From Isurus oxyrinchus (lineage: Eukaryota), in assembly GCA_026770705.1 (NCBI GenBank), contig JANJGN010000116.1, forward strand, positions 682,001 through 746,000: a stretch of DNA of 64,000 nt, given 5' to 3'. Position numbers and translations under genes: made by a program. Shown in pieces: positions 1 to 64,000 of the stretch (position 1 is its first letter; every line of letters starts with the position of its first letter). The notes under the pieces were generated by a model. The model made no database searches and had not been told where the DNA came from. It saw only the letters and a list, made by a program, of their open reading frames with translations.

Positions 1-565
1 GCCATTCAGCCCCTCAAGCCTTCACCGTCATTTGATAAGATGATGGCTCATCTGATTTTGGCCTCAACTCCGCTTTCCTGTCGTTCTGCTATAACCCTCA
101 ATTACCTTGTCAATCAAAAATCCACCCTAACTCACCCTTGAATATATTCAATGACCTAGCCTCCAATCCCCTCTTGAGAAGAGAATTCCACAGAATAACT
201 ACATTTCTTCACATCTCAGTCGTAAAGTGGAGACATCTATTTTTTCCTCCTACAAGAGGAAAGACCTTCTCAGCGTACGCCCTCAAGTCCACTCAGGATC
301 TTGTATGTTCAATAAGATCACCTCTGAGCGTCCTGAACTCCAACGGGTATAGGCCTAAACTGCTCAACATTTTCTCATAACATAAATCCCTTCATCCCAG
401 CAATCAGTCGAGTGAATCTTCACTGAACTGATTCTAATGGAATTATTCCCTTTCTTAAGTAAATAAGCCAAAACTGTAAACTTTACTCCAGATGCTGCCT
501 GACTAAGGCCCTGTATAGCTGCAGCAAAACTTCCCTACTTTTACAATGCATTCCCCTTGCAATAA
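1..565 (-). mobile_element. CR1 LINE 3' fragment
   Basis: Reverse strand shows a degenerate CR1 ORF2 C-terminus (YSFGLFT.ER, .GAYAEKVFPLVG) and a CR1-type 3' tail (gccattcagcccctc on +). Confidence 0.75.
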
Positions 566-2400
566 AAACATATGAAATAGGAGCTGGAGCCTGCTATTCA
601 GCCCTTCGAGCCCGCTCCACCGTTCACTGAGATCATGGTTCATCTTCCACTTCAATAACATTTCCTTGTATTAACCCCATGTTCCATGATGTTTTCAATG
701 TGTAGAAATTTATAAATCTCAGTCATGGACATACTAAATGACTGAGCCTCCTCTGGGGCAGTGAATTCCAAGGATTCACCACACTCTGAGTGAAGAACTT
801 CCACCAAATCTCTGTCCTAAATGGCCTGCCCCTTATTCTGAGACTGTGTGCCCTGGTTCAAAACACCCCCAGCCTGGGGCAACCTCCTACCTGCATCTGC
901 ACTGTCAACCTCTGTAAGAATTTCGTATGCCTGAATGAGATCACCACTCACTCTTCTAAAATCCAGAGAATAGAAGCCCAGTCTATTTAATTTTTCGTCA
1001 GCACGCATTACTCCAGGAATTATTTTAGTGCAATCCTCATTGCACTTAGTCTAGAAAAGTATATATTTCCTTAGATAAGAAGACAAAAACTGCATAGAAT
1101 GCTGCTGTTGCGGCCTCACCAAGGCAGTGAGACATCTTTACTCCTGTACTCAAATCCACTTGTAATAAAAGGCAACAGAACATTTACCTTTTTAACGGTT
1201 TGCTGTACCTGCATGTTAGCTGTAAATGAGTCATGAACAAGGACATTGATATTCCTTTGAAGACCAACGCTTCCTAGTCTCTACTATTTAGAAAATGGTC
1301 TGTATTTGTAATTTCCTGCCAATGTGGATAACGTCACATTTCTCCATATTGTATTCCTTCTGCCAAATTTTGGCCACTCTCCTATGCTCTCCAGATGCAC
1401 TTGAAGTATCTTTGCATCCTCCTCACAACTGACATATCCACCTAATTCCCTGTCACCTGCAAACTTCTAAATATTACATTTAATCCCCACATCCAAATCA
1501 TTGATGTAGATTGGAATAGCTACGGCAGTGATCCTTGCACTACCTCACTTTACCACATCAGTGGGTCTCCTCTTGTTTACTCTGCTGACTGCATAGTCAA
1601 AATATCCCAACAGGTATGTTAAACTTGATTTCCCTTTCATAAATCCATGTTACATCTGCCCAATCCTACCATTGTTTTCTAAGTGTTCTATTATCACATC
1701 CTTTATTGCAGAATCTAGCATTTTCCCTACTACTTATGTCAGGCTAACAGGTTTTTAGTTCCCAATTTATACTCTCCCTCCTTTCTTAATCAACGTGGTT
1801 ATATTTTCCACCTTCCAATCTGCAGGAACCATTCCAGAGGCCACAGAATTTTGAAATATGATCACCGACTACTATCTCTGCAGCCACTTCGTTCAACACT
1901 CTGGGATTTAGATCATCAGGTTCAGGGAATTTATCTACTTTAGGTCCCAGTAATTTCTCTAATAATTTTTTCAAACAAGTATTAATAACTTGCAGTTCCT
2001 CGTTTGCACTAGTCCCTTGATGCCCCTTTATTTCTGAGCAATGTTTAGTGTTTTCCTCTGTGAAGACAGAAAATGTATTTGTTTATTTTATCTGCCATTT
2101 GCTTATTCCATATTGTAAATTTTCCTGACTTTGCTTGAAATGAACCCACATTTATATTTCCTAATATTTTCCTCTTTACATACCCTACAGAAGCATTTAT
2201 AATCAGTCTTTGTATCTCATGCTAGTATACTCTCAGATTCTATATTTTCTTTCTTCATCGATTTCTATGTCCTCCTCTGCAGGTTTCAAAAATGCTACCA
2301 ATTCCCAGGCTTTCATTTTTCAGGCAACTTTATAAATCCCTTCCCTTGATCTAATACAATTCTTGATTTCTTCCGTTGCGACACTTTGGTTATTGGCTTT
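566..2400 (-). mobile_element. CR1 LINE, degenerate RT region
   Basis: ORF 817-1008(-) LNRLGFYSLDFRRVSGDLIQAYEIL and ORF 1786-1974(-) KVDKFPEPDDLNPRVLNEVAAEI are typical CR1 ORF2 segments; a 3' tail is at about 570-700. Confidence 0.85.
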
Positions 2401-2875
2401 TTGTGCATCAAAGGAATATATTTTTGTTGTAAACATATCACATTTCAAAACCTCGAATGGAAATTGGGTAAAGAGATTCACAGTCACGTTCTTCAGTTAA
2501 CTAGGCAGTCGTTGGAATTGCTTTATCCAAAGCATTTACATAAGCACCAGCATACCAATTGTCTTCCTAATCACTTGCTCCACTGCATCCCGAATTTTAG
2601 GGATTCATGGACTGTGGGTCCCAGATCCCTCCGTAGCATACAGTCTGCAATCTTTCTCCATTCAGGTAAGGTAATGTTTTTCTATTCTTACAGCCAAAGA
2701 GGAAAATTTCACATGAAACTCCATCTGCCAATTATTTGCGGACTTAACCGATCTGAATCCCTTTGTAGACTCGCTATGTCCAAGTAACCTGACAACTTAC
2801 TTTCGTACCTTTACACCATCGGAATATTTAGCTACCATCCATTCAGTTCCTCACTCAAGTAATTTACACAGGTAC

Positions 2876-3141
2876 CTGGAAAAAACTCAGCAGTTCTGAC
2901 AGCATCTGCGGAGATGGACACAATTGACTTTTCCAGCCTGGATGACCCTTCATCAGAACTAAGACAGAAATAAATTATACACAATATCGCATTTCTATAT
3001 GTCTTAGTTCTGATGAAGGGTCATCCAAACTCGAAACATCAAATGTGTACCTCCCCGCAAATGCTGTGAGAACTGCTGAGTTTTTCGAGGTATGTTTGTT
3101 CTTGTTCTAGATTACGAGCATCCGCAGTATTTTGCTTTTAT
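2876..3141. mobile_element. Penelope-like element terminal remnant forming an inverted repeat
   Basis: Arm 2873-2966 (...gatgacccttcatcagaactaagaca) is the reverse complement of arm 3000-3092 (tgtcttagttctgatgaagggtcatc...). It is flanked by the near-direct repeats tttacacaggtac (2863-2875) and tttacataggtac (3142-3154). Confidence 0.65.
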
Positions 3142-4169
3142 TTTACATAGGTACTTCAGGCCCCAGCACTGACCACTGTGTCACTCCACTAGTACCAGTT
3201 TGCCAAACCGAAAATGGCCCTTTACCCCAACTCTCTGTTTGCTGTTAGCTAATCAATGGTCTATGCATACTGGTATACTAACACCTGCATAACAAATTCT
3301 TATCTTGTTATCTTTTTTATCTTTGATGCAACACCTTATCAAATTGCTTTTGGAAATCCAAATGCACCAAATCTACAGATTCTCCTTGATCAATTATCAT
3401 GTTACTTCCTCAAATACATCTAATACATTCACCTGATGTGATTTCCAATCCGCTGGACCTTCCATGAATCTAGGGAATTTTGGAAGATCACAACCAATGC
3501 ATCTACAATGTCTGCAGCCACTTCCTTTAAGACCCTATGATGAAAGCCATCAAGTCAATGGACTTGTCAAACTTTGGTTCTAATATTTTCCCTAGTACCT
3601 TTTCCCTCATAATCCTGATTGTTTTAAGTTCCTCCTTTCTTTTTACCCCTTGAATTTCAATTATTCTTGGGATGTTTCTTGTGTCTTCTACTGTGAAGAG
3701 AGACACAAAATGCCTGTTGAGCGCTTCTGCCATTTCCTCATTTCACATTGTTAGTTTCCCGGCCTCATTTTCTAAGGGACCTATGCACACTTTAAAACTC
3801 ATTTCCTATATAATTATTAGGCGAACCTGTATTAGTTTTTGGACTTCTAACTGGCTTTCTCTCATAATCTGCTGATAAAAGGCACCGTTACTAAGATGTC
3901 ATTAATTCATCCCGTCTCATTGATCATTCGCAGGTCTAAAATAGCCGTTCTGTGGTAGGCACTGGAACATACTCACTAAGAAACTGTCTTGAATACACTC
4001 AATGAACACATCTTCCAGGCTACCTTTGCAATTATGCTTCATCCAAAGTGTATGAAGATTAAAATAACCCGCGATGATTGCAGCACCATTCTTACAAGCG
4101 CAGATTTTTTTTACTGTATATTCTGTCCAAAAGTGTGAAGGTATTAGGGGCCTATAAGCTACCCCCATA

Positions 4170-4285
4170 TGGACTGCTGTGGTTCAAGAGGGCAGCTCAC
4201 CACAACTTTCCCAAGGATAAGTAGGGATGGGCAAGTAATGTTGGCCTAGCCGGTGATGCCTGGATCCCATGAACGAATAAAAAAG
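4170..4285 (+). repeat. 3' tail of the second LINE/SINE family
   Basis: ggactgctgtggttcaagagggcagctcaccac...gggatgggcaagtaatgttggcctagccggtgatgcc...aataaaaaa. The same tail ends the LINE copies at about 37980 and 54830. Confidence 0.7.
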
Positions 4286-4731
4286 TGACATTTTACCGTT
4301 GCTAATACTTATTTCTATTCAAAACAATTCTTCATTTGTTCTTCTGAACTAAGTTCATCTCTGACTACTGTACTAATGTCATCAGTTATTAACAGAGCGA
4401 CTCCACCACTTTTCCTCACTTCTGCCATCTAACCATTTTCCTCTTTTTCGCAAATTAAAGGCCATGTGACTGGGGACAGCCACCCAACACTGAGGAGGAG
4501 AGTAGTCTTCACATTATTCCCCTAAACCCTCGACAGAAATATCTTTGGGAATGTCATCCCATAGCCTCAGGGTCAGAGAGAGAAATAACATGAATCAAAC
4601 TAAGTGTTTATTTTTATTCATGGTTAACAATAATAATAAAGGACAGTGTTTTAATACTAGTAACAGTGCCCAAAATATATTGTTAAAAATTAAGTTACTC
4701 TAAACACAATCACACACTGTCTAGTACTTAC

Positions 4732-4898
4732 TCCAGGTTCTGTATTTTACATTCCTGCCTCCTCAAAGCGACAGACAGTTGTGTCACTCCTGGATCTCGC
4801 AGTTTGTTGTTACCCAGGTTCAGATCCGTCACTGAGCGACTAAAAAAACAGAGGCAAGATCCTTTGCACAAGAATCTGTCAGATTGGTGCCCCAAAGA
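4732..4898 (-). pseudogene. RI/NLR-type LRR exon (third in transcript order), frameshifted
   Basis: Flanked by acceptor cccccCAG and donor GTAAGTAC. Translates as LWGTNLTDSCAKDLASVF/SRSVTDLNLGNNKLRDPGVTQLSVALRRQECKIQNL. It is 167 bp versus 171 bp for the sister exons (4-bp loss). Confidence 0.9.
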
Positions 4899-5129
4899 CT
4901 GGGGGGTGGAGGAGGGTTCGAAATAGAAAAATAACAGAAATCAGAGTATATTTCCAGTTTCTATCAAGGAAAGTAACTAATATAAATAATAATATGCAGT
5001 GTGAAACATTGAAGAAACAATTTCAAAACATAAAAGTAATCTATAATTGATACTGTCATTGCGAAATATAAAGGAATATTCTGTAAATAGTCAGCCTGTG
5101 AGACAGTATCTGGGAAGGGAGAAACAGAC

Positions 5130-5815
5130 CCCAGAGTCCCGCAGGTGGGTGCGTGCCTGACGCAAGCAGGTGTGGAATCGTATGAAATGATCTCGGACGA
5201 GCGTAGTGACGTCATCACGCACTCTTGCGATATTTCGCTTGGCGAGTACTCGCTAAATTTGAAGAGCTCCCGCGCACAATTAAGCGGGAAATTAAATCCA
5301 CTAACGTCCCAATTGTCAGTGGGTTTTCGTGGCCCATGAAACCTTACGTTGGCGGACCAGCCAATCGACCAGAAAACCTTTACATTCTTGGTGAAACCTC
5401 ATCCAAGGGAGGGATGGAATCTCCGTTAGGATTTAAAATAAAAATAAATATCCGAGGACTATTTTTTGTGTGAGGCCTGCTTTAACGAGCTTGATTGTGC
5501 TGCATTGACATTTTTGCAGCCCTTTTGTGCTTTTCCTTTTTTTATCCGGGGGTCTGCAGCTCTCTGAGGCATCTGTCTGCCTTCAGGGAGCTCAATGGAA
5601 GCGCTCATTAGCACTTACAATGAGGTCGGTGCCGCCCTCTTCCCTCCCCCAGCGGCAGTGCTGAGACTTTCCGCGGGTACGCTTCACACTGGCTGGCTCT
5701 CATTTGGCCAAGCAGCGTAAGATCATGGTCACGGGTCTGATCGGGCAGAAGCGCATTTCACATCCGCTCCCAGGCTCCTCATTCATGCGACCGGAAAGCG
5801 AAATGTTCACGCCAG
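5130..5815. mobile_element. GC/CpG-rich interspersed element, probably a non-autonomous DNA transposon, inserted in an LRR intron
   Basis: An abrupt CpG-rich segment that is absent from the sister tandem units, with an internal palindrome gcgtagtgacgtcatcacgc. The family was not identified. Confidence 0.4.
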
Positions 5816-6979
5816 GTTAATGATTCAGTTTGATGAGCTTACAATAGAACTGGGAAAAGCAGGGTCTTGACTGGTTTTAAGTGGCAGCAAATTGCAGGGA
5901 GTTTTTAGTAGAAAATGGAAACGCACCGAGTATTAACGTGATAAAACTGGCCAGGGTACAAAACAAATCAGGGGACTCCACACCTTAAACCCGTGTCACT
6001 CGTGTGAGGATATGTAAGGAGGATGGTAAAGGAATGAAGTTTGTGGTGGGGAGAAAGATAATGGCTGTGAGTCCAATACACAGTGTTAGCCTCACAGCCT
6101 TATATGTGACGAAGGATAAAAGTGAACTTGGACAAAAGGTTTTGCCCATCCAGCCACTAGCAATACCCAGGCAGAAGCATTGGCTGCCAGAAGCATATCA
6201 GCCTCTCGTTGGCGATCCCTGGTCAGTCAGAGTTGACTCGTGTGCTCCCGTGACTCAGTGGGTTCAAACAGGAAGCGTCCCTGTGTCTCCATGATGGAAA
6301 GTCAGGCTGTCACCAGCGTAGTCTCTTGTATGTCTTTGATGGGTGAGTAAGAATGGAAATTTACGTGCTTGTACAAGAGAGCGCACAATGTCTTGGAACC
6401 ATCAAAGATAGTTGGCTACATCCAGATCTTGTCACCCTTAAGCCAATGGAAGATGAAATGCTGGCCATGGGAGTTTGGAATCAGGGCAGGAAATCACTGA
6501 CAGTGAGATTGTTGTGGAGCTGAGAGAGTGAATGGCCTGAAGGATGGACACAGGACAGCCTATGGAGACAACAAAAAAAGTGATCATGTATCAGTCCCTA
6601 GTCACATGGAGTAGTATGAAGGAAATGTTGGGATGCGCATTTCCCCATAATCACTCTCTTCCATCTCATAAATCAAGGGCTGCTGTTATTGGGTGCAGCC
6701 ATCCACCTCTGAGAAGTGGGACAGTGCCCCTGGGTGCACCGTCATATTATCCCCCCACACCCTTGGCACACAAATCTCTTGGACTGACATTGCGTAGGCT
6801 GGGGATTTGACAGAAGTAACAGGAGGCGGAGGACATGCAGTTTCATTTCCAATAATACCATAATAACTGACGTTAGTAATAATCGACAGTGTTTATTTAT
6901 TTTTCTAATAAGATTGCTGAAAATGTTCTGTTAGACATTCAGTTATTATCAACATAATCTCACACGGTTTGGTACTTAC

Positions 6980-7150
6980 CTCAGTCTTTGTAATTTGCAG
7001 TCCAAGTTCTGCAGAGCCATAGACAGTAGTTTCACTCCTGAGTCACCCAGTTGATTAAGCCCCATGTCCAGATCTGTCACTGACTGGTTTGTACTGATAG
7101 CAGAGGCACGATCCTTGGCACAAGAACCTGTGAGATTGTTATTCTTTAGA
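6980..7150 (-). pseudogene. RI/NLR-type LRR exon (second), open frame but splice acceptor mutated
   Basis: 171 bp, phase 2/2: LKNNNLTGSCAKDRASAISTNQSVTDLDMGLNQLGDSGVKLLSMALQNLDCKLQRL. Donor GTAAGTAC is intact; the acceptor reads ctgCAT instead of ctgCAG. Confidence 0.9.
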
Positions 7151-7605
7151 ATGCAGATATGGGAGAGAAAACCCAGAAGAATCAGGGTAAATCTCCGGTG
7201 TCTGAGGGAACAGCATTAATGACAATAGTAAAGTACAGTGTGAGACACTCCATTATATCTAGGGAAAATACTATTGATGATGAAAATCTGAAATATAAAT
7301 AGAAAATTCTGGAATACTCAACAAGTCAGACACTATATGTGAAGGAAGAATTAGAGATAGCAGATTGAATTTTAAGCTCACCCGCCAGTAGGTTTTAAGC
7401 AATGGGTGAGAGTAAAGTTTTTGGGCTGGGCTTCCCACCAGACAATATATTTCAGCAACTGACGCTGGGGTGATCGAGGCCTCAGACGACCATCCGCCCC
7501 TGCCAGGGAAATGGGGGAGATGGAGGTAAGAAAGAAACAAAATGGAAGTTCAGGTGTGATTAAATGACATAGGATGATGGTGCATGAAGTACAACACTCA
7601 TTAAC

Positions 7606-8222
7606 TGTGGCGTGAGAATTTGCTTATTGAGAGCCAAGTCGCAGCATGAAATGTGGTCAAACAACTGTTTCAGGTCACTATTAACACTTGAGTAGAAAAA
7701 CTGGTTTGGCGTCTGCTAACATAATCAGACAATAGGCTATATAAACCTGTATGGGTCAACCATCAGCAGAAACAAGCTGGCATAAGCTAACAAGAAAGCC
7801 AAGTTAGCCTCCAGAGAAAGAACAATCACAATTTTGTGCAGAAAGCTGTATAAGTATGAACTGTGATCTGCAGCATAATACACACACCTGGAACCAAAGA
7901 TAGTCACTGGAAGCAGGATCTACATCCACTTCAGAAGACCAGCCGAGGGGTAATTGTAAGTGTTATACTAGCAGCTTTGGGAATAGGTAGTTCAGAGAGG
8001 GATAGCCTAGGGACTTGATGTCTCATATATATCACATGTGCGACTAAGTGTAAGCTTACTGTAAATGGAAGAAACGTGGGAACAGTTCAGTACAGCCTAA
8101 GAGTTGATTCTGAACCTTACATTTGTGATGTTCTGTTGGGTGTTAAGCCACTTCACACCCGTTGTAATTCTGTGATTACGACCTCAAAGGGATAATTTCC
8201 CTGCTTGCAAGACCAAATCACA
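7606..8222. mobile_element. Possible solo LTR
   Basis: An insertion unique to tandem unit 2, bounded by TG...CA, with a TATA-like ctgtataagta. No clear target-site duplication. Confidence 0.3.
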
Positions 8223-9079
8223 GCATCCCCAAGTTCTTGTCGGGGTCGCTAGAGGACATGGAGCGTCAGTGATCAGGCGATGGAGTTTGTGGTGGGGATG
8301 AGGATAACGACCGTGAATTCAGCACAAAAGATGAAGCTTACAACTTCAGTTATGACTTATGATAAAAGAGAAATTGGTAGAAAGGTCATCCCCACCCAGC
8401 CAGTGGCAATGCCCAGGCAGCAGCATTGCCTCTTAGGGATGTCAGCCTCTCTGGAGGGCCGAGTCAGAGTTGATTTGTGACGACCAAATGGCTCCATACA
8501 GGAGTCATCCAAGTGGCGTTATGATGGACAGTCGAGCTGCACCAGTTTAGCCTTATTCCGGACTATGAGGGAAGGTGAAGCGCTGGAGCTGGGAAGCCTA
8601 GAATCTGGGCAGCAATTACTGATGGTGAGATGGGTTGCGGAGCTGAGAGAGAGAGTGGCCTAATGGATGGACACAGGAGAGCCTCTGGTCACCACAAAAC
8701 ATCGTGCTCATGTGTGCATCACTGTTCACAAACAATAATCTGAGGTTGGTGTTGTAAAGAGCATTGCCCTCGAACCACTCTTCTTGCTATCGCAAATCAA
8801 GGACTCCTGTGACCGGGGAACAGACCATCTCTGAGGAGGAGGAGGGGTCCTTTATTCCCCTGCACCCTCAGCACACATTCTGTGCGACGGACATGCCATA
8901 GATGGGATTAGAGACAGACATTACATGAATCAGAGTAAATGGAGAATTTTTTAATTTATAACTTTATCACAGGCACCAATAAAATTGGACAGCCTTTATT
9001 TATTATACGTAATTGTGCTGACATTGTTTTGTTTTCTATCCTGCTCTTATAAACATAATATCACACAGTCTGTACTTAC

Positions 9080-9250
9080 TGCAGTTTCTGTATTTTACAG
9101 TCCGGATACCTCACAGCCTCAGACAATTTTTTCACCCCTGAATCTCACAATTTATTAAGATCAATGCTCAGATACGTCAATGACCAGCTGGTACTGAGAC
9201 CAGAGGCGAGATCTCCGGCAGCAGAACTTGTGAGATCGTTATGTCACAGG
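9080..9250 (-). pseudogene. RI/NLR-type LRR exon (first), two in-frame stops
   Basis: 171 bp with acceptor cttCAG and donor GTAAGTAC: L*HNDLTSSAAGDLASGLSTSWSLTYLSIDLNKL*DSGVKKLSEAVRYPDCKIQKL. Confidence 0.9.
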
Positions 9251-10871
9251 CTGAAGATCAGAGGGAAAAAGATAACAGGGATCAGAGTTAAATCAGCTTT
9301 TTTTAAAGACCAATAATTACGACAATAATACATTGTGTGCAAAATTCAAGAAACAACTTCCATTTATCTAGTAGATAAAATACTATCGTTGGTGTAAACC
9401 TGAAATCTATATAGAATATACTTGAAATACTCAGCAGGTCAGCCAATATCTGTTGAGAGAGAAAAAAAGAGTTAACTGTTTCTATCAATGCGCTTTCAAT
9501 AGAATTGAAAAAAAAAATCAGCTCGTCAACATCTATTCAGCAACAGGGAAATGGGGATGGGAGGGTGGCAAGGAAAGGACAAAATGGCAAAAAGGATGAT
9601 GATATAGCACAAAAGCGCAGGATTCCATGTCCTTATCCAGGTTCCTAGGGAGGGGTATGGGATGGTCAATGGCTCTGGAATGGAGTTTGTGATGGGGCTG
9701 AAGATAATGACTGGAATTTTACCGGAGGGTGCGAAGGGCTGATCAGATTGTAAGTGGATATTTGGACGTAGAGTCAGGGTAGTCAGTGTTATGAATGCAA
9801 TATTATCACAGCTGACAGGTGGGAGGAGGCGTCCACTTCGGCGGTGCAGATGGGGGACATCCTGGTTCAGATAATGCTGGCGCCATCTGTAAAGGCAGCC
9901 AGCAGTACTTTCAAACACAGCAGCTCTGGAGGAACTAGCAAGGGAGCCCTCGTTACTGAATGAAGAGCTGAAATGGCAGAAGACAGATCAAGGGTTGCAC
10001 GCTGATGAGTGCTGCATGCAGGAGACATGCATTTGCTGCCATGCGGGAGAGTCAGGCTGCCACCAGTATAGGCTAGTGTGTCTCTTTGATGGGCGAGTTA
10101 CATGAAGATTTCTCTGCTTGCAGATGAAACAGCTGATGAGAGGGCATGAGCCAAGCTGGGTCGCTCTGCCCGGATCACCTCATCCTTAGACCCATGGAAA
10201 TTCAGACACATGTCCTGTTAGATCTGGAGGCAGGGCGGGCAATCACAGATGTTGAGGTGGGTTTTGTAGCTGAGAGAAAGAATGCCCTAATGGATGGAAA
10301 CAGGAGACCCTCTGGTGAGCAGAAAACAAACGTTTCCCTTTTAACACTACTTTTCCTTTCACAGTTCGAGGACTGTGAGCGGGTGACAGCCATCCACCTC
10401 TTAGGACGGGAAGTGGATCTCAGAGGGTGCATCGTCACGTTATTCCCCTCGCACCCTCCTCCAGTGCAGGTAACATCACGTCGGCAAATAGTCACATTCC
10501 ATAAGTAAAGGAGTCAAAATCTGGTGAACACCACAGACACGCCCAAGCAGCTGACAAAGACAATAATACCCAAGGTCACTCACATTTGGAGGGCTATGGG
10601 AGGGAAAGGCAATGTCAAGCTTCAGGATGATGACATATCACCAACGTCTTCAAAAAGGCAGCATGTGTTGGAATTGAGCATGAGGTATGTGAACAACTGG
10701 CAGAGCTTCAAAAAGCTATTTACAACAAGAAACAAAGGATGTAGAAGTTAATTCAGTTTTTGAGTATTGGTCTGTCCCGAGAATGACTGCCCTAGCAATC
10801 CTCTACTGAGAGATTGTTGACCTTGATGTACAGTCAATCCAGCGGAGCAACGATTGGAGTTTCACACTTAC

Positions 10872-10984
10872 CTGCATGTCATCAGCATCTCCGTGAGCAA
10901 TGGCTAGGTGAGAGGGTGTGATGTGACTGGAGTCACCACCAAGTCCTCGGAATCCTCACTTGAGCAGGGAGGGTCCGGTGTGCC
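10872..10984 (-). other. Candidate 113-bp exon upstream of the LRR exons
   Basis: Polypyrimidine tract plus ttttCAG acceptor and CAG|GTAAGT donor. Stops occur in all three frames, but ATG CTG ATG ACA TGC AG at its 3' end is phase 2, matching the LRR exons. Confidence 0.45.
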
Positions 10985-11019
10985 CTGAAAATGTATAGGA
11001 GTGCAGGAGACAGAGAGAT

Positions 11020-11310
11020 ACTCAGAAGACAGATGTACACAGACACACAGACACGCACACACACATACACACAGACACACAGATGCACACAGACAGAATA
11101 GACACGCACACACTTACTCTCAGAGATGCACACACTACTCAGAGACGCACACACAAAGACACACACAGAGACACTCACACTTACAGAGACTCACACACAG
11201 ACATACACACTCACAGACACACACACAGAGTCACACACACACAAACACATACCCAGAGACACACACACTCAGGGAGACACACACAGAGGGATACATTCAC
11301 ACACGGTACA
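11020..11310. repeat. Imperfect (CA)n/(CAGA)n microsatellite
   Basis: Directly visible acacacag runs. Confidence 0.95.
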
Positions 11311-11527
11311 ATCGACAGTGAGATCAGTAAAACATCCAAAGACACAACCTCAGTAAAAAAAAACAATCTCTTTCCACTCCCTGTGTTTCGTGGGGGACGA
11401 GGGCTACTGCCAGTGTTTTAGGGGTTTGTGTGATATCAGGGTTTGGAACTGGAGTAACACAATCAACAGGGTAAGAAATTACATTTAAACTTATCCCAGA
11501 AATTAAGACAGGTCCTTGTTGAAACCA

Positions 11528-11732
11528 TGCCTGTCCTCGATTAACACATCAATTGACAGTATCAGCAAGGTGTCATGTCCTGGGATCAACATTCATTGGA
11601 CAGGATCAATAAGGTGTTCTGTTTGGGATTAACATTCAGTGGACAGGATGAGCAAGGTGCCCTGTCCTGGGATTAACATTGAATGGACAGGATCAGCAAG
11701 CTGTCCTGTCCTTGGATTAACATTCAATGGAT
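11528..11732. repeat. 44-bp minisatellite, about 4.7 copies
   Basis: Consensus gtgtcctgtcctgggattaacattcaatggacaggatcagcaag, with an internal inverted pair TCCTGTCC/GGACAGGA. Confidence 0.9.
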
Positions 11733-11954
11733 GGGGCGCCTAGGGGAGAGATTGAGAGGCATTCCAGTCATGTCTGAGAATCAAGGGTTGGAGTCTGTAT
11801 ACAGCTCACTCAGGATAAATGTGCATCAGGATATACCCAAACCAGTCCAAAACCAACAAACTCCCTGTTCACTCTCTCTCTCTGGAGAGAGTGAACACCC
11901 TCCCAATACTGGTTCAGTGTGTGTGTATGAGTTTTTCTATGTGTCTGAATGCGC

Positions 11955-12205
11955 GTAGGCTCTTTCCATTTAGGTTAGGAGAGATAAACACAAGAGGGCA
12001 TGGCTGTAGGGTGAAAGGGGAAAGGTTTAGGGGGAACATTAGGGTGAAATTCTTCACTCAGAGAGTGGTGAGAGTGTGGAACGACCTCCCATCTGACGTG
12101 GTAAATGCGGGCTCTCTCTTAAGTTTCAAGACTAAATTGCATAGATATGTGGATAGGAGAAGTCTGGAAGGTTATGGGCTAGGGGCAGGTCAATGGGACT
12201 AGCGG
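11955..12205 (+). mobile_element. CR1 LINE 3' fragment, relatively well preserved
   Basis: Open frame RLFPFRLGEINTRGHGCRVKGERFRGNIRVKFFTQRVVRVWNDLP...EGYGLGAGQWD*, the CR1 ORF2 C-terminus. Confidence 0.9.
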
Positions 12206-12499
12206 AATAATACGGATATCTCTAGTAAAGTTAATTGTAGAGCAATATTATCGCCAGAATTATTAACGCTGGGTCATCACGATGTGACGCCACAGAAGAC
12301 AGAAAGTTTAAGTTACGTAATTACAGTCCAGAAGGCGTTCACATTCTGCAATGTCTCAGTAAATATCGCAGCGGAATAATATGAAGCTCATAGAATCCAA
12401 GGTTGTCCTGGAGAGATGTTCCTTTCAACATTCAAAGGGCTATGCGCAGAATACATTTCCTCTGTGGTTACTTTCCGATCATTAATTTTAATTGACAAA

Positions 12500-12570
12500 G
12501 TTTCTGGAACTGAGCTGATAAATTTCCCCAATGAGGCCCCGGGGTGTCGGAACAGTGAAATAATCCGCTT
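12500..12570 (+). promoter_or_regulatory. Putative conserved upstream element of the GPCR family
   Basis: ttctggaactgagctgataaatttccccaatgaggccccggggtgtcggaacagtgaaataatcc aligns by eye to the reverse complement of about 39836-39902, at a similar distance from the start codon of the paralogous exon 1. Confidence 0.5.
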
Positions 12571-12719
12571 GTTTGTGAAGTGACGATGACTAATCCGAAT
12601 TATTGTGTAAACTGATTTCCTCACGGGGAGACAAATTGACCTGTACAGTGGGAAACATTTCTGGAATCTCAGCACAATTAGAAAACTGAGTGCGCTCTCA
12701 CATCGTTCTAAAAAAAAAC

Positions 12720-12789
12720 ATGATCCAGCTAATGATCCTACAAGTAACGAATATTTACTACCCAATTCTGGCAGTCTTTGCTATTCCCC
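12720..12789 (+). pseudogene. Exon 1 of GPR139/142-like GPCR pseudogene
   Basis: MIQLMILQVTNIYYPILAVFAIP (N-terminus and start of TM1), 70 nt, phase 1. The expected G|GT donor is replaced by C|TAATT. Confidence 0.85.
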
Positions 12790-13339
12790 TAATTCAGTGT
12801 TGTCCAATAGCTTTTGGCTATTTCACTGCTAGTGATTATGTGGCTGATTGCGGGAATGTCTCACTGCCGGCACATTTATCTACGGGGATAAATTGCTGAA
12901 TAGCAGCGGGAGCCCTAGCCCTTTGCGGTGTAAGCTGCGATGCTGCTCAGTACATTTTGAGCACCTCACACTCCTGTTCACATTGAAGAAGATGGAGGTT
13001 TATTTCTCGGTCTTCCAGAGGTTCATTGGCCACTAAACAATGTGCTGCTTAGAATCCAAGGTAACCATCTGAGAGGTAATGTGGCCCATTGTCTAATTTA
13101 CAGTGATAATTCCAAGAGCTGCAGCGTCCTGCGCCCAGAAGGGGACGGGAGGATATTTTGATCAACAGGAAGCTGTTCGTCATTCCTCCATCGGAAAGAA
13201 TTGTTTGTGATGTCTCGGTTCAGTTCAGTTCCTGAGCGAATCTTTCAGATCGATTACGGATAGGAAATGGGCACCGTTTTGAAATACTTTGGATAGTCTT
13301 TTTTTTCAGAAGAAATTTTTATTTGAATTTATTGCTTCC

Positions 13340-14156
13340 TGTAATGGCCTGGGAATTATATTGAACACCACTGGTATCTGATATCCTCCTGAAGAATCGC
13401 CATCTCCAAATTAGCAGACGGAGCAGACTGTAAAATTCTGTTTAGTGTAACATGGATGCTTAGTGGCAAATTGTCAAATTTGCTCAGTGTCTCAACGGCA
13501 ACGGGCTGATGGCAGGAAGGTTGAATATAAGGAAAACCGTTTATTATTTGGCTGTTGAAATTCAACAAGTTAAAAATGTATCCAATTTTCCCTTTATGAA
13601 AATTCTATATGATAACCTGGTTGCCCCTGCGAGGCACTCACGGATAGCCTTGCACTGAACTGTTCCATCAAGCCTCATTCCAGTGCCAGGGACGAAGTTT
13701 GTTTAAAGGGAAGAGAGGATTATATATGACGGAGGGCTGATCCGAATTAGCCGGTTTCACACTCTTTCCTAAGTCACCATTAGCCACACTTGAGGCATCG
13801 AAGCCCAAATGTGGTTGTCATAGGAGGAGTTTGGGGGATACTCTCCAAGACTGAAGTTTCCAGACTGAATTCGAGAGACATTTATTACCACATCATGAAA
13901 ACTTCAGACTGAAATTCAATGGGAGGCGGCAGAAGCCTAATCATTAGACAATGATTTACTGTCTCCACTTGAGGATCAATCACCTGAAAGAACCGAACTT
14001 CCCCAAGGAGCCCGATGGAAGAAACCAATGGACAAGATGTTACTTTTTAAAACATTTATTGTAAATGAAAAAAAAACAAAGTCAAAACATATATAATTAA
14101 ATGCTAATTGTATTCAGTAGAAAGTATTAATTATAGTTGAAGTAGCTGACACAACA
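13340..14156. mobile_element. Possible solo LTR in the GPCR intron
   Basis: TGTAAT...ACAACA ends and an internal TATA-like tatatatga. No clear target-site duplication. Confidence 0.3.
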
Positions 14157-14913
14157 ATGGAAAGTCTCACGCATTTCTCGCCTAGTTCCAAGCACATATT
14201 TTGCACTGTGTTTAGTCCAAATGTCTCTCACAACTCCATCATGGTCTAGCATGCTCAACTATTCTTCACGCAGTGTCCGATTCTCAAGTGTTCTCCAACA
14301 GCTGTATGATTCCATCCCAGCTCCACGGATATGATTATAATCAACAAGGCCTAACTCTGTGAAGCATCTTTCTCTCGGGTCACTACAGGCCTGATGGCTG
14401 AGGATTAACACATGCACTCTCACCTAACATCCCATAACTCTCTAGTACACACTCTGATCAGCTCTTGGTAATCTCACAGATTTTCACGAGTTTTAGACAC
14501 ACAGCTTTAGCAAGAGCCCATGGACATGGCCCTGTTCTGCTGAAAATTAATTGAATACATATATCCCGTCTCCAAGTCTGTTTGTATTTCCCAATCAGTT
14601 TCAGTTTTCTTAACAATTACGTGCACAGCGTCATTTCCCAGAAGTCTGATGTCAACTTTGGAGATCCTAGCATGCTTCTTGTCTCTGTTTCACCTAAGGG
14701 CTTTCACAAAAATACTGTCTTGGAAACTATTTTAGCACAATAGAGTGCATGTTCGTATATTTATTTAGGAAGTTCAAAAAACACAAGCCAATATTATAAA
14801 TCAAATATATGGATATAACGCCGAGTAGAAATGCACTGAAACATTTCTTATAATGTTCTGTGGAATGTACCTGAGTGCCCATGCTACCTACTTACTCTCC
14901 CTTTTTCCCACAG

Positions 14914-15873
14914 CGAACCTGATGACAATCGAGATTCTCTCCAGAGGAAACTGCGGCCTTTCAAAATGCATTTCTTTCTATATGGTGTCCATGGCAACAG
15001 CCATCTACTGCTCATGCTCAACAATGTTCTCGTGCATAAAATCCTGGGTATGCATTTTCCACAAATAATCATGCACTATACACCCATTTGCAAGTTCATA
15101 ATGTACACAGTTAATACCTACGTGTATTTATCGGTCTGGTTTACATTCTCCTTCACATTTGACCAGTTTGTCTCCATATGTATTTACAAGTTTAAGACAA
15201 CATATTGCACAGTGCGAACGAAGGCTACAGTTCAAACATCAATCTGTACCCTCTCGTTTTTAGAAAACATACCATATTGGTTTGCATTTGAACCTAAGCG
15301 AACAGTTAACAATGTTCAAAGGAGTCTCCAACACAGCCTGGAATTATACACATCTCCTTTTGGTGTGCATTTACTTGACTACAAAGCATTTTATTGATTT
15401 GCATTCCTTTCCCTTTGATATTGCTTCTTAATTCTTTGACAGTCAGATGGATTTTAGTAGCCAGACGAGCACGTAAGGAGCTCCGGGGTCAAAGCAGCGA
15501 GAATCAGAGTGATCCGGAAATACAGAACCGAAGGAAATCTGTTATTTTACTGTTCACTGTATCAGTTAGTTTTATAGTGTTTTGGTTGACAGCGGTCGTT
15601 TGTTCCTTAGTCGGTGGTTTGCTCCTTCATGTACGCCCGGATTATACAGCTCCTGTGTACATCGCCCATTAGAGCGGACACATGCCCATGTATTTGAGTT
15701 CATGCACAAACACGGTTATTTATGCGGCTGCACAAATTAAATTCAGGGAAGAGCTGAAGAAGATAGCGACGTTTCCTTGGACACTAATTTTGATACTGAT
15801 TAAAAAATGCAAAATGATACCAACTCTCCACGTTCTAATAATAGTTAAATTGTATCCAACGTTTCAATTCTGA
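14914..15873 (+). pseudogene. Exon 2 of GPR139/142-like class A GPCR pseudogene
   Basis: Acceptor ctttttcccaCAG|CG AAC CTG ATG. Motifs NLMTIEILSRGNCGLSKCISFYMVSMATA, LSVWFTFSFTFDQFVSIC, PFPLILLLNSLTVR, DPEIQNRRKSVILLF and SSCTNTVIY are spread over three frames. Frameshifts at about 15003 and 15370-15395; in-frame TAG at 15670-15672. Confidence 0.93.
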
Positions 15874-16429
15874 ATGGTGGCCTTTGTGCAGCAATGACAA
15901 TGTATTTTTATTTAAATGGAATCAGAAACCACTTTTCCAATTTGTTTCATTTATTTAATGTCTGCTGATTTTCCACGGGGATTATACTAGTAGTTTTTCT
16001 ATATATATTTTGTCACGTGGGTTACGTCATTAACATGCTTCAGAATTGGAGTAAAACCTCTCTGTGTTGCCCCTATCTCCCTTGCAAGGCAGGTACTTAA
16101 ATGTGAAGCGCCAGTTTAATGAACAGCGACGGTCCTAACAGTTCCAATGCCCGCAACAGTGAATTTAAGTTCCAGTTGCGCATTCCAAACACTGCGGGCG
16201 TCCTGTCACGTGCACAGGTGCTGAAATGGCTACGGAAATTGAAATTCCTGATTGGTTGAATTGTGCTGCCCTCGGCCCGCTGTCAACGTCTGCCACTCTC
16301 AGCTCAGGATAAGAGGATTGGGGGTCAGACATACGGGACTTGCCTGCATACTTATGTTGCAACTGTTAGGCTGGTTAAAACTTTGGTATAACTCACAGGT
16401 TAATCAGCAGAACTGAACTGCACAACACA

Positions 16430-17485
16430 TCCAACACCCCAACTCAGCATCACCTGCCAAACCTGGATAAATCCTCAGCCCTGACAGCCTACCCGATCCG
16501 AATGCCCACCCGAAGCAACGGCCGAACCAACATAACTACTCTCTCTCCGACCCAATTACGCCCTCCAAGTCGACTACTCCTTACCCAATTAGCACACCCT
16601 GCCCTCGCAACCTGATTGCCCTTTCCCGATTTGGCTACTTGCCACACAATGACACTCTCTTGCCCAATTACGTATCAACCTGACTACACACCCGACTCAA
16701 CGTCCCACCTGAAGCAAAACAACTACACAGGGTCGGAGTGTCCAGCCAAACCAATTACCCACCTGTGTCACCCGACTGCTCACCCAAACTGATTACCTAC
16801 TTATGAGACCTGATTGCCCATTCAACCCGATTACCCATCTCCATGACCTGACTGCTCACACAACCTGACTGTTTATCCTAGCCAACTAGCTACCCACATC
16901 TGACCCGACAACCCATGCCCAACTTAATACCCACCCCAAACTGACAACCCACTGACCCAACAGCCCAACTGACTTCAGTTCCCCCATGATCCGGCTACCG
17001 ACCCCCGACCCAACTACTGATCATAAATGACATTTAAGTTACTGCTTCCCAAATGCTGATTTGACAGCAGCCGGGAGGGCAGGATAATCGGACCAAGGTT
17101 GTCATTACCTTTCTGCACTTCTCTGTGATTTGGGTCAAATGGCCTGTGAGCTGCGAAGGGTTTGCTGCTCTTTCAGAGGTGCAAGTGCAGTTTAAATTAG
17201 TGGATTTATAAGAACTGGTGGAATGTGTAAAAGACAGATGAGACTGAAGCTTGTGTCAGTTTCATGATTTTTCTGTATTGGGGCTCAGCAAACAGTTGAA
17301 GCTATTGGGTTATCCTCTTTGCACCTGGACACGACCATCCACCAAGCTTGGCTGGACCATCGACCCCAATGCTTACCCGACCGGGCTGCTCACCCGACCG
17401 GCCTATACCCCAACATACTGCCCACCCTGCCCAAACTGTCCAGATGACCTGACCATACAATTGACCCGAATAAACCCTTGACCCC
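16430..17485. repeat. Low-complexity C/A-rich degenerate tandem repeat
   Basis: Recurrent acccgac/cctgact/acccaact motifs at 16430-17020 and 17330-17485. Confidence 0.7.
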
Positions 17486-19389
17486 AATATATTTGACTGG
17501 AATTAATAAGATTGTCATTAAGTTTGTCCATGTTGTGTTATATTTCTATTTTGTAGTAACAGCTATCATTAGCCACTGAAATATCATTAGGCTATTAGGC
17601 GAGAACTGACCCTGCAGCAAAGATCAGTTTCGGAGGGCAGCTGTTCATGATCCTGCCAATCAACTTCCATCTGTTATTTATTTACTTATCCCATCATCTA
17701 CCACTCAGTAAACACCATGAATCTGCGAACTCAAGTTCTATTTTCAAGTCACGGCATGAATCAGCAGCTCCTTGGCTCAGGGATTAATTTATTTTTCTTC
17801 TTTCATTGAGTAAAAGTTGAAAGATGGTGAATGCCGTTCACGTTCCTCCCTGTTCCTGCTCGCCAATATTACAATTGTATTCCTCTATATCTCTGCTTGG
17901 CTTTTGAACTCCCTCCTAACCCTCTTCAATTTCCCTCTGTAAACCATAGCTGAGACCCTATATTTAAAACATTGACTGTCCCTTTGCCGTCCTCCTTCCT
18001 CATGATTGCAGGAAGGATTCGATATTTTTATTTTTGTAACTTTGAACGGTTAAGACCGGACCATATACCTTTGCCACTGGCTGGGATTCCTGGACATAGG
18101 GCCACAGTCACAGTAGGAAAATTCGAGATTTCTCTGCTGGAATTATAAAACAATTCTGCGCACATAGGGAGCAGGACTTCCGAGCACGCCAATTTCTATT
18201 TAACCCATGGCTTTATTTTAAAAAGCAGGTTCAAAGTGTTATCTTAAACGAGGTTCTTAACGAATATGAGGGGTAAACGAACATATGGAGGTACACGCCA
18301 ACCAACCAGGATCTCAGAATAACGAACATACACCAGCGAATAAAGGGTCTTAACAATAGCAAATCTCGACGAACAGTGCCTGGTTTTTCAATGGGGTACG
18401 ACAGCGGCGTCTGGTTTCAACGTTTAATTCGACAATTTTAGATCCAATCTTCTGCCTCAATATTGTTTTGTCATGTTCTTTTCTTTATTCCTTCGTGTTA
18501 AATTCGCACAGTTGCTAAGGGGCCATTCACAGCCTCATGTGGACACAGCTATTATATTTTCTTCCTACAGGCATTACAAAATGTTTGTAACCATGAAGTG
18601 TGCCCCCCCCCCCCCGCCCTCCAACTCCCATTGACAATCTGTTTCGTACATCCCACCCCCTCCCGCACTCCACTGGTAGAAAAGATGTTGTTTTCACATA
18701 TTTCTTCAATTTTGATAAGACATTATTGACCTGGCCTTTTGTCTCCTTAGATGCTCTATGGCCTGCTGAATATTTCCGGAGCTTTCTGTTTATTCATCTT
18801 GTAGTTTTCCAGTGTCTGTACTACTGTCCTTTTCTACCTGGAAACATATTGGAAAGAATCCTGAACAAAATTCATATTCCTCACTCTCACTCCTCGCCAA
18901 TCTTTCAGTTTTCTTGCTCTGCAACTCTGTTTGCTTGTTGAACTCACGCCTAACGCTCCTCAGTTCTGGACACTAAAACACAGCACACGACCTATTTTGA
19001 AGCCACTGACTGCCGCTGTACCGAATCTTCCCTCGTGATTTTTGCAATTATTTGATCCAAGGTTTCGGGTTGCAAGAAGAAACATAAGATCAATCCAAGA
19101 ATCTATTTCCACTTCCTTGAAGACTTGCATGAAGGGTCATAGTTTAAAAATTAAAGCCAGGGATCCCAGCATGGAAATTATGAAACAATTCTACACACAA
19201 AGGATGCTGGAACTTCAGAGCTCCCATTTAGATACAGAAAATAATGCTCGAGTAACTGTTTTACTTTAAATCTGAGATTCATAGAATTTTGTCAGAGGGT
19301 ATTAAGGACGATGAGGCAATGGCGACTATATTGAGATAGTCACAAATCAGGCACAACATCATTCAGCATGTTCTAGGTGCTTAATGGCG

Positions 19390-19480
19390 TTAACAGCAGC
19401 AAACATCGAGGAACATCACCTCGTGTTCCAACTGGGTAATCTGCAGCTTCCTAGACTCAACATTGAGTTCAACAATTTAG
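19390..19480 (+). mobile_element. Penelope-like element ORF C-terminal fragment
   Basis: IEEHHLVFQLGNLQLPRLNIEFNN resembles the end of the Penelope GIY-YIG domain. Confidence 0.7.
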
Positions 19481-21990
19481 ATCCTAACATCTGTCCCTAT
19501 TTTCTTTCTAGCGTGTATTTGCTGGTTTGGTTTGTCCCGTTTCTTATTTTAACCTCCATGTTACATTCGGGAGGTTGCTGTGCTGCCGTTCACAACCTCA
19601 TCTGGGCATATATTTTGTGTGCAATGTCATAACCACAGAATGACAGAAGCTCAGAACTGCCACAGCGCAGGTGAATGTCATTGACCCATCATGTCTGCAC
19701 CATTTCTCTGAATGAGCAATTCACTTTGTGTCATTACCCGCCACGTTCCTTTATGAACGTTCTTCATTTCCAAATAACAGTCTTATCTTCTTTTCAATGA
19801 TTCCCTTGAACCTCCCTCCACCTCTTAGGGAGTGCATTCCAGGCCTAAGCATTTTCTTCAAAAAAAGACTTTTTTTTCTATTTTTTCCTCCGTTTCACTT
19901 TTGATTTTTGTGGACAAATACTTTAAATCTGCATCAACTTGATCTTGATCATTTCATGAACGGGAACACTCCCAGGCCTCTCATAATTTTGAATCCCTCT
20001 ATCAACGCTCAGTTCAGCCTCTTTTTCTCCCAGGGAATCAGTCCTAACTTCTCAAATATATCTTCGTGACTGATGTTCCTTATCCCAAGAAGCATTCTCG
20101 TGATTTTTTTTCTGCCCTCTTCCCAACATCCTTCGCATCTTCACATCCTTCCTAAAGAGCAGCGACCAGAACCAGAGGGGATGCACCAGCGGAGACTGAA
20201 GTAAAACCTTCTGCAAAAATTGTTTATGTTATTCCCATTACAATACTCTTTGTTTATTTATATCATTAAGTATGTTGTCTCCTGTCCTCACAGGCAATCG
20301 CATTCGAGGTGATCCCACAACCAACGGATCAGATTTACGCACTGTAAGCCTGCCACATGCATTCATGGATGGTGGTGGACAACACCTACTGGAGAAGGAG
20401 GCTCCACAAATAAATGATCACCTTACGAGCGATTCTCGCATCCCCAAAAGAATAAAAGAAAAAAGTTGTTAATATTTTCCAAGCATTGCATCAATTTTTC
20501 CCTGGGGCCCTGTCCCAGTCTCAGTTGGGCAAAGGCCCCAAATCTCATCACCAGCACGCTGACAGATACCACAGCGTCACCCTTTTCTTCAGTGAGAACC
20601 TAATCGAAAGAGTTTCTGGGTGGAATGAAAGCGGGGAACAAAATGCTCTGAAATAAACTGTGGTTGATTGAGATATCTTTAAAGTCTTGTTTTTTTTTTG
20701 GAAGAATTACCTCTGAAATCTCTTAAGGCTTTCGTAAATGCACCCGTAATATCGTTTTTTTTTAAAGTGTGTGCGGCGGATAAAGGTCTAACAGGAAAAG
20801 AAAATGGCATCCACTGCATAACTTTTGCAATAACCCCGAACCGGTTATCATTCGGGTAACAGTGCAAACCCACAAGGTCATTAGGATGAAAAGAAGATGG
20901 AGCAATTCTTAAGAACAAGGGTGCATGTTCGCTTCGAAGAGAATTTCGACCCTATTGTGCTTCTTTATATTTGCACGTCATTCTATATGCTTCCTCCCAA
21001 CTTGAAAATGTTCAGCTCTTTACCTAATTAATTTGAAATAAATAACCGCGTTATTGAGAACCGAACTTTGAACCGTCTGCAATATTAAATGTAAGAAACG
21101 ATCCGCGGTGCTAAGTTACAAGCAACATCACCCAGCCCTGTTTTGAACTGTGTTTGATTATTTTGCAGCAAACTCGTTTGGAATTATTCATTTGCTATAG
21201 GGCTGTAGAGCAGCACGAATTGAGAATATTCAGAAAGGAGCAATTGAAACGGATATCCAAACAGAAAGTTCTGGAATGTTTAAAAAGACGTGAGACACAT
21301 GATATACCTGCTCCGTTTTCTCATTTTCTTAGACACCGCTCAAAGGGAACACCAGGATTATACTGAGTTGGAATGGAAGCGGTGCTGATTCACCAGTGCG
21401 ATTCCCGAATTCATTAGGGTTTTTTTGGAGTTAAAGATTCATCATCCTAGATTCGAATCAACATAGAATGTATACAGAATAGAGAGGGGCCATTTGCCCT
21501 ATCCTGCTTGTCCTGGCTCTTTGAGGGAGAAATTCGCCCACTGTCAATCCCCCCGACTTCCCTCCATCCCTGCACAATTTTTTTTTTCTACTTTCAGGGA
21601 TTCATATTTTTTCTGTTCTCTTGATTACAGGAGAATGAAGCGTGATCTGGTTGAAGTTTTTAACCTGTTAAAATGAATTGTTAGGTTAAACGCAGAGAAG
21701 TCGTTTCCTCTGGTGGCAAGAACGGGATTGAATTTTAACATTTTGTTTTGCCACAGGTCCACAATGACTGTGCCAAATAACGGATATGTCAGGAAGCACT
21801 TATCACACTTGGAACATCAGGAATCCCAGTAACAATTCATAAATTGATCGAGGCTACCCCAGTTTCGAGAGGGTGGATCTTTCCTTGGAAATAAACGAAA
21901 CGTTACTTCAGTTCTCCTTGAAGATGTCAGCGTCCATTTTTCTGTGTTTTGTCGTTTTACTTGCAATCAACAGCTTGATCCAAAATGCAA

Positions 21991-22069
21991 CCCATAGACT
22001 GGGACTTCAAGCCTGGACCCTCAGGTTATATGTCTGATGCGCTACAGAGCTCTCTAGAGCTACTCGGCC
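21991..22069 (-). pseudogene. tRNA-Lys(UUU) pseudogene
   Basis: gggacttcaagcctggaccctcaggttatatgtctgatgcgctac matches the reverse complement of vertebrate tRNA-Lys-TTT (GGGACTTGAACCCTGGACCCTCAGATTAAAAGTCTGATGCTCTAC). The anticodon loop is mutated and there is a D-arm insertion. Confidence 0.85.
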
Positions 22070-24257
22070 TCTACTCCCCATCACTGTCAAACAAGAGATA
22101 TCACAAGCTTTTGTTCAATTTTCCTGTAAGGTATTTCATCCTCTGCAGCGCATTCCCCTCAGAGGCAGACCGGCAGCCTCCCTTTGGCTTCATTTCACAA
22201 TTATTCTAATTTGAACCAACTACTCGTTCCTTACCAACAATGTATGATTTGACAACTCCTGTTGCCCAGGCATCTGCGCTGGGCCTTTAAACCTTTGCAG
22301 TATTCGTTGGTTTTGGTAAGATATAATTGGAGTGGGAAGCTACAAAAGGCACAGAGGTAGATTTCTCAAGTGGATTAAAAAAATCATATGGTGCTTGTTG
22401 TGGGAACCGGTGACACCGTCACACTGAAAACCACGAAGGTCATTCGGAGTAACGCTATACATTGTGCAAATCACAAAGTGTCGGGTTGAAGAAAGTGTCA
22501 ACCCAAGGGTCTCATCAAAAAGGACGGCAACACGTATCCCTCCTCATTCATTACTGGCGAACATGCAGTGACGCAAAAAATTCAACTCACGCTCATCATT
22601 TTCGCCGGCAATATTTCAAATTGTTCCTTCCACTTGAACCTTCCAAGGAAACGGTGATCCTATTTGGCTTCATTACATCGGCTCCTAATTCCCTACTGTG
22701 TTTCAGGACGTCATTGGTTAAATTTAAAACCATGCATTGACTGAAAGGATAAAGGTGCCACTGACATTTTAACAGAGTATCTCATGTGTATTAAAGAAGC
22801 GTTTTAAATAACCAAGTCACAAGCCGAATACTGACCAGAGTTTACAAAGCAAAGTTCTGAATTGCATCCCACTTCTTCGCTGCAAATATTATTGTTCATT
22901 TGTGCGAATTGAAAACTTTCACCTGCACGGGGCTTTCAAAACTTTGAAGATTCTATTTCTTCAGGTGAGATATTAAGTTGCAAGCATGAACGTTCTTCCT
23001 TTCCAGATTTCAGTCCCTTCTTAATTCTTCCCTGGCAGTTCATTTCACCTCAATCACAGGCGCTGCATTCCAGACCTTAACCTCTTCCTGCGAGAAAAAA
23101 TAAAGTTTTATTGTTCTTCGTCTCAGTTTTTTTTTTAGCAACTACTTTAAATCTGCAACAGCTCGAACTTGATCCTTTCACGAACGGGAACACTTTCCTC
23201 CCATCAAATCTGCTCAGGTCGCTCGTGATTTTCCATCCTTCTATCAAATCTCCATTCAGACTTCGTTTCTCCCAGAACAACAGTCCTAACCTCTACAATC
23301 TATCTTCCTAACTGAAGTTCCTCATCTCAGCAGCCATCTCGTGAATTTTTTTCTGCACTCCTTCCAGCATCCTTAATATCCTTCCTAAATTGTAGCGCCC
23401 AGAACCAGACGGGATGCACCAGCGGAGGCTGAACTCTTAGGGACACTTAAAAATCCTACTTATGTTATTCCCATTACACCATTCTTCGTTTTTTTTGTGC
23501 CATGTCTGTTGCCCTCATAGACAATCGCTTTTGATGTGATTCCATAACCAACACATCGGATGTAAGCTGTGCAGTTCTGTCACTTCCAGTCGTGAAAGGC
23601 GGTGGACAATTAAACACTAATTGGGAACGAGGCCCCGAATATAAATGATGACCTCAGCAGCGAATCTTAAATTCAGGAAGCAATAAAATAAAAGGCTGTC
23701 AATGTGTTCCGAGGGTCGCTGCAGTCCTACCCTGGTGTCCTGTGCCATCCTCAGTTCAAAGCTTCCCATAGTGGACCAAACCTTATCGGTCACCGTCTAT
23801 TCAGTGAGGTTCATCCCAACAACAGTTTCCAGGTGGAATGAAAGCGGAGAAAAACATTTGTTTTTACAAAATTAGTGCTTGATTGAGATGTCTTTAAAAT
23901 CTTGTTTTTTTTTGCTGGAAAAACGTCTCAAATCCTTTGAGACGTTCGTAGATTGATCCATGTTGTTCCTCTTCATGTAAGTGCATGCAGTGGATAAAAA
24001 CAGAGAGGAAAAGAAAATGTTATATCCTGCACGACTTCTGCACTGACCACAAAGCAGTTATCATTCACGTAATATGGCAAACCCACTGGTACATTGGAAT
24101 GAACTGAAAAGGGAGCGATACATAAGCATACCGGTGCACGTTCTTTTCAAAGGGAAGTTCGATCCTATTGTGCTTCTTTATGTTCACATTCATTCTATAT
24201 GCTTCCTCACGACCTGAAAATGTTCAGCTCTTTGCCTGATTAATTTTAAATAAATAA

Positions 24258-24340
24258 CAGCACCATTGAAATCTGAACTCAGGATCGTCTGCATGACTAT
24301 ATGTAAGACATGACCCACTCTACCACACTGCTAAGTCACA
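24258..24340 (-). pseudogene. Possible tRNA-Thr-like relic (sister copy at about 21045-21120)
   Basis: cagcaccattgaaatctgaactcaggatcgtctg...ctaagtcac weakly resembles reverse-complemented tRNA-Thr (AGGCACCGCTGGGATTCGAACCCAGGATCTCCTG...CTAAGCCAC). Confidence 0.35.
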
Positions 24341-25206
24341 AACAGTTATGTTTTGAACCGTATTTCACTATTTTGCGGTAAGTTCATAGATAATTCTTCA
24401 TCTGTTACGGGGCTGTAGGGCAGCACGAAATAAGAATTTTGAGGAAGGAGCAAATGAGGTGGACATTCAACCAAGAAGGTCTGGACGGTTTGTGAAGCCT
24501 TAGGACACATGACACACCTGTCCCTATTTCTCATGTTGTTGCAGACACTGCTCAGAAGATACATCAGGATTATACTAAGCTAGGAAAGGAAGCAGCGCTG
24601 ATTGATCAGTGGGCTCTGGAGTTCAGCCGGTTACATCTGGAGTTAAATTTCATCATCCACGATTCGTATTAGCATACAATGGGGTCAGCCGATAAATAGG
24701 CCATTTGGAACATCCTGTCAGTGCTGGCTCATTGAAGGAAAAATTCGCCTCAATCAATCCACCAGCCATCTCCACGATCCTTACGAAATCTTTAGTTTCA
24801 TTTTCAGGGATTAACTGTTTTTTCTATTCTCATCATTATAGAAAAATGATCTGATCGAGGCTTCTAACCTGTTAAAGTGAATTGTTAGTTTAAACACAGA
24901 GAAGCCATTTCAACCGGCAGGAAGAATGGGGTTGAATGTTGATTTTTTGTTTTGGTCACAGTTCCACAGCGCAGGTGCCAGCCAAGCAAGAGGAATGTCA
25001 GGAAGCACTCTTCACACAAGGAGTACCTGGAAACCCAGGAAAGAATTTAAATTGATCGAGGCTACAACAATTGCAAGAGAGTGGATCCTTTGTTGGAAAT
25101 CAAAGTAACGCTGCCAGTTCCTCAGCTCCCTTTGAAGAGTTCAGCATCCAAGGCTGTTTCATTTGGTCGTTTCACCGGGCGTGAACATCTTAAGCCGAAA
25201 GTGAAC

Positions 25207-25275
25207 AGCCAGACGTGGACCTATCACTTGAACGCTCAGATTAAAATTCTGGTGCCCTAACGAAAGACCTGCCCA
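25207..25275 (-). pseudogene. tRNA-Lys(UUU) pseudogene, duplicate copy
   Basis: ctcagattaaaattctggtgccctaacga at the equivalent position of duplication unit B. Anticodon TTT is retained; the T-arm/B-box is degraded. Confidence 0.7.
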
Positions 25276-27984
25276 GTGAGAGCAGCCATCACTACTTAAA
25301 AAGCGGCGTCACAAGCTTTTTATGCATTCCCTTGTGAGGTGACTCATCTTCTCCAGCTCCGTTTTCCTCTCAAGCAGACCAGCACCCTCCCTTTGGCTTC
25401 ATTTTACAATTATTCTAATTTGCACCAACTACTCACTCCTGACACATGGTGTGTGACCTCGCAACTGTTGTTAGCAGTTATCTGCACTGGGCATTTAAAG
25501 CTTTGAAGATTGCATTGGTTTCGGGAAGATATAATTGGAGTCGGAAGCTACAAAATGAATAAACAATTTCTAACGGTGTTTGTAGTGGGAACGTGTGATG
25601 ACATCACATTGAAATCAACAAAGCTTCTAAATAGTCCAAATCACAAATTGTAGGGATGGAAATAAATCTGCCAGCCCAAGGACTTCATCAAAAAAGCACC
25701 AACATTTATCTCTCCCCGTTCGTTCCTTCCTAAAGCGCAGTAACATAAATCATTCAAACTTTGCCCACAGTTATCACCGCAATATTTTAAAATGTTCCTC
25801 CTGCATGACTTCCCAAGGAAACAATGATCCTATCTGGCTTCAGTATGTCGTCGCTTAATTATCAATGCTGCCTCTGGACGTCAATGTTTTTATTTAAAGC
25901 CATGCATCGACAAATCGATAAAGACACATCTGACAATTAAAAGCAGAATCGCTTTTACATTAAACAAGCGCTTTAACTATCTAAGTCACAACGCCAACAC
26001 TGACTAGAGCTTTGCAATGTAAACTTCCAAATTATATCCCACTACTTTGCTGCAAACATTATTGTTCATCTCTTATTGGGCTGTATGAAAGTCCGAATCT
26101 GCAAAGGGCTTTCAAAGCTTTGAAGATTCGATTTCTTTCGGTGAGATATTAAGTCACATAAATTCCAGTGAGAGGTAAAAGGGAGAGGGATTGATTTTTC
26201 GAATTGGGAAACTGCTTCACATAGTGCCTGTTGTGGAAATGTGAAGTCCTGGCAGATCCCGGAGATGCTGTTGCTGTATTTTAGGTCAGATAGCAGACTC
26301 ACCCTCCATTAATTGAAGATCAACCTCATTTCTGGAGTCAAACACAGATCACTTGTTCTAGGTCTTTCCTTCCGACCATGGATTGGTCAAAATGTGACTC
26401 CAGACACAGAGCTCTAAACTGTCCCCCTGAATTGGTCTAGCAAAGCACTGGGTCTTATTAAAATCGCAGTTGCAAAGAGCAATTAGGGGGTGGGGAAATG
26501 CTGGTCTCAGCAGTCACAGATCACAGCCCTTCCCTTTGTCCATTTTGTGGCTCTATAAAAGAGCCGTTGTTAGATATAGTGCTGAACCAGTTTTAGGGTC
26601 GCTCCCCACGGTTGCGGCGGGACAGCTGGATATCTTTCGGCAAGATGATGACCCGCTTTAACGGATGGAGCACAGTTTTTACACAGGAGTACTTTTTTCC
26701 TGTGCAAGCCCTTTTATAAAAATTGCTATCTTTCCAGTAAAGATTTGGAATTTATATACAATACTGCTAACCTCTGATGCTGCTCCCGCGACCCCCCTCC
26801 CCTCCCGCCACATAAAACCAGGGAACTAAATGACAGCATCCATCTATTTGTTCCATGTGGCTGCGGGTCTAATTTATTAAAATGACATCTCATAGCACCA
26901 GCCCAGTTGTGGGATGGTTTTAGCTCTGAGTACTGTGATGAAACATTTATCAATCCGTTGCTTATTGACTTCTGAGAATGTTCAATTTATAGAACAATCC
27001 AGGTTTTCCCTTAAGTGGACTTTTATAGATAAAATTACCATGTCCCTGCGAGCTAACTGGGAATGACTTAATCTGCACAGTGATAGTGCAAATAAATGTT
27101 GAGACTCATGCCAGGATCAATAGCCATGGAAATTAAGCCGGGAGCATGATGGGTGGCTGTTTTGGTGGTTCCGGAAAGTAACATATGTAATAACCACGTG
27201 GCAGAGCCAGAATGCTACTCCATTGTACTCAGTGTCTCATCATAGGACTGTCCCCTCATCCTGGGGACCAATCAGTGAAGATTCGCTGTGCCGCCTCCAA
27301 ATCATTGGTATCTTTCCTTAAAGATGCAGATCAAGACTGCAAATAATATTAAAGGTATGATGTCACCAAAGCCCTTTGTTTTTTTAGCAACACTTATTAA
27401 TTCTTGAACTCAAATCCCATTACAATACAGTCTAAAATGCACTGTCTTCAAATAAACAAAATATGTGTCTAAGTGAGGTTATGAAAAGCTGCATAGAAGT
27501 CGTCCAAAGGCAACATGTAGGAACAATTAAATAAAGGAGACCGAACGAAGCCCGGCAAAGGAAATAAACAAGAAAGAAGATAAAGAAGGATATTAAGAAC
27601 TTAAATTGATGAACTCATTTTTGAGTTCAGGGGCTGAAGCGTCCTGAGTCAAAAGATGATCCACTTTTCCATAAGCTTTGATTTTGGTGAGGCCATTTAT
27701 TCCCTAGGTTCTGTTCTATTATTTAAAGATATCGTGGCAAATTGGGAGCCAAATCGCTTTTGCCATGTACGTCAATAAATTTTCTAATAAAACATTATCG
27801 ATCGCAGCTTTAAAATAAAGCCACCAATTAATATGTACAGAACGGAGCTCTGAACTTCCAGCACCCTTTCTGTCTCTATTGTTTCCTAATTTCAATGTTG
27901 AAATCTGTCTATTTGTTGTCTCTGTGTTCCTTTTTCCCAAAATCCAAGCCAGCGGAAATAGTTTCCTCAACTGACCATATACGC

Positions 27985-29335
27985 ACCAGAGGTCCTTGTA
28001 CATAAATCATTAAAGTAGCTTGCATACAAGGTCCAGCAAGTGATTAGGAAGGCAAATTAAATGGTGGCTTTTATTGAGGGAGAATGGAAGTTTTAGTGCA
28101 GCTGTACAGAGGATTAGTGAGCAAACATCTGGAAAACTGTGTACAATGTTGGCCACCATATTTTTTAAAAAATTGCCATGAAACGATAATATTTTTCGTA
28201 ATATTATTGTCGGCTTATATGTGTGAATGTGGATGTTCCTGCCTAAGTGAATGAAGTAATTGAATTAGAGTCAGAGAGACTGCAGGTTTCAAATTATCGA
28301 AATAAATTAAGAGCAGGAAGACATCTGAAATGCCAGTAAGTAAATATGGATGAGGTGCAGGGTGTGAAGGAAATTTGCATTTTCAGATAAGTGGAAGGTG
28401 GTTGGGTATCAAATGGATAGTAGCATTTTTGCAACTAACAAGATAAACAGGGCAAGGTTATTATGTTTATTTTTCCTAAAAGGAAACGGCCTTTATTGAC
28501 TTTCTGAATGACTTTTACAAAACGACAAAAATAAACTTTCAAAATCCTGTAGAACAATAGAATTTAGAGATTAGAATGAGAGAAACGTATATACAAACGG
28601 ATGAAAGACTGTATAGAGAGCGTTGCCACGTCAGATTGAAAGGTACACTATGTGAAGCAATCCTTGGGGAACAGCCACTTTAGCAGACGTTAACTATGTC
28701 TACAAAAACAAAGAGCTGCCTTGCAAGGCTTTGGCAATCCAATGTCGAGTACTTGGTGTGGTATCTTTGCATCATTGATTTTGTAGTTTCAAATCTATTT
28801 TAGGGAGTGGAGTTGGCAACCTGTTTAACTAAGAACTTTGGGAAATGCTACGCCTAAATAACCGTGTAACTTTAATATTGTGTTTATTTATCGTTTTTTT
28901 TTCCTTCTGTTAATAAATGTTTTACGATAATTAAAAATCCCTTAAGGTGATATTGGATTCAATGCCTCGCAGTTCAGTGCAAAAGCGTTCTCGGAATAAA
29001 TACAAATTGCCTGAACTTTTGTGATAAATGGCTAAGTTTCCCTTGTGCATTTGGTCCACCTGGCATACATCATCTGTCATACCAAATGCATAAGAAGCAT
29101 CGCAGAGAAAGGTCAGTCAATTCTTTCAGAGGATGATGGGATTAACGTATTAAGGCAGTTTGGTCCTGTTTCTATTAGAGATGAGAAGAAAGCGAGGAGA
29201 CCTTACTGAATCATACCTGGTCCCGAAGGGACATGATCGGATGGAGTCGAGAAGTAGGGGACAGTGTAGAAAAAGGAGAGATCTCTATTTTAAGAGGAAA
29301 TGCGAGGCTTTTTTACTCCTTGTAGAGCGGCGTTC
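27985..29335 (+). mobile_element. CR1 3' fragment split by a solo LTR
   Basis: CR1 RT C-terminal motifs (LYRGLVSKHLENCVQCWPPY) end at about 28170 and resume at about 29085 (LFLLEMRRKRGDLTESY). Confidence 0.75.
28174..29084 (+). mobile_element. Solo LTR related to the Gypsy element at 44355-51096
   Basis: Begins tgccatgaaa (compare tgcgatgaaa at 44355) and shares gaaggaaatttgcattttcagataa and ttcagtgca...atttggtcc...catacatcatctgtcatacca with the element's LTRs. Confidence 0.75.
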
Positions 29336-30054
29336 TGTGTAATTTTACTTTTTGCTGTCTCTATGAACACTTTCTTTCACCCAGGGCCCGGAAATTAGGC
29401 GTTTGCATCGCATGGATGTTCTGAATGTTCATGACACGCAAAAGGCTCTTTCTCACTTGACAAACATTTTATTCCACCTGCTGTGATGGGAATTGAAATT
29501 CACCGGTAAATATGATCAAACAGTTTATGTTTTTTTTTTGTAAAATGCACTTTTTTAACTTCAGCGAAAATTGCAAATACAATTTAACCGAGCAGTTCAC
29601 ATGTTGATGTCCTTTTCGCTTTGTTTGATGTATTTCATGACTCTGCTGGGTGCTCTATTACATGCATCCAGCACTGCCTGTGTTAAAAAAATAATCACCA
29701 CAATCATATTGCTCATTTTGCACCCCAGGTCGGTATGATTTATTTTTCATTTATGGGATATGAGCGTCGCTGGCTAGGCCAGCATTTACAGCTGCTCCTA
29801 AATTACGCTAGAGAACTTGGTGATGTGCTGCCTTCTTGAACTGCTAAAGTCCATGTGGTGTAGGTGCACTCAGAGTGCAGTGAGTGATGGAGTTGCAGGA
29901 TGTTCACATCGGCATCTTTCTCTTTCTTCTGGACAACATTTGTTGTAAGGGACCTGAACAAAATGAATAATTGTCAGTATGGAGTCCCTATCTGAAAGAG
30001 GAAATGCATCCGGTAGAGATGATATATCACGCGTTCACTAGCCTCATGCGAAAG

Positions 30055-31205
30055 CAAGACTCAGCATGGTTTTTCGAAAGGGAAATCATGTTTAACCAAG
30101 TTATTAGAGTTTTTTGAAGGATAAGCATGTGTTATGGATGAAGAGGAGCACGTATGCTTAATATACTTCGATTTTCAAAAGGCCTTAGACAAGCTGCCAC
30201 ATCGAAGGTTATTGCAGAAAATAAATGTTCATGCTATAGGGGTAAGATATTGACATGGAGAGAAGGCTGGCTGGCTGACAGAAAACAGAGAGTATGCATA
30301 TGTGGGTCTTTGTCTGATTGGCAGGAAATACGACTGGATGGGGATAGGTACTGGGATCATGATTTTTTACAATTTATATCAATCGCTTAGATGAGGAGAT
30401 TTAAGTCATGATAGATAATTTTTCAGGTGGCACAGATAAAGTTGGGAAAGTTCTGAAGATTGCAAAAGGAACATGCTAATAGAAATATATGGATTGAGTT
30501 TTTGGACAAAAACCTACAGATGGATAATTATTTTGGAACATATGAAGTTGTTCATTTTGGTAGGGAAAATAATAATAATAAGAAACAAATTATTAATTAC
30601 ACAGAGAACGACTGCAGAGTTCCAAGCTGCAGGGGGATCTAGGTGCCTTGGTTCATGAGTCACAAAAAGTTATTATGCAGGTACAGCACGTAATGTAGGA
30701 GTCGAATGCAATGCTATCCTTTATTTCTAGAGGAATTGGAGACAAAAGAAAGGCTGTTAAGCTTCAGTAATACAGGGTAATCATGACTCCAAGTCTGGAG
30801 TACTGTATGCCTTTTTTTCCCTTTACTTTAGGAAGGATGTAAGTGAGTTTGAGGCGGTTCAGAGCGAGTTTACTGGGTTGATACCTGGAATGAGCGGGTG
30901 CCTTATGAGTATTGGTCGGACAGACTGGGTGTGTTCCTTGTAGGACAGTGGAAATGAGATGTTTTTTTTTTCTCTCAGGTGACTATGCGACTTCAGAACA
31001 TTCGGCCTCAGAAAGCAATGGAGGTGCTGTCATTTAAAATTTTAAAAAATACAGGTAAATAAATTCTTGTAAGGCAAAAGATTCAAAGGCTTTCGGCGCA
31101 GATGGGAATGTGGAATGCGAAATACAAACATGTCATCCACGATCTTGGTGAACGGAGGAACAGCCTCGAACATCCATTTGATTTACTTCTGCTCCTATTT
31201 CCTAT
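30055..31205 (+). mobile_element. CR1 LINE, degenerate RT to 3' end
   Basis: QHGFSKGKSCLTKLLEFFE, YFDFQKALDKLPHRR, ILTWREGWLADRKQRV and a 3' tail. Confidence 0.88.
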
Positions 31206-32877
31206 GTTCGTAGCAAATGCAGATATTGGAAATCTGAAGTAACAACAGAAATTCCTGTTATGCTCTCCAGACACTACTGCTTCCTGGGAGAGAGAAAATC
31301 TCAATCTTTCAGCTCTGTAAACCAAAGGTGTTGTCTGAGCTGCTGAGTGAAGCCAGCATTTTCTAAAGGCTGAAAGTCCTATGTTTTAATTATAGCTTGG
31401 TCCCTAGATTCATGCCAATATTCAAAGCAGAGATTCAGCAAGATTACTGTATACTCTCTGGATCTTAGTGTAATCAGTGATGAGGAGAAACCTATTCAAC
31501 AAATGTTTATGTATCTTTGAAGTCCCCTAACACAGGGGATTGGGAGAGCTCAAAATATTTAAACCTGAGATCAATATATTATTGAATACTGAGGGGATAA
31601 GAGGATATGAGAATAGCCCTGCACCTATCCATCAGTCTGATGGGAAAATGAAAATGTTGCACATAGAGATCAAAGAGAGGGAAACAGGGAGACAAACAGA
31701 CAGACATTCAAAAGGTAGAGAATGACGGGCAGAGACATGCGTCGCAATATTTTTGCTTCATTAGTTGGACATGGCAAAGAGAAAGACTTCCAGAGAAACA
31801 ATGACACGCTCAGAAAATAGTTCAGGAAGTAAGACGCACACATAATAAAACACGTTTAAAGTGGAGATAGATTTCAATACGAGGAAGTAAGCAATGTTAT
31901 TACGAACTTTTGGAGGACCAATATGGAAAGTCGCTACACTGTAAAAGCGAGGTTTTTGTAAAGTGTGGATGGGCAGTGAGAGATTTCCCTCCATATACAC
32001 AACGCTCATAATGTAGCTCAATAAGCATATTGAATATTTTGGTTTCTAAATGGAGAAAGAGCATGTTAAGCCGCCGGGGTCATGCTAGAACTTGAAGTCC
32101 TGCATTTACACATTCGTAAGCAATCTTGTTAGTTTTGTTCACCACTCTTCAGCAAGGCATCAGAAAGGGGCTCAAGAACGTTCACTGGGGCGTTTTCAAG
32201 GATGAAATTGTTATATTATGAGGTGTTGTTGGACAACCCCGGGTTGTTATACTTTGGACAAAACATTTTGAAAAATCACCAAATAGTGGTTTTCCACATC
32301 ATGCGAGATTTGGGGAGGGTAAACAAGGAAAAAAATCCCCTCTGTGTGTACATCAATAACTAAAGGTCATGGATTCAAATTCGTTGACAAAAGTTATGCA
32401 GATGACGGGAGCCGAGACATTTCCACTCGGAGTTGGTGGGATCTGGAAGGCTTGACATAAATAGGTGTCAGAAGATATTTTCGTGAATAATTTTAGATAG
32501 AAATTGTAAAAGCCTTTGCAGACGAGCATCTTAGAAAACCACAATAAACAAGAACAACGCGGGAGCAATTAACAAAAACAACGCACACATGCACAAATAC
32601 AAGCGCACGGAAAATTTGCCTGCACATACCGTTGGGCACATCTAATTAAGCTTAAAGTGACATCGACAATGTGAGAGAGGGAGAAAAAGAAGGGTGGCAT
32701 TAATTTAGCCGATATTTGTGGTATTCATGACAGAAAATTCGTGAGCACACGGAGATGAATAAGAATGAGGAAAGCGACTTCTGTTGTTGAAAAGTTTGCG
32801 ATATGATACCGCATAAGGCAGAACTCATCTCTAAGGAAATTGGTCAAATTTTGAAACTGAACGAAGAACAGAATTTG

Positions 32878-32955
32878 CGTAGTCGCAAGGATTTGAATCT
32901 GCTCAAAGGCACGCTAATGCATGTGTATTTGCTTTCCGCACTCGGCCACAACTAC
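32878..32955 (-). pseudogene. tRNA-Ser pseudogene
   Basis: cgtagtcgcaaggatttgaatctgc...cactcggccacaactac matches both ends of reverse-complemented tRNA-Ser (CGTAGTCGGCAGGATTCGAACCTGC...CACTCGGCCACGACTAC). The anticodon arm is degraded. Confidence 0.85.
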
Positions 32956-33959
32956 GCAGTTTAGCAGTATATGAACCAGACTGATCACCGTCCAAAACAA
33001 TTCTCATTAAGTGTCTCTCTTTCGTATGATTTTGACTTCTTGTGCTGAAAATAAATGCGTGTCATCCTTCTGCTGGTTGCAGAGCTGTATTTTCGATTTG
33101 TCTTCTGAACTTGGTTTGATGCAGAAATATTTTTTCTGTCTGTTTCTTTCCTTTTCCCAATGATTCCTAAATATATTTACACACAACGCAGATATTCACA
33201 AATACTTTGAGAGATAAAACAGTCACATACACACATTCATTCAGAACGAGCACACCGATAAACATAACAACCAATTTCAAACATCACAATGTTAATGATA
33301 AATATTCGGACATTCAGAACCTGCTGTCACTCAACTCGGAGGTGTCGCAATAGCTGCCTTAAAGGTGCAACAGCAAATGAATATTTTGTTGACAGAAACA
33401 CAGAGATAATCTAATTATATTCTACTATCATGTTCCGTGTTCTTTCTGCAATTTAGTTTTGAGGAACTACCAGGAATAGCGATTGTGGATTCGATAGGAT
33501 GGATCGAAAGGAACTGCTCCCTTGGACTTTGTGTGCACACAGCACACAGGAGACAGAATGGCAAGACATTGGACAGTAAATGCAGAGCCAGTCAGTAAGT
33601 ATATGAGTGTACACAAGGAATATATATTTCAGGTACCATTTGTGAAATGAGTGTATTTTCTAGGTGGTGAGAAACAAGGGGCTGTGGAAAAACAAATTGG
33701 TTTCGATCTCCAGGACGAGGGCTCACAAACAGCTAGTATGCATGCACAAATAACACCATCTTTAATCTCCATTTCAAGATTTTCATATCCGAGTTAACAA
33801 TCCTTACAATCAATGTTTAGACAGCTGACCTGAGTTTGTAGCTTAAATTAGAAAACAGATCCATGCAACTAGCGGAGAGGCTTAAAACATGCTGTTTTCC
33901 ATATTGTTTTCCAATATTTTGCAATGTGCATAGTTGTTCACCTCTTCTATGGCTTGAAA

Positions 33960-35310
33960 CTTTGGGAATTTTTTATCTGTGATTGTGATGTAAGACAGGG
34001 GGAAATGAGAATTTTCACGAAGTTGCAATTGTGGAAAAAAGATTCAGCTGGAATGGTCGTGAAGCCTTTAAATTCATGAGGCACAAATTTCTCTTTCTCG
34101 TGTTCTTGTAGATAACACTCGAAGGAATCACCCTATTGGCACCAGAATGCAAAAAAACTGCTGATTCACCAATGGGATTTCGGATTGCAATCGTTTATTT
34201 TACGAATTTAGTTTTGATAATCGTAGAAAGGTATAATCATATCATGGATACAGCACAAAATGAAACCATTCGTCCTGTCCTGTCTGTTCTGTTTCTCTTA
34301 TGGAGAAATGCAACCATTGTCAATCCCCCGCCTTCTCCCGTGCATTTGTTTTCTTTTCAGGTCTTTTCCCTGTTTCTAGTCTCTTTAGAAATAAAATGAA
34401 GGGTGATCGAATCGAATTTTCTATTCCATTTAAACCACGTGTTAGGTTATAAAGGGAGAAACCGCTTTCCCTGGAGGAAAAAATGGGGCTGATTCAAGTC
34501 ATGTTGTTGACACTGATGCAGAGAGATGAGGACTAAGCCAACAAAGATTAATAAATAAATAAATAAATAAAACAGGAAGCTTTTTTCACAATGAGGGCAG
34601 CTGGAAATTTAGAAAGAATTTTTAAAAGTTGATCGAATCTACAATAAATTCTAGAAGACACGATGTTTTTGCCAATCGAATAGACATATCTGTCTGTTCT
34701 GCTCGCTTGAAGAACTCAACATCCCTGACTCCTGTATTTCCTGTTGCTTTACAGGGGGGAAAACACCTCGAGTCAAAATGTACTGTCCAAACCTGGACTC
34801 GAACAGTAGACCCGCATATTACATATGTTAAGTTTTACCGATTGAGACATCCAGCTGGAATAATCATTCTTCCAATAGCTGCCTTCGCCACCTGACATGA
34901 GGCATTGCAACCACTTTTTGCTTTCATTCCCTTGTTTGCTAATCCATCCTCGACAGCACATTTCCTTTATAGGCAGATCAGCAGCGTCCCTTTGGCTTCG
35001 TTTATCAAATCACCTAATTTACTCCAACTGTTTGCTCCTAACCCGTGGCTTGGGAGGTGAGGATTGTTGTTTCCGACTATTTTCACTGACCCTTGCTGAT
35101 TGTGTTTACTTCGGCGGTGTGTTGAATTGTAGGAATTGGAGAGGGAAGATCAAAACCCTCAGAGATGGATCTTGCGAATGGGTAAACAATTCCATATGAT
35201 GTTTGTTGTTGGAAATTGTGATGTTAACCCTTTTAAAGCAAGAAAGCTCATTGGCGGAAACGTTCCAAATTGTGAGAATCACAAAAATAGTGGAGTAAGA
35301 TAGAAATGCT
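33960..35310. repeat. Third, more diverged partial copy of the tRNA-Lys-containing block
   Basis: Anchors tgctgattcacca, aatgaagggtgatc, ccctttggcttc and ttgtgagaatcacaaa are collinear with about 21180-22480. Confidence 0.75.
34784..34856 (-). pseudogene. tRNA-Lys-like pseudogene, third copy
   Basis: gtccaaacctggactcgaacagtagacccgcatatta...ttaccgattgagacatccagc aligns to reverse-complemented tRNA-Lys in a syntenic position. Confidence 0.65.
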
Positions 35311-35384
35311 ACACAAATGTTCAGTTGGTCTAGGTGCAGCGCTGAGCGGGAAGCAATGATCGTAAGATAAAGGAAAAACAGTAC

Positions 35385-35610
35385 AGAGGCTGGAAATATG
35401 AAACAAAAACAATCAGTGGTGAAAAAACTCAGCATTTCTGACAGCATCTATGGAGAGAAAGGCAGAGTTAACTTTTAGAAACCATATGACTTACTCAGAA
35501 CGTTCTGAGGAAGAGTCATATGGAGCTGAAACGTTAGCTCTGCCGTTCACTTCACAGTTGATGTCAGTAGTGTTGACTTTTTCCAGCACTTATTCTTTTG
35601 GTATCCATTT
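35385..35610. mobile_element. Penelope-like terminal inverted repeat (spacerless palindrome)
   Basis: Centre ctcagaacgttctgag (35494-35509). The arms are homologous to the element at 2876-3141. Confidence 0.7.
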
Positions 35611-36499
35611 ATATCGTCTTCTTTTCTTCTCTTCCTGACAGTCTGAACGACCTCGGAATTCTGCATGTTGTCTTTAATCTGTCAATTGTTTCCCAACGCA
35701 ATGAAGCGATTAAAACCCCTTTTCAGACCCGTTGCATCGTCCCCACAACTTAATAACCTATCTACCTTTGTATGTTAACGAATTTAGCTCGAACCAAGTC
35801 TGATCCTTCATCGAACTGATTAAGACCAATCGTAAATAGTGAAGACCCTGCAGGTATTCCCGTGGCCCTCTAGTATGTGCAATTTGTGATCCTGAAATTG
35901 GTCCATTTATCACAAGTCTTTGTGATCAGTTAGTTGTTCAGCCCATTTCCATTGCTAACATATCATCTCTTCCCCATCCTCACCGCCTCACTGCCTACTT
36001 TTTATATATTAAGCTTTAATGTGGTACCATACAAAATCTGTTTTGGGAGCCCAGACGCTCTACATCTGCTAGTAATCCATTAGCCACCCTCTTTGTTACA
36101 TCCTGATCGAGCTTTACTAAATGCATCATTCACATTTCCCTGTCATGCTGTCACTGGCTGATTGAATTATGTTTTCTTCCCTTCATTTCCTGTTTCTTCA
36201 TCCATAAAAATGCATTCTGGCAGTTTCACAATGAGTGATATTAGGTTAAATGGTCTGATGTATGTTTCCGTCCTTTGAGTATTGAAGCTGCAGTCACAAA
36301 GACTCAAAAAGTTAACCAAGCCTTTCTCTCCACAGATGCTATCTATCTTGCTGCGTTTTCCCGGCACATTTTGTTTTTGATTCAGACATTACCCACAGCC
36401 TGAAACGAGTGGAAATAAGGTTGGCGGACGAGGGGAGGAGGGAGATGTTCTTGAATGCAATGTTTTACAGCATTTTGGAAACATTGTGTGCCTTCAAAA

Positions 36500-37985
36500 T
36501 ATTCTGGCATTAGTACTGAATTCTTGTGCCCAAGAAATTGTCAGACGTCTAGAAAAGCTGTTCCAGTACAGCGACAACACGGCAATCTACGCAGCTATAT
36601 GGAAGGTTGCCCAGGTATGTCTTTGACACAAAAAGCAGGGCAAATCCACCCCAGCTAATCACGACCCCAACCAGTCTACACTGGTCATCAATAAAGCAAC
36701 GGGAATGGTCATCGACAGTGCTATCAAGTGGAAATTGTTTAGCAATAACCTACTCACCGACTCGCAGTTAGGGTTCCGCCAGGGCCACGCAGCTCCTGGC
36801 CTCATTGCACCCTTGTTTCAAAAACAAGCAAGAGAGTAGAACTCCTGAGCTGAGGTGAGTGTCAGTGCCCTTGACAACAAGGCAGCACTTGCCCGAATGT
36901 GGTGTCAAGGAGCACTGGCAAAATTGGAGTCAATGGTTATCATGTGGAAAGCTGACCTCTGGTCGGAGTCTTACCAGACACAAAGGAAAATGTTTCTGGT
37001 TGTTAGAGGTCACTCATCTCAGCTCCATGTCATCAGCCCAGGAATTCCTTAGGATAGTGTCCTAGAACCAAGCTTCTTAAATTGCTTCTTCAAAGATCTT
37101 CCTTGAATCGTAAAGTCAGAAGTGGGGATGGTGCCAATGATTGCACAATGTTCAGCACCATTCTCGACACATCAGGTACTGAAGTAATCCACGTCCAAAT
37201 GCAGCAAAACATGAACAACATTCCGGCTTGGGCTGACGAGTGGCAGGCAATGCTCAATTCCAACAAGAGATAATGCAACCATCGCGACTTGATGTTCAAT
37301 GCCATTACCATCACTGAATCCTCCATTATCAACATTGACCAGGATTGGAACCGGACCTGCCACGTAAATACTGTGGCAACAAGAGCAGGTCCAAGGATAG
37401 AAATCGTGCTACCAGTAGCTCACCTCTTGCCTTCCAAAGCATCATCTACAAGGCACAAATAAGGGGTGTGATGGAACACTCCCCACTTGCCTGGGCGAGT
37501 GCAGCACCCACAACAGGCAGGGAGCTTGACACCATTCAGGAAAAAGCATTCCCCTTGATTAGCATCACACACGCAAACAGTCACTCTCCCCCCACCCCCA
37601 CCAAGGACACACAGTCGTAACAGCATGTGCCATCGATAAGATACACAACAGGAATTAACCAAGGCTCCTTCGACAACACTTCCCAAACACACAAATATTA
37701 AGATTTGCAAGTACAAGTGCAGCAGTTAAACGGGAACAACACCACATGGAAGTGTCCCTTCAAGTCACTCAACATCCTTGCTTGGAAAAGAAGCACTCTT
37801 CCATCACTGTCGCTGGTTCAAAATTCTATAATTCCCTCCCTCACAGCACTCTGCCTGTACGTTCACCACATGGACCTCACTGTTTCAAGAATGGAAGTCA
37901 CCACCACCTTTCAAAGGCAACGAGGTGGGAGAATAAGTACTGGCACAGCGAAGGAATAACACATCCCGTGATTCAATAAAAAATA
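36500..37985 (+). mobile_element. Non-LTR retrotransposon, second LINE family (CR1/L2 group), degenerate RT to 3' tail
   Basis: KLFQYSDNTAIYAAIWKVAQV, QLGFRQGHAAP, ANDCTMFSTI, IYKAQIRGVMEHSPLAW and an A-rich tail. Confidence 0.85.
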
Positions 37986-38614
37986 AAATGTTGACCAAAA
38001 AGGCAGAAGTATCAAACATTGCCTGAAAAGTAGAATATCACGTAAAGCGCACAGGGACAACACAGTGGGAGGCGTATTTATTGTTAGTCATAAGCAAGAA
38101 TTGTAGAGGAATATAGGAAGGGCAGCGGACACCTTGCAAAACATAGGTACTTGATACTGAAGGCATGGCAGAAATGCTGGAAAGGCAATTTCTGTCAGGG
38201 GGTGACTTTAGAAAGAGAAACAGAGTTAACTCTCCAAGCCTGTAACATTTCATCAGAACCCAAAACGTATTTTATTTTTCTTCCTTGTCTGACCTGTTAA
38301 CTTGCCTATAATCTCACCATGTAGTCTCACGAAGTTGGCTTTTTATGTATATTGATGCCCCTCCTGACTTGCTCCCCATCTGCTGCTTGACCTGTTTCCA
38401 TTTCCAGCATTTTCTACTTTGTTTCAGAAATCTGTCCTTTTTGTTTCAGATTTACTGCATTATCCACAGTATTTATTTTCTTCTTTGTGTTCGCATGACC
38501 TAATGTACGGGAGCATTAAACATCATCCAAGAATAATGCGGAATAATCGCTGGGGGTCTAAAAGGCCAAGGTCTTCCTTGCCACATTTCCCAATCTCTTA
38601 TCTGCTATTGTAAC

Positions 38615-39490
38615 CTAACGGCCCAGTACATTATGCTCCTTTTCATTGTAGGAGCTCGAAAATTAGCTACAAATTTGCCTCAGGCCGCTGTAGAGAAGCG
38701 GTAGAGGATCTGGAGGCATTTCACAGGACTTCCTGATGTTCAGTTCCACTGACTGCAATATCAGATGTGGACCCGCCGGTCCAATTTTGCGCGCCTACCA
38801 TTTGTTTTTTTTCAGCTGCCCAATATTTAATTTAAATCTTTATATTTCCGGAAAGAGCTGCCAAATGTTATTCAACACTGCCCATGCCTCGTGCAACTCA
38901 CGTGATGCCGCTGGCCCGTTAGGCTTTGCTTATATTTCTCCTAATTCTGCAAAGTTTCAGTAACGAATTACACAGCAATTCGGAAAAGAATATTGAATGA
39001 GATATTGGTCGTTATCATTTTTAAATGCACTTTGAACACCTCACGCTTAAACAGGCTGCCTGGACGGAAGGTGCAAAAGAAAGTCTTTCACCTATTTCAC
39101 CAAACGCTCCGCTTTGGCAAAGCTAAATCAGGCATACATCCCAGAATGTGGCAGAGGGATTTTCCGGTGACATTGAGGCACCTGGGAGATTCTTTGGGGA
39201 TGCTTTGTAGCAAGTGGAAGCTCTGGGAGCCGCATGATTGGTTCTTGAAGCTTATGTTTTACAAATTACCTTTCAATGATTTTCCAAAACTTCACCTGTC
39301 GCCAGAGTAATTTCCATATTAAGGAGCGTTAGCAAGGTTCTAAACGGAAAACAACCAGATATCGTTTAATGAGCAGCTCATTTTTAAAAGCGAGTGAGAA
39401 GTCTGCGATAATGAAATAAATTTCAAGGACGCTCATATTTTATTAAATGCATAGAGCCTCGCCTCCCGCGCCTAATTTGCTGTTCTGCTG
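38615..39490. mobile_element. Unclassified CpG-rich interspersed element within the intron of the orphan GPCR exon
   Basis: Compositional shift with no protein homology recognised. Family assignment is not possible by eye. Confidence 0.3.
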
Positions 39491-39624
39491 GTATTAGTGA
39501 TTTACTCCAACGTCTCTGTGATTATATAATGACGGTGCAATCAGAAAGTTATTAAAATACCTTATAGCGGCCAAAACTGTCATGAAGCCGAACAATTTTT
39601 CATCAACAGGATTCTCCGACTGAC

Positions 39625-39694
39625 CAGGAACACCAAAGGTTGCGAGAAGAGGATAGAACATGTCCTTTATCAGGAGGATTGCCGCTTGTAAAAT
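39625..39694 (-). pseudogene. Orphan exon 1 of a third GPR139/142-like GPCR
   Basis: (I)LQAAILLIKDMFYPLLATFGVP then G|GTCAGT donor. It is 70 nt and aligns codon-for-codon with 12720-12789. The start-codon position reads ATT. Confidence 0.85.
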
Positions 39695-40579
39695 TTTATC
39701 AAGAACAGGTGAATTCTGATCCAACTGAAGTGCATGTTAGACTCATTAACAAACGCATTTTTTTTTTTTGGTTACTCGATGCCCGAGCACGGAAAAATGA
39801 AACATCGTTTTACTTACAGTCACTGAACAATTGTTGGTATATTTTCTGCTTCAGCCCACCCGGGAGCAGCAATTGGGAAATGGCACATCTCAGTTCATGA
39901 ACGTCCATCCTTTACAATCACGAAATGGAATGTACTACAGGCGCAGAGTTAATGCTTAATGTGCACAGGCCAAATCTCTTGAGTGCAAGTTCCTCCTGGA
40001 CATTGGGTTAAACACTTGAGGGTGGATGCTCAACAGAAATTTTGAACAGTGTAATCATTCACTCTATATTTAAAATTAGATCTTTCTGTTATTGGCGCCA
40101 ACGCTACACTAACGTTTTTGTTAGCAACCCAAATTTAGCTTTATTGATGCTGATCCTATTCTAACTTTATTGCGTATGATGCTATTGTGGTATTAATATT
40201 CCTGAACCTACTGTATTATTGCTGGTAGTGAGTAATCTCTTTGATTGCTGACAGTGTTCATACACAAACGTAAATGGAAGTTACACTAGGCTAACATTCC
40301 AGACTGGGACCCTTTTTAAAATCAAGATGATTCGAATCCTGTCGTGTTCTGTGATGTCCCTCCATCTCTACAGACTTGCAATGTTCGTTCGTGGATGATA
40401 TTACCAAGACATGAATGCAAAAAAGACTCACGAGAATGTTTCCACGATATGAATGGTTGAACAATCAGACAAACTGATCAAGCAAAAGGCTGACATAGTC
40501 ATACACACTGAATCGTTGCAATATTCTAGAAACCATTGCAGGCCATGTCCTGCTCCACCAGCAGGGCCAACAACACCAC

Positions 40580-40819
40580 NNNNNNNNNNNNNNNNNNNNN
40601 NNNNNNNNNNNNNNNNNNNNNNNNNNNNNNNNNNNNNNNNNNNNNNNNNNNNNNNNNNNNNNNNNNNNNNNNNNNNNNNNNNNNNNNNNNNNNNNNNNNN
40701 NNNNNNNNNNNNNNNNNNNNNNNNNNNNNNNNNNNNNNNNNNNNNNNNNNNNNNNNNNNNNNNNNNNNNNNNNNNNNNNNNNNNNNNNNNNNNNNNNNNN
40801 NNNNNNNNNNNNNNNNNNN
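40580..40819. other. Assembly gap (240 N)
   Basis: Run of n characters. Confidence 1.
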
Positions 40820-41904
40820 CGTGCATTAAACAAGGAGTTAGCTTTGGAGTACATAAAATTGTATCTTGGACCCCATGAAGTCTCGTAAAACCACTGCAAA
40901 CAACAACAAGGAAACCTCCCACAGATTAGCACCTACTGATTCCTTAAATTTCTTTAGAATTCTTTCTAGGTCATCGTTGCCAAGTTCAGCAATTGTTTGT
41001 CCATCTCTAATTGCCATTGACAAACTATTGATGAACAGCCTTCCTGAATCACAACAGTCCATTCTGTGGGAGTTTAGTTCAATCGAATGACTTGCGAGGG
41101 GACAGTAAATAGTGAAACACATTGCCAGGCGTTTCGACTGACAAGGAGACCAGGCTAGCTCAGGTCGGGGGATGCCCTTTGCTACTGATGGTCATTAGCA
41201 AACTTTGTGCATATTGAATATATTTTGCATCGGATGGGAGGAGTGTGCAGCTCATCCAAGCCCTCTATTCCACAGGTCCTACCATTCATGCAAATGTATA
41301 ATTCATGTTGCATCAACGTTTTACTTAATTTACAGGGCCTCCATCCAATTCTGCCAAGCTTCTTGGCCTTCCAAGTTGCAAAGTAACATTAAATATTAAG
41401 CCCCTTTTCCTTGCCATCCTGCAGCCATGCCTCTGTAATGGCTGCCAGAACACACATATGGAATTCGATTATTAATGTCAATTCTCTGTTTTTTTCATGA
41501 ACGTCATGTCCTGATCATCATTTCCTTCTCACGACCGTGTCATTTTGCCTTGGCTTCTCTACTTGTTTTATCACATCTTCCAAAATCTGACCCATTGCCC
41601 ACACGATTTAATATAAAGCTCCTTCCAATGGCCAAAGTATATGCCTTGGCAGAACGCTCGTGCCATCTAGTTTCAGGTAAAGACTTCTCGAAAGATACAG
41701 CTACCACTTTTCTGTAATGCCTGTAAGATTATGGATGTTTATGTCTATTTGTGCTGCCAATATTTTTGTTTGTTTATGAACGCATTGTGAATTCGGACAC
41801 AGAGCTTTTACTTCATGTTTTTGTAACTTCAAGCCTTATCATAAGGAAATGGACCTTCCCCATTCGTGGCACACTCTGTCCATCAAATTCCGCATTACCT
41901 CATC

Positions 41905-43060
41905 CAAGATGCCACATCAAAGGAAATAACGAAAAGTATAAGTTCATGGCGTAGCGTTAACAGATTAGTCTCCATACTAGGTTGTTCTACCCGGAAAAAA
42001 AAAACAAAGTATTATGCATCGAATTTTCGTTTGTTTTTTCTGACAAACCAGATGTGACGAGTGGATTGCAGCAGGCGTTAATGCTGGAGCCTTAACCTTT
42101 TCAGTGCTCATCAATGACATGGATGTGGCGAGTGAAGGTGTGGTACCTAACTTTGACAGATTATATATAGGTTGAGTAACTGGCCAAAAATATGGCAGAA
42201 AGAGTGTTTTATATTCATTATTGGGAGATGGATGTCGCTCGCCATCGCAGCACAGGTATGGATGGAATTTGAACACTGGTCCCCAGAGCATATTCCTTTT
42301 TTATGCATTATTGGCCCAGCGACAACACCAGTGTACCATCGTGTGTGGGAAAATGCGAAGTTGTACGGCTGCAGCATTCTGAGTGCAGAGGAGTCTACGT
42401 GTTCCCATGCTTGTGTAGCATGAGATTAGCATGCAGGTACAACAAATAAATAAGAGAGCTCATGGAATGATGTGCCATGTTATGAGAGGAATACAGCATG
42501 GGAGCAATAATGTTATTCCTCAGTTCAATATGGCATTGGTGAGACCGCACCTCAAGGATTGCTTGCAAATTTGGTCTCCTTGTTTCAGGAAGGATGTACA
42601 TGAATTGGTAACGTTTCAGAAGGGGGTCACTGGATTGATGCCTGGAATGTGCGAGTTTTCAAACGAGGAAATGCTCGACAGTCCGGGCCTGTTTCTACTG
42701 GAGATTTCAAGAGTGATTGGTGACTTGTTTGAAGAATTTGATATCCTGAACCATCGAGAAAATGTCGACGTAGAAAAGATGATTCCACTTGTCATTGAAT
42801 CCAGAACTTGGGGACTTTTTAATCTTTGTACCGACTATTTTGGACAGAGATGAGGAGATTTGCTTTCTCCCAGACTCTGGTGGAAGCGAATTCATTGTAC
42901 CTGCTATGGCAGAGGTAGATGGCTCCGTGTTAAGAAAATAAATCAAACATTGTCGGTATTGCTTAGAATGTAGATATCGAAACAAAACCATATCAGCCAT
43001 GATTTTGTTGAACTGTAGAGCAGGCTCAATACGCTGAACGGCCAACCTGTGCTCATATTC
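41905..43060 (+). mobile_element. CR1 LINE RT to 3' end
   Basis: ORF 42431-42853: MALVRPHLKDCLQIWSPCFRKDVHELVTFQKGVTGLMPGM...GDLFEEFDIL. Confidence 0.88.
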
Positions 43061-43149
43061 AGAATGTTTCTCTGTTTTTCTGTTCTCGCTTGAATAACTT
43101 TGTGTACGATGCTCAATTTATTCCCCCATCCTGAATCCACTATACCCAT

Positions 43150-43560
43150 CCATATAGGCTGCAAGAGCATCGAAACTCTTGGACAATTGAAAAGCTGAGG
43201 CTCCAACACTTTAACCTTCTTGGTAATCACACCAGCATCACTTGCAGTCATGTCCTCCTGCCCTTGCCACTGATCCAATCAGAAGATGCTATCCCAAATT
43301 GTGTGACTGACTACTTGTAAATAAGTCAGGATTATCCTGCACCACCAACAGGCTGGATCATCCACCGCTATATTCCACTATATTCCCTGTGGCGGGCTTC
43401 TTTACAGCGGGTTTGGAAAGCCCCACCATCCAAGTAAATATTCCCTTCCATGTAGCATAGCAGTGTTTGCAGGTCGACCTCCAGGTCACTGACAATGCGT
43501 CCAATTGCCTCGAGATTTAGACAGACAGTACAAGCAATAACGCCCAGGGTCACTCTGTTT
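43150..43560 (-). mobile_element. CR1 ORF1 N-terminal fragment (zinc finger/leucine zipper)
   Basis: ACTVCLNLEAIGRIVSDLEVDLQTLLCYMEGNIYLD resembles the CxxC plus coiled-coil segment of CR1 ORF1. Confidence 0.6.
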
Positions 43561-43944
43561 ACCAGAAAATCACATTTTCTGCAGTCGCAACATATAACCT
43601 GCCATGCTTTCTTTATTTTGTATAATAAATAATTTCTTAATTAATTTGTAAGTAATGAACACTGCTTCAATGACATTTGAAAGCACTACCACAACTATCG
43701 TGTCTTTGCAATTTCTCACAAAGCACATCAGTTCTGAAAATGAATAAATGTGTGATGTCACACTTTGATTTCTCTAAGAATGCGACTGCTCCATTCTGGA
43801 ACCTCTGAAAGGAATGGATTGGAAAACATTTCTAATTTGCCTTGATGTCCTTTTTCGCATGCATTTATGTGCTTTTCTTACCTCCACATGGTTTTGTTTT
43901 TACCATATCTGCTAGGTGGCAGTTAGTGCTGTTAAGGCCTCATC

Positions 43945-43990
43945 CACCCCTCCCCCCCCCCCGCCCCCCCCCCCCCCCCCCCCCCCCCCC
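43945..43990. repeat. Poly-C tract
   Basis: Directly visible. Confidence 0.95.
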
Positions 43991-45569
43991 CAACACGTTA
44001 GATATTGCATTCGGGTCCTCATTCGTCTGTTCTAAAATGTTTCATTACGAGGCATGTCTACGTTTTAATTTTTGTGCACTAGCCACCGGTTTAGTGTCTG
44101 TCAGGCCCTTCGTTTTCAACAATCGTCCACTATTTTTTTTTCTCGTAATTGCAATGCATGTGCCAGTTATGTTTGAACTTTATCGGTGACATTGCCATGT
44201 CCTCTGTTCCCTTTTTAATTTTCCTTGCTTGCTTTCAACTACAGTTCTTTTATACTGCTGCAGACATTTATCAGAATGCATCTCTCAGTATCTGATTCAG
44301 AATTAAATTGACTTGCTTGGGTCGGTAGATTTGGCATTCATACCCAATTTGTTTTGCGATGAAATTATATATTTTTCACAACTTTTTTCTCCTTTATTGT
44401 AAAGTACATTTATATGGGTAAATATAGATCGTTTTCTGTGTTAATTAATTACATTTGTAATCAAACAGGTTACAGGCTTTAAAACATCAAAAGATGCAGT
44501 TGCTTCATAACTAAAGAGTAACCATTGACGCTGCATTAGCATGTAAGGTATGAAGGGAATTTGCATTTTTAGATAAATTAAGGGTTAAATGATTTTAAAA
44601 GCATGTTAGTGTGTTTAAAATTACCGAGGTAATCAATGCAAGTGAATGTGTTTAATTTTTGCAGACATTGCGGAAAATATATGTTGGCAATATAAATGTT
44701 TTAATATTATAAGGAATATAGAAATTCAAAGACATATGGAACAACAAATTCTACATATTTATAAGATCCGAACATATATACAGGTGAACGAAAGGTTATG
44801 TGTTGGGTGAAAATTCCAACAGGACTGAGTGAAATAGACGTAACGAAATCTCCAGAATTTTTCCATAAGTCTGCTATATAACGAAATGGAAGTCGGGGAA
44901 GATTAATTTTGAATTGCACTGTCCCGTTGGTTTTGGGTAAATTTGCGTTTCCTATTTCAATTCAGAATTTTGTTTTGGACTGCTGCCTTAAATGAAGTAC
45001 ATTTGGGAGTCATGCTATCCTGGAATTTGAGGAGTTATTGTCGTGGAAAGTATTTTTTCCTATGACGTGCATGCTTGAAATCATTTTTATCTTGCTTAGA
45101 AATGGTTGATTTTTTTCTACATCTCAAAATTCTTTGTGGATTCATTACTTTTGAATTCAGTGCACACAGCTTGCAGCAAATATAAATGGTAACTAATTTC
45201 TGATAGCTTGATCAAGATTCCATCGTGGATTTGGTCCGCGGTTACACATCTTCAGTCACTTCATAAAATATTAGGATTTTTTTGCCGAATATTTGAAGGT
45301 CCTTGATTGGTTTGGAGTTGGTGAATAGAAAGTGTATGATTACAAGAAGCACATTGAATTCAGGAGTTGGGGGACTGATTTTAACGAGATAAAACTACAC
45401 ACAATGGCTGCATCCATAAGTAAAACTTTTCTGGGAGTAGAAATGATAATTGCGATGGCGTTACAAAAAATACCAAAGTGCAAGTTAACAGAATTGTTGA
45501 ATACATTGCTGTTGAGGCTATAGGTAGCAACAAAGCAGACAGGTATATTTTAAGTTAAACTCCTGAAGG

Positions 45570-45725
45570 CATGGCATAGAGCAAAATCTATGGGCCTGAC
45601 AATATTCCAGCAACAGTCCTGATTACTTGTGCAACAGAACTTGCAGCACCCCTAGCCAAGCTGTTCTAGTAGAGCTACAACATCGGCATCTATCTGGCTA
45701 TGTGGAAAATTGCCGAGGTATGGCC
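45570..45725 (+). mobile_element. Fragment of the second LINE family nested in the Gypsy element
   Basis: AKSMGPDNIPATVLITCATELAAPLAKLF, the same family as 36500-37985 and 53250-54830. Confidence 0.75.
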
Positions 45726-48700
45726 CAGCATTTGAAGTTGGAAGTCATACATGACAGGAGCTAGTCAAAGCTGGTGAAAGTCAGACTTATGTTACAAATG
45801 AATAATTATAAATTTGAACCAGCAATGGAAATTCATTTTTAAAAAAAAAAGCTGGGACTGAAGATAATATAAAAAGAAGGGGCAGAGAAAGAAAGAGAAA
45901 CATAAAGTGTATTTAAAAGGTAAATGAAAATGTGAAAATTCGACCTTCAGAGAGAAAAGGGGGCAATGGAGAAGAAGAAGGAGGGAGAATGAGAATGACA
46001 TCTGGACTATAAAGCGTAGACCTGAGCTGACGAATGTTTCCATGATGAGAAAAACTTCAAACTAAAACCCACTGTGGAGAGGTTCAAATTCGTGCAAAAT
46101 CTTCCGAATTTTGAGGACGGGGAAGTAGAGGTGCTCTTGAGTTTATGTCAAAGGATAACTAAGAATATTTAAAGGCCACAAGAACATTGTGCGTTTCTTT
46201 TACAGAATATGTTACTGGGTGGACCTCATGGTGTTCATGCTTCACAGTCAGAAGAATTTAATTGGATTACGTTGCAGTAAAACAGCACTTTTTGAGTGCA
46301 GAAGAATTGGTTCCTGGGGGGTACAAGCAGAACTTTCGCAAGAAAAAAAACGCTCTTAGCAAACTTATATTGTGTTTGAGATCGTAAAACAAAGTTATTT
46401 TGATCTTTGGATAAGTGCATTAAAAGTAAAGACAAGACAGGTGTCTCTGAGAGAAATAATCCTTTCGGGAAAAAATTGAGATTCGGTCCCATTAGTCGGG
46501 AATAGTCATGTGAAGGAGCAAAGCCTTAAAGCAGTATAACAAGCAACAGATATATCTGATGGTTATCAGTTAGTTCATAGATATAAGCCTTTATTTCGTA
46601 AGATTTTATAAAATCAGGGAACCACAGATAGTGAGAAGCTGAAATGAATGCAAGTAATAAGGGTAGAGAAGGTGTATTTGGGAATTCCTAGGGAGTTTTG
46701 TCACATAATACAAAAGGAAGGTTCTGAGTATGAAAGCAGCCCATGGAACCTGTGGTATCTTCATTGTAACAAATTTGGGCATACGAAGACAATGCACTGG
46801 AGATTAACGGGAAAAGCTGCTGCAATAACTGGAATGCAGAAAAATCCTGGAATTAAGTGTACCGTGGCTCTTGTGGTCCAGACACAGGAAGAAAAACAAA
46901 GGACAAAAAAACAGTGGTTTGCGTACAGATAAAACAGGAAGGATCAGTGATACATAAAGAAGTAGGAGTGTGTTAACAATTTACCCCGGGGGTGCTCTGA
47001 ATTCCTGATTGCAGAACTGTTTAAACGTTTTGTATGTGTAGGGTTAGTTTTTACATTTGTGCAGCGTGGAGCAGGTCAAAATACTCACATTTTAAGGGAC
47101 ACAGGGGATAGTCAATACGAACTGATATTGGGTAGTGTTATTTGTATCTCAAGGGGAGCAATGCAGGAACAAATGGTAAAAAGCGGGGCTGTAGAGATGC
47201 TAAACATTTTCCTTGCCGGAAGTTAAATTTAAACAGTGTATCCGTAAAAGATGAGGAGATTGTTGGAGTGCAAAATTTTCCATTGTGGAGGTACACTTTA
47301 TTTTAGATCATTATATAGCTGGGCAGCTTGGAATGTGAAGCATACTTTATTTGAGCATTCTGTATTATGCATTGAACAGAAATGTTGAAGAAAGAGCATT
47401 TTGGATTGTTTCCAGATTGTGCACTCACAAGATCACTAGTTCACACGTGGAAACAGGAAGAAGAGCAAGGTTAAAGACAGGAGAAACATGCTAAAGCTCA
47501 ATCAGCTGACACGACCTCTGATAAAATTGTTCAGGGAGAAATAATTGAAGATAATGAAGCTGAAGTGTTTACTTTAAGCCATTTGGTAGAGCCACAACTA
47601 AAAGGTCCACGAATGGCATAGTTATATCAGACAGCTCACTCAGAAACAGAGGGAGAATGTATTCCAAAATGGTACTACCTAAAGGGCAATATGTTAATAA
47701 AGAAATTGTGACCATATCAAGTTCTGGCGGGTAAAAATGGATGTAAGTGCATCAGGTTGGTATACCAGCTGGGTTTATAAATTGGGCATTAAGAGTAGCT
47801 CTGGGAATTCCAATAGGGCGAATTTAGGAATTAGAAATACACAGAAGAGAGAAAAAATATTTCCATTGTTCTGGATTGCATAGAGATGTAATGACATTCG
47901 ATAGATCATGTCACACATGGCAGGTGATAGGCAACCTTCAAGCAGGCATCTTGAACACCAATTCCATCACTGCAGCAACGTTTTTTCTAGTGTTATGGAT
48001 GATTGTGCAGGACAGCTCCCTAAGGCGAAAAGTGGAAATCTGTTCTTGCTAACAATAATGGATATGGCAACATGGATTGAACAGGCGATACCTTCGGGAA
48101 ACATTGCAGAAGCGAATTTTGGAGGAAGTAAAATTTTTTTCCAAGAAACATGCTTTACCTAAAGAAATGCAATCCGATCAGCGGTCAAAATTCATGTCAT
48201 AGCTGTTTTCAGAAGTAACGACCTTCTTGGGGATAAAAAAAATAAGGCAAGAACCTATCATCCTGAATTATAAGTGACTTTGGAAAAAATGCACCAACAT
48301 TTAAAAACAACTATGACGGCTTATCATCAAGTATGGATTGGTTTAGGGGTGTTCCAGTCGTGCTGATTGCTCCTTGTGTTGCTCCTCATGCATCTATTAG
48401 ATTTATACCGTTCGAATTAGTTTATGGTCAAGAGGTAAATATAGGAGTAAAGTTCATTAAACGGAAATTTGTTGGTCAAAATTCGGAAAATACTCTCCAT
48501 GATTATGCATCAAACTTCAACGAAATATTGACCACAGCATGCTAGCAGGTTAGGGAACATTTAAAGCCAACAGAACATGTGATTAAAGTAAAGGTAGAGA
48601 GGAGAGCCACTGCTTGTATTTTATTTTTAAATGAGGCAAAATTTACGTTTTGTCACCAGTGCGGGGTGAATTGTTAAAAGGAAAGTTTGTTGGGCGTTAC

Positions 48701-50329
48701 AGGATTGACAGAATACTGAGTGAAATAAATTATTGAATTAGTACTCCAGCTGGAGGGAAGACACAGTGCGTGTGTCATGCAAATATGCTAAAATATCACT
48801 ATGACAAAGAGAAGCAAATTGAGGCATTGTTGTGGTAGATTTAGAGAGAGAAAGTTATAAATGAAGGATTCTGAAAGTTCATCGAACCACATTTTTCATA
48901 TGGGATACTTCTACTGTAAAGGTACAACAGAGTTATCTTCCAAACAAGCTTTGAAATGATATGGAGAAAGTATTGCACTCGTACAAAGCTACTACAGGAA
49001 AAGATAACGAGGCCAAATTTAGCTACACATAATTTTGGTGTAGGGGAGTAAATTTCAATAAAATAAACTTCCTGGTTGATTAAACCCACCAAAGTTATCG
49101 CAAGAAGAGAAAGTAACAGAATTCATTCTTAAAATTACATTATTTTGTCTCAGTGCTGTAATTAGATTTTGCATATTGTGATGGTACCACAACCAGGTGG
49201 AACTCAGAACTGTGAGGGGACTATTTTAAGTTGAATGTAGTGACAAAAGTTGATTTCTATCCCATACCATAGTTGGGAAATTGCTTTGAGGCATCGGAGC
49301 AATCAATCTTCATCACAAACTCTGACTGGCTGAAGCATATGGGCAAGTAGAGTTATCAGAGAAGGCAGAGGAGATATCGCTTTCTTTTGTTTTGCCAAGT
49401 TGATTACATCAGTTTAATTAATGCCATTCGGTATGAAAAATGCACCAGCATCATTTCAAACATTGAGAAAGTCATTGCACGGCTGAGCAATTGGACTATC
49501 GATTTTGATGGCTTGATAGTTTTCAGCCAGGCGTGGAAGAGCATTTACAACTGGAAGAATTACTTAACCATTGCAAGAATCCAATTTGGTGGCGAAGCGG
49601 ATTTACAAAAGTACAAGTTACATTTCATTTGACCTCTAATGGTGGCTCAAAGAGCAATGAATGTCAAAGCCAATGCAGGATTCCCCGTTCCGACAACAAA
49701 TTGAAAAGTTCTAAGATTTCTGCAATGATGGGTTTTACTGGACGTTTGTACCACATTGTAAGTGTACGATTGCTCCATTAGCTGACCGATGAAGAAGACA
49801 ACATGTAGTTTCAATGAACACTGGAGAGTCTGAAGTCATGTGACAGATTAAAAACTGTATCAACTACGACACCAGTTTTGGCAGTAGGCAAAAATGCCAA
49901 GTAATTTAAGTTGGCTGTTGACGCAACTCATGCAGGCAATGGCGCTTTGCTGTTGCAAGAATATGGAACCGAAAATAAAAATAAAGAAAGTTGAAATGCA
50001 CATCAAAGAATATGTTAAACGATCGAAAAGGAGACACAAGGCCTGGTCTTAGCGTTGCAAAATATTGAAGTTTATTTGCAAATAGTTCAAAAGAAATAAT
50101 TGCTTATACAAAGAACAATCCTTTAAAATATCTGGACAGGTTTCGAGGCCGACGTGCAATAGTATTCAGATGAAACTTTTAACGGCCATCATGCAAAGCA
50201 CATTCAGTGCATTCGACTGTTTGAGAAAGTCTAATTGCAGCTGCATTCATGCTTACAGATGATGGGGAAATTGGAGATTTCAAGGCTGGACAATAGGCTG
50301 AAGTAACTTCAGTTGACTCAAATCTGTCA

Positions 50330-50717
50330 GAATTCTTTTCATGAGCTAACGAGTAGGGTAGACAAAGAAGAGCCAATGGATGTTATCTACTTGGACTTCC
50401 AGAAGGCCTTTGACAAGGTGCCGCACAGGAGGTTCCTCAGTAAGATAAGAGCCCATGGTGTTAGAGGCAAAGTACTTGCATGGATAGAAGATTGGCTGTC
50501 TGGAAGCAGACAAAGAGTGGAGATAAGGAGGTCCTTCTCAAAATGGCGGCTGGTGACTAGTGGAGTTCCGCAGGGGTTAGTGTTGGGACAACAACGTTTC
50601 ACTTTATACATTAAAGTTCTAGATGAAGGAACTGAGGGCATCGTAGTTAAGGTTACGGAAGATACAAAGATAGCTGGAGGCACAGGTAGTATTGAGGAGG
50701 GGGCAAGGCTGCAGAAA
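50330..50717 (+). mobile_element. CR1 RT fragment at the Gypsy pol/3' LTR junction
   Basis: DVIYLDFQKAFDKVPHRRFLSKIRAHGVRGKVLAWIEDWLSGSRQRV...VTSGVPQGLVLG. Confidence 0.92.
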
Positions 50718-53249
50718 CTCGGGTTGGGGCAAAGCCGTTTGGAATTCCACTATCTTTTTTTTTAATGTGCTAGGCCCGTTTTAATTCTGAAATCTATTTT
50801 GGACTGTTGCCTTAAAGGGGGTGTGACTGGGGATTAGTTTTTTTAGGAACCTCAGTAGTTCCTCTGCCAAAAAGCAATTTGTAGTTTTATGGATGTAACT
50901 GAAATCTTTATATTGTCTTAAAATATAATTTAATTTAATTTTTGAAACCTCGAAAGGTGTTGGAGGACTTATTGCTTCTGAAATCAGTGCACCTGTCTCT
51001 TAATAAGTGCAAATTGCAAAACGGCTGTTGCAGCACAATCAAGTTTCCATAGGGGATTTACGTCGTCCGGCATACATCTTCTGCCATATTATATCACTTT
51101 CCAGGGGCATACTTAGTCTTTAACGTCTCTCTGTGCTCCTTGAAAACTTCCACTGTTCCTACTATGATATTGAAGAAGATGCTTTCCATTCCTTCCAGTC
51201 AAAATCACAACTCATCTGATAATCTTAACCTTTCCTTATTTCTGAACTCTGCCTCTATGTTTGCAGTCAGTATGATAATTATCACTGAATAGTTCTGCAC
51301 TGATCAATCTTCCACCTATCCAGCTTCATTTCCTAGGCCCAAGTCTCCATCGACTTTATGGGAACTTAGCTCTGCTCTGGGATATTGGACGTTTTCTAAC
51401 AGGTCGTGGAGAATTGGTCAGTACCTGGATCCCCTGTCATATGTATATACACTGCTTTGTTTCCGGTCACTAAATCTTCAGTTCTGGAATGTCTTGCAGT
51501 TCTGTCTCACTGTATTCTGACCCTTACTTTGCTGGGTACCTGGTCAGCTAATAATCTGTCAGTTACTTGATGTATGATTAGACACTGGCCATTTTGTCAG
51601 CTTGATTGTCATTAGATGTTCAGTTTCTGAATGATCCATCAAGTTATAGCCTGTCACCCAGCATCTTCCCCCAATCACCATTCAGCACTCTGCAATGTGA
51701 AACCAACACTTCCCTCTGGCAGTCTTGAACCTTCTCGCATCACCCTGGAACCTATAACACTAAAACGGGACATACCTTCCCTTCTCCTGATCCCACACAC
51801 GTTACTTTGCTCAAGCTCACACTCGCCCTGCTCAACCCCTTTTTGATGCCACCTCTACAGTCGCCCTCCATCACCCTCCCTACCAACATTGCAACTGAGA
51901 AAGAGATGCATATTTATCATCTCACCCTAAGTCATCTTTCTACACAATGTCACTGTAACCATATGCACTAAGAAATTAAACCCTCAGGTAGCATGCAGGA
52001 CCTCAGCACAGCGCTAACCAGTCCAGAACAGGCAATGACTCTTAACCACAAAGCACAAGCCCAAATCCAAAAATAAAACCATTGACGCCCTACCTTTAGA
52101 GAGCACGTTCCCCACTACCATTTGCAGGCCACGTTCTTCAGCCATTTACAGGCAAACCCCCAAAATTCCCTTCAGAGATTACCATCCAGGATTTCTTTTA
52201 AACACCACATTCGATGCCACCTCTTTTCTGAATTCCATTCAGACCCTCAGGTGCTTTTTAAGGATGCAACCCTCCGCACGCCTCCCCCAACTCCCTTTGT
52301 GTCTTTTTCCTATTCCTTGCCATCATACCATCAGCTGGGCCCAAGACCCAGGCACCTAACAAAGTTGGTTGAACGGTGTCTACACGATCAGTTTGGTTAG
52401 AGAGAGTTCTCTCTCACACCATGCACGACAGGTTGCCAGGCCTGGAATCCGAATGGTGAGAATGATACTGGTTAGGGCGTGAAGCCCACTATGCTCTCGT
52501 CTGATGCTAAGTTAATGAGCATTCGTGAGATGAAACATGTGTTCCCGACTTTAACCGTGGGAAATGGGGACCACATTTGAACTGCCTTGTATTCGGATGG
52601 GAAGAACCCGACCAGGTCTCCCAACGTCAGAAAAAAAAGTTTGTGTCCTCCCTCCACATCTACCACACACGGCCACCATATTCTCATTGCTGGAGGGTGT
52701 GTACGATTAAAAGAGGAATATTTTTAAAAGATGAAGTCAGTCCTGTGATTGAACATGTAATAACATAAAAGAGGTCGAGCATTAATGTATTGAATTGGGC
52801 ATTTACTGTGTGGTCAGTAAAATGCATTATGTGGCTGCGGAAGTGTGCAGTTTTGCAAAGATAAATTGAACATTGGATGATGCTGCCCTGGCACTGACTG
52901 TAATTGTTATATCATCTCAAAGGTAAATAGCTGCCTCTGCTACTTACAGATTCCGTTTAATTGAACTCAGCAATTTACACAGAAGTCTTACGATTCTTTA
53001 TTATCATGCAATAGGTTAGAAATATTTTATAGGTCTTGATTTACTCGCATTAACAATTCAATTAATTTTGTTTGATGATCAAACACGGTACAAAACTGCG
53101 AGATGTTCCTCACAATCCATGAAGATCAATTTTGGGAAGATGATGGTGTTCTAACTTGAGTAAAAATGATTCCAATTACTGGTCAACAGCTGTAAAACTT
53201 TAAATTCTTAGCACTTGGAGGCCGACTGGTTGATCTATCTCACCCTCGT

Positions 53250-54830
53250 GAGCATAACCCTTCATCGATGTCAGCCTTCAGCCAAACTGAGTCAGTCCAC
53301 GTGATAGCAAGAGATGGCTGAAGACATTGGACAATGCAGAGACCATGGTCCCTGAAAAAATTAGAGCAATAGTGCTGAAGAGCTGTTCTCCAAAACTTGC
53401 TACCCGCCTAGCCAAGCTGTTCCCGTACAGCTTCAATACTGGTATCTAGCCGGCCATGTGGAAAATTGTCCTGGTATATCCTCCAAGCAAATGTAAGGAC
53501 GAATACAACACGTCCAGTTGCCGGTCTTTGATGGGGCTACTCGGTCCAAGCAAACTAATGCAAAGCATCTTCAACACATTTACTTTTGATTTACTCAGCA
53601 ATAAGCTCCTCCATAACTCTCAGTTTGGGTTCCGCCAGGATCACTCTGCCCCTCACTTCATCACGCTCTTTAACTGGAGCATGGACAAATGACCAAACCT
53701 CCCGAGATGAGATGAAAGTGGACGCCCTTGACATCAAGGCAACAATAGACCAAATGTCGCAACAAGGATCCCAGCAAAACTGATGTCATTGGGAATCATG
53801 GGGAAAGCTCTCCACTGGTTAACTTCCTACCTGGTACAAAGGAACGATGCTGTGGTAGTTAGTGGTCAATCATTTCAGTTCCAGGATATCACTGCAGTAG
53901 TTCTCATGGAGGGTCAACCACCTTCAGCTGCTTTATCATGAACTGCCTTCCACCAAAAGACCCGAAGGGGTGATGTTCATCGATAGCTGCACAATGTTCA
54001 GCACCTTTCGGGAGTCCTTAGTAACCGAAGCAGATAAATTACAAAATACATAGAGACCTCGACATTACCCAGGACTACGCTGACTGTTAGGGGAAACACA
54101 TCACATCACCGAAGGCAGTCTCCAATAAGAGAAAGTGCAAGCATGGCCCCTTGACTTTTATAAGCATTGCCATCGCTGAATCCCTCGTTATTAACAGCCT
54201 GAGAGATAATAATGGCCAGAGACTGATCTACGTCAGCTGTATATATAAAAAAAATATGGCTACGAGTGCAGTTCATAGGCCAGGAAAACTGCAACTATTA
54301 ACATACCTCCCTACAACCTAAAGCCTGTCAATAATTCTCAAGCCAGGTGTGTGATGGAAACTCCTCAGTCGCCTGGAGGAGAGCAGCTCCAACAACGTTC
54401 TAGAAGATTTAGACCCTCTCTACCACCATCTACATCTACCCCCTGCACCAACTATGCACAGTAGAAACAGTGTGTATCATCCACAAGAATCATTGCAGAA
54501 ACAAACCAGGGCTCCCTCTACAGCACATTTTAAATCAAGTACCTCTACCAACTCGAACGACAATGGCAGCAGATATGGGGGAACATCATCACGTGGATTT
54601 TACATCCGATCAATGTACCATCCTGATTTCATAATAGTCCCCCTTCCTGTCACTATCAAAGGTTGAAATCCTGAGATCTGCCTTCCTAACAGCACTGTTG
54701 GTGTACCTCCACCACATGGACTGCCGCAGTTGAAGGAGGCAGCTCACCATCATGTTCATAAAAGCAACTAATGAATGGAAATAATTGTTGGTTCAGCCAT
54801 CAAGCACCAAATCCCATGAAAGTGTAACAA
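53250..54830 (+). mobile_element. Second LINE family, degenerate RT to 3' tail
   Basis: LAKLFPYSFNTGI, SQFGFRQDHSAP, ALDIKAT and a tail ggactgccgcagttgaaggaggcagctcaccatc. Confidence 0.85.
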
Positions 54831-55905
54831 CAAATAATAACTCATCATCAATATATCTTCTTCAAGCCAGAAATTATACATAAACAAATTTTGAAAGATA
54901 CGCCAACCAGAGAACGTTATCACTGTAATAATTATTCAAAGGAATAGCTGAGTTGAATTGCTCGGCCTGACAGTAATGATGTGAAGTGGGAGCTGATTGA
55001 TTTACATATTTAAGATTATTTGCGTCACTTCATGTAATCAGTTCATTCCACAGACTTATTCACCCTTTATCAGCTGTGGCCTCAGTATCCCACACATGGA
55101 AACACCGTTATCTGCAACGAGAGAATCAGGCACGAAATCTAAAGCTTCAGAAATACACAAAATGTTGTTTCCTTCTCAGCCCAGTTTTGTATCGCCCCAC
55201 CCCAACCGTCCCCCACAAAACCGCACCCCAAAAGCACCACCCCCCACCCTATCCCCCGGACAGAGACTTATCTCCACCTCCTTATGTCCAAAAGATGCAG
55301 ATGTAAATGTCAATGTTAAACTATTGGTTAAAAAATGATCATATTTGCCTGGGCTATTTCGTACACAATCTGTCTTCTTGCCTAGATGAGTGCAGCCCCA
55401 ACAACAGTGAAAGTGAAACAAAACATTTCATAATAAAGATGGATAATTATTGAATAAATGTCATGATTCTGAATGCAGGACTGTGGGTCACAGCCAATAG
55501 AGGTATAAGAGGACAGGGAAGTGGATTCCTGAATTAAAATTTTAGAGATCTGGAAACAGCTGATAAAAATGTATTTCCAGGAGAGCTTGGCTTTTTGAGT
55601 CAATATAACTCAGTTGGTCTTTTTTATACTGAATGAATGATATATATATATATGAAGATGAAATTCGTCATGGCAAATACCCTGGGTTCTATGGCAGACT
55701 ACATCTTGAGATTAGTGACAGTCAGGCCTGGGTACAGACGGAAGGCACAACAGAGCGAGAGCGATTACTGTAAAGTAAGATTTAGATCCCACAGTTTGGA
55801 AAGAGGAATTGCACACCTGATACCAGGAACGGTGAAGAGATGGTTCATTTCCATTTAATGTGTAGGGTAGTGGCGGTGGTGCTTTTGGTGGTGGTGGAAA
55901 CTTAA

Positions 55906-56360
55906 GGTGCAGCACAGGGTTAAATATAAAGTAATCCTATTTCTACATTGTCTCCAACAAACGCTTGCATTAGAATTACAGCACTGGGTTAGATGGAGTA
56001 CAAGTATCTCTCTACACTGTCCACTCAAAGGCACGCTACACAGATACGGCATGGGGTTAGATACTGATTAAAGCGCCATGTACACTGTGTTGAACAAACA
56101 AACCTTCATAGGTGCAACACAGTGTTAGATAGAGGGTAACACTCCCCCTATAATGTCCACATATAACACTCCCTCTACAAAAGCAATACTTGTTTAGATG
56201 TAGACTTGTCTTTCCTCTGCAATTTCTGCATTCAATGCTCCTTCATCAGGTACAGCATGGGATTACATACAGGATACATTTTCGTCTAAATTGTCACAAT
56301 CAAACAATCACAGGGGAGGTGCAGCATTGAGCCAGATGCAGAATAAAACTTTCGCTCCTC
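55906..56360. repeat. Degenerate ~68-bp tandem repeat, about 7 copies
   Basis: Anchor ggt(a/g)cagca...gttagata recurs at about 55906, 55976, 56043, 56111, 56179, 56249 and 56318. Confidence 0.85.
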
Positions 56361-56361
56361 A

Positions 56362-56640
56362 GATTGCGGTCTCCTCTTCATGTTGGTGATCAAATTGGAA
56401 TAGTTGACTATTCATGGAACACATGTGGTCTGTCAGAAAACATGACCTAGGTCTTCTTTTCGCTTACCATGTCAACACATCATCCTACTCCCATGCCTAC
56501 ATGTCCGTGCTTGGCCTGCTGCAATGTTCCAGTCTAGTCCAACGCAAAGTTCCAATTCAGCTCTTTGCAGTTTTCCAAAATTAACAATGACTTAAACAAC
56601 TTTGGACCATGAGCACACTCCTCCACTTTAACACCATTTA
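56362..56640 (+). mobile_element. Penelope-like GIY-YIG endonuclease fragment
   Basis: Degenerate CGLL.....EHMWSVRKHDLGLLFAYHVN and HAYMSVLGLLQC. Confidence 0.7.
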
Positions 56641-56879
56641 AAATCCCTTTGTTTTTATATTTATAAATTTTATACTATAGCTGTTTTCACTTTCTTCCAT
56701 TCATTGTCTTATCCTGTTTTCTCCCTTTTTATCCACCTTTGTATGTTTTCATTCACACAACCTTCACACGCCTCCTCCAGCACTGCCATATGTCAATGTT
56801 TCTAAGTTGTTTTTTGACAGAATTCTGAAGCTGCTTCTCCTATTCATACATTCTACTTTTTCGGCTGGATGCCAGTATG

Positions 56880-59800
56880 TGCACCTTCCTTAGCCTTCAC
56901 GAGTCACCAGATGGCTGCAGGGCATTCCAAAGAGCAAACTGAACAGGCAGATGTCGTGGTCCATGTTTGGACTATTGATACGGGAAGAAATGTTTTCCTG
57001 GAAGCACATTTTATGGAGTTAGGTAGCAAATTGGAAAGCAGGACTTCAAAGTTATTAATCTCCAGAGTCTTCCTGGTGCTACACAGCACTGAAAATAGGA
57101 ATAGATGGAAAGGAAAGAGTAATACGTGGCTTGACAGCTGATGCAGGAGGGACAGATTTGGATTCCGGGGGCATCGAGAACGCTTCTGTGGGGGGTGGGG
57201 CCTAATCAAATTAGACGGGGTATATCTGAACAGGAACGGGTACAAAATTGTTGCAGCGAGAATTTCCAATGCCCTTGGGACAGATGTAAACTAAATTCTC
57301 AGGGTAAAACAATCCTGAAACGGAGTTCTAATGCGGGAGCAGCTTAGAAGGATCTAGAATTTTAAATGTGAGTAAGTGTTTCTCGAAGGTAGAGGATATT
57401 GGCTAGATACCAATTAAGTATGTTTTGCAAGGCTAAACAGAATGTATGCTTTATGCAAGCAGTTCGAGGTAAAAAGCCAGAGGATCCGAGGGCACAGATA
57501 GGCACTTCGATGTCAATGCTATTACTGAGAATTGGCTAAAAGAAGAGCAGGATTGGAAACTCAACAATCCTGGCAAATGGACATTCAGACAAGGTAGTGA
57601 GGGGCATAGCAGTGGAGGCGGGGTCGCAATATCGATCAAGGAATCAATTATAGCAGCAAAGAGGGATGTTATTTTGGAAGGGCCCTCAAATGAGGCCATA
57701 TGGGTAGAAGTAAAAAGCACAAAAGGTGCAAACACGCTGTTGGGTGTGTGCCATAAGCTCCCAAATGAGTCAAGGGAGAGGTAAAGGATTAACTATTCAA
57801 TCAAACTTCAGAGAAGTGTAAGAATAATAGTCCAGTGGTAGTAGGAAATTTTACCTGCACAATTGTCTATTAACTGGAATAGTATTATCGTGCAAGGTGG
57901 GGCAAGAGAATTCTTTTTAAATTACACCCAGGAGAACTTTTCTGGTAAATATGTAGACAATCCAAGAAGGGACCGATCAGTTTTGGATCAAATATTCGTA
58001 AATGAGCTTGGTCAGGTAGAAGCCGTATCAGTGGGGGAACATGTTGGCAAAAATGACCATAAATTTGTCAAATTTAAAGGAGTTATTGAAAAGGAGAGGT
58101 TTCGCCTTGGAATAAAAGTTCTATAGTGGGGAAGGCTAATTTTGATACGATGGGGTTCGATTTGGCCCAAGTGGACGGTGAGCACCTAATAGGAGATAAA
58201 AATGTGTCAGGGCAGTTGCTTGGAATTCAAGCAGGAAATAGCGAGAGAACAGGGCCAATAGGTTTCCGTAATGACAAGCTCCATGTCAAGGGACGTACAG
58301 GGTTAGGATTGAGAAATGAAAGAGAAGCTTAAGCCAGATACCAATGGCTGAATATGACAGTCCCCCTAGAGGAACTCAAAAATTGCAAGGGGTAACTTAG
58401 TATTGAGCGTTAGATTAAAAGAAATAAAGGGTTATTTAGTTTTTTTAGTTTAAAAAGAGCATTAAAATAATGGGAGAAAGAATAGGATCATCAAGGAACG
58501 TAGAGGTTATCTGTGTGGTCACAAAAGATGTCGTTACAGTTTTCACCTAATAGTCTGTGATTTTTTTTTCGCAATGGAAAAGAACGACGCAGTATCTGCA
58601 TCAAAGTAGAGAGCTGTGAAATTTTGGACGAAATTAACATAGACAGAGAGGAGGTACTAGCAGGTTAGCGGACGTAAAAGTGGCGCAATACGCTCGTCCG
58701 GATGAAATGTATCTCCTGCTCGTGAGGGAGGCAAGGGAGGTAAACAAGGGGCTCTTTAAATAATTTTCAAATCTTCATTATCTACAGAACCGGAGGGCTG
58801 TTAAAGTTAACCGATTATTTTAAAACTAAGAAAGGTTTAGACCAGCAAATTAAAGGCTAATCAGTACAGCCTCGGAGATGGGAAAGTTACTAGGAAGAAT
58901 TATGTGGGGTAGTATGCAAATGCACTTGAGAGAAACGAATTAATCCAGAATAGTCAGCATAGATTTGTTAAGGGAATGTCCTATTTGATATTGTTCTTTT
59001 TTGAAGAGGCAACTTGGAGAGTTGATGAGTGTAATACAATTGATGTGCTCGAAATGGGATTTAGCAAGGCTTTTGATGTGGCCCCTCATGGAAGATGGGT
59101 CAAGTAGGAAAAAACCCATGGGAACCAAGGAAAATGGCAAGATACAAAATTGGCTGAGAGGCAAGAAGCAGCGCTTGATGGCAGAGGGTTGTTTCTGTGA
59201 CTGAAAGTCGTTCTCCAGTGCGGTTTCACAAGGCCTAGTGCCGGTCCCCTTGCTGTTTGCGGTGTTCATACATGAATTGGAGTTAAATTTAGGAGAAGTG
59301 AACAAGATGATTGTGGATGGAACGAAAATTGTTGGGTGGTAAATACTGAGGAGAATTACGGTGAAATCTAAGAGTTTATCAATGGTTTTGGCAGATGGGC
59401 AGAGTAGTGGCAAATGGAATTCAACCATCAAAGGTGTGTGTTAACGGGCTTGCTAATGGCTCACAATGCAATGGACTATGAACAGTAGGACCCTGGCAAG
59501 TACTGAAGATCCGTGGAACCTTGGTGTGCATCTCCACAGATCCATGAGGGTAGCACGGCAGGAGCATAAGTTTGTTAAGAAGCCTTTAGTAGCTGAAGCT
59601 CAGAGTACAATAGTGGAGAGGTTATGCTGGAGCTGTACAAAATTCTGTTTGGCTTACAAGTGCAGTCCTTGTCATCACATTAAAAACAGAATTTGATAGA
59701 ACAGGTGAGGGTGCAGAGGGGATATATGAGGATGCTACTTGGACTGGAGGGTCTGGGCAATGATGAAACATTCACTAGGCTGGTGTTGTTTTTCAGGGAG

Positions 59801-60190
59801 CAGCGAATGTTCAGAGGGGACCTGATAGAGGTGTATAAGATTATGAGGGTTATTGTAAGGGTGGCTGGAGAGGCGCTTTTCCCCTTAGTAGATGGGTGAA
59901 TTAACAGGGTCCATATATTTAGTTGAAGATGTAGAAGGCTAAGCGGGAAACTGAGGAGAATTTCTTTCAAGCTGAGGGTGGTGCGAATCTGGAATGCTCT
60001 GCCTGAAAAGGTGGCTGATTCAACATGTCTCAACATTGAAGAAGTATTTAGATATTCACTATTGTTACCATTGCCTCTAGGTCTATGAGCCAATCGCTGC
60101 TAAATAGAATGAGCATAGTCAGGCCTTTGCTGATGGCCACAGAAATGAAAGGAGCAAATTATCTTTAACTCTGTTGAAAAGTCTATGAGT
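56880..60190 (+). mobile_element. Near-full-length degenerate CR1 LINE (ORF1 esterase, ORF2 APE and RT, 3' UTR)
   Basis: ORF1 EQADVVVHVWTIDTGR...LGSKLESRTSKLLIS (SGNH-esterase-like); APE AITENWL, GGGVA, SVLDQIFVNE, HVGKNDH; RT KIQNWLRGKKQR and RGDLIEVYKIM. Confidence 0.92.
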
Positions 60191-61714
60191 CGATGAGTTA
60201 TCCTATAGCCACTCAGCCAGGATTGTCGTTCTCCAATTCACTGCACCCCACTATTTAGTCAGTCATTCCAGTCAATGTCGCTGTCCGTTTTTCTCCTTAC
60301 CTCAGGGTTATCTTGAATGAAATGCTTTCTGAAGTGTTTCCTGTCTCACAGACTTAAATAACAACAGAGAAAGCGATTGCCATCTCGTATATTTAGGGAT
60401 GACTTACCTAGAGTTTTTTGAGGGTGAGGAGCATTGGGCTGTGTACAAAGGATGCTATCTACAATCAGTTCTTCAGTAAGATTCATTGTGTCTGCCTCAC
60501 CACAGTTACAGTGCAGGAGAGGCTGCAGGTAAGTTGTGGACCTCAAGACCGCACGAGCTGCAGTTGTCATTAGACATGTGCCCTCCTCCCATCACGAACC
60601 AATCCTCAGAAGCATCTACCTTCATGTCTATAAATGGTTGGGGGATAAAGCTGCTGTCAGATTCCAAAAAACAAATGAAGGGCCACATCCCCCACCTCAC
60701 CAAACCATATCGTTTGTCTAATGTGTGATTGGAACTAAACCCCAGGAATTATTGAAATAAGGCAACACACATTTATAGAGCCGCTTCACATTTCAGAATT
60801 TAATTCCAAATCATTGTCGACGTTCCACAGTCAAATAATTAATTACATTAAAATGTATCGTGCATAAAAAGCTGCAGACGAATTTCTAACAGCAAGATCC
60901 CACAAGCTGTATCACGTTGCCAAATTGGAGGCACCCTCCATATTGGCAACAGATAATTTGTGCCATTCAGCGTTTCTCCTTACATTTGTTCCTCCCTCTG
61001 TCCCTCTCTCTCTCACTGTTTCCATCAATGACTTCTCTCTGCTTTTTTTCTGTCCATCTCTCTGCCTCCCTCTTGTTGTTTCATGATTATTTTCCAATTT
61101 GACTCTCTCCCTCCCTCCACCTGTCTCCATTTCTTGGGCTCTGCCTTTCACACTATATCTTCAAACTCTCTCTACGTCCATATCCCTGTTTCCTCAATCC
61201 ATCATCTTTATCTTTCTCTCCCTTACTCTCTTTCGCTTCATCTGAATGAGCTCACTCTGTCTGACGTGACACCCCAATGCTCTTTGGGATTTGTCATCTT
61301 GGTTTCCAACAGAATTATTTCTATCCAATTATTGTGATGGATCGCGATTATGTGCTAGCAGCTCGCCTAAAGGTAGAGAAGGTCTGTGAGTGGTTGTGTT
61401 TTGCATCGAATCAGTGATTGATAGCAATGAGGAATAGCCAATGGAATGCAGAGGTGGAGGGAATTCTTATCCTTTCTAGTCAATAAGAGATAGCAATGAT
61501 GGACAGACAGTCCAGCCAATAGGAAAGCAGTGATGCTAGGGCTGTATTTTTCTGACATATCAGGAAGGGGTAGTAATTATGTTCAATCAGCCTGGCCAAT
61601 GGGAGTTCAATGACGTTTGGCGTTGTGTCTCTTTTTCTGTTCAGTCAGTAAGGATTAACCACGATGGAGAGGCAGCTCAGACAATAGCAACACCCAGTAA
61701 TTGAGTTATTCTTA

Positions 61715-62613
61715 TCAGTGAGTTAACTGAAGTATTAAGGTTAAGGGATATTTCAACACATTCTTCAAGTGTTGTCTGAACGGAGTCTGTGTTGTAGCGT
61801 AAATTGCAGTGTTAGTGCAGCAGCTCAGGAGCTGCAGCATGAAGCCCAATTCTTGAAGAAACCAATGCAACTGAAAAGAAACAAAGCCCAAATTCCACAG
61901 CCGCCTCCACACAGAATAGGCCATTAAAGTTGACCATAACAGTACGAAATTGGCTGATATCACAAACAGTAAAAAAATGGATTTCCTTCGGCTCTGCATC
62001 TCAGGGTCTCTGGGACTCTCCACATTATTGTAAGCCCGGAGTCTCCTGCGGGCTCTGCTGCTCACTACAATGTGCCTGATGGTGAGAATATTGAACAGCA
62101 GAATCAGGGCAAATGGGACACATGGGGTTAAAATGTGGTGGCGGAATTCGATTGTTATCCAGAATGGAGAGATTTGAACATCGCTTTTGACTTTGCAAAA
62201 CCAGGGGGCGTTCGTCAGCCAATACTGACCTGTTAACATAAAATACCAGAAAATGTTCTTTAAACAGCTCAGCACAGTAACTGCCCCCACGACCACAGAC
62301 GCTGTTTTCTCGCTGCAAAAAAGTCTTTTCAGCTTTGCAGAACAAATGACCACAAATCGATCTAAGGTGAACGTGACAGTGTACCAGACAGAGCAGTCAG
62401 TGGCTGAATAAAGCAGGACGGCGTGGATATTACACACGGGGATGGCAACCAGGAAGTAAAAGTGTTCTCCAAAAACAATCGGAATGTGTCTCAATATCAG
62501 GTCCAGGATGACGACCAATAGATCAGCCACTGCCATGGCCACCAAGTAACAAGTGACACATTTGGATAGACCACAGTTTTTACATTTGAGGATCACAATT
62601 GTGATTAAGTTCG
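61715..62613 (-). CDS. Exon 2 (late TM1 to C-terminus) of a GPR139/GPR142-like class A orphan GPCR, open frame; exon 1 not found in the window
   Basis: Acceptor tttccacctttctcaCAG|CG AAC TTA ATC (phase 1). Motifs YLVAMAVADLLV (TM2), Cys at the top of TM3, SVWYTVTFTLDRFVVIC, PFALILLFN (TM5), DPEMQSRRKSIFLL and LSCCTNTAIY (TM7). No stops or frameshifts in about 298 codons. Confidence 0.93.
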
Positions 62614-63279
62614 CTGTGAGAAAGGTGGAAATAAAGTGACATATTAGACTGGGAAAGAAGATGCAAGTTTGGTTCAGTATTTGTTGTCAGCTTCAAATGA
62701 TAAACTGCTTGTTGTGATGTATTGTATAAAATGGACACGATAAAACTTCAGAGAAGGTCGGTGATACAGTGGAAGGAAGCAGAAAAATAAACAGAATAAT
62801 CCAGTTAAGGAGCGAGGAAAAGCATGAATGACGGGTGAGTCAGAAGTAACGTGCGGAAAAAACGGTTATTGGGATCGATGGGATAACTGGAGGATGCAGC
62901 AGTGATGGGAAAATTCACGAGTGGCAGTGAGCCGGGGGTGACCAGACCCAGGAAAGATATTTGTTTTTTAAATCTCAATTTCTCTCTTCTCAACTAACTG
63001 CACTAATATGTATTCCTGGCAAGGATTAGTTGACCCCTCCATTGCTGTGATGTTTTAGGAACAGTCGCAAAACATGCTTTCTTGTAAAGTTAAAAATCAT
63101 ATCAAGGGTTAAACAATTCTTCAGCACACAATTAGAAAGGCAAAAGATTAGAAACATTACTCCATAGAAACACAGATGCATATAAGAAAATAAACTTTTT
63201 AGAAATGTAACATGTACTCAGCACACTAGAAGAAAATAAATCAGAAGCCAGACCCATTTTTACAGAAGTACAATCAGAG

Positions 63280-64000
63280 AGGAGCACGCACACACACCTC
63301 GACACACAGGCAAATGGAAATAGAACAAAGTTACATGCATCCATACTCACACAATCACATACAGACGCACTCATACAGAATCAGATAGAGACAATCACGC
63401 ACACGTGCACTCACAAAGGCATGTACACACAATGCCATAATCGGAAAAAACACACACATTAGACACACATTCCCAGGGAGACAGACAGGCACACATGCAC
63501 AAACACACACATACACTCACACACAGTCACAAATGAGACACACGCTGAGATAAAAAAAGCAGAAGAGAACAGACAGAAACACATAAATACACAAACGCAC
63601 ACGCAGAGCATGGACACTTTTACACATAGTCTCTCTGCAGCACACATGCACAAGCAGACACTTTCTCTCGCTATCCGTCTCTCTCTCTCTCTCTCTCTTG
63701 CTCTCTGTCACTCATACACACACAGACACAAGCACACTCAGCTTGGCATACAGAAGCATACACGAGCTGCTAGAAACAAACAACTCACATTCATGCACAT
63801 TCAAGAACACATACGTATACAAACACGAACCTGCGCACAGACAACCTTACGCTGTAGCACTCTCACACACACTCACAAAGGCAAACACATGCACGCATAC
63901 GCACAGAAGCACACAGAAACAGCCTCATACGCGTACATAATGACTCACGCACACAAACTATCACAGGAATACCGTGTATTTTACAAATGCATACACTCTT
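63280..64000. repeat. Imperfect CA-rich and (CT)n microsatellite in the GPCR intron
   Basis: Directly visible. Confidence 0.9.

Follow-up and report, generated by a model that had tools for sequence, protein, structure and literature searches.

Three broken receptor pieces in a shark genome belong to a very large family of two-exon class A GPCR loci in cartilaginous fishes

The window, a stretch of 64,000 nucleotides of the Isurus oxyrinchus genome, carries pieces of three receptor genes, called here A, B and C. They are three broken copies in an amplified block, and the family to which they belong numbers thousands of class A GPCR loci with two exons in sharks, rays and chimaeras; it is related to GPR139/142 but separate from them. 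In the reading that we prefer, and to which we give about an even chance, the intact members of this family would be sensors in chemosensory cells for many outside ligands, most likely peptides. The coordinates assigned to all three pieces in the preliminary description were confirmed. The same description arranged them in three stages of decay, from alive to dead, and this order did not hold, as none of the pieces is a whole gene.

The likeness between the pieces is not due to chance. A tblastn search with C found A with an E of 2e-41, and B was recognized both by an exon-1 profile and by a 2-kb match. No tRNA genes were found within the window. Pseudogene A (12720–15873, plus strand) was compared with an intact relative. 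Its exon 1 (12720–12789) runs from the ATG at 12720 to the middle of TM1 and contains 23 codons; the GT splice donor is destroyed. Its exon 2 (14914–15873) has 91% DNA identity to an intact relative and is frameshifted: it has two stops, has lost a single base at two places and has gained one base near its end. By eye, a decayed TATA box can be seen at 12642–12647 on the same strand (TGTACA versus TATAAA in the intact relative at 768 kb on contig C116). Pseudogene A is present in 12 copies of 94–100% identity, all of them broken and all with the same two 1-base deletions.

Relic B lies on the minus strand (38064–40000) and comprises upstream sequence, exon 1 and the initial 1.5 kb of the intron; it shares 2 kb at 74% with an intact two-exon paralogue at 5.25 Mb on C35. 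Exon 1 (39625–39694) exists in 26 copies of 95–100% identity. It keeps its GT donor and has lost the start codon, ATT standing at the position of an intact relative's ATG; the exon-1 profile, run on all frames of 164 kb, scored it at E 0.009. The match to the paralogue ends at 38064, 3.5 kb before the expected exon 2. We rejected splicing of B to a distant exon 2, the nearest one on the same strand being 55 kb away, broken and of another type. The masked 240 bases at 40580–40819 were also rejected as its exon 2, for they lie on the upstream side of B and are not long enough.

Gene C is represented by an open exon 2 on the minus strand (61715–62613), which starts in phase 1 after an acceptor AG at 62614–62615 and contains 298 open codons, from mid-TM1 to helix 8, followed by a stop. 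Its score against Pfam 7tm_1 is 55.2 bits (E 9e-15; cut-off 30.5), and 29 copies share 92–100% protein identity. The stretch 62614–64000, on the same strand, is the CA-rich 3′ end of the 23.6-kb intron of gene C. The open exon is a relic too, because a 14-kb deletion removed exon 1 of the window copy; the breakpoint, at C116:767067–767070, is 21 kb outside the window. A live gene C was rejected after profile, tblastn and donor scans found no exon 1 across C116:744.6–865 kb.

Exon 1 is kept in 24 of the 29 close copies and missing in five, so counts of open second exons overstate the number of working genes. Two of the five headless copies have a further stop or frameshift, versus 0 of the 24 complete ones (p 0.025). 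Among the gene C copies, pN is 0.0165 versus a pS of 0.030 and flanks at 0.030–0.032, and indels occur at 0.08 versus 2 per kb (binomial p 0.003). These patterns indicate that purifying selection acts on the copies, which are very young. Since 12 of the 29 have a near-identical twin, some may be alleles assembled apart. No RNA dataset was among those listed as carrying gene C.

The segment 12720–64000 belongs to a unit that was recently multiplied by segmental amplification (the divergence is about 3%), and the order and orientation of A, B and C are kept in sister units. The units are large, direct and inverted, and 97% identical, with sequence exchanged between them. A and B were evidently broken before the block was amplified, as judged from the same lesions in 12 and 26 near-identical copies. 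Being passengers of a recent block amplification, the pieces inherited their lesions rather than acquiring them in separate events. The five units that now carry one and the same deletion differ in exon 2, where their haplotypes are unrelated; a single origin of exon 2 of the headless copies was rejected (AU p 1e-4). In the 324 kb around the window there are ten receptor loci, three of them complete and open. The family turns over as blocks are duplicated and the units exchange sequence. Unequal crossing-over would multiply such multi-gene blocks, live and dead genes alike.

Genome-wide, the exact TM3 motif has 1,422 matches (control 0), the exact TM7 motif 2,416 (control 9) and the exon-1 end with a GT donor 1,397 (control 0). 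Capture–recapture gives about 4,300 family loci (3,300–6,300), and the union amounts to at least about 3,000; overall, the family has roughly 3,000–6,000 loci. In a sample of 40 loci, 18 had an open exon 2 and 22 were broken. Recent amplification accounts for much of this locus count. The motif and locus counts agree with the earlier proposal of a lineage-expanded receptor family. It is a very large one of class A GPCRs and forms local clusters with many pseudogenes, as chemoreceptor repertoires do. Only a few copies genome-wide would have spoken against that proposal, and the exact motif matches number 1,422 to 2,416. Clusters also occur on many large chromosomes (C2, C17–C34). Named members are present in sharks, rays, a skate and Callorhinchus, and dozens of deep subfamilies with 40–50% identity are common to sharks, rays and a chimaera. 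The members have two coding exons and introns of 2 to over 20 kb.

The 7tm_1 domain and the seven-helix fold assign the family to class A (rhodopsin-like) GPCRs. The predicted structure of a family member from the whale shark (pLDDT 86.7) has seven helices and helix 8, and its fold search matches are class A receptors, although this search does not separate receptor types. The pieces had been described as GPR139/142-like. The relationship stands, as that of a cousin clade, but in the tree the family falls outside the GPR139/142 clade. Orthology to GPR139 or GPR142 was rejected (AU p 0.00045 for the union). Therefore, the amino-acid ligands of GPR139/142 cannot be transferred to the family. True GPR139 and GPR142 were each found once in the genome, on other contigs (C15 and C22, respectively). 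The motif WITVP.T.DRY has three matches, namely these two genes and one family member at one mismatch; the TM3 of the family reads W[FY]TVxFT[FL]DRF instead.

Tree support is 97/96 for the cartilaginous-fish clade and 98/96 for its sister, an amphibian and sturgeon gene; support for the deep root is weak (48/14), in a tree whose sequences included no TRH receptor. In each of the 20 amphibian rows, the species has a single cluster of the sister gene. Coelacanth and teleost genes come next, a coelacanth protein lying in the next clade out. The closest outside matches fall in the wider GPR139/142–GPR210–MIP/FMRFamide group, which shares the phase-1 TM1 intron. In the available part of PMC6504862, the GPR210 orphans adjoin GPR139/142, no amphibian appears in GPR210, and the words "shark", "cartilaginous" and "Callorhinchus" have 0 matches. 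According to the accessible part of PMC8514136, GPR139/142 have a common origin with the MIP, FMRFamide, proctolin and myosuppressin receptors, and the sex peptide receptor of insects also belongs to the wider clade.

Strong divergence in the ligand-side regions was confirmed by comparing C with the intact relative of A. Identical residues make up 2/16 in ECL1, 2/17 in upper TM3, 7/26 in ECL2 and 2/16 in ECL3, versus 11/15 in lower TM3 and 6/9 in ICL1. In 49 paralogues (298 codons), omega is 0.37 in the helices, 0.56 inside and 0.97 outside, with 1.1 in ICL3. M2a is preferred over M1a (LRT 333; 9% of sites at omega 3.9), but such site tests are inflated because the copies recombine. The extracellular loops, which hold 58 of the 298 codons, contain 17 of the 21 fast sites (Fisher p 3e-10). 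On the whole alignment, a null with fast but neutral sites beats M2a (lnL −11178.8 vs −11194.0), and omega added to the rate-control model is only 1.44 (LRT 8.0). By thirds, the rate-controlled omega is 2.6 for ECL2 (LRT 25.5), 0.59 for ECL1 and 1.4 for ECL3 (LRT 2.1); positive selection thus appears to survive rate control clearly in the ECL2 third only. The hypervariable extracellular face that had been postulated is supported, the fast sites being extracellular, with the correction that within a subfamily the loops and helix tops vary while TM3 is nearly fixed (omega 0.15).

We suggest that selection would hold the helical core and the G-protein face constant and diversify the rim of the pocket, that is, the ECL1 helix, the ECL2 hairpin and the tops of TM6 and TM7, while subfamilies would diverge deep in TM2–TM3. 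Ligands would differ from receptor to receptor, and signalling would go through a heterotrimeric G protein. Peptides are our guess because the fast sites are at the rim and the invertebrate members of the wider clade are peptide receptors. Cartilaginous fishes are credited with few chemical sensors, and the family is likely to be a large set that has been overlooked. Among 14 promoters, O/E-like sites occur in 5 versus 3.0 expected (0/14 in two control stretches), and homeodomain sites number 11 versus 8.6 expected; olfactory-type sites thus show no clear enrichment. Contigs of five possibly-RNA runs of unspecified tissue cover other members only, in short fragments of low depth that in some cases include intron ends; they contain no spliced exon joints, and carry no weight either way. 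The robust labelling of catshark olfactory epithelium by V2R probes counts against the chemosensory reading. In the available part of PMC11979771, a catshark brain-and-olfactory library has no GPCR among its top 50 genes, though sparse receptors would escape such a list. More tentatively, cartilaginous fishes may have built a main chemosensory repertoire, on the order of a thousand working genes here, from a peptide-receptor-type orphan that is single-copy in amphibians; this would be an independently recruited chemoreceptor family of vertebrates. If true, the idea of a shark sense of smell served by a few dozen receptors would have to be given up.

It is unlikely that the family is instead an innate-immune or barrier repertoire, in which receptors of leukocytes or mucosae would detect peptides from microbes or damage, in the manner of formyl-peptide or Mas-related receptors, or in which pathogens that bind the receptors would drive their outer face. 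Immune GPCR families typically number dozens, a size that thousands of loci exceed. Nevertheless, fast surface loops over a nearly fixed TM3 resemble a host–pathogen conflict, sharks are without MAS1 and its relatives in the available part of PMC8455134, and the accessible part of PMC12844162 links mouse GPR142 to cytokine output. We doubt even more that the expansion arose mainly as a side effect of unstable, amplifying DNA, with a modest number of members serving as ordinary receptors for hormones or neuropeptides and weak constraint leaving the others to drift. Dead genes were indeed multiplied as readily as live ones (A and B alike), the shared deletion sits in five units with unrelated haplotypes, more than half of the sampled loci are broken, and a rate-only model fits equally well overall. 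However, purifying selection among the very young gene C copies, the deep subfamilies common to sharks, rays and a chimaera, and fast sites on the outer face with the reading frame and core preserved argue against it. Ampliconic germ-line regions consist of large direct and inverted near-identical units with exchange. The 97%-identical units resemble them and the insect receptor for sex peptide is a member of the wider clade (PMC8514136, in part), but the clusters on many large chromosomes make it improbable that these are gamete or reproductive-tract receptors for mate or sperm peptides, amplified like germ-line ampliconic genes.

The available part of PMC10116579 gives small olfactory families in sharks: 6–13 OR, 3–5 TAAR, 2–4 V1R and 8–43 V2R. 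Its olfactory receptor counts thus reach a few dozen at most. GPCRs in cartilaginous fishes are called relatively scarce in PMC8455134, as far as its accessible part goes; thousands of loci labelled "probable GPR139" therefore conflict with this statement, whatever their function. A literature search, whose coverage excluded subscription journals, found no paper describing the expansion, consistent with the suggestion that the family is largely undescribed; the eight supplementary files of PMC13188829 gave no match. The family makes testable the old puzzle of a keen shark nose with few receptors, and with the single amphibian gene the ancestral ligand could be sought in a simple system.

Among solved structures, the best match of the family is to GPR139 and GPR142 (class A, activated by Trp/Phe; PDB 7vug and 9m42; E 1e-5). 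Its phase-1 intron precedes the TM1 Asn, as in the genome's own GPR139 and GPR142, and databases name its members "probable GPR139". However, identity to these receptors is 20–24% and the clade is separate. Unlike GPR139, C-type members carry a TM3/ECL2 cysteine pair together with a hairpin in ECL2, and the TM6 proline is missing in most members of the family. The amphibian and sturgeon "probable GPR139" gene and the GPR210-type orphans have the FTFDR and DPE..RR.S motifs in common with the family, but they are low-copy. The OR, TAAR, V1R, V2R and T2R repertoires likewise form clusters with many pseudogenes, birth and death, and a variable ligand face, and the family is comparable in size to a mammalian OR repertoire. 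Unlike them, it is another class A branch, peptide-receptor-like and with two coding exons.

The three receptor pieces in the window (G000:C116:682001-746000) belong to a family of two-exon class A GPCR loci of cartilaginous fishes. The preliminary description presented them as three stages of decay, and when the sequence within the window was re-examined, all were found where it had placed them. Pseudogene A (12720-15873, plus strand) has lost its splice donor and carries frameshifts and stops; judged by eye, its TATA box is also lost. B is a lone exon 1 (39625-39694, minus strand), which kept its donor and has ATT in place of ATG. C is an exon 2 (61715-62613, minus strand) with 298 open codons and a phase-1 acceptor, assigned to class A GPCRs by Pfam. 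The staging does not hold, as every piece is incomplete, C too being without exon 1. A, B and C themselves are relics. An intact paralogue of B has ATG and, 5 kb further on, exon 2; the window's likeness to it stops 1.5 kb into the intron. The window also holds a decayed retroelement fragment (50307-50765, plus strand; RVT_1, E 1.7e-10) and tandem repeats of 44 bp (4.6 copies, 11530-11731) and 38 bp (3.1 copies, 16746-16863). Short ORFs at 11819, 42419, 57473, 58940 and 59680 were also called decayed retroelement fragments, those at 57473, 58940 and 59680 by eye; a Pfam search of those at 42419 and 11819 gave no match.

Over the 121 kb that separate C from the nearest exon 2 upstream on its strand, our search found no exon 1 for C. 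In four of the first five sister copies examined, exon 1 lies ~23.6 kb upstream of exon 2. It turned out that a 14-kb deletion at C116:767067-767070, on the contig of the window, took away exon 1 of the window's copy, which rules out C as a whole gene. Exon 1 is present in 24 of the 29 close copies of C, and all 25 C-type exon-1 copies found are open, with ATG and GT. The breakpoints are common to all five copies lacking exon 1 (headless copies): four are letter-identical over 80 bases, the fifth was matched by BLAST only. An added stop or frameshift occurs in 2/5 headless copies versus 0/24 copies with exon 1 (p 0.025).

The block carrying A, B and C is an amplicon. Close copies of C, spread in both orientations over 17 contigs with at most four on any one, share 95-97% identity across 3.9 kb including flanks (one copy only partly). 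For B we found 26 copies at ≥95% and for A 12 at ≥94%, with order and orientation unchanged. Two 1-base deletions are common to all 12 A copies, and the family start codon is present in none of the 26 B copies; therefore, these lesions are older than the amplification. In the tree of exon 2, headless copies are scattered (5 changes; a single grouping is rejected, AU p 1e-4). This indicates that amplicon units exchange segments, and unequal crossing-over would be the cause. Twelve of the 29 C copies have a near-identical twin; some of these may be alleles assembled apart. A 5.4-kb tandem duplication was seen in the CA-rich intron of a C sister copy (G000:C105:505.5-516.2 kb, loci L147-L149). 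Same-strand tandem arrays of family genes, spaced ~15-19 kb, lie at C34:1.27-2.31 Mb and 9.81-10.1 Mb and are a second mode of amplification.

In 28 C copies (L029 was excluded for a frameshift), pN is 0.0165 versus pS 0.030 and 0.030-0.032 in the flanks, and indels number 0.08 versus 2 per kb, which points to purifying selection (p 0.003). Complete copies of gene C are therefore probably functional, as judged from sequence. Comparing C with an intact relative of A, we confirmed the reported conservation of inner parts and divergence of outer parts. Among 49 paralogues of C's subfamily (from 61, after near-duplicates were dropped), omega is 0.97 outside versus 0.56 inside and 0.37 in helices. 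In our own implementation, M2a is preferred over M1a (LRT 333) with 21 sites, 17 in loops and one at the TM7 top; trees built region by region give nearly the same sites. On a structure model, the fast sites fall at positions i, i+4 and i+7 of the ECL1 helix, in the ECL2 hairpin and at the tops of TM6 and TM7. A fast-but-neutral site class gives a better fit than M2a over the whole alignment, and omega >1 clearly holds only for the ECL2 third under rate control (2.6, LRT 25.5). Where the fast sites lie is secure; how strongly positive selection acts is not. Intact relatives of A beside the window (C116:768247-771450 and 605.8-612.9 kb, both plus strand) keep the TM3 cysteine and lack its ECL2 partner. 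The TM6 proline is absent from most family members and retained in the amphibian gene. C-type exon 1 (loci L101-L110, L151-L175; proteins P0003-P0120) codes for a tandem repeat at the N-terminus, about DQNLRTIDWNVTTM, which includes an N-glycosylation sequon; its copy number differs among paralogues, from one to several.

Exact patterns were counted in the 4.98-Gb source assembly: TM3 gave 1,422 matches (reversed control 0), TM7 2,416 (9), and the exon-1 end with donor 1,397 (0). Two lists on C17-C21 overlap at 20 (20/36 and 20/68), which, extrapolated from these few chromosomes, gives ~4,300 loci (3,300-6,300). Exon 2 is open in 18 of 40 loci hand-picked, non-randomly, among the first 100 TM3 matches listed. 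In the 324 kb around the window, 3/10 loci are complete and open. About a thousand working genes are plausible before allele correction. A homologue search gave 798 clusters; among the best 120, the 118 named are all shark. At 50% identity, 106 clusters were found (E up to 1e-30), and the 20 looked up were all from sharks, rays, a skate or a chimaera. Database models P0001, P0002, P0132, P0188, P0017 and P0263 are oddities: they show duplicated receptor parts, an N-terminal RING label or retroelement sequence, or, in an invertebrate-type GPCR, the label 'signal transduction histidine kinase'; they are probably annotation artefacts.

Class A receptors signal via G proteins. The family's size, clustering and decay, together with its outer-face bias, are in keeping with a repertoire of sensors, and we give the prediction that the family is chemosensory an even chance. 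In 14 promoters, olfactory-type sites showed no clear enrichment: O/E-like sites occurred in 5 where 3.0 would be expected, and homeodomain sites in 11 where 8.6 would be. Known olfactory families of sharks are small, according to part of PMC10116579. The preliminary description had seen in such clustering and decay a sensory or immune pattern; that the family comprises immune receptors is an unlikely prediction. Drift leaving few working genes, to be set beside the probable function of complete C copies, is rather improbable. A predicted role in reproduction is the most doubtful.

The family had been described as GPR139/142-like, and RefSeq labels its members 'probable GPR139'. In our trees (a quick one of 74 rows and a careful one of 26, with the other 48 omitted), a clade (97/96) unites the genes of cartilaginous fishes. 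Its sister is a gene of amphibians and sturgeon (98/96), followed by coelacanth and teleost genes and then amphioxus. GPR139 and GPR142 both fall outside the family clade, and joining them to it is rejected (p 0.00045), so this placement was not upheld. For the amphibian gene, a word-limited search showed a single cluster in each species in 20/20 rows. According to part of PMC6504862, coelacanth, gar and teleosts have orphans named GPR210 next to GPR139/142, and by sequence the family probably sits near these orphans. Invertebrate members of the wider clade are peptide receptors, as stated in part of PMC8514136. Our literature search found no paper on the family's expansion, and GPCRs are described as few in cartilaginous fishes in part of PMC8455134. 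The window adds an 'open' exon 2 without exon 1 and evidence on array turnover. By motif search, the genome carries true GPR139 once and true GPR142 once, and both have the phase-1 intron seen in the family. The family is real and probably important, and it is of a familiar kind, an expanded GPCR repertoire of predicted function.
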